NCBI GenBank assembly: GCA_000934665.2
Contig: JYFJ02004222.1
Span: 1 to 33,782 of the forward strand
Origin: Catajapyx aquilonaris
Taxonomy: Eukaryota
Reading direction: 5' to 3'
Length of the DNA stretch: 33,782 nt
The notes under the pieces are model-generated. The model was given only the letters and a program-made list of their open reading frames with translations. It was not told where the DNA came from and did no database searches. The position numbers were made by a program, and so were the translations under genes. Shown one piece after another: positions 1 through 33,782 of the stretch; within the stretch, counting starts at the first letter, position 1, and every line of letters begins with the position of its first letter.

Positions 1-329
1 TTGCCTTTCCATATGGTGTAAATAAACTATTAGTTGCATCTGGACGTTACGTGCATTATTCCCACCACCTGACGGACCAGCACCTTTCTGGTCGACATAT
101 ATAGCCGCAACTGATTTTTCTGTGCAATCACCATTTACCCGGCAAAAAAATAAATTATAATAACTAAACAGATATATACGAAAGGGCGAAGAAAATGCAG
201 CTTATTCTTCAGGAGTATGCTATCTCATAAAACTACCCTTATATCGTCATGTGTAGTTATACTGCCACAATGCATTTAGCTATTGCTCACCTGCCAAATG
301 AAGTTACCATAATGTGGAGTGTTGCATTA

Positions 330-1385
330 GGCATCCCAGACGAAGCGCATAAGGAAGGGTACAGCCAAGGGGAACCATGGCTCTATCAGCCTTACGGGGG
401 GAGAGATATACTCCTCAGTGGGTTGATATCGCACATGTTAGAGAACAAATTAAACAAGAGAGAATAGTACGAGAACAAACTATGAATGGTCTGGAATTAA
501 CCAGGATCTTTTGCCAGAAAAATATAAATATTTTTTCTGATACTCATACAACCATTCCAACCTTATTTTCTGTTTGATGAGAATCATATTCAGAGCATGA
601 GCACTCTAGAGGATAATCCAATCAATTTTGCTGACAAATTGGGAGGTGAGAAAGGCGCCCCTGCGGAGAGAGTGATTTGGCATTATAAAAAGAAGCTATG
701 GTTGAGGAATAAACTGGATGACATTGAACGTGCAAATGCAGCTTGCCAGCCATTGTTTGTGGTAAGTCCACACCCATGTCAATATATTCCAAACCTGCAG
801 GAATTTTCCGCCAAATTTTGGCGACGTAATGCATCCAGATTTCGATTCTATTCTCTTGAATGGTCTTGTGAAATATTCAATGAAATGCTCAAGTGTTGAC
901 ACCGTATGCCCAAAAGGTTGTGCCTTACATAACTGGATTTGTGGTCAGAAGTGTGTGTACAGTAATAAAATGCCAAAAATGCATTGGAGCACTCTTCAAG
1001 ACAGACAATGATGCCACAGTCCGTGGCTCATTTTGTGATGATCATGTAATTCAAAGCCTCAGTGTGTCAGGTAAAGATAGTGACCAATATTCTCTTATTG
1101 TGAATAAAAATCGAGGTGGCCTTGTGTTTCTTTCCCGTGATGCAATATATGTATGTAAGCAAGCTGAACTCTATTTGACGGAAGAGCAGTCACAAAACTT
1201 GGCCAACCAAGTGTGCTTTTCATGGCCGCCGGAGGGGGGCGGAGTTTGTCACTGGCGTTATGCGTTTGCATGGCCAGGGTATCTAAGGTCCCCTCCAGAA
1301 CCTAAAACCTCCTTGGGTTCATGTGGTTCTCCCCTCCGCATCTCAGACGAAGCGCATAAGGAAGGGGACAGCCAAGGGGACTGAC
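330..1385 (+). repeat. Dispersed ~45-bp direct repeat (about 330-375 and 1338-1383)
   Basis: gcatcccagacgaagcgcataaggaagggtacagccaaggggaa versus gcatctcagacgaagcgcataaggaaggggacagccaaggggac. Confidence 0.9.
880..1200 (+). pseudogene. P-element/THAP9-like transposase C-terminal fragment
   Basis: Translation YITGFVVRSV..CQKCIGALF....LIVNKNRGGLVFLSRDAIYVCKQAE matches the YxAGYVxR / CxxC / K-x-RGGLxxPS motifs of P-element transposase C-termini. Truncated on both sides. Confidence 0.75.
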
Positions 1386-1959
1386 CCTCACCCTCACCCA
1401 CCCCCAACGACTGAAGACACCAAGTGACCAAGCTACCATACACATATGTGGTAAATCTACACACTGTGTTCTACGAGCTTCACATGGTTTACCGACTGGC
1501 CTATAATATTGTCGTTTTTTTTGCAGTTAAGCTTCTGTCTTTCGGTGGAGAAATCAGATGGAAAGATTTCTCATACGACACTCCAGCGAAACTGGAAGCC
1601 ACCTGTCACATACTAATACAGATAGTGATACAGTCCAGGATGAGCAATTTCAGCCCCACACCGGCCACACCAGCCAAGCGTAAAGGAGAGAAACACAAAG
1701 ACGATGGAGGGAAAAGGAACTGCAGTGTAACAAAAGCGCTTGTTGACAAAAGGGCACGTGAATACAAGTGGATTGAAGTACTACACTCGGTGTGAGTGAG
1801 AGAAGGAGAGGTGGACTGGAAAGTGGAATTCAGCGCCAATAAACCGTTACATGTGAGTCAAATTAATATCTATTACTGAGCAACCAAGAAGACTCGTGAA
1901 TGTGACAATTCACGTATCAAGATTAAATGCAAGATGAATTTGAGTTCCAGGGTCAAGTT

Positions 1960-2495
1960 ATCAAAGATACCAAAAAAAGGGTAGAAATGCTGTAGAGAAG
2001 GTAAAGTTGTCCTTTGTAGGACAGTTGGTTAACAACCTTGATGAACGTTTTGCAGATGTTGGAAAACTGAAGTTTTTCACGGTGTTACTGCCAAGAAATA
2101 TACCAAGTGTGGACCCCGATACTTTCCTAACATATGGTGACAAAGACATATTAGATATTTACATGATGTTACAGTCACACTTGGAAACTCGAGACACTGG
2201 AAAAAATAGTTTGCTTTTGGAATGGGTATGTTCAAACGGGTATTTAAAAGTCTATGTACCACAGGTATGTCACTGGCAGCAGCTCACAAATTCTTCATGA
2301 CAAATAATTTAATGTGTGAGTACCCTGGTATGTCGGCCATAATTATGTCAATTTGGATTGACAATTCCAGTTCACACTGTTGATTGTGAAAGGGGATTCA
2401 GCCAAATGAACCTGACAAAGACAGATATTCGAAACAAACTTCATGTGAACAATGTAAGCCATCTCATGAATATATCTATCAATGGGCCTGAGAGG
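1960..2495 (+). pseudogene. hAT transposase C-terminal region with dimerisation domain (ZNF862-like)
   Basis: FVGQLVNNLDERF..LKFFTVLLP, then from 2361 TIPVHTVDCERGFSQMNLTKTDIRNKLHVNNVSHLMNISINGPE, the classic hAT dimerisation motif. Frameshifted. Confidence 0.88.
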
Positions 2496-2548
2496 TCACG
2501 GATGTGTCTCACATTTGCAGTATTGTAAGTTATTGAAACCACCTAGTC

Positions 2549-2775
2549 ATGCCGAAGATAAAACAAACGTTTTTATCAAACCGATTGGCTACTCAACCCT
2601 CAATTTTATGGCATTGTTGAGGCGAAAGTGAACACGGAGGCGTTTTGTTCCCTCTGCACGAAGTCCATTCACCTGGCCAACATGGGAGTTCAAGCACTGA
2701 AGAGTCATGTCAAAGAGGGGACGAAGCATCACAAAGCAGTTTCCCTTCGGAAGGCGACAGCTGATATCCGGCTGT
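2549..2775 (+). pseudogene. hAT-type N-terminal BED-like C2H2 zinc finger fragment
   Basis: EAFCSLCTKSIHLANMGVQALKSHVKEGTKH (CxxC...MG..AL.SH....KH) at about 2637-2730. Confidence 0.7.
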
Positions 2776-3766
2776 GAAATGAAAAAAATAAATCAGAACT
2801 CTTTCTATTCCTGGGGCAGGCATTTCTGAGAAATATTTCTGAAGCTACTGTGGTGACAACACCGGTGACAAAGTGTCCACTTCTGATGGTTTGTGCACCT
2901 CAATCGCGGGGAAGACATTTGATATGGAAGAGGTTGACGGTCGTCTTGTATGGCACGCTAAAGATATGGTTGAGAATGGAGCTACTCACATCCTAGTCAG
3001 ATCTTCAGACACAAATGTCTTGGTTCTCTTCATATCGTATTTCCACTTTCTGAAAGCGAGTGGGCTAGAAGAACTTTGGCTGCTGACTGGCACAGGAAGC
3101 AAACGGAGATACGTCGGAGTGCATAAAATTGCAGCTGCTTTGGGCAGTGAGAAATCAGAAGCTGTTCGTGGCTTCCATGCATTTACAGGTTGCGACAGCA
3201 CTTCTTTCTTCACTGGCAAAGGCAAGAAAACGGGTTTCAAAACATGGTCGTCCCATCCTGAGGTAACGCCTGCATTTTTGACACTCTCGAAGCCGGTGCC
3301 TGAGCTACCTGATAGCACAGTGGATCTTCTGGAAAAATTCATTTGTCATCTATATTACCCCCACACAGAATACTCTTTTGTTCATGAAGTACGAAGAGAG
3401 TTATTTGCTACCAAAAACACATTCGTACAGTTTATTCCACCAACATCCTCGGCTCTGAAGAAATATGCCCTACGTGCCACCTACCAAGCAGGCCATTTGT
3501 GAGGCAACGCAATGACGTACGACGTCACTTCTCCTCCATCTTCATCGTCTTGGGGCTGGAAGCTATCCCATGGCATGTGGGTGTCAAAATGGTCTGAGGT
3601 CAGTGAAATATGGGAAGAGCTGTCCAGCCTTGACCATTGTGGATGCAAGAGTGGGTGTGAAACCATGCGCTGTGCATGTCGACGAGTTGGGTTGCCCTGT
3701 ACACTTCAATGCAATGATTGCAGAGGAAGTTGCAAAAATCAAAGGTTAATAGCAATTACTTCGTAA
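2775..3766 (+). pseudogene. Academ (AcademX-like) transposon protein C-terminus: XPG/FEN1-like nuclease plus Cys-rich (CXC-like) finger
   Basis: NKSELFLFL; EEVDGRLVWHA (HEEADT-like); ILVRSSDTNV; FHAFTGCDSTSFFTGKGKK (H3TH); IPPTSSALKKYALRATYQAGHL; WGW; CGCKSGCETMRCACRRVGLPCTLQC..C...C. In-frame stop at about 3500. Confidence 0.75.
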
Positions 3767-5357
3767 ATATCAGGAATACCATACTAACGTCATGATGTCT
3801 CTGTCTGCAGATCATCGTGGCCTATCGAGGATGAACATCTATCGAGGAGGAAGCAACAAGCAAGAACTAAATTACAACAGGCGCATAGCAAGATTGTGCA
3901 TGTTTGTGAATACTTTTTTTTAATGTACTTTGATTTGGTTCATGATATTAAATAATTGTGATTCTAATTGTCATTGTCATTAATTTGCTTATTTATAATT
4001 TTGTTCACATTCATAAAAACCACCCTTTTACAGAATGCTTGTTATGCCTAACCTATACATTTCTAGCAAATGGGAAACACCATCGCTAGCTTGCATAGCA
4101 GTTCCATCAAAGCCACCAATATTGCTCGCATGAAAGTTCCAGTAGAAATGCACACGCACTATACGGAAGACGAGAATTAACGTGCCATGTATACATCAGC
4201 ATCACAAAATCATCCCTGAGCATGTCTCACCGGGTCCTCTGCAGCAACCAAAATTATGAGTAATTACGTAGCAATATTTGCACTGCCTGCTACTAAACAC
4301 TTGCATTCTGACTAATGTGGCACTGCTGGAACATGCAGAAATTACATAGTGCACAGGATGCAACTTGTGGCATGCCGTGAGATTATGTCATGTCCGCCAG
4401 AACAGGCTAGAAATAAAGGAATCGCTCGCCTTCCTGGCCGAGCCCTGCGGCTCCTCCAGTTGTGACCCTCATGAGTAAGATTAAGATATTTGTGCGCATA
4501 TGCAACTCGGCTATTGGATTGCATAAGAACAGCGGGAAATATGTAAACATCCATGTTCAGTGATTTCTGGGTCGATCGATCATCTCACTTCTCCTGCGCT
4601 AACACCAACCTACCCACGCGACACAAAAAGGGGCAGACTCGAGTAACAATTAGAAAGATTTTTTGGGGTCCTTCCTGCGGGTCCAATGATTCAACAGGCA
4701 GCCATAACATGAACGATCGCTGGTGAATATTAGCTAAACCTTCACCGCAATAAATTACTCAGTAAAAAGCCAAATTTTGAGTGAAATATGAACTACTTTG
4801 GTGACCGTATGCTACGAAACTCAAGATTTCTAAAAGCACCTTATTAGTTGAACACTAAATGCTCAACAGGGTATAGTAAGGGTAATCTCAAAAGTTAAAC
4901 AGTAAGAGAAGCTGGTTTTGTTTAAAACGAATACTTACACGTATAACCTATAAGGTTGCCATACTCCATCTTCGGGGGCAGCAAGAATGTAATGAGAACC
5001 GGATCTAAGGCATCCTTCACCCAACCACCCAATGACGATGGCCGATCTCTGATAGTTTGAGAAGGCATGACTCCTGGCCACAGGTGTCAAGAGCGAGACA
5101 TCTGGAAAGACGAGAAAGGCCCCCGTTCGGGAATCCACACCTGAACTGGAGGATAATCTAACTGCAGAACAAAGGAAACAACTGAACTGAAGAGGAGCAG
5201 ATGGAGTCCCACAATACACAATAATTCTGAGAAAAAAAAGACAACGTCACCATTGCTTCCACCATCCCAGAAACATCTCTCATTCAATATTATGCAGGAA
5301 CGGAAACCTATTTCTATTACTTTCGTACTGTACTGCCCCGAACTGCCCCAGTCAGTT

Positions 5358-5790
5358 TGTCGCAGGGATCTTAGCCTACTGTGGGTACCGTAGTCGCTGG
5401 GCCAGGGTATCAGGGTGTCAATCCTTGGGCGCTACTGGGCTTTAACCTCAAGAGAGGTGGAAGGAGACTGTTGTTTGGTTTGCGGCCGCCATATTGGTTG
5501 GCGGTTCGTTGCCGGCAGGGTCTGCTCCTGGATAGCAGTTCGAGAAGTATCGGATTAGCCGAGACCTAGGCGAGGGCGGGGCGTCTCTTTAGGCGCTCCG
5601 AACGAGCTTGAAGGCCACAGGGCCCAACTGTAGATCGATTGCCAGGGCGTGGCCCTGGTCGTCGGCTGCTGTTCGGGTTCCGGGAGGGGAGTGAGCTCTC
5701 GGGGGTCCCGAACACTATTGGGAGTGCCCCCTTGAGCCGACTCAGGCGAACCGAGGTGGCGGCCGCGCCCCTTCAGGGCAGAGGGAAAGA
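5358..5790. mobile_element. GC-rich possible LTR or retroelement UTR remnant
   Basis: Sharp GC-rich block starting TGTCGC. No partner LTR or TSD found. Confidence 0.25.
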
Positions 5791-5924
5791 TTAATGCAAA
5801 AATATACTGTAGTTGCAATATGTTAATTTCTTACATGATTGTGAGTGCCTCGTGAGTGAGACAGCCGACCATGGTGACTGCTCGCTGGATTTTATTCTTG
5901 CCAGCTTGGGCCTAGGTTCTTTGG

Positions 5925-5953
5925 AGGGACTACCTAGTGAAACACCCTGTATA
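5925..5953. mobile_element. Orphan Tc1/mariner right-hand TIR end
   Basis: gaaacaccctg|ta is the reverse complement of TA|CAGGGTGTTTC, the same terminus type seen at 25460 and 28349. Confidence 0.45.
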
Positions 5954-7159
5954 ACCATACGTTTCAAGGGAGTAATGAAAATGACCTTTTAAATACCACA
6001 AACATGACATGAAATTGTATTATTTTCATGGCACTTTCTAATGCAGACAATTGTCTGAAAATGGTTCTTCGAAGCACATATGGAATTAGCAGTGCAGCGA
6101 AAATATGAACATTGTGTTCCAGCTTACAAGTATTTGGAAGATTTAACCCTCATTCGTACGCAGGTTTTCACCTCAAACCGAATGACTACTATACCCCCAT
6201 CCAGACATCAGCGAACAGCCTGTCTTCACATTGGGAAGATCAAGACAAAATTCTGGTGGGAAGTTGTGCAATACACAAGAGTAAGCAGCCAAGTACATCA
6301 TTCCTGTGGTATAATACCAGTGTTTCATTTTATTTTATCAGCTTTTTAAAGTCTTCCTTTTTTTAAAAAAAAAACATTAGTGATCGAAAGCAATGTCATT
6401 CCTGTTGTATTAATAATAATTACCAGGAGAGAACAGGCCCATTTAAGGGTCATGCACACTCCAGCGAACTGTGAAACAAAGAGATCCTTGTTTCACATTG
6501 ACAGATCAGAGAATATTAGAAGCCTCACATCCCCTAAAAACATTGCGAAGTTTTTGCAAGCATGTATTCAGTTAATGCATTGAAATAAAAATAAAACATG
6601 CTAGACCCCTTCATTCCAATAGTGTCAGGAATGCTTACGTATGAAACCAGTCTTGCTGTATCAATATCATAAATATTTTTGGCAAAAACATGTGAGAAAT
6701 TTAATTACATCCTGTCAATCAGCAACACAGCGAAACAGATCGTCTGATGGCGGCTCATGGACGGTTACCGCGTCAGCGGCCGGATAACGAGGCCAATGCT
6801 GCCATCCGGGAGATTGTCGAAAAGGATTGGTCGTACACATCGCGGAATGGGAAGCAACTGCGTTTGCATGGCAGAACGATCCAGAAGCCGTCCAGGAAAT
6901 GGCGAGGTTGGAGGCGGAGTGGGCCAAGCAGAAAGAGATAGAGCAACTGGAGATGTGCGAAGTATGCCGGTATGCGAGGAAATATTCTTCAAAGAGGAGG
7001 GCGCAACAATGTTTCCCTGCGGCCATTAACATTCAGCAAAACCAATTCTACAACACCACTTCATCCCTAACAGATAATCATTCCAGCCAGTATCAAAACC
7101 ACTCCACTGATCATCATGTTGAGTCCACTTCTAACAAAACTTTTGTACGGTTAGTGACA

Positions 7160-7908
7160 CAAAGTAATTCTCCAATGGTAGAAGTCAACATTGGTAAATA
7201 GAACCGCCTTATTCCTAATAGACACGGGAGCAGCTGTGTCAATTGTCACACCCTCTCTTTTCCAACATCATGAAGAAAGTTATGACAATTACATTAATAT
7301 CCGACTGTGCAGCGCTTCAGGTGATGTGATAGAAACTACTGGTGTGCATCAGTTCACCTTACAATTAGGTACCCGTCCAATTCAGCATATTTTTTGGGTA
7401 GCTGACATGGACATTGGTCCAAATTGCGAAAGAATCATTAGTCTTGACATCTTGGACCAATACCACATAAATATTTTTATTGCTGATGGTGCAGTAGAAA
7501 TAGATGGAGAATATGTTCCACTACTAGGAAAGAAAACTCCCAATAATTCAACTGTCCATTGGACAGAAGATCTACCTATACCACCTAGGTGCGAAGCTTT
7601 CATTCAAGCGAGAGTTAACAATGTTCGTGAATCGACAACCAATCTAGTCATAGAACCAGTTGGTAGCAATTATTCGGGGTTGACAATTGCATCAAGCCTC
7701 GTTACAGCTCAAAATGGAAACATCCATATTAAGAGTTTTAAACTCTACAAACTTTCAGATAAGAATTCCTAAAAACACCATTGTAGCCAAAGCAACACCA
7801 CACGTGGCTCATCCTAAAAATTTTCTCACTAAACCCACCTCGGATTGGTCCGGACTAAACAAAGAAAACCTTAGTCTAGACGAGGACAAAGCACTCATAG
7901 ATGTTTGA
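7160..7908 (+). pseudogene. Ty3/Gypsy retropepsin (aspartic protease) and downstream spacer fragment
   Basis: ALFLIDTGAAVSIV catalytic motif, LCSASGDVI flap, IISLDIL, then IPPRCEAFI..LVIEP..LTIASSLV..IRVLNSTN..IPKNTIVA. Frameshifted. Confidence 0.85.
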
Positions 7909-8317
7909 AGATATCATCTTGGGCTAAGAGGATATTAAAACGCTAATATTCACTTTGAAAAACAACATGAGTTAGTGGTAGACATACAGTACCGAGCATG
8001 TGGGCGCCCCTTTCCCGAGCGCAGCCAGCGCAGGAAACCACGAGCGGTACTGTGTCAAATTGCGAGGGGAAACACACCCTGATACCCCCAGAAGGAAACC
8101 CGGAACAAACAAAGAGTGCAAGAAAGCGAGGCCTCAGCTAGGAAACTTGCCAGCACCCAAGATGACTCTGAAAGTAGAGTATGTCAACATTTTCACGCAG
8201 CCAGAACTGAACACTTGAGCAATCTATCTCGATACCCCCCTGTTCCTTTTTTTTTTCTTCTTACCTATTATCTACAGGGCCTACGGCCCACAACGGGGAA
8301 CATAATAATTAAAAAAG

Positions 8318-8394
8318 GTAAGGCATTTGACTCAGTCCCCCACAAGGAGCTATTTGAATGCTTGAAAAAAAATGGTCCTAGGAGGAAATTTTAA
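8318..8394 (+). pseudogene. Non-LTR reverse transcriptase micro-fragment
   Basis: KAFDSVPHKELFECLKKNG matches the LINE RT motif D..KAFDSV.H..L...L...G. Confidence 0.65.
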
Positions 8395-9263
8395 AAAAAT
8401 CTCCTGCAAAGTATTTATGCTAATGCGAGATTGACGAGTGCCAGCTGCGTATGCACAAGAGATACGAGTAAACCAGGGTTGTGAGGCGGTGGTGGCGGCT
8501 TGGGGCGCGCCACTTGCAGGTGGCATGGAGAGGGAGTGGTGGCAGTAGGAGGAAGATACACCTCTTTTCTATAGCGATGACTACATTGAAGCGTTTCCAT
8601 GAAGCCAAGAAGAAGGACCTCCAGGAAAGCATAAACGAGCTCACGGAAAGGATCGGCGCTATTGAAACTCAGGACCAGTGGCCAAGATGAGTTCCACGGT
8701 GAGGGAAGAGGAGAAGGATGACCCGACAGGGAATGAGGCCAGTGTCATCTCAAAGGCTGAAGTTCTTGCGGAGGAGGAAGTCGGGTGGGAAAGTTGAAAG
8801 GTGAGTGTTTTTCTGGCTGTGTATTGGAGGACGAGTAGATAGCAATAAATGTGAGTAAAAGCCCGCAATTGCAGTTCACTTGTGATAAGGTAAGCTGTTT
8901 ACCCGTTGACCTGAAACCACTAAGTTGTAAATGGGTAAGTGTTGAACCCAATGGAGAGGGTATCTTGTACGGTACCCCGCTCCCACAGGGCAGCAATTTC
9001 TTTTTGAAAATCACCCAACACATTTGATAAGATTCTGTATTTCATTGAGACTGAATACTAAATTTGTATGGTGCTTTGGAACTAGAATAATATGGACTCC
9101 CCCATACACATGCACGTCATGTAATACTACAGAACCCTTTATATGGTATCACCTATTGTTTAGCTGCTCCTTCATTAGATGGGATAAAGAGTAGCCTACC
9201 CAGTACCCCCAATATATAAAACATTTGATTGTTAGAGCATTCGACCTCCCCCTCATTGCTAGT

Positions 9264-9504
9264 ATGTATAATTTCTGTAGATATTTTGTAAAAAAAAATT
9301 AGAATTGTGTGATATTGTTTTGGTCGATGAAGTGCCGGAGGGCTGGTCAGATTCCAATTGGTAAAGGGGGTCTCAATTTGGACGGGTAGTAATAGCCAAA
9401 TCTTGGTATATTTGTAATGCTTCTATAATATGTAAAGAGCCCCCCTGAAAAGGCACACAGCCCAACAGGATAACCATAAATTGAAATTGGAAATTGAAAT
9501 TAAT
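9264..9504 (+). mobile_element. 5'-truncated non-LTR retroelement (LINE/SINE 3' end) with TSD
   Basis: Ends in an (ATTGAA)n-like tail. Flanked by the 14-bp direct repeat ccctcattgctagt at 9250-9263 and 9505-9518. Confidence 0.8.
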
Positions 9505-11733
9505 CCCTCATTGCTAGTGATATCAACGCAATTCAGGAAAACTACGAAGAATTATGAGCAAAGTTATCTCACAGAGTATAATCACGAGGGGCGACCAATC
9601 TTGACGGATTGACCAGAATGCCCCATTTTCCGTAAATTCACACTTTGACAAAAGCAAGGTGGATAAGGTGAGGACCAAATATCACAAAGACGAGCTTACA
9701 TTGTCAAATACTGAATAATGGAAGCTCTGTAATGCAATAAATTTTTTTGGGCGCATCAATAGCCATGAGTACATAATATATATATTACGATCCCAATGGT
9801 GGGTGCAACCCCTCAGGAGGGGAGTGATATTTGCAGGTGGCCTCGCTCAATTACGTACTTAGGACTTGCTGGAGGAGAGATCTAGTGAAAGTGAACAGGA
9901 AGTGAGCCGAGTGAGTTAGATCCAGACCCAGGTACAACTATTTTAGTACAAACTAAAGTTGTCACATCACGTGTAGGTATTGCAACACGACATTTGAATT
10001 TTTTCCTTCTTGTGACATGCGCACTATAACAAAAGGTAGGGTCTAATCAACCACAATGGATGCTTTCAATAATTGAAAGCGTTTATCAGCAACTGATTGT
10101 GGTCACACAACTCTAGTAGGCCTAGTCGTTACTTGTGCATATCTCAAAGTATCAATAACTGCACCGATTAATCACGGAAATAATCAAGGTGTATGGCTCA
10201 AGTTACTCGGCAAATGAAAACTAATGCAGATCTCCACGAAATCATGACGGTCTCCTCGGTGGGAGTACGCGTCCTTCAACAGGAGGAAGATAACCTACCG
10301 CAGAGTGGAGTAGGTCCAATTATACTAACACTTATTAAATATTATATTATGCAGCGTTGAGACGCCAACGAGTCTATTCACCACTTGGCTTTGCATCATG
10401 TGCTTAAGAGCAGTGAAGCTCAATACTGAGGCAAATATCCCCGCGCTGCATATTTCTGTTGAATAATTATTACGAACTGTTATCATTCGCTTAAGTGATT
10501 ACAATATCCATCTCCTCGGTTACCTCTGGCGACCATGACAAAGCTGCGGAGTCCGAGATTGACACACAGTTGGACAAATTGCCGACGGATGGATAAAAAC
10601 ATTGTACGCCGCAATATGATTTGAATCCTCAGCAGAGTCAATCTCCTGGCATGAGAGGATTTCGCATTACACTGCTGTAGTAGCGGTATCCGGTTCATAT
10701 TATAATCAACCTCAACTCCATATTATTGTATAAGTCTACAGGACACAACCAATTAATAGCCAAATAACAACTGACGGTGACAGTAGATGAAACAGTGATC
10801 TCAAAACAGATTCCTTACACAAATTGAAACCAAAACTCTTGTACTACATCATCAAGTGACACCAGCACACCTAGATGATCAAACCCACCAACGAGGGCCA
10901 AACAAACAAGCTTAGAGTACAAGCCAATAATTAGGAGGCAAAGTGGTCAGTAATTCTTCCCCACTTGCAAGCCAACAACCAAGACTTGATTCAACAACTA
11001 CACGAGGGGAACAATATGCTCAGAATGAGTTGGGTGAACATATTCTCTCATGAAAGTGCGTCGTCGGGGAAATTCTATGCAAGCAATCCCAATTTAAGTG
11101 CATTTGCCAATCACTGGTGCTCATCTTCTCATAATCAGGCTTCCACTTTATGTAAGTCATTATTACTTTCGGACACAGCACTATTGACAGTCAGAGTAGA
11201 TGCAACATGTCCAAAAAGTAGATGTGGACAAAGTTGCATACTACGTACATTTTAATTTGATTTAATTTGCCTTGTTATGTAGCATGCTCAATGGACCAAA
11301 CAGTAACGTCTTATCAATCATAACAATTCATACCAATTGTTCACACGGTGTCAAGAGACAAGACTCCCGCAAGCAAACCGAAAGAGCCAGCCAAGAAAAA
11401 AGCAAGACTCGTACACTGATATCGAGGATCGGTTGCCATCACCCGCACTGACCAAATACTGCCCTTCACTTTTCAGATCTAGATACTACATAAAATCATT
11501 CTCCAGAACATGGGAGGTAGTGTGGATAAGTGAAAAAAGCTGATCATGGAAAACCTCCCTAGTTGTCTCTGGCTAATTCGTACATGAAACGGACGCTTCG
11601 CATTTCATAATATCTCAGTAAGAGGGCCAAAGTGCTATTCTGAAACCATAATTATGTTATCTCCAGTCAATGGAATCAATATCTACCACTCCACAGTTCA
11701 ACAGAAAAGGGCCAGGCAAAAAGCGAAGGAAGG

Positions 11734-11943
11734 GCCAGGAAGGGACAAGGGGGTGATCCCATTTGAGTTGATGGGAACGCCTCTGAAATCCCCTTCCTAT
11801 TAGCCATAGTGTGCAAGTTTCATTTATTTTGATGATGCTGATGACGGCCAAATGCCAGGAAGAGGGACAAGGGGGTGATCCCATTTGAGGTGATGGGAAC
11901 GCCTCTGAAATCCCCTTCCTATTAGCCATAGTGTGTAAGTTCA
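11734..11943. repeat. Tandem duplication of a ~90-bp unit (period about 120)
   Basis: gccagga..agggacaagggggtgatcccatttgag.tgatgggaacgcctctgaaatccccttcctattagccatagtgtg at 11734 and 11854, near-identical. Confidence 0.92.
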
Positions 11944-14039
11944 ACAGAAAACTCTGCTTTCACAATGCAAGCAAGTTAAATGGTACCTCACGGCTCCCAT
12001 CCCAGGCACTCAACAAGGCGAGCGGCGTGATGGACATCCCTTTGGAGAGAGTCTAGCAGAGGAGAGGAGACCGAACCGTGATGTCCATTGCGCATCTTTA
12101 CCACAAATACATCCGACGAGTCTTGCAGACCCTCACTGGAACAGTACCCAGTGATGTCATGCGGCAACAAACGCATCAGAACGTCACCTTCTCTTAAAGA
12201 ACACCTGGCACTGCCTCTTACTAAATTAAAATAAACCTGTTATTACTCACATATTTGCAGGAAAAATACTCCATTGCAACAGTATCACAGACCGAACGGA
12301 TTCTAAGCAGGCAGCCTGGCGAAACCATCATGAACGCATACCGCCTTTATCAATCAGTCCAAGCATCATCCTAGGTTATTTATATTTTATCAATATATGT
12401 ACGATGCATCTTGTGCAGTAATAAAGTGTTGCGTCGGGGTTAACGGAGAACAACAAAATCTTATACGTATAGTGTTCATTAAAAACAATCATCATAATGA
12501 GTTCGTTGACCATATTTTTATCGCCTCATTGCTATTCGCAAACCATGGAGAACCGATAACATGGCCACAGTCAGTATCCGAAGTACTGGTTACTCAAGGG
12601 CGCGATTTCAGGCACGCCTGCCAGTGCACCAGATCTAATGAATAGTGTCTTCAGACAATGCAAAAGGATCTCAAATGGAGCCCACTCTGGACACATTTCG
12701 CAATCCTGATTGTCCTGGAAAACACCAAAGAACTCAAGGAGGACATATGCGACAGAGCGACAAGTACATATTTGTGAACATAAAAATGTAGGCGTACAAA
12801 TTGTGACTGTAAATATTATCCATCCATATAACACCGTTACCGTCCAGCTCCCTACCGCTCCCTCCGACCCGGATGAGCCTCCTCCTCCGACCACGGATCC
12901 CACCTCGCTGGGGCTCCCCTGCCTTGAGGCAGAGCCTGATGAGGAGCAGACAGAATTTTCCACATCAGAGGATGAGGTTATTATGGCAAGGCCTAGTTTG
13001 ACCAGGTTTGGAAGACTTTCGCCCTGGGTGTGGCCTCGGCGCTGGACACATCTTCTCTTTCTTCGAACACTTGTAAGAAATGAGAAGGAAGATTGAAGAG
13101 AAAGGACGCCACAACGACAGTTAGAGTAGTTAAGAGTGGCCAGCCCCTCCAATCGGGGAAGAAAATAACCTCCAGTCTCCATAAGAGATACTGTACAAGT
13201 GGAGGAGACAAAGGTGTAAACATGGCAGACATCGCATCACCTGAGCAGAATTTGACAATATTTTGCAAGGGTGACTTACGCTCGTAATACTGAGTTAGAG
13301 GTTGGGCGAACGAAGGACTGGGTCTGATTGCAGGGTGTACAGTGCTGGTATGACTACCACAGGGTTTACCGTTTTGACTTCATCATGATGCCTAACCATA
13401 CAAATGCCAAAGACTGAAGTACTTTTCGAAAGTCAACAAAAAAGCCAGAGAAAATCTGAATACCTTCAACAATCTGTCCACAAAGAATGTGCAGGATCAC
13501 ATTCTGATATATAACTTCATGTGGCCCTTCCTCCTCAGACGGTGTGCTTCCCGTCACGAACAAAGCAATAAGCAAGAGTAAGGAAATGGCCACGGAAAGC
13601 GCACATTGTTGAGTAATTTGCAGAGATTGTAACTGCTTAAAGACAACTACTTTTGTTACTTACTATTAATAATAACTTGATTTTATAACTTACCGTTGCT
13701 GCCAACATTCTTCCACGATTGTACCTGCGTTCCACCACAACTTCAGTTTCTCAACACGGATAATTCGCAATTTATTATTGATTATCCAGAGGCCTGACAC
13801 TTCCAAAGATGAGAGGGACACCATAAGCCGTGGAAGAGGACGAACGCGTGGATGAACCAGCAGCAGAGATTACAACAACTACAGCCATGGGACCGAATGA
13901 AGTGCAGCAACCTAATTCATCCATAACAATTGTCGACGTTAAGGAGGACATGACCAACTCGTTGATATGACCTCAGACGCCGTGATGGAGGCCTAGGGCT
14001 TGAGGACGCCAAACAGACCTCAACGCAAGAGGCGACCTC

Positions 14040-14400
14040 CTATACGATATGAGGATTATTTCTGCTTCAACAAAATTTTCATACGCAGTGGCGGACTTTA
14101 AGACAAGAGCGAAACAAGCTATAGGAAGCCTGTGGCCACTACTACGGAATTTGACTGCTGTAATGAGGCTATTTGTGTCCACAGTTGTACCTACCCTGCA
14201 GTACGGATTTCCAGTGTGGGCTCTTGCTCACATAAGTGAACTGGAAAAAATTGAATCATTATTTTTAAGGAAGTACCTGGCTCACCCCTTTGACGCATCG
14301 TCAAGTTTTATAAGGGTAGAAACAGGGGTTCAGAGGCTTGAAATCAAACTAGTTAAGCAAGTTATTAAGTTCGTGAACAATTATGTGATTTATAGCCTAC
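14040..14400 (+). pseudogene. Non-LTR retrotransposon ORF2 post-RT region fragment
   Basis: RAKQAIG..MRLFVSTVVPTLQYGFPVW...ELEKIESLFLRKYL..P......IRVETG, the conserved PxLxYGxxVW region downstream of LINE RT. Confidence 0.8.
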
Positions 14401-14765
14401 CCATCTCTGATTTAACTGATCAGTGATCATATTGGTCAAATGGTACAATCACACTATATTAATTCGGATTCACAAAATCTTGGGTCTTCCTCAATTTTGT
14501 AACACTGCAAATTATCTGGGTTGTTGCAATGGGTCCCAAAGTCAACCTATGTTTGAATAGGGAACAATCCAGGCCTGGAGAGCCTTATTCCTCTTCAGAA
14601 ACGACAACTGTCAGCAGCGTTTGACTAATTCAGGGAAATATTTCTCTCCTCCTCAGCCCAACTGTCAGTCTGCGACTGTCAGTCGCAGTATGCTCTGTTG
14701 TTTTCCCTGTCTCGGATTGAGGCATGTGGGACCTGGGACGTCGCAGTACCACATCTCCTCCTCAG

Positions 14766-14915
14766 CACGTGCAGCAAGAACAGGCCCTGTGGCAGCTGCA
14801 GCAGAAGCTGCGGCAGGACCTGCAGCAGGGGCAGGAGTGGGAGCTGGTGGAGCTGGTGCAGCTGGTGCAGCTGCATAAGCAACAGCAGCAGCTAAAACAG
14901 CAGCAGCAGGAGAAA
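14766..14915 (+). other. Putative Gln-rich exon / CAG-GCT low-complexity tract
   Basis: ctcctcctcag acceptor and gtaagt donor enclose exactly 150 nt encoding HVQQEQALWQLQQKLRQ...QQQQEK. Confidence 0.35.
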
Positions 14916-15199
14916 GTAAGTACAATCATGTTCACTTGGGAAAGTGACACTGCTGGGAACACCATTTGAGTCATTGGAAATGAAAACAGATGACTGGCAG
15001 TGACTTAACCACATATCAAATTCAGTTTGCCCTGCTCTTGAACACTTGAATGGGAGGAAAAGGGATAGGAATCAGTTGGGGACCGAGTCGTCTACTATAC
15101 GTATTTAAAAGCAACAGAATTCGCCTGAAAGGATAAATATGCAATGATGAGACCACCCTCATGATTTATTTTTTGGAGGGTTAGGATATTTTCATCTGT

Positions 15200-15540
15200 A
15201 AAATTTCTGGATTTGGCCTTTGACGAGAAGGTGAATAAAGGGTCATTACTATTCATTGCAGGGGACAATCTTGGTAGCCATTGTGTGGGAGGTCTTCAGG
15301 AAAACTTTTCCACAGTGCAGTATTTTTGTCGCTTTTGTTTATTTACTAGAGACCACTTTCATGCATGTCCCATCCAAGAGTGCTGTACGAACCAGAGATG
15401 CGCATGATGAAGCTGTGTCAAGTGCGGAGAGCGAATAAAATAGAGAAGCATCAGTGGAAGGAGTTAAATTCAAGTCCATTTTCAACGAGTTGCAGGCATA
15501 CTATTTGTGTGACCCTGGTCTTCCACCATGTTTAAATGTG
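15200..15540 (+). pseudogene. CACTA/EnSpm (CMC) transposase fragment, family 1
   Basis: GSLLFIAGDNLGSHCVGGLQENFSTVQYFCRFC...GVKFKSIFNEL..Y.CDPGLPPCL, typical of animal EnSpm transposases. Confidence 0.8.
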
Positions 15541-16879
15541 TTTTTAGTCACACAGAATAGTGGCCTCACCACCAGGGGCGGACACTCCAGCAGCCTCCAA
15601 CCCAGCCACCGCCATGCAGGTCACCGCTGCGGCCGTGGCGGAGGCCTTAGAAGCCGCCATGGCTGCCCTCACCTCTCAGGTGAGGTTGACATGTTAAGGG
15701 TGCTGCCAAAATGACACTTTTGGCACAAGTAAAACTGCTTTGTAAAAGATTCATGAGCGTATGTCTGTGTAAGATATGTACAGGATGGTGGTGCAAAAGA
15801 TGCGCAGTCCTCTCAGATAAGATTCCTTGACATATTATGCGCGAAAAATTACTCAGGTTGAATTTGTTGGGAGTTCGTAATCGGGGTAATAGAAATTTCA
15901 AAGGGTTCATATGAACACATGGAGTAGCACTATAAGCCACTCTAATAGGAGTGGCTAATTATTGTTAACTTGAAACACCCTCACATCAATTTAGATAACT
16001 TGGGATTGAGTTAACTATTCCGACGAACAAATTTTCTGCTTAGATCGAGATTGATTTTGAGCAGACTAGTCACATCTCATAATAATGCGTTTGTAGGCTC
16101 AATCTGCCTCTGCCTTCCCCTCCCAATCCACTGCTGCAGCCGCCCCCACAGTGGAGTCCACCAGGGTAGTGGGCGTCTCTTCCGCATCTGTAAAGATGCC
16201 CTCCGAGGTGAGTTTCTCATTGACGCGTAGAGGGTGTTGGCACAATGGCACTGTCGCCTAAAGTAAAACGGCTCCGTGAATAAAATGTTGAAGTCTCGTT
16301 ACACATGACAGGCAATTCCTCCATGAGGGACCTGTGATTGGCGAAGGTCTACCACAATCGGAAGGGATCTCAAGATTAGTAGGATAATATGGCCACAAAG
16401 AAAAAAGAGGATGGCAGACAATTTACGGGACATCAAGCATGGTCCTAGGAGTGTCCGGAAGTAATTATAAGGCGCAGTGTCCATGGGCAATTACCCAGGG
16501 GTTTTGACTGTCAAGGGCCCCTTTCAACCAGCTGGCAACGCGGACTTGCAGAGACTGCACGCCCATCGTCCAGGGCCGTCGTCGACGTCGGGACGTGACA
16601 GATGCATTCCAGAATAAGAGTGCTGGTCATGAGCCAAGAGGGGACATTTCTCATCATCCAGAACCTTCCTTGACTGCATTGCCACCAAGCACTACAGCAG
16701 ACAATTTTGTAAAAACTGAATATTAAAAGGCTTTCTGGCCTGGCTGTCGTACGTCAATATGACTTTATGAAAGTAAAAATCAACACCAGAATATGTTACA
16801 AATGAGAAATTATTCAGTGAAATTCCGGAAGTAAGTACTTCTTCCGCACTAGCTGAAGAACATTGATAGTCTTTGAAAG

Positions 16880-18080
16880 AGAATTGTCATTGTAAAATGT
16901 GAGGCCTGCGAGGTGATCTCGAGGAGCTAATAATCATGTAGAGGTCACGTGGTTACACTGTCCAAAAATCAGTACAGCTGGTGTGGAAAGTTTGGAAAAG
17001 AAAGCCAAGTATTGTGGGGGTCTTCGTCCTTGTGGCTTCATGTTTATCTGAATTGGAGGGGAAGATGATGTGCATCACCTAAGGACAACTCCATTAACTC
17101 AATTGAAACTCGGCCTTGTAAGCCAGGTACCACTAGAATGATTATATGCACCTTGTATGTCTTGGGTGTCATGCGCACGCACATTGTTGAAAGTGTGAGT
17201 TCGTGGATATCTTGGAAGAGAGTACCTTTCCGCTCATGATATTTCATTAATTTCAATCGTCTGGAAGGTATAGGTTCATACATTCCTAAAGAATTCATAC
17301 GAAAGCCCAGATCCCACGAATGCCTTCATTATCGGAAAGGAACTGACTAGTGAGTGTCGTTCCTTCCTGTTGTATTATGGACAATTATGTATTGCATGGC
17401 ATTTTACCACATAAGCACTATTGTCATTTCTTGCTGTTACAGTGTGCCATTTTTATTTTATGTAGCTATCGAGTACTTTATTCACCTTGGTTGTCTTTTC
17501 CAAAGAACGTACTTTTCAAATTTGTTGAAAGAACTCCAGATATGTATGCCAAGGAACTGCTGGGATATAATTTTCAAAACTTGTTGCACATCGTTGATGA
17601 TGGAAAACTTGGATCAGTCTGCTGCATTTCCATTCGAAAATTTCACGCAAGAGATGTTGAAAATGGCAAGGGGGCCCAACAGGGTTTTACACCAAGTGAG
17701 TAAGCGTTTATCTGAACTGCATGGAAATAATGCATCCCAAGAAAATGCAGGGCTTGCAAAGATGCAGAACAAAGCATATGGAAATAGAGGCTCAAACTTC
17801 CTTACTGCTTTGGGACAGTCTGAATATGAACTGTGTTGTCAGTACCAAAGAAGGAAATAATTGCTTTGTGGTTAGATCAGGAGAGATTGTGAAAGTTGCA
17901 AGAATATGTGAGAAAAGCAGCGGTAAAATAGATATTCAGTACAGGAAAGCAGAGGAGAGATGTAGCATGTATGAATATCCATGGGACAGTACATATGAAT
18001 TTGGGTATTTGTAAAATAGTTAAATTCCGTGCATCTCTCTTTTCTTCCGGCATGGAACACCTACGAAGAAAGTGTGCATT
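16880..18080 (+). pseudogene. CACTA/EnSpm transposase, family 2, heavily frameshifted
   Basis: TPLTQLKLGLVSQVPL / DYMHLVCLG (17140); IPKEFIRKPRS; HFLLLQCAIFIL; YNFQNLLHIVDD; LDQSAAFPFENF...VLHQVSKRLSE; NNCFVV; YEYPWDS. Confidence 0.88.
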
Positions 18081-19597
18081 AATTCCTGTGTTGCCGGCAA
18101 CTGCTGGAAAATACAAGATATATATGCACCCCTTTTTGTACCATGCACCCCCAACATTAAAGATGTTAATAGTATTAGAAGGATGCAAATAGTTTCATTT
18201 CACAATGATTCGCACAAGTTGTCAAAATGAAAGTACCGTAATTACAAGGTAGGCCAAATGTGAGGTCAACGACGTATTGCCAATGGTTAGCGAGCAACAT
18301 TGTGCCAACGTTGACAAGGGCGACAATTTTCTAAATGAATATTGCGTCTACAAAAGCGCCAATCAACCAACGGCTGTATAGTCATACACCAAGTCATACC
18401 CATCATGTAATCATAACAGTAGGCTGTAGGGCTTTTTTATGCAAAAATAAAACTGGAACGAGCTACCCAGTCATTCGCTGCAAGAAGTGAGCAGCTAAAA
18501 TGCCAGCCTGGTGATAAAGAGAAACAGCTTCTATTTGCATGATCCAGTGCACTCTGCTTGTTGAATCAAACCGCTGCTGTTGATGCAAAGGTATTCCATG
18601 GACATAGTGACATGCAGGCCCCTACAGTGGTCAACATCCTCAAAAGAAAGAAGGACAATCATGACTTCGCCATGATGGAGGTCAGATGCAACAAAACTCT
18701 ATCAGAGCTCTCGAGGCGAAAAAGAAGGACATACATGCCATGATGCCATTTCTTCATCCAGTGGTCCAGATTCTCATCCTGGAAGTTCCATTGGCATCTG
18801 TTCCTGCGCAAAATACAGGAAGAAGTCGCAGAAGTTGCCTCAGCCGTAGCACCTACGGTAAAATGTTCATGTGTGATATTTTCATTTTTCAATGACAATT
18901 TGATGAACTATACCATACGTTCACTCTTTTGCAAATAGGGTATATATTTTTTTCCTTTTTCACATGCATATCGTAGAAGCAATTTGCATTGTATTGTAAA
19001 GATTTAACCATAAATAAAGCACTCCCAAATGTTATTCCGGGGCCTGAGGGAGCTTAGTGAAGGACTAACGCGACGAAATGTTTTATCAGGTATTTCTGAA
19101 CTCCCACCAAATAAGACGTGCACAGTTAGCTTCTATGCCGATGCAGGTCATACACCAGATTTATCTTCTTTTTTTTTTACACTCGCAGGGCACTTAAGTT
19201 TTGTAACATTGAATTGTAAATCTCAGGAAACAACTGCATGTAAACTACGGAAGGTGGTGAAATGTAAAATGTATGTAAGGAATCTCTGAAAATACCGTAA
19301 GGTGCTCAGGGAAAATAAATATATCCAACAATTCTGTGGGGGCGTCAGCTCTTCTTCTCCTGTACCCGGACAGACAGGGGAGGAAGGATGAATTCAACCA
19401 ACAGGTGATATATCATCCGTCTCCCGACGAGACATCCTCTGTCTCCAGCAGGCGTGAAGCTGTGCAGGCATGCTGGAAGGCATTCGTGTACATAGCGTCC
19501 GGCTCCAGACGAGACTCATAGGGCAACATCTTTTTTTCTTGTTCTCTTTCGTTTACGCAGTAACTTGGCAAACAAAAAATAACCCCAAACAAAAAGA

Positions 19598-20783
19598 GAG
19601 ATCTTGATGTTTTTGTGTATGCGTATGGCATATTCTCATAGTAATACACGAAAAGACCCGGCATGAACTGTGCACAAATATCCATATTGGGTGATTTTAA
19701 AATAATAATTGGGACATGTATGGCTTGGGACATGTATGGCATGGAACGCCTGTTGAGTTGTTTTGTCATACTCTCTCTGGAAGCCACACATGTGAACATG
19801 TCGGTACCAAAGGCTCTCAGATCTAGATTCCTTGAGATCTTCTCTGCGCAATATTACCCAGGTTAAGTTTGATGACTGAGGGTCTGGTGATGCCGATTAG
19901 TTATAATTTGAAACTTTGTGACATCATTGCCAGTCTGCCCTGGCTTGATTCCTGGAGTGAGAGGGAAAGGGAAAGGAATATATGTTTAGGACCATGCCTT
20001 TATTCTAAAGCCATAAATATGCAATGATAACATCGTCCCATTACTTATTATTGATGACACCGGATGGTTAGGAGTGTTTTCATCTGCACAATTTATTCCT
20101 TGACAAGGGCCTCCAAATGATTCAGAAATATTAAGGTCTTTGGGACGAATCCCAGTGGCTTCTATTCATCCTAATGGAATTTTTTAATTGTTTTCAGGAC
20201 ACTTTTTTCAAACATGCTTGATGGGGCCCCCTGTCCTCCTCTTCCTCAGTTGCTACCCAGACCAGCCCGTCCAGCAGTGAGAGTATCTCATTGTCATTGA
20301 CTCGTAAAGGGAGAAGCCAAAATGGCACTTTCGCCATATAAACGGCTTTGTGAAAGATCCATCAGTGTATGTCGACGTATGATATGTACAGTACCGAGCG
20401 GAAGGTGTAGCTGGCACTTGGACCGTGAACATGGAATATTGCCTAAAGCTGCTGAGGCATGGGGTGGTGGGGAAGGTGAGAACTTGTGGTCAGAGATACA
20501 TTCCTTGAGACATTATGTGGGGAAAAATTACTCTGTTGAGTTTGTTGGCTCTACAACTATCTTGCAAGTAGCTGGGACTGCTTCAGAAGCTGATGCTGTT
20601 CCACCAGGTAGATATATTCACAGGGTCCAATTTTTGAGGTGAAGATTAATCCCGAGTAATATATGTGCAGCATGCAGTTGTGAACATATTTGCATGATAT
20701 GAACGTCTACAGGTGTAACTCAAAGTGAATAAGAAGCTGGACGCAGTCCTGTCACAGCAGCAACTTATTATCAACCATCTAGT
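19598..20783 (+). repeat. Copy 1 of a ~1.2-kb segmental duplication (DUF4806-like CACTA accessory gene remnant)
   Basis: Aligns collinearly to 21652-22864 with substitutions and indels. Confidence 0.93.
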
Positions 20784-20977
20784 CTATCTATATACCATTT
20801 TTTCACGCTGAATAGCAAATGCCGCTACATAAATATTCCTCGAATATGAATAGTGTATGTAAGGTTCTTTACAATCATGACTTCATGCTAAACCAGCCAT
20901 AGCAGGTTTTTCCCCCGAAGGTATAGGCTCTATACTCTATAGTATGTCTCTCTAATTTGCATATAATTATGCTTCAG

Positions 20978-21245
20978 AAGTTGAAAAGAAGGCAAACTGC
21001 CTTTCACCACCTGGCAGCAGAAGATAAAAATAAGGCGGAGCAGATCCTGAAAAAGGAATTTATATCAAGTGAGGAGAGTGATGAGGAAGCAGACGAAGGC
21101 GGGAGTAAGAAAAAAATCTTCCTCATAAAGAAATTGTCCTGGTTGCGGACAAAAGCCAGGAACATCTTCAAGAAACTGGACGACAAGTATGAGGAGAAGA
21201 GTTCCACTAAGCGGGGAAGGCAACTGATGGTTATGAATACCTCAA
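20978..21245 (+). pseudogene. C14orf93-like / transposon accessory ORF exon
   Basis: After the acceptor ttatgcttcag: KLKRRQ...ILKKEFISSEESD...IFLIKKLSWLRTKARNIFKKLD (MSSEES..L.W.....F..LD pattern of TE accessory proteins). Confidence 0.5.
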
Positions 21246-21373
21246 CAGTCTATCCACAAAGGATGTGCAGGATTTCCACATTTCTGGACTAATTTCCTTT
21301 ATCCCTGTCCATCGACTACGTCCGGCGAATAAGCTACTGCTACAGGAACCACCGTCACATTCTGATATGGAAA

Positions 21374-21555
21374 ATGAAGGAGCTGGCATTCAGCCCTCTC
21401 TATGCCAATCAGCCACAGATCAAAGGATCCAAGAACCGGGACCTGCTGAAGTTAATCCAATCTTTGCAGGATCAACGTAATGTGGTGTTCCACACACAGC
21501 TGGTGGCGGAGAGTGTCGACAAGGATGAGGTGGAGGACGACGACAATGACTATGA
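21374..21555 (+). pseudogene. Sola-like transposase C-terminal fragment
   Basis: FSPLYANQPQIKGSKNRDLLKLIQSL....VFHTQL plus an acidic tail resembles the L.PLY....I...K..DL..L.......FY..L C-terminus of Sola transposases. Confidence 0.45.
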
Positions 21556-21599
21556 TGCAGAAACATCATGAAGCACTATATGGTCTTGAAATCAATAAC

Positions 21600-22970
21600 A
21601 TTCATTATGCAGAGAGAAACATTTTCAGGAAAAACTGCCTAGTTCCCAAATGGAGATATTGATGTTCGGGTGTAGGGCATATTCTCATAGTACTCCACGA
21701 AAAGACCCGGCATGAACTGTGCGCAAATTGCCATATTGGGTGATTTTTTAATAATAATTGGCACATGTATGGCATGGAACGCCTGTTGACAAGTTGGTTT
21801 GTCATGCTCTCTTTGGAAGCCACACATGTGAACATGTCGGTACCAAAGGCTCTCAGATCTAGATTCCTTGAGATCTTCTCTGCGCAATATTACCCAGGTT
21901 AAGTTTGATGACTGAGGGTCTGGTGATGCCGATTAGTTATAATTTGAAACTTTGTGACATCATTGCCAGTCTGCCCTGGCTTGACTCCTGGAGTGAGAGG
22001 GAAAGGGAAAGGAATGTTTGTTTAAGACCACGTCTTCTATTCTACTGACAGTTTCTTTTGCAAGTCTAAAGGGATAAATTTGCAATGATATCTTCCCATG
22101 ACTTATTATTGATGACTCTGGATGGTTAGGAGTGTTTTCATCTGCACAATTTATTCCTTGACAAGGGCCTCCAAATGATTCAAAAATATTAAGGGCTTTG
22201 GGACGAATCCCAGTGGCTTCTATTCATCCTAATGGTATTTTAATTGTTTTCAGGAACCCTTTTTCCGCCACGCATGATGGGGCACCCTCTCCTCCTTCTC
22301 CTCAGCTGCCAGGCCGACGAGCAGCGTGAGTATCTCATTGTCATTGACTTGTAAAGGGCGAAGCCAAAATGGCACTTTCGCCATATAAACGGCTTTGTGA
22401 AATATCCCTGAGTGTATGTTTATGTATTATATGTACAGTACCGAGCGGAAGGTGTAGGTAGGCACTTGGACCCTGCACATAGAATATTTGCCTAAAGCTG
22501 CTGAGGCATGGGATGGTGGGGAAGGCGAGAACCTGCTGTTAAGAGCTACATTCCTTGAGAGATTATGCGGAGAAAAATATTACTCTGGTCGAGTATGTTG
22601 CCTCTATAACTATCTTCTTCTTGCAAGTAGCGGGGACTGCTTCAGAAGCTAATGCTGTTCCACCAGGTAGATATATTCACAGGGTCTAATTTTTGAGGTG
22701 AAGATTAATCCCGAGTAATATATGTTCAGCATGCAGTTGTGAACATATTTGCATGATATGAACGTCTACAGGTGTACATCGCATCATGCTGGAGAAATTA
22801 GGAAAGTGAATAAGAAGCTGGACGCAGTCCTGTCACAGCAGCAACTTATTATCAACCACCTAGTGAATGGTGAGGGTGCAGGAAAAGATAGTGATATGAC
22901 AGTAATGCCACTGCAAACACAGGATGACGTGAAAGAACTGGAAGAGTGGTTTCAGAGTGTGTTAAATCAC
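21600..22970 (+). pseudogene. DUF4806-like CACTA accessory gene remnant (contains duplication copy 2, 21652-22864)
   Basis: LVPKW and WHMYGMERLL N-terminal motifs; GT-AG intron-like sites (ccag|gttaagt, ttttcag|g, gc|gtgagta); KLDAVLSQQQLII..MPLQTQDDVKELEEWF. Confidence 0.6.
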
Positions 22971-24169
22971 GCACGCATCAACAGATGTGAAAGAAACAAT
23001 AGATCACTAATCAGACCTTCCTGCCATTACATGGAAAAGGAGGGACACCATATCATATTTGAAATACTTCCAGCAGGTTGACTCCTCTAGTATGCGATCA
23101 ATGCGACGAGTGACACGCGCCTTCAATCGGGGAAGAAGCGATGTCAAATACAATCGAGTCATCCTTGATACGAATAGCAATGTAAGAAAAATCAAGAAGG
23201 ACACAGAGCGAGACAGGGTTGCATGAGCGGATTGAATGTCAATAATGTCATTTCTGTTGACGTGTAAACCTGGTTGCCGTTACCAGTAGTAACACGATTA
23301 TTTCAGTGGACTACGCGACCTGATGCGACTGATGTGAAAGCGTTTTTAAATTTTCTTAAAAACTCATACTACTTTTAAATGAAGCACTATCCTGAGTTTT
23401 GAATGAAATCTGAGTCAGCTGAATCACTGACACAAGTCGGCGCCACAGTGGAGGCGAATGACACAGTGTGAGAGCCATGAGAGGTCCCTAATAATTCTTT
23501 GCAAAGATTGGACTTTGTTATACATAAAGCGTTATACTTATGAAATGCATAACACTTTGAATCTGTGACGCTTATTTAAAGAATATATAACTGTAAAAAG
23601 GTGGGAAAAAATGTGGAAAAGGTATATAACTGCATGCTTGTCTTAGTGACGAACACCCCTTTACAATATTCCCATTAACACAATATATCGCATAAATTGG
23701 TACTGAAGCAACTGGTAAGGATATACTCCGTAAATAGAAAGTAATGTAACGGAAGCGCAACTATAATTTCAGTGCACTCAGGATTCGTCTGACACTCTTA
23801 ATTACAATGTAGATCAAATCCCCAAGTATGGCCTCTTCAGCAGGCTTGAAGAGGGCTAATTCCATGCAGAAGTATACACCAGGATCAGATTTTAAATTAA
23901 ATCATATTTCTATGATATTATGGTATTTTCTGAAAGCTGATATTGTGTACGTGATGCCTACAAGGTGATCTTGAGGAGCTCATAATCATGTAGAGGTCAC
24001 GCGGTTACACTGTCCAAAAATCAGTACAGCAGGTGTCGAAAGTTTGGAAAATAATGCCACGCATTGTAGGGGACTGATTACTCCTCATTGAGGCTATTAT
24101 AGGTCAGTATTTGATATGCAAAAAATGAAACCTATTCGAGCATGCACTAATTTTCAGTTTCTTTTGATA

Positions 24170-24290
24170 GGTGCTGTACAACAAAAGAAGGTTGCTGCAG
24201 AAAATACCAAATCGGACACTGTGGAAGTTGTAAAAAGGTGGTTCTGCTTTGTTAAAGACAGGGATGACCAGCGGCGGCATCCTCACTCAG
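24170..24290 (+). pseudogene. DUF4806-like protein last exon
   Basis: Acceptor ttcttttgatag, then AVQQKK....TKSDTVEVVKRWFCFVKDRDDQR (AV...T..EV...I..W...A.DR.GGR pattern). Confidence 0.6.
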
Positions 24291-24339
24291 CTGGCAAAGA
24301 GGCCCCGAACAAGTCATGTCCATAAGGAGATGCGGTATG

Positions 24340-24670
24340 CCGTTCCTCAACAAGAACGGAACAGCGTCATGTTCAACAAGAAGTGCTCAGATTGTGGAGT
24401 GAAGCTGGGATAATGAGTTGTGCTCCACAACATGTGTCTTCGCAGGTATACATTTGGATCGAAAGGAACAATCAGGGGTCACCCTTTGTGATGATCCAGA
24501 AGTAACTGTACATGTAAGACAGACAGTGGAGGATGACAGAGAACTCAATGAGTCTGCTGGCAACAGTGAATGTCATACTGAAATATCTCCCACGCCTTTG
24601 TCAGTGCATGCTGACTTGTCCAATTGGGCCAAAAATTATAACTTAAGTCTTATTTTGCAACCACACATTC
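24340..24670 (+). pseudogene. CACTA/EnSpm transposase N-terminal fragment
   Basis: Acidic leader, then DLSNWAKNYNLS..ILQPH (L..WA...NI....LL.IL..H motif, internally deleted), directly after the DUF4806-like exon. Confidence 0.55.
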
Positions 24671-25459
24671 ATGAATACTCCAAGGCAACCCAGGCCCCGG
24701 AGTACGGAGGAGTTTGCAGCCAATGTGCATTTCTTCCTGACAACGACTACATCTGGGGATGGAGCTGTAATTTCCTTCATCTTCCAGTCACATGGAACTG
24801 TAGGTGGTCTGCTGCGAGGCGATTTTGAGTTCCATATATTAATGGGACATTCAAGACGATTCCACGGATGTGTTGCCAACTTTTGACCACAGCTCCGTCA
24901 GCCCGTCAGTTAACCTCAAGTTTTCAAAGCAACCTGCCATCGTAGCAACAAGGAATGCCACTTTCTCAATTAATAATGCGTCTACAAAAGCCCCAATCAG
25001 CCAACGGCTGTATAGTCGTACCAAGTCATACCCATCATGTAATCATAACAGTAGGCTGTAGGGCTTTTTTTTATGCAAAATAAAACTGGAATGAGCTACC
25101 CAGTCATTCACTGCAAAAGCAGTTACTATGCCAGCCTGGTGATACAGCATCTATTTGCATGACCCAGAGCGTTATGATTGTTGAATCAAACCGCGTTGCT
25201 GTTGATTTATCAACATGAGAGGTCAACATAAATCCCCCAGTTTGTCCATCTAATGATAATTGGGCACGTCGTGGAGAAAGTGACTGACCAACAACTTCCT
25301 TCATTGCCTCTCCTGCATTCCATGAGTTATACAGCAAGCCTTGAACCAACATACCATCCTACACCAGATTGCCCTGAATCGCGCCAGCAATGGGCGAAAC
25401 ACCGAAATTTCTGGGCAATCATTTATGCCACACATGACATGAAACTGGTTGGGTTTATA

Positions 25460-25910
25460 CAGGGTGTCCCACAAATTACGCTACCCAGAATTACATTAAT
25501 AACTGTAACACAAATGAAGATATTCCAACGGAATTTGAACTCAATCAACCTCAACACGTGAGAAAGGAATTGGAATGGGTCTGGCAAATGTGGGTGCTGT
25601 AATACTGACGCTGGAGCGATGAATCGGCCAGACGACACCTGAGCAGTGGCGCGCGGCGGATGTCCTTGCTTCCTGATCCAAACGATGTGGAACTTTCGAC
25701 TGGATATTTTCAACAGGATGGGGTGACATGCCACACATCACATGTCAGCATGGCCGAAATAAAGTCCTTCTTCGGCGACCGAGTCATTTCAAAGGGACTG
25801 TGGCCACCACTGTCGCCCGATCTTACGCCACCTGATTACTTCTTATGGGGCTTTCTGAAAGGAAGAGTGTACCGCAACAATCCAGGGTCCATCCAGCCCT
25901 TGAAGGACAA
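25460..25910 (+). mobile_element. Tc1/mariner (maT/Tc3-like) internally deleted element: left TIR plus catalytic C-terminal fragment
   Basis: TA|CAGGGTGTCCCACAAA terminus; FQQDGVTCHTS...FGDRVISKGLWPPLSPDLTPPDYFLWGFLKGRVYRNNP. Confidence 0.9.
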
Positions 25911-26060
25911 CATGTGCACATTCGGGACACCATTCGGCAGATACAAATTTAGACGTCTGCCGTATGGTATAAAAACTGCACGAGAAGTGTTTCAGCAGCA
26001 GATGGTACAAATTATTGAGGGTCTTGAAGGGGTAGCAGCATTCATGGATGACCCTGACAT
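25911..26060 (+). pseudogene. Ty3/Gypsy reverse transcriptase fragment
   Basis: CTFGTPFGRYKFRRLPYGIKTAREVFQQQMVQIIEGLEGVAAFMDD (LPxG and YxDD-like motifs). Confidence 0.92.
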
Positions 26061-26419
26061 TGTTGAGTGAGTTTTCACAACTTAGCAAAGTTTCTAGAAA
26101 GTGACATTTCTGCACCCATCAGAACCTTCTGACCCCTTCACCACCTGATGTCCTCTGAATCCCTTCTACCGATATACTTTACATAGTGAATCCCTATCGG
26201 CCAACTGGTTGGGTTTATACTTTACCAGAAGGTGAAAGAAGGTTGCAGATGTCACTAAAAACTTCCTGGATCAAATAAAAAAACAATGGCCTTGAGTTCA
26301 CAGCCACCATACCTAACATATGGGGAAAAAAGTATGAAGAGACTCTTAAAACGAGACATTGCACAGGTTTCTATCTCATCTAGTTCCTGAGCAAATAGTC
26401 CTTCACTACTTCAAGATGC

Positions 26420-26593
26420 AGATATTTGGCATGAAATTTTGAATATTTGGATACTTTTGAATTGCAGGCAAAAAAAAAAAAAATCTTCGTGGTTTTCATT
26501 CATAACTAGGTAAGGACACTTGGTACACCAAGTTTCATGAAAAGGAGAGGGGTCAAGGCAGAATCAGTGGGATGATTTCACATGGAATGACTC
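26420..26593. mobile_element. Probable DNA transposon terminal remnant
   Basis: Ends gatttcacatggaatgactc (reverse complement GAGTCATTCCATGTGAAATC) and contains ccaagtttcatgaaa, a TIR-like end. No partner end found. Confidence 0.35.
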
Positions 26594-27747
26594 TTTGATG
26601 ACTGGTGGATGGTCCATTAAGATGCTGCGGGGCAGTTGACGTAGATGCAGATTTTCTGGTGATGGTCTAACTCCGCCTGTCGCATCTAGTCCTGAACGAG
26701 TAGAAGGCGTGGATTAGGCCCCTGGGTCTTCTTCCCAACTGCCACCCTCACGTTGTCCCCGCCAGCACCCCGCAAGGGATCTCTTGATGGTTAGGGGATT
26801 GAAGCCCATCCCACCCTTATTGTCCCAGAGGCCTCCGTATCCATGTTGATCCTCCAAGTCCTTCCACTCAGTCCTCGGATGTCTGGACCCTTTGCAAAGC
26901 TTGCAGACCAAATCCATTGGTTCTATGAAATGTTACCAGGTCCCAGAATCTGTCTTCTTCGTTGTCAGGTGCACTTAGCAAGCACTGAGTCTACCAGACT
27001 AGCAGACTGGAATTGCTCATAACTTGGTGCATCCTTGGTGATTGAAGTTGCTGAATGTGGGCAGTACATTGGCACAGAAAAATGCTTGTAGAAGAGAATG
27101 GCAGTGGAACACGGCAGGTTGGCTGCACCAATGGGTAGGTGCGTTCAGGTGAAACTCTAGAAGGCAGCTTGGCCAAAGGATGGAGACTGTTGCCACTTGA
27201 AGTCTCCACATACAAATGTCACTTGCATAACCACCCTGCAGCATCCAGTTTTGTGACGTTTGGGCAATAAGCTTCAAGTATGTTCAGCCAAATCCAGGTA
27301 TCAGTTGCTCTGCTTGCTGTCATACTCGTAGCATCCACTGGGGTTTGGCAGCTCATATCTGCACAACCTGTCAAAGACAAAAAGGACAATATTAAGATTC
27401 GGTGTCATGCAACACACTTACTTTTTTACAAAATATTCTAATCACAATGCAAGTGGCACTTTCCCTCAACATGTGAGCTGTTAATGTCTGGTTGAAACAG
27501 CAGAAGTCTATGTGCAATATTATATTGCCTGTCCATACAATAAAGTAGAAAAAAAGTAGGAGTGGGCATGAAATGGGCACAAAATTTGTGGACTTCATTT
27601 CCTCTTGTACCCCTTGATCCCTTCACTTAAAAACACAAAAGATTTCAGCGTAGTGGCTTAAAATAACATGACAAGTACACAGGTTATCAGCCAAACTCTT
27701 TGTCCATCTCAGTACAGTTTCTTTTCTGCAATAGTGCCTAAGTTATA

Positions 27748-28349
27748 CAGTGTGTAAGAGTCACGGATCAAGCGCGCGCGAGGGGGCTGGGAAAAATCGT
27801 AAGTGGCGACAACCCTGGTCAGTTTTATAAAACAATGAGAAATACGGCAGCAATCAATTTATTTATTTATTACGGCCGTACGTCACGTTCTTTCTGTTCG
27901 AATTGAGCCTGGCGCGCACGGAAAATGCAAGGCAAGAGCGCAGTGGTTTGAAGTTGTTTGACGGGTTTTTAGCCTTGCGGGTTGCACTGAAAAAGACGCT
28001 CTCATGCTACACCGGCAGGGTACTGTACCACATAGTGTACTACTGTACAGTGGTGTGTTCAGTACCCTGCCGGTGTAGCATGAGAGCGCCTTTTTCAGTG
28101 CAACCCGCAACTGCGCAAGGCTAAAAACACGTTCAACCAGGTTCAACCGAATGCATTTGCCACTCGGCGCCAGTCAATTCGAACGGATAAGAACAGCAAG
28201 TAGGATGTGACATCACGCCATACAGCCGTAATAAATAAATTGATTACTCCTGTATTTCTAATTGTTTTATAAAACCGCCTGGGGTTGTCACAACCTACGA
28301 TTTTTCCCCACCCCCTCGCGGGCGCTTGGCCCGTGACGCAAACACCCTG
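27748..28349. mobile_element. Tc1/mariner-type foldback MITE with TA TSD
   Basis: TA|CAGTGTGT...ACACCCTG|TA; imperfect TIRs of about 140 bp, plus an inner near-perfect inverted repeat at about 27965-28128. Confidence 0.88.
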
Positions 28350-28621
28350 TATAGTGCGATACAAAATACTTGTCCAACTGCTTTTTGGACAGTTACTTTT
28401 GCACAATTACTTTAATGGTAACCTATCTGCAATGATATGGGTTAAAGTCCCTTTACCTATGGCTACATAATTTTGACTTATTTGGAACTATGCACATAAA
28501 CAAGATGGCCCTATCAACTTCCACAACTGATGCACTTTCATCATGGTCATCATCTATCAATGCCCAAATATTTGGGGCGCCAGCAAATGACAAGGAAAAA
28601 CAACCTCTAGTTGTTTTCTAA

Positions 28622-28968
28622 AGTGGGCTCTACACAGTCGATCCGACTCCGACATGATTCGACCATCGAACGTGCTGTGTAAATAAATGGCATTCCTTGT
28701 CAGATCCGAAGTCGGAGCCAGGGAGGTGATTGATTGATTGATGGTTTAATGGCGCAACAGCAGCCATGGCTATACTGCGCCAAGCACCCGTGACGTTGTA
28801 GGGGAGGGCAGGCAATACCACCCCAACCCCAACGTTAACTGAACCGAAGGTTTTATTTATTTTTATATATATTTTTATATTTTTTAAAAAGGCCTGCTCA
28901 CGTCACCTAGGTAGGTCGGAGATATGAGAGTGGGCGGGGCAAGACGTCGGATTGACTGTGTGAATCAC
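28622..28968. mobile_element. Degenerate MITE (PIF/Harbinger-like) interrupted by a LINE tail
   Basis: acacagtcgatccgac (28632-28647) is the inverse of gtcggattgactgtgt (28946-28961) with one mismatch. Confidence 0.5.
28727..28890 (-). mobile_element. Non-LTR retrotransposon 3' end (I/Nimb/R1-like)
   Basis: Minus strand reads tggcgcagtatagccatggctgctgttgcgccattaaaccatcaatcaatcaatc: a terminal hairpin plus (TCAA)n tail. The 5' boundary is uncertain. Confidence 0.7.
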
Positions 28969-28985
28969 TGTTCGACTCATCCCTG

Positions 28986-29137
28986 CTCTCCGATTGGCTA
29001 GTGGGGTCTTCTAGTCAAACTTGTTGCCGACTCGAAGGCATCGGACACCCTGTTCAGACAGAGGTCTGTTGTTCAATGTCTGATGTTCCGAGTCGGCAAC
29101 AAGTTTGACTGGAAGACCCCTCTAGCCAATCAGAGAG
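28986..29137. repeat. Foldback inverted repeat (arms about 60 bp)
   Basis: ctctccgattggctagtggggtcttctagtcaaacttgttgccgactcg... pairs with ...cgagtcggcaacaagtttgactggaagacccctctagccaatcagagag. Confidence 0.88.
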
Positions 29138-29152
29138 CCGGGAGAACTAATA

Positions 29153-29481
29153 TAGGGATGTGCAATTAGTTTTTGGTTCCGTTGCGTAGTTAATATTTAC
29201 TGCGTAGTTAATGCTTACGGCGGAGTCAAAGTTTCGTAACATCACTCCTCTGCTTCTATGAAGCAAAAGTCAGTTCGAGGGCCTCCGGTCCATTGCCTTG
29301 GTTCCCTAACACATTGCCCATGTGCAAAATTCGATCAAATCCCTTCAGAGTAAGAATCCGGGTACGACACCCATGCACTTTGTCGCTTTTGCCTCATAAT
29401 CCACCATCCAGCCCTCTACACTTTAAGGGCGCTGTACGCATTAACTACGCAATGGAGCCAAAAACTAATTGCACATCCCTA
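29153..29481. mobile_element. hAT-type MITE
   Basis: TIRs of about 41 bp: TAGGGATGTGCAATTAGTTTTTGGTTCCGTTGCGTAGTTAAT / ATTAACTACGCAATGGAGCCAAAAACTAATTGCACATCCCTA. No 8-bp TSD seen. Confidence 0.8.
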
Positions 29482-29629
29482 AAGTGTGGAAAACGAAACG
29501 ACGATCTGATGTCATCTTCACCCAACAATATGAGTAAACAGTGTCAACAAAAAAAAAACGTTGCTTACTCCTATTGTTGCATCAGAACAAAATGATGACG
29601 TCAAGTCATCGTTTCGTTTTTCAGCACTG
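29482..29629. mobile_element. Short Tc1-like foldback MITE
   Basis: agtgtggaaaacgaaacgacgatctgatgtcatc is inverse to gatgacgtcaagtcatcgtttcgtttttcagcactg|ta; an inner stem is also present. Confidence 0.65.
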
Positions 29630-31143
29630 TATATGAGTTTCGCGAGTACCATCAGTCTCCCTGGCATTTGTCTGCGAGTTTCCCTTCACCACCATGTATG
29701 TGCACATATGCAATTCAAATTGGCAATTTAAAATTAATGGGTAGGCCTAATTTAAAATTAAGCAACAAGATTGTTTATTTGAAAAACCCATCCAAAATGA
29801 AAAAAATCTGCACAAGTGCACATTGCAGGATTGATGCACCAATAATATCCACAGAAAATTATCAAATGCAAAGCTTGTTGCTGTTGTGGAAAAACCACCA
29901 CTTCATGCATACTCGTACTGCACAACAATGACAATGATGTGCCCACTGTCATACTGTTATAGTACTTTATCAGAGCTTAGCTAAAATTACTGTGTATTCT
30001 ACTGAAATGTCTATATGGGTTAGCAGGATTTTGGCTGAGTCGCTAACTCTGAAGGAGACACTCTTAGATATTCGGCATTATGAACTAATATCATAATAGA
30101 ATGGATGAAGCATGTCGAGGACCATGAATTATAATGCAATGAGTTGAAGGAATGGACATAATTAGTAGTCTGACCACTTATCATCCAATGTCAGGGTTTC
30201 AATTCATTCTCTCAGCATGGACAAATAAAAAGTTGAACATTATGCAGCAATTCAGAGAATTAGCAGCTAATATCTCCATCTGAAAGTCGCTGCTATAATA
30301 GTTAAATGTTTGCAGTAAGCCAAGTTGCCAATCACCAGACGCCTCATTTGGAATGCACTGCATAATAGCAACATGAATACCACCAAAGTTAAAAAATGGT
30401 CACAAAAGTGCTTGTGACCAAGAGCAGGGTCAAAACATTATCCAGACGCAATGAACAAATGGGCCAATGTGAACCAGAATGTGCTCACAATGAAGGGCTT
30501 GCCATAACAAGTGGTTGGAATGGTAGCAGGGGAAACATTATCAATTCAGCACTTGACCTCTGGTGCCACATCCTCCATTAAAGACATTGATATGGTGAAA
30601 TGCACGGACAGGGATTGACACTTGTTGTTCATCACTTATCAATCACGTTACACTTCTGCGGCAATCAAATCATAATAATTAATCACACTAATTTTTTGAA
30701 TGAAAATTATACTATTAGAAACAGGGCTAATAATAATAATAATAATGAAATCCTGCCCTATTACAATCTTTTGTAGCAAATGATGCAAAGTAGTGTAAAT
30801 GAAAAACATGGGAATCCAACATTTTAGCAAAAAGTGACACTCATATGATCAGCAAGGCTTAAAATACTTGAAGTTACAATAAATTGCAAATTGCTAAGGG
30901 CTGCAGGTGGTTAGCTAAATGTGCAGGATTCTCATCTTAATTTTTATATCAACGGGAGGTGAATCAAGATATTTCCAAGTGCATGATCTCTGATCACGAC
31001 ACTTAATGAAATGGAGAACAGATTGACTGCAATATTATGCAAATTTCACAACAAATATTCAGAATTTGGCAAGGCTTGTCCAAAGTGCAACTTTTCACAT
31101 AAACATTCACCTTGTTGGACTGCTGAAATGGTTAATGTCTCGG

Positions 31144-31229
31144 TAATTGAAGGGCTCGGGAGTAAACAATGGTAAGGGATATGTAAAACCCATACCCTTA
31201 CCATTGTTTACTCCCGAGCCCTTCAATTA
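31144..31229. repeat. Perfect 35-bp-arm hairpin (possible Merlin-type TIR-only mini element)
   Basis: taattgaagggctcgggagtaaacaatggtaaggg (31144-31178) is the exact inverse of 31195-31229. Confidence 0.92.
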
Positions 31230-31521
31230 TCTAGTTTAGGTGGGCGCGATGTACAGCGTTCGCGGTGGTACTTACTGTTCAACTGACGTAAGTGCATAGG
31301 GACCTAGTGCTGTCTTTCCCGAGTGGCAGAAAAGCAATTTGAGCGCAAACAACCATGTAGAACAGAAGTTACAGACATTTTAACATGACGCATACAGATT
31401 TCATTGCTCCTCGCGGCGGCCATTGATTTATACCAATGGTTGCACCTGTCGATACTCGATACCATCTCCGTGACATTTCGAAATGGAGGGATTTCAAGTG
31501 CAACAGTGCGTAGCACACATC

Positions 31522-31686
31522 ACCATCACGAGTGACTTTTGAAGGGGGTATGACTGTCTGATAAGTGAAGGGTACAAGCACCTTAAAGTGAACCACTCAG
31601 TCAACTTCGTGGATCCAGACACTGGGGAACATACCCAAAATATAGAGAGAACTTGGAGGGAGGATCATGCTAAGGTACCAAGGTAG
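31522..31686 (+). pseudogene. Merlin/IS1595 (ISXO2-like) DDE transposase fragment
   Basis: TITSDF*RGYDCLISEGYKHLKVNHSVNFVDPDTGEHTQNIERTWR, the canonical Merlin motifs. Not in the ORF track because of an internal stop. Confidence 0.92.
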
Positions 31687-31751
31687 GTCGTTCAGTTTCC
31701 TGTACTGAATAACTGCGTAGGATAATAGCCATACTTTTACCTACTCTCTTA

Positions 31752-31893
31752 GGCATGTATCTGCTATAGAATAGGGCTGTATCTGCAAGGAAAGGAGGTT
31801 GGGTAAGGTTACCTAACCCAACCTAACTTTCCTTCCATGCAGATACAGTCCTATCTTCAGCATATACAGCCCTATCTTCAGCAGATACATGCC
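31752..31893. mobile_element. Foldback mini element with AACCT/AGGTT core
   Basis: ta|GGCATGTATCTGCT...AGCAGATACATGCC|ta, with internal 22-bp tandem units (gcagatacagccctatcttca) and ggttg/aacct repeats. Confidence 0.75.
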
Positions 31894-32214
31894 TAGGACA
31901 GTAGCTATGAAAGTACAGGGATTCCAGTTACAAATTTGTAGGCCTATTCCTTGGTCAGCATGTACCCTTGCGCCAATTTTACATTTACACAGATATGACC
32001 GAAGGACCCATCATTTTGTAGGCTATTTAGCCAAATTTATGTTTAAACGTGCCTATCCAGATCATCGCATCATTCTTGACACATCATTTCTTGCAAGCAG
32101 CTGCCTCTTTGTACCCACCCAACAATATGGTACGTGGAATCTACAGAACCATATTGTTAGAATATGCAGTACAGTGCTGGACATGTTAGCCGCAAAGAGT
32201 TCTGCTATATTATA

Positions 32215-32246
32215 TACTAGCAGCGGTACCCGTTCTTCGCACGGGG
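32215..32246 (+). mobile_element. Possible Helitron/Helentron-type terminus
   Basis: tactagcagcggtacccgttcttcgcacggg resembles the TACTAG..ACCCG..CTTCGC.CGG end of insect non-autonomous Helitron-like repeats. Confidence 0.5.
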
Positions 32247-32974
32247 AAAAAAGAGCGTGGATAATTACACCGAAATCTTCTTAGATATCAAGCAATATTA
32301 AATGCAAAACTGCTCATTCCCTTGCATATGTAGGCACTGGAAGGGTGTAAAAATTCTGGTTTGTTTGCGTAATGAAGAGCCACGCAACTATGGCTATGTG
32401 GTGATCAGAATACAAAAAGGTGGGACAGATGGAGAGAGAAACAAAGAGGAACGAAAAGAAGAGAGGAAAGACTGGTATCTCTCCTAGTCTGTCTCCTATC
32501 CCAAAGACCTGTCTGACTTGGGCGGCCCTACCAGTAGACGAAACTACCGCCGGCATGGCTCTTCAGGATCATGGGAAAATGCAAGCCCACCACCACGGCA
32601 AGGTGGAAATACATTGGGGGGAGGGGAAATAAAAAAAATGTGGATAAAAAAAATCGGAGGAAGTGCAAAATTTGAAACCATTTATAGGCCTGTTTCTGTG
32701 GTAATCATAATTACCAACAAAATTCTGTTGCCACAGGCAAGCTTTTTTTTTTTTGCCTTACATACGGTACGTAGATTATCAAATTATGTTCTTTATTTAT
32801 TAATTTATAGCAGCAAACCCATGTGGAGTGTCTGGTACATATGTTGAACTTGGTGTCAGTCAACGTACACAGATGTGATAGAAAGCGGAGGGAAAATTGG
32901 ACAGTGTTATGCAATAATGGGTCAACCCCCAAAAATGTCAAAATTGAGCCAAGCCCGGGAACATACACCTAAAG

Positions 32975-33199
32975 CAGAGGTTCTTAACCTTTTCGGGCCT
33001 CCACACCCCTTTGCAGACAATATATTGGTCCTTGTCTGTTGTCGCACCTCCTTTACCAGGGGTGATTGATTACGTTCATAGTTAGACCAGTTATTATCTC
33101 TTGGTTAGATTAAGCCCAGAGGTGCACCTTGCTCGCACCCCCCAGGGAAGCCACCTCGCACCCCCTGGGGGTGCGGGCACCCCAGGCTAAGGACCGCCG
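32975..33199. mobile_element. hAT (Charlie/Buster-type) MITE with 8-bp TSD
   Basis: CAGAGGTTCTTAACCT...AGGCTAAGGACCGCCG termini, flanked by ACCTAAAG at 32967-32974 and 33200-33207. Confidence 0.9.
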
Positions 33200-33388
33200 A
33201 CCTAAAGGATCCTACTTAATTCAGTTAAAATCACGCAGGTGAAAAAATCTGCATACTTCTGCCATAAATGACCCAAAAGAACACCGAATTAATTTCACAG
33301 GTATGACCTTCAAAGCTTCTTTTCTCAAAACTGGTCTTGCGTGGGTTGACGCATTATTGCATAACACCGTCCAATTATCAAAATAATA

Positions 33389-33605
33389 CAGTAGGCACCC
33401 GTTTTACACTCCTCCATTTTACGCCGTTCCACATTAACGCCGGTTCGACAATGACATCATAAAATTTTTAAATTGAAAAATTGTGATAACGTGGAAATTA
33501 TGATAGCCTGCTGGTTGTGAAGCGGCCAAGAAAGATTTCCCATGCGGGAAGTACCCGTTTTACACAGCTCCATTTTACGCCGTTTCGCATTGACCCCGGT
33601 TTTAA
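33389..33605 (+). mobile_element. pogo/Tigger-like left end with duplicated subterminal unit
   Basis: TA|CAGTAGGCACCCGTTTTAC...; the ~50-bp unit acccgttttacac..ctccattttacgccgtt..cattaacgccggtt recurs at about 33554. Confidence 0.6.
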
Positions 33606-33782
33606 AATTACATTTGAAAATTTGTATCAGAATTTTTTAAAAAAATATTTGATGATAAGACAATCTGAACATGAAGGCATCACTCCCAACACTTCTGAGA
33701 CCAAACACACGAACGTATACCTGCTCTTCTCTCCTCTGTGTTTCCTGGTGCCTTGTGGCAGGTTCTATCGACATGCACTGTA

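What the first reader, a model, noticed from the sequence alone, without database searches (positions are those of the whole stretch)
880..31690. Co-oriented mosaic of fragments from about nine TE superfamilies: candidate uni-strand (flamenco-like) piRNA cluster / TE trap
Seen: all recognisable TE coding fragments read on the + strand. These are P, two hAT, Academ, Gypsy protease, two LINE RT, three CACTA, DUF4806-like, C14orf93-like, Sola-like, mariner, Gypsy RT and Merlin, at least 14 apparently independent pieces. Most are short, lack their own TIR/LTR/TSD and abut one another. Established: random insertion gives mixed orientation, whereas uni-strand piRNA clusters such as Drosophila flamenco accumulate TE fragments antisense to their transcript. 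Inference: this is a minus-strand-transcribed piRNA precursor. It is unusual in being dominated by DNA-transposon coding pieces rather than LTR elements. The one clear minus-strand insert is a non-coding LINE tail at 28.7 kb.
Basis: partly seen in the sequence, partly recalled or inferred. Interest (0 to 1): 0.85.

Follow-up and report, generated by a model that had tools for sequence, protein, structure and literature searches.

The report
One-strand graveyard of transposon gene fragments
This 34-kb stretch of an arthropod-like genome is filled with broken transposon genes that all read on the same DNA strand, the layout expected of a locus that makes transposon-silencing small RNAs, but no RNA data could be reached to show that it does.

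Summary
The core observation holds, and it is not a reading bias. Long open frames (100 aa or more) number 26 on + against 7.6 expected from shuffles. On - they number 12 against 10.2 expected.

Eight coding pieces have tool support as transposon-type, and all eight are on +. They are P/THAP9, hAT, the C-terminal end of a ~1500-aa repeat protein, a retropepsin, a DUF4218-type piece, Tc1/mariner, Ty3 RT and IS1595/Merlin. None was found on -. The longest - frame (221 aa) has no relative among 1.84 billion proteins.

Only 8 of the 14 or more named pieces could be verified. The names Academ, Sola, DUF4806 and C14orf93 and the two LINE RT pieces were not confirmed.

The piRNA reading could not be tested: no RNA run was listed and no genome is held. 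A uni-strand piRNA source transcribed from the - strand is my best explanation (0.45). A giant intron or other long transcription unit is the main rival (0.25).

The locus differs from flamenco, because DNA transposons rather than Gypsy elements dominate. The scan has already noted the same layout on eight other pieces of this genome.

Verdict: a new, unproven member of a known kind.

The parts
528..32847 (+). Span over which long + strand open frames (decayed coding remains) occur. It runs to both ends of the contig-sized window.
   Evidence: 26 frames of 100 aa or more on + against 7.6 expected. They are present in each of the seven 5-kb bins.
920..1198 (+). P-element/THAP9-type transposase, C-terminal domain piece
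   Evidence: Pfam THAP9_C, E 0.0017, 18.4 bits (cut-off 24), profile positions 37-127 of 186. No PDB match.
1944..2525 (+). hAT transposase C-terminal part. The dimerisation domain lies at 2358-2474 and the frame ends at a stop at 2526.
   Evidence: Pfam Dimer_Tnp_hAT, E 3.5e-4, 20.7 bits (cut-off 21.4), profile positions 42-80 of 84. Assigning 1944-2297 to the same element is by eye only.
2562..2774 (+). Doubtful.
   Evidence: Pfam zf-C2H2_2 at E 0.056 and zf-C17orf113 at E 0.12. No similarity to the relatives of the next piece.
2778..3742 (+). The 5' part is missing from the window.
   Evidence: 28 relatives, best E 5.8e-83, from thrips, sea anemone, sponge and whelk; tblastn aligns residues ~1166-1540 only, on + only; 3 of 8 relatives show a weak DUF6589 match, so the superfamily is not named.
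7200..7526 (+). Retroviral-type (Gypsy-like) aspartic protease piece
   Evidence: Pfam gag-asp_proteas E 1.6e-4 and Asp_protease_2 E 2.6e-4. PDB retroviral-like aspartic protease 1, E 0.0095.
8083..8391 (+). Frame with an RT-like motif. By eye only; not supported by any tool.
   Evidence: Translation. Pfam none, PDB none.
14004..14423 (+). It is a real multi-copy eukaryote protein family, but the RT identity is not shown.
   Evidence: Atlas first hit 0.96 with 180 shared features, to unnamed eukaryote clusters; one hit at 0.91 to a cluster where 10% of members carry RVT_1. The search for homologous proteins none. PDB none.
17073..17993 (+). It covers residues ~327-618 of 665.
   Evidence: two relatives, E 4.1e-5 and 1.1e-3; tblastn E 7.9e-11, on + only; relative P0030 carries DUF4218, E 1e-4.
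19598..22864 (+). Local direct duplication: 19598-20783 and 21653-22864, 85% identity, about 2.05 kb apart. These copies are not independent.
16899..25206 (+). Further direct repeat pairs: 16899-17023 ~ 23951-24075 (89%); 18303-18584 ~ 24935-25206 (83%); 15686-15869 ~ 19814-20391 and 21850-21910.
   Evidence: all long-range repeat pairs are direct.
25705..25902 (+). Tc1/mariner transposase catalytic-domain piece, truncated on both sides
   Evidence: PDB Sleeping Beauty SB100X, E 0.019, query residues 33-98.
25906..26052 (+). Ty3/Gypsy reverse transcriptase piece. It sits in the same open frame as the mariner piece, 1 residue after it.
   Evidence: PDB Ty3 RT 4ol8, E 0.038, query residues 100-148. 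Pfam RVT_1, E 0.067.
31546..31659 (+). Merlin/IS1595-type transposase piece
   Evidence: Pfam DDE_Tnp_IS1595, E 0.031, profile positions 87-123 of 153.
12574..13236 (-). Longest minus-strand open frame (221 aa), used as a control. No sign of coding.
   Evidence: 0 relatives at E<=0.001 among 1,835,955,588 representatives. No Pfam hit at E<=1.
27744..33379 (.). Six local palindromes (foldback or MITE-like) with no orientation: 27744-28353, 28980-29143, 29153-29481, 31144-31229, 31750-31874, 32892-33379.
   Evidence: Rfam gives only sub-threshold miRNA-like hairpin matches.

Best explanation
The window is a gene-free graveyard of truncated, decayed transposon genes from at least seven unrelated superfamilies, mostly DNA transposons. 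All of them are kept in one orientation.

The most likely reason is that the locus is read as one long transcript from the minus strand. That RNA would be antisense to every archived element, and it would be cut into piRNAs that guide PIWI proteins to transposon mRNAs. This is a uni-strand piRNA source locus. Insertions in the other orientation are lost, either because they give useless sense piRNAs or because their own termination signals cut the precursor short.

Shown: the one-strand layout, the transposon nature of eight pieces, and the absence of host-gene domains.

Inferred: transcription, its strand, piRNA production and selection.
For: - The excess of long frames is on + only (26 against 7.6 expected on +, 12 against 10.2 on -).
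- 8 of 8 tool-supported transposon-type pieces are on +. Binomial two-sided p = 0.0078.
- 0 of 266 minus-strand frames give a transposon-type Pfam match.
- The longest minus frame has no relative.
- In tblastn with the 30 fetched proteins, 35 of 35 matches at E<1e-3 are on +. Noise at E<10 splits evenly, 61 on + against 55 on -.
- All 10 long-range internal repeat pairs are direct.
- No non-transposon domain scores above noise on either strand.
- Uni-strand clusters holding LTR, non-LTR and DNA transposons are described in Tribolium, and antisense-transcribed clusters in Aedes and Bombyx (review PMC9962485, passages read).
- Lead only: unchecked AI notes record the same layout on eight other pieces of this genome.
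Against: - There are no RNA data of any kind, so transcription, its strand and small RNAs are all untested.
- Poly(A) signals are not depleted on either strand. Observed 44 against 38.3 +/- 6.0 expected on +, and 31 against 28.0 +/- 5.3 on -. There is therefore no sequence trace of selection for an uninterrupted minus-strand transcript.
- No promoter or cluster end is visible; the pattern runs off both ends.
- Several identifications are weak and below Pfam cut-offs.
- Eight of eight on one strand is not extreme under a moderate bias: probability 0.03 at 65% and 0.07 at 72%.
- Giant introns are noted elsewhere in this genome (unchecked note).
Confidence: 0.45

Rival explanations
1. The contig lies inside a giant intron or another long ordinary transcription unit on the minus strand. 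Transposon copies in the sense orientation were removed because their splice and termination signals harm the host transcript. No piRNA role is involved.
For: Antisense bias of intronic elements is well known, particularly for LINEs and LTR elements (PMC3088655, passages read). Another note on this genome reports a giant intron of at least 37 kb (unchecked). The sequence evidence fits this reading as well as a piRNA locus.
Against: In the passages read, the intron bias is reported for retroelements, and DNA transposons were left out of that analysis. Here 6 of the 8 supported pieces are DNA-transposon type. No exon-like non-transposon domain appears in 482 frames. A bias of about 65% gives 8 of 8 with probability 0.03. 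Poly(A) signals are not depleted on -.
Confidence: 0.25
2. The layout has a neutral structural origin. Co-orientation comes from insertion mechanics (new elements entering older ones preferentially in the same sense) together with local duplication and deletion. The locus has no function.
For: Nested insertions in human show sense-over-antisense ratios up to about 2.6 (PMC2836564, Table 3 passage read). Part of the window is locally duplicated in direct orientation. The mariner-to-RT junction is internal-to-internal, as a deletion between two co-oriented copies would leave it.
Against: That bias is reported mainly for Alu and L1 and is explained there by their sequence features. It is not known for cut-and-paste elements. 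The eight supported pieces belong to different superfamilies, so duplication cannot explain their shared strand. A bias of 72% gives 8 of 8 with probability 0.07, and the excess of long frames points to more than eight pieces.
Confidence: 0.15
3. Directional, non-transpositional capture. Internal coding pieces of transposon transcripts or broken copies are copied into the locus in one orientation, by template switching or break repair, in the way of an acquired archive.
For: Several pieces are 5'-truncated with an intact 3' coding end. One junction joins two unrelated internal coding pieces 1 residue apart in frame. No terminal repeats were recognised next to the supported pieces.
Against: No poly(A) run follows the intact 3' ends at 2526 or 3766. 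A-runs and T-runs are balanced, 8 against 6 for runs of 8 or more. Only one tight junction is shown. Deletion in an old graveyard explains the same facts. Terminal repeats could not be searched for without family consensus sequences.
Confidence: 0.04
4. Chance, or a reading bias of a tool-less reader who can translate only the given strand.
For: Pfam alone at E<=0.01 supports only 3 pieces.
Against: Strand-symmetric tests still find the asymmetry.
Confidence: 0.02

Closest known systems
flamenco and flam-like uni-strand piRNA clusters of Drosophila (van Lopik et al. 2023, PMC10643416; passages read)
   Same: A long transposon graveyard without genes in which the elements share one orientation. 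In the known clusters, piRNAs come from one strand and are antisense to the elements, and selection is proposed to favour antisense insertions once a promoter exists.
   Different: [quoted passage not shown] Here only 2 of the 8 supported pieces are Ty3/Gypsy-type and 6 are DNA-transposon type. Promoter, expression in follicle cells, piRNAs and synteny are all unknown here. Only 34 kb can be seen.
Uni-strand piRNA clusters of other insects, as summarised in the review PMC9962485 (passages read). These are Tribolium clusters enriched in LTR, non-LTR and DNA transposons; Aedes loci of viral and LTR remains transcribed antisense; and Bombyx clusters of transposon remnants.
   Same: Mixed transposon classes, DNA transposons included, archived in loci read mainly antisense to the elements. 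This is the better functional match.
   Different: Those loci were defined by small-RNA mapping. This one is defined by layout alone, and the organism is an unnamed arthropod-like genome.
Antisense-biased transposon content of introns (Zhang et al. 2011, PMC3088655; passages read)
   Same: Elements inside a transcription unit are kept preferentially in the orientation opposite to the transcript.
   Different: That bias is reported for LINEs and LTR elements and is partial. No flanking exons are visible here, and the bias here is complete over the pieces that could be scored.
Sense-biased nested insertions (Levy et al. 2010, PMC2836564; passages read)
   Same: Co-orientation of an inserted and a targeted element without any small-RNA function.
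   Different: The ratios are about 2 to 2.6 and apply mainly to Alu and L1. This does not explain co-orientation among P, hAT, Tc1/mariner, Merlin and DUF4218-type pieces.

Membership tests
flam-like uni-strand piRNA cluster | Abundant 24-32 nt, 1U-biased piRNAs from one genomic strand, antisense to the elements | not testable with these tools
   No RNA holder was listed, so read laying could not be used.
flam-like uni-strand piRNA cluster | Strong strand bias of transposon orientation across the locus | tested here: met
   8 of 8 supported pieces are on +, and 0 of 266 minus frames are transposon-type. The long-frame excess is on + only.
flam-like uni-strand piRNA cluster | Enrichment for LTR/Gypsy elements, with the bias carried by Gypsy (PMC10643416) | tested here: not met
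   Only the protease (7200-7526) and RT (25906-26052) pieces are Ty3/Gypsy-type. The other six supported pieces are DNA-transposon type.
flam-like uni-strand piRNA cluster | A promoter at one end driving one long precursor; size of tens to hundreds of kb | not testable with these tools
   The pattern runs off both ends of the 33.8-kb window. No genome is held.
generic uni-strand piRNA cluster (as in Tribolium or Aedes; PMC9962485) | Mixed transposon remnants in a common orientation within a gene-poor locus | tested here: met
   At least seven superfamilies on + (see parts). No host-type Pfam domain scores above noise.
generic uni-strand piRNA cluster (as in Tribolium or Aedes; PMC9962485) | Small-RNA density and main-strand fraction above cluster-caller thresholds (proTRAC-type criteria, as used in bioRxiv 10.1101/2025.05.30.656998) | not testable with these tools
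   No small-RNA data.
giant intron of a host gene | Flanking exons of one gene joined by splicing across the region | tested here: inconclusive
   No exon-like domain was found in the window (Pfam surveys). Exons could still lie beyond the contig ends, and there are no RNA data.
gene-capturing element (Helitron or Pack-type) carrying co-oriented captured pieces | The element's own Rep/helicase or transposase and defined termini around the captured pieces | tested here: not met
   No Helitron, PIF1 or Mutator-type family appears among the hits at E<=1 in 482 frames. No long terminal inverted pair spans the region.

The most novel reading that the evidence does not exclude
This contig and the eight look-alike pieces of the same genome would be parts of a system of one-strand archives directed mainly against DNA transposons. 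The archives would acquire internal coding pieces in a fixed orientation by a copying route, not by ordinary insertion followed by selection. That would make it an acquired, directional memory of transposon transcripts. The in-frame mariner-to-Gypsy junction and the 5'-truncated pieces with intact 3' ends are the only hints.
Probability: 0.05. Interest if true: 0.85.

Novelty: new member of a known kind. Interest (0 to 1): 0.35.

Why it matters
If small RNAs confirm it, this would be a sequence-predicted uni-strand piRNA source in a little-studied, crustacean-like arthropod. It would be built mostly from DNA-transposon remains, not from the Gypsy elements that define flamenco. With the eight similar pieces already noted, it would give a ready list of loci for asking how one-strand clusters arise outside Drosophila, and whether orientation selection acts on cut-and-paste elements. 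If the region is instead an intron, it would show an unusually complete orientation filter on DNA transposons. That result would also be worth measuring genome-wide.

Tried and rejected
- **RNA evidence.** The look-up of sequencing runs (kind rna, window:8001-18000) listed no RNA holder.
- **Whole genome.** None is held, so no genome-wide background of orientation could be computed.
- **Six-frame read-through for Pfam.** Six references went through but lowered the one known match (protease E 1.6e-4 to 0.0083) and added nothing, so I dropped this route and scanned stop-to-stop frames instead.
- **The search for homologous proteins on 14004-14423.** No hit.
- **Atlas on 17347-17700.** Best score 0.87, to alcohol-dehydrogenase clusters; I treat this as noise.
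- **PDB searches.** None for 8083-8391, 14004-14423 (one chance-level row, E 0.36), 884-1381, 12996-13379(-) or 19416-19853(-).
- **Poly(A)-signal depletion, as a sign of the transcribed strand.** None on either strand.
- **Retrocopy idea.** No poly(A) run after the intact 3' coding ends.
- **RNA genes.** No tRNA. Rfam gave only sub-threshold miRNA-like matches on palindromes.
- **Zinc-finger frame 2562-2774.** No similarity to the ~1500-aa family next to it.
- **Look-alike search of earlier notes** with the chimeric frame 25609-26067: nothing.
- **Literature.** The two searches did not turn up, among the papers I opened, a description of transposon orientation in crustacean piRNA clusters. 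The Parhyale preprint passages give cluster-calling settings only.
Full report
**Material and limits.** The window is 33,782 bases with no N, about 43% G+C. No whole genome is held for it. The single search for sequencing runs listed no RNA holder. Everything below therefore rests on the sequence, on protein and family searches, and on papers. Earlier AI notes of this scan (unchecked by me) describe the genome as that of an arthropod, 'crustacean-like', with ordinary spliced genes elsewhere.

**Is the strand bias real, or did a tool-less reader simply not read the reverse strand?** I used tests that treat both strands alike.

1. Open frames.
   - From stop to stop, frames of 100 aa or more number 26 on + and 12 on -.
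   - Against 500 dinucleotide-preserving shuffles in 1-kb blocks, + expects 7.6 +/- 2.6 (z 7.0; 0 of 500 shuffles reach 26). The - strand expects 10.2 +/- 3.0 (z 0.6; 161 of 500 reach 12).
   - At 120 aa or more the counts are 14 against 2.7 on + and 3 against 3.6 on -. At 150 aa or more they are 6 against 0.6 and 1 against 0.9.
   - Shorter frames (60-80 aa) are in moderate excess on both strands (z 4.3-5.2 on +, 2.9-3.4 on -). I read the minus excess as the usual shadow of coding sequence on the opposite strand; this is inference.
   - The long + frames occur in all seven 5-kb bins. The feature therefore fills the whole window (528-32847), not just 880-31690.
2. Pfam on every frame of 40 aa or more (216 on +, 266 on -).
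   - At E<=0.01, 3 + frames match and all three are transposon-type. Three - frames match and none is transposon-type (Cation_ATPase_C, DUF7419, EGF_FBN_1st).
   - At E<=1, 33 of 216 + frames have some match, 5 of them transposon-type. On -, 36 of 266 have some match and 0 are transposon-type. Fisher p = 0.021.
   - Two further + matches are doubtful and were not counted: zf-C17orf113 at E 0.12 and HTH_Tnp_1_2 at E 0.035.
3. Matched longest frames.
   - The longest + frame (2843-3499, 219 aa) found 28 relatives down to E 5.8e-83 with the word-filtered search.
   - The longest - frame (12574-13236, 221 aa) found none at E<=0.001 among 1,835,955,588 representatives with the unfiltered search.
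The noise at E<10 was even: 61 on + (12 inside the two known pieces, 49 outside) and 55 on - (2 and 53).
5. Self-comparison found 10 long-range repeat pairs, all direct. All 6 inverted pairs are local palindromes.

The asymmetry is real.

**What the pieces are.** Eight pieces have tool support, all on +:
- THAP9_C (P-element type), 920-1198, E 0.0017.
- hAT dimerisation domain, 2358-2474, E 3.5e-4.
- 2778-3742, the last ~300 residues of a ~1500-aa protein family found in thrips, sea anemone, sponge and whelk.
- A retropepsin, 7200-7526 (Pfam E 1.6e-4; PDB E 0.0095).
- 17073-17993, a frameshifted piece matching residues ~327-618 of two ~700-aa proteins, one of which carries DUF4218.
- A Tc1/mariner catalytic piece, 25705-25902 (PDB SB100X, E 0.019).
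- A Ty3 RT piece, 25906-26052 (PDB E 0.038; RVT_1 E 0.067).
- An IS1595/Merlin piece, 31546-31659 (E 0.031).

Most of these scores lie below Pfam's curated cut-offs. They are credible because the family names are what one expects next to each other, and because no such name turns up on the other strand.

The link of DUF4218 to CACTA-type elements is my recollection, not a tool result.

The name 'Academ' for 2778-3742 is not confirmed. Of 8 relatives scanned, 3 show only a weak DUF6589 match and 5 show nothing.

The two 'LINE RT' pieces have no tool support:
- 8083-8391: Pfam none, PDB none.
- 14004-14423: no homologue and no PDB match. The Atlas places it at 0.96 with unnamed multi-copy eukaryote clusters, with an RVT_1 lead on 10% of the members of one cluster at 0.91.

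I could recognise RT-like, Merlin-like and other motifs by eye in the translations. That is recall, not a test. Sola, DUF4806-like, C14orf93-like and two of the three 'CACTA' pieces remain unverified.

**Anatomy.**
- The pieces are truncated. The ~1500-aa family is represented only by residues ~1166-1540 and no other part appears anywhere in the window. The DUF4218-type piece lacks the first ~326 residues.
- The mariner and RT pieces are internal stretches that sit 1 residue apart in one uninterrupted 153-aa frame. This is an internal-to-internal junction, which an ordinary insertion cannot make and a deletion between two co-oriented copies can.
- I could show such tight abutment for this junction only. 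The other gaps are 250-750 nt.
- No poly(A) run follows the intact 3' coding ends at 2526 and 3766. These pieces are therefore not processed retrocopies.
- Part of the window is locally duplicated in direct orientation (19598-20783 ~ 21653-22864 at 85% identity, and smaller pairs). Not all frames are independent events.
- The right-hand 6 kb holds six foldback palindromes.
- A exceeds T on + in 31 of 32 sliding windows. The skew is the same inside long + frames (0.070) as outside them (0.064). I cannot say whether this reflects sense-strand composition of decayed elements or a transcription-linked mutation asymmetry.
- The reported minus-strand 'LINE tail' near 28.7 kb is a T/A-rich run at about 28850-28890 with nothing to identify it.

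**How it most likely works.** Complete co-orientation of unrelated elements, cut-and-paste elements included, needs a filter that acts on orientation.

The best-known such filter is a one-strand piRNA source. A long transcript antisense to the archived elements is processed into piRNAs. Sense insertions contribute nothing, or they terminate the precursor (model in PMC10643416, Fig. 8 legend). On that reading the precursor here runs on the minus strand.

I put this at 0.45. That figure rests on my own rough weighing, not on a computation:
- Such loci are a small share of a genome, but they predict near-complete bias.
- Introns and intergenic DNA are far more common but predict 8 of 8 only rarely: 0.03 at a 65% bias and 0.07 at 72%.
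- The long-frame excess suggests more than eight pieces.

Against the piRNA reading, poly(A) signals are not depleted on the minus strand (31 observed against 28.0 +/- 5.3 expected). No promoter or cluster end is visible. Nothing shows transcription.

**Rivals.**
- *A giant intron or other long transcription unit on the minus strand (0.25).* It would look the same. The published intron bias concerns LINEs and LTR elements and is partial (PMC3088655).
- *Neutral insertion mechanics plus local duplication (0.15).* This has a precedent in sense-biased nested Alu/L1 insertions with ratios up to about 2.6 (PMC2836564). It does not extend obviously to P, hAT, mariner or Merlin.
- *A directional copying route (0.04).* This is the boldest reading the data do not exclude.
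- *Chance or reading bias (0.02).* Largely ruled out by the strand-symmetric tests above.

**Comparison with what is known.** As a way of working, the locus resembles uni-strand piRNA clusters.

As a member of the flam-like family it fails one defining feature. [quoted passage not shown] Here 2 of the 8 supported pieces are Ty3/Gypsy-type.

The closer functional match is the kind of cluster summarised for Tribolium. Those clusters are uni-stranded and enriched in LTR, non-LTR and DNA transposons, with 70% of transposon-mapped reads antisense. Similar summaries exist for Aedes and Bombyx (review PMC9962485, passages read).

The Parhyale preprint shows that piRNA clusters are being called in a crustacean. 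The passages I read give the calling settings only and say nothing on element orientation.

**Novelty and standing in the scan.** The same layout was already noted and followed up on eight other pieces of this genome: e1-7683629, e1-7595484, e1-7683656, e1-7708285, e1-7506408, e1-7596252, e1-7682800 and e1-7683721. Each ended with the same open question for lack of RNA data. I did not check those notes.

This window adds three things:
- a shuffle-based, strand-symmetric test;
- a matched negative control on the longest minus frame;
- the chimeric mariner/RT frame.

It is a further, unproven candidate of a known kind, and its interest is moderate. What would raise it is a small-RNA or stranded-RNA experiment, or a genome-wide orientation scan. 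That scan would tell whether these pieces are outliers (which favours piRNA sources) or typical of transposon-rich DNA in this species (which favours introns or insertion mechanics).

Noticed in passing
window 25609-26067 (+): One uninterrupted 153-aa frame joins an internal Tc1/mariner transposase piece to an internal Ty3/Gypsy RT piece, with one residue between them. It is a junction without element termini.
   Followed up: partly
window 19598-20783 and 21653-22864: A 1.2-kb segment is repeated in direct orientation about 2.05 kb apart at 85% identity. Smaller related pieces lie at 15686-15869. This is a local duplication inside the graveyard.
   Followed up: partly
window 27744-33379: Six foldback palindromes (MITE-like) are crowded into the right-hand 6 kb. 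The one at 27984-28100 matches the Rfam mir-5985 model at 61.8 bits, below its gathering score of 100.
   Followed up: no
whole window: A exceeds T on the + strand in 31 of 32 sliding windows. The skew is equal inside and outside long + frames, 0.070 against 0.064. The cause is unexplained.
   Followed up: partly
window 2778-3742; proteins P0003-P0029: The best-preserved piece belongs to a ~1500-aa protein family present in thrips, sea anemone, sponge and whelk. It has no Pfam annotation apart from a weak DUF6589 match and a C-terminal Cys-rich (tesmin/TSO1-like CXC, E 0.56) end. It looks like a widespread, poorly named transposon protein.
   Followed up: partly
window 14842-14908: Short GCN-rich tandem repeats read as an alanine-rich run in one + frame (14561-14875).
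   Followed up: no
window 331-373 and 1338-1380; 11734-11819 and 11854-11941; 33397-33470 and 33553-33626: Small direct repeat pairs at 81-95% identity, possibly pieces of short non-autonomous elements. All are in direct orientation.
   Followed up: no
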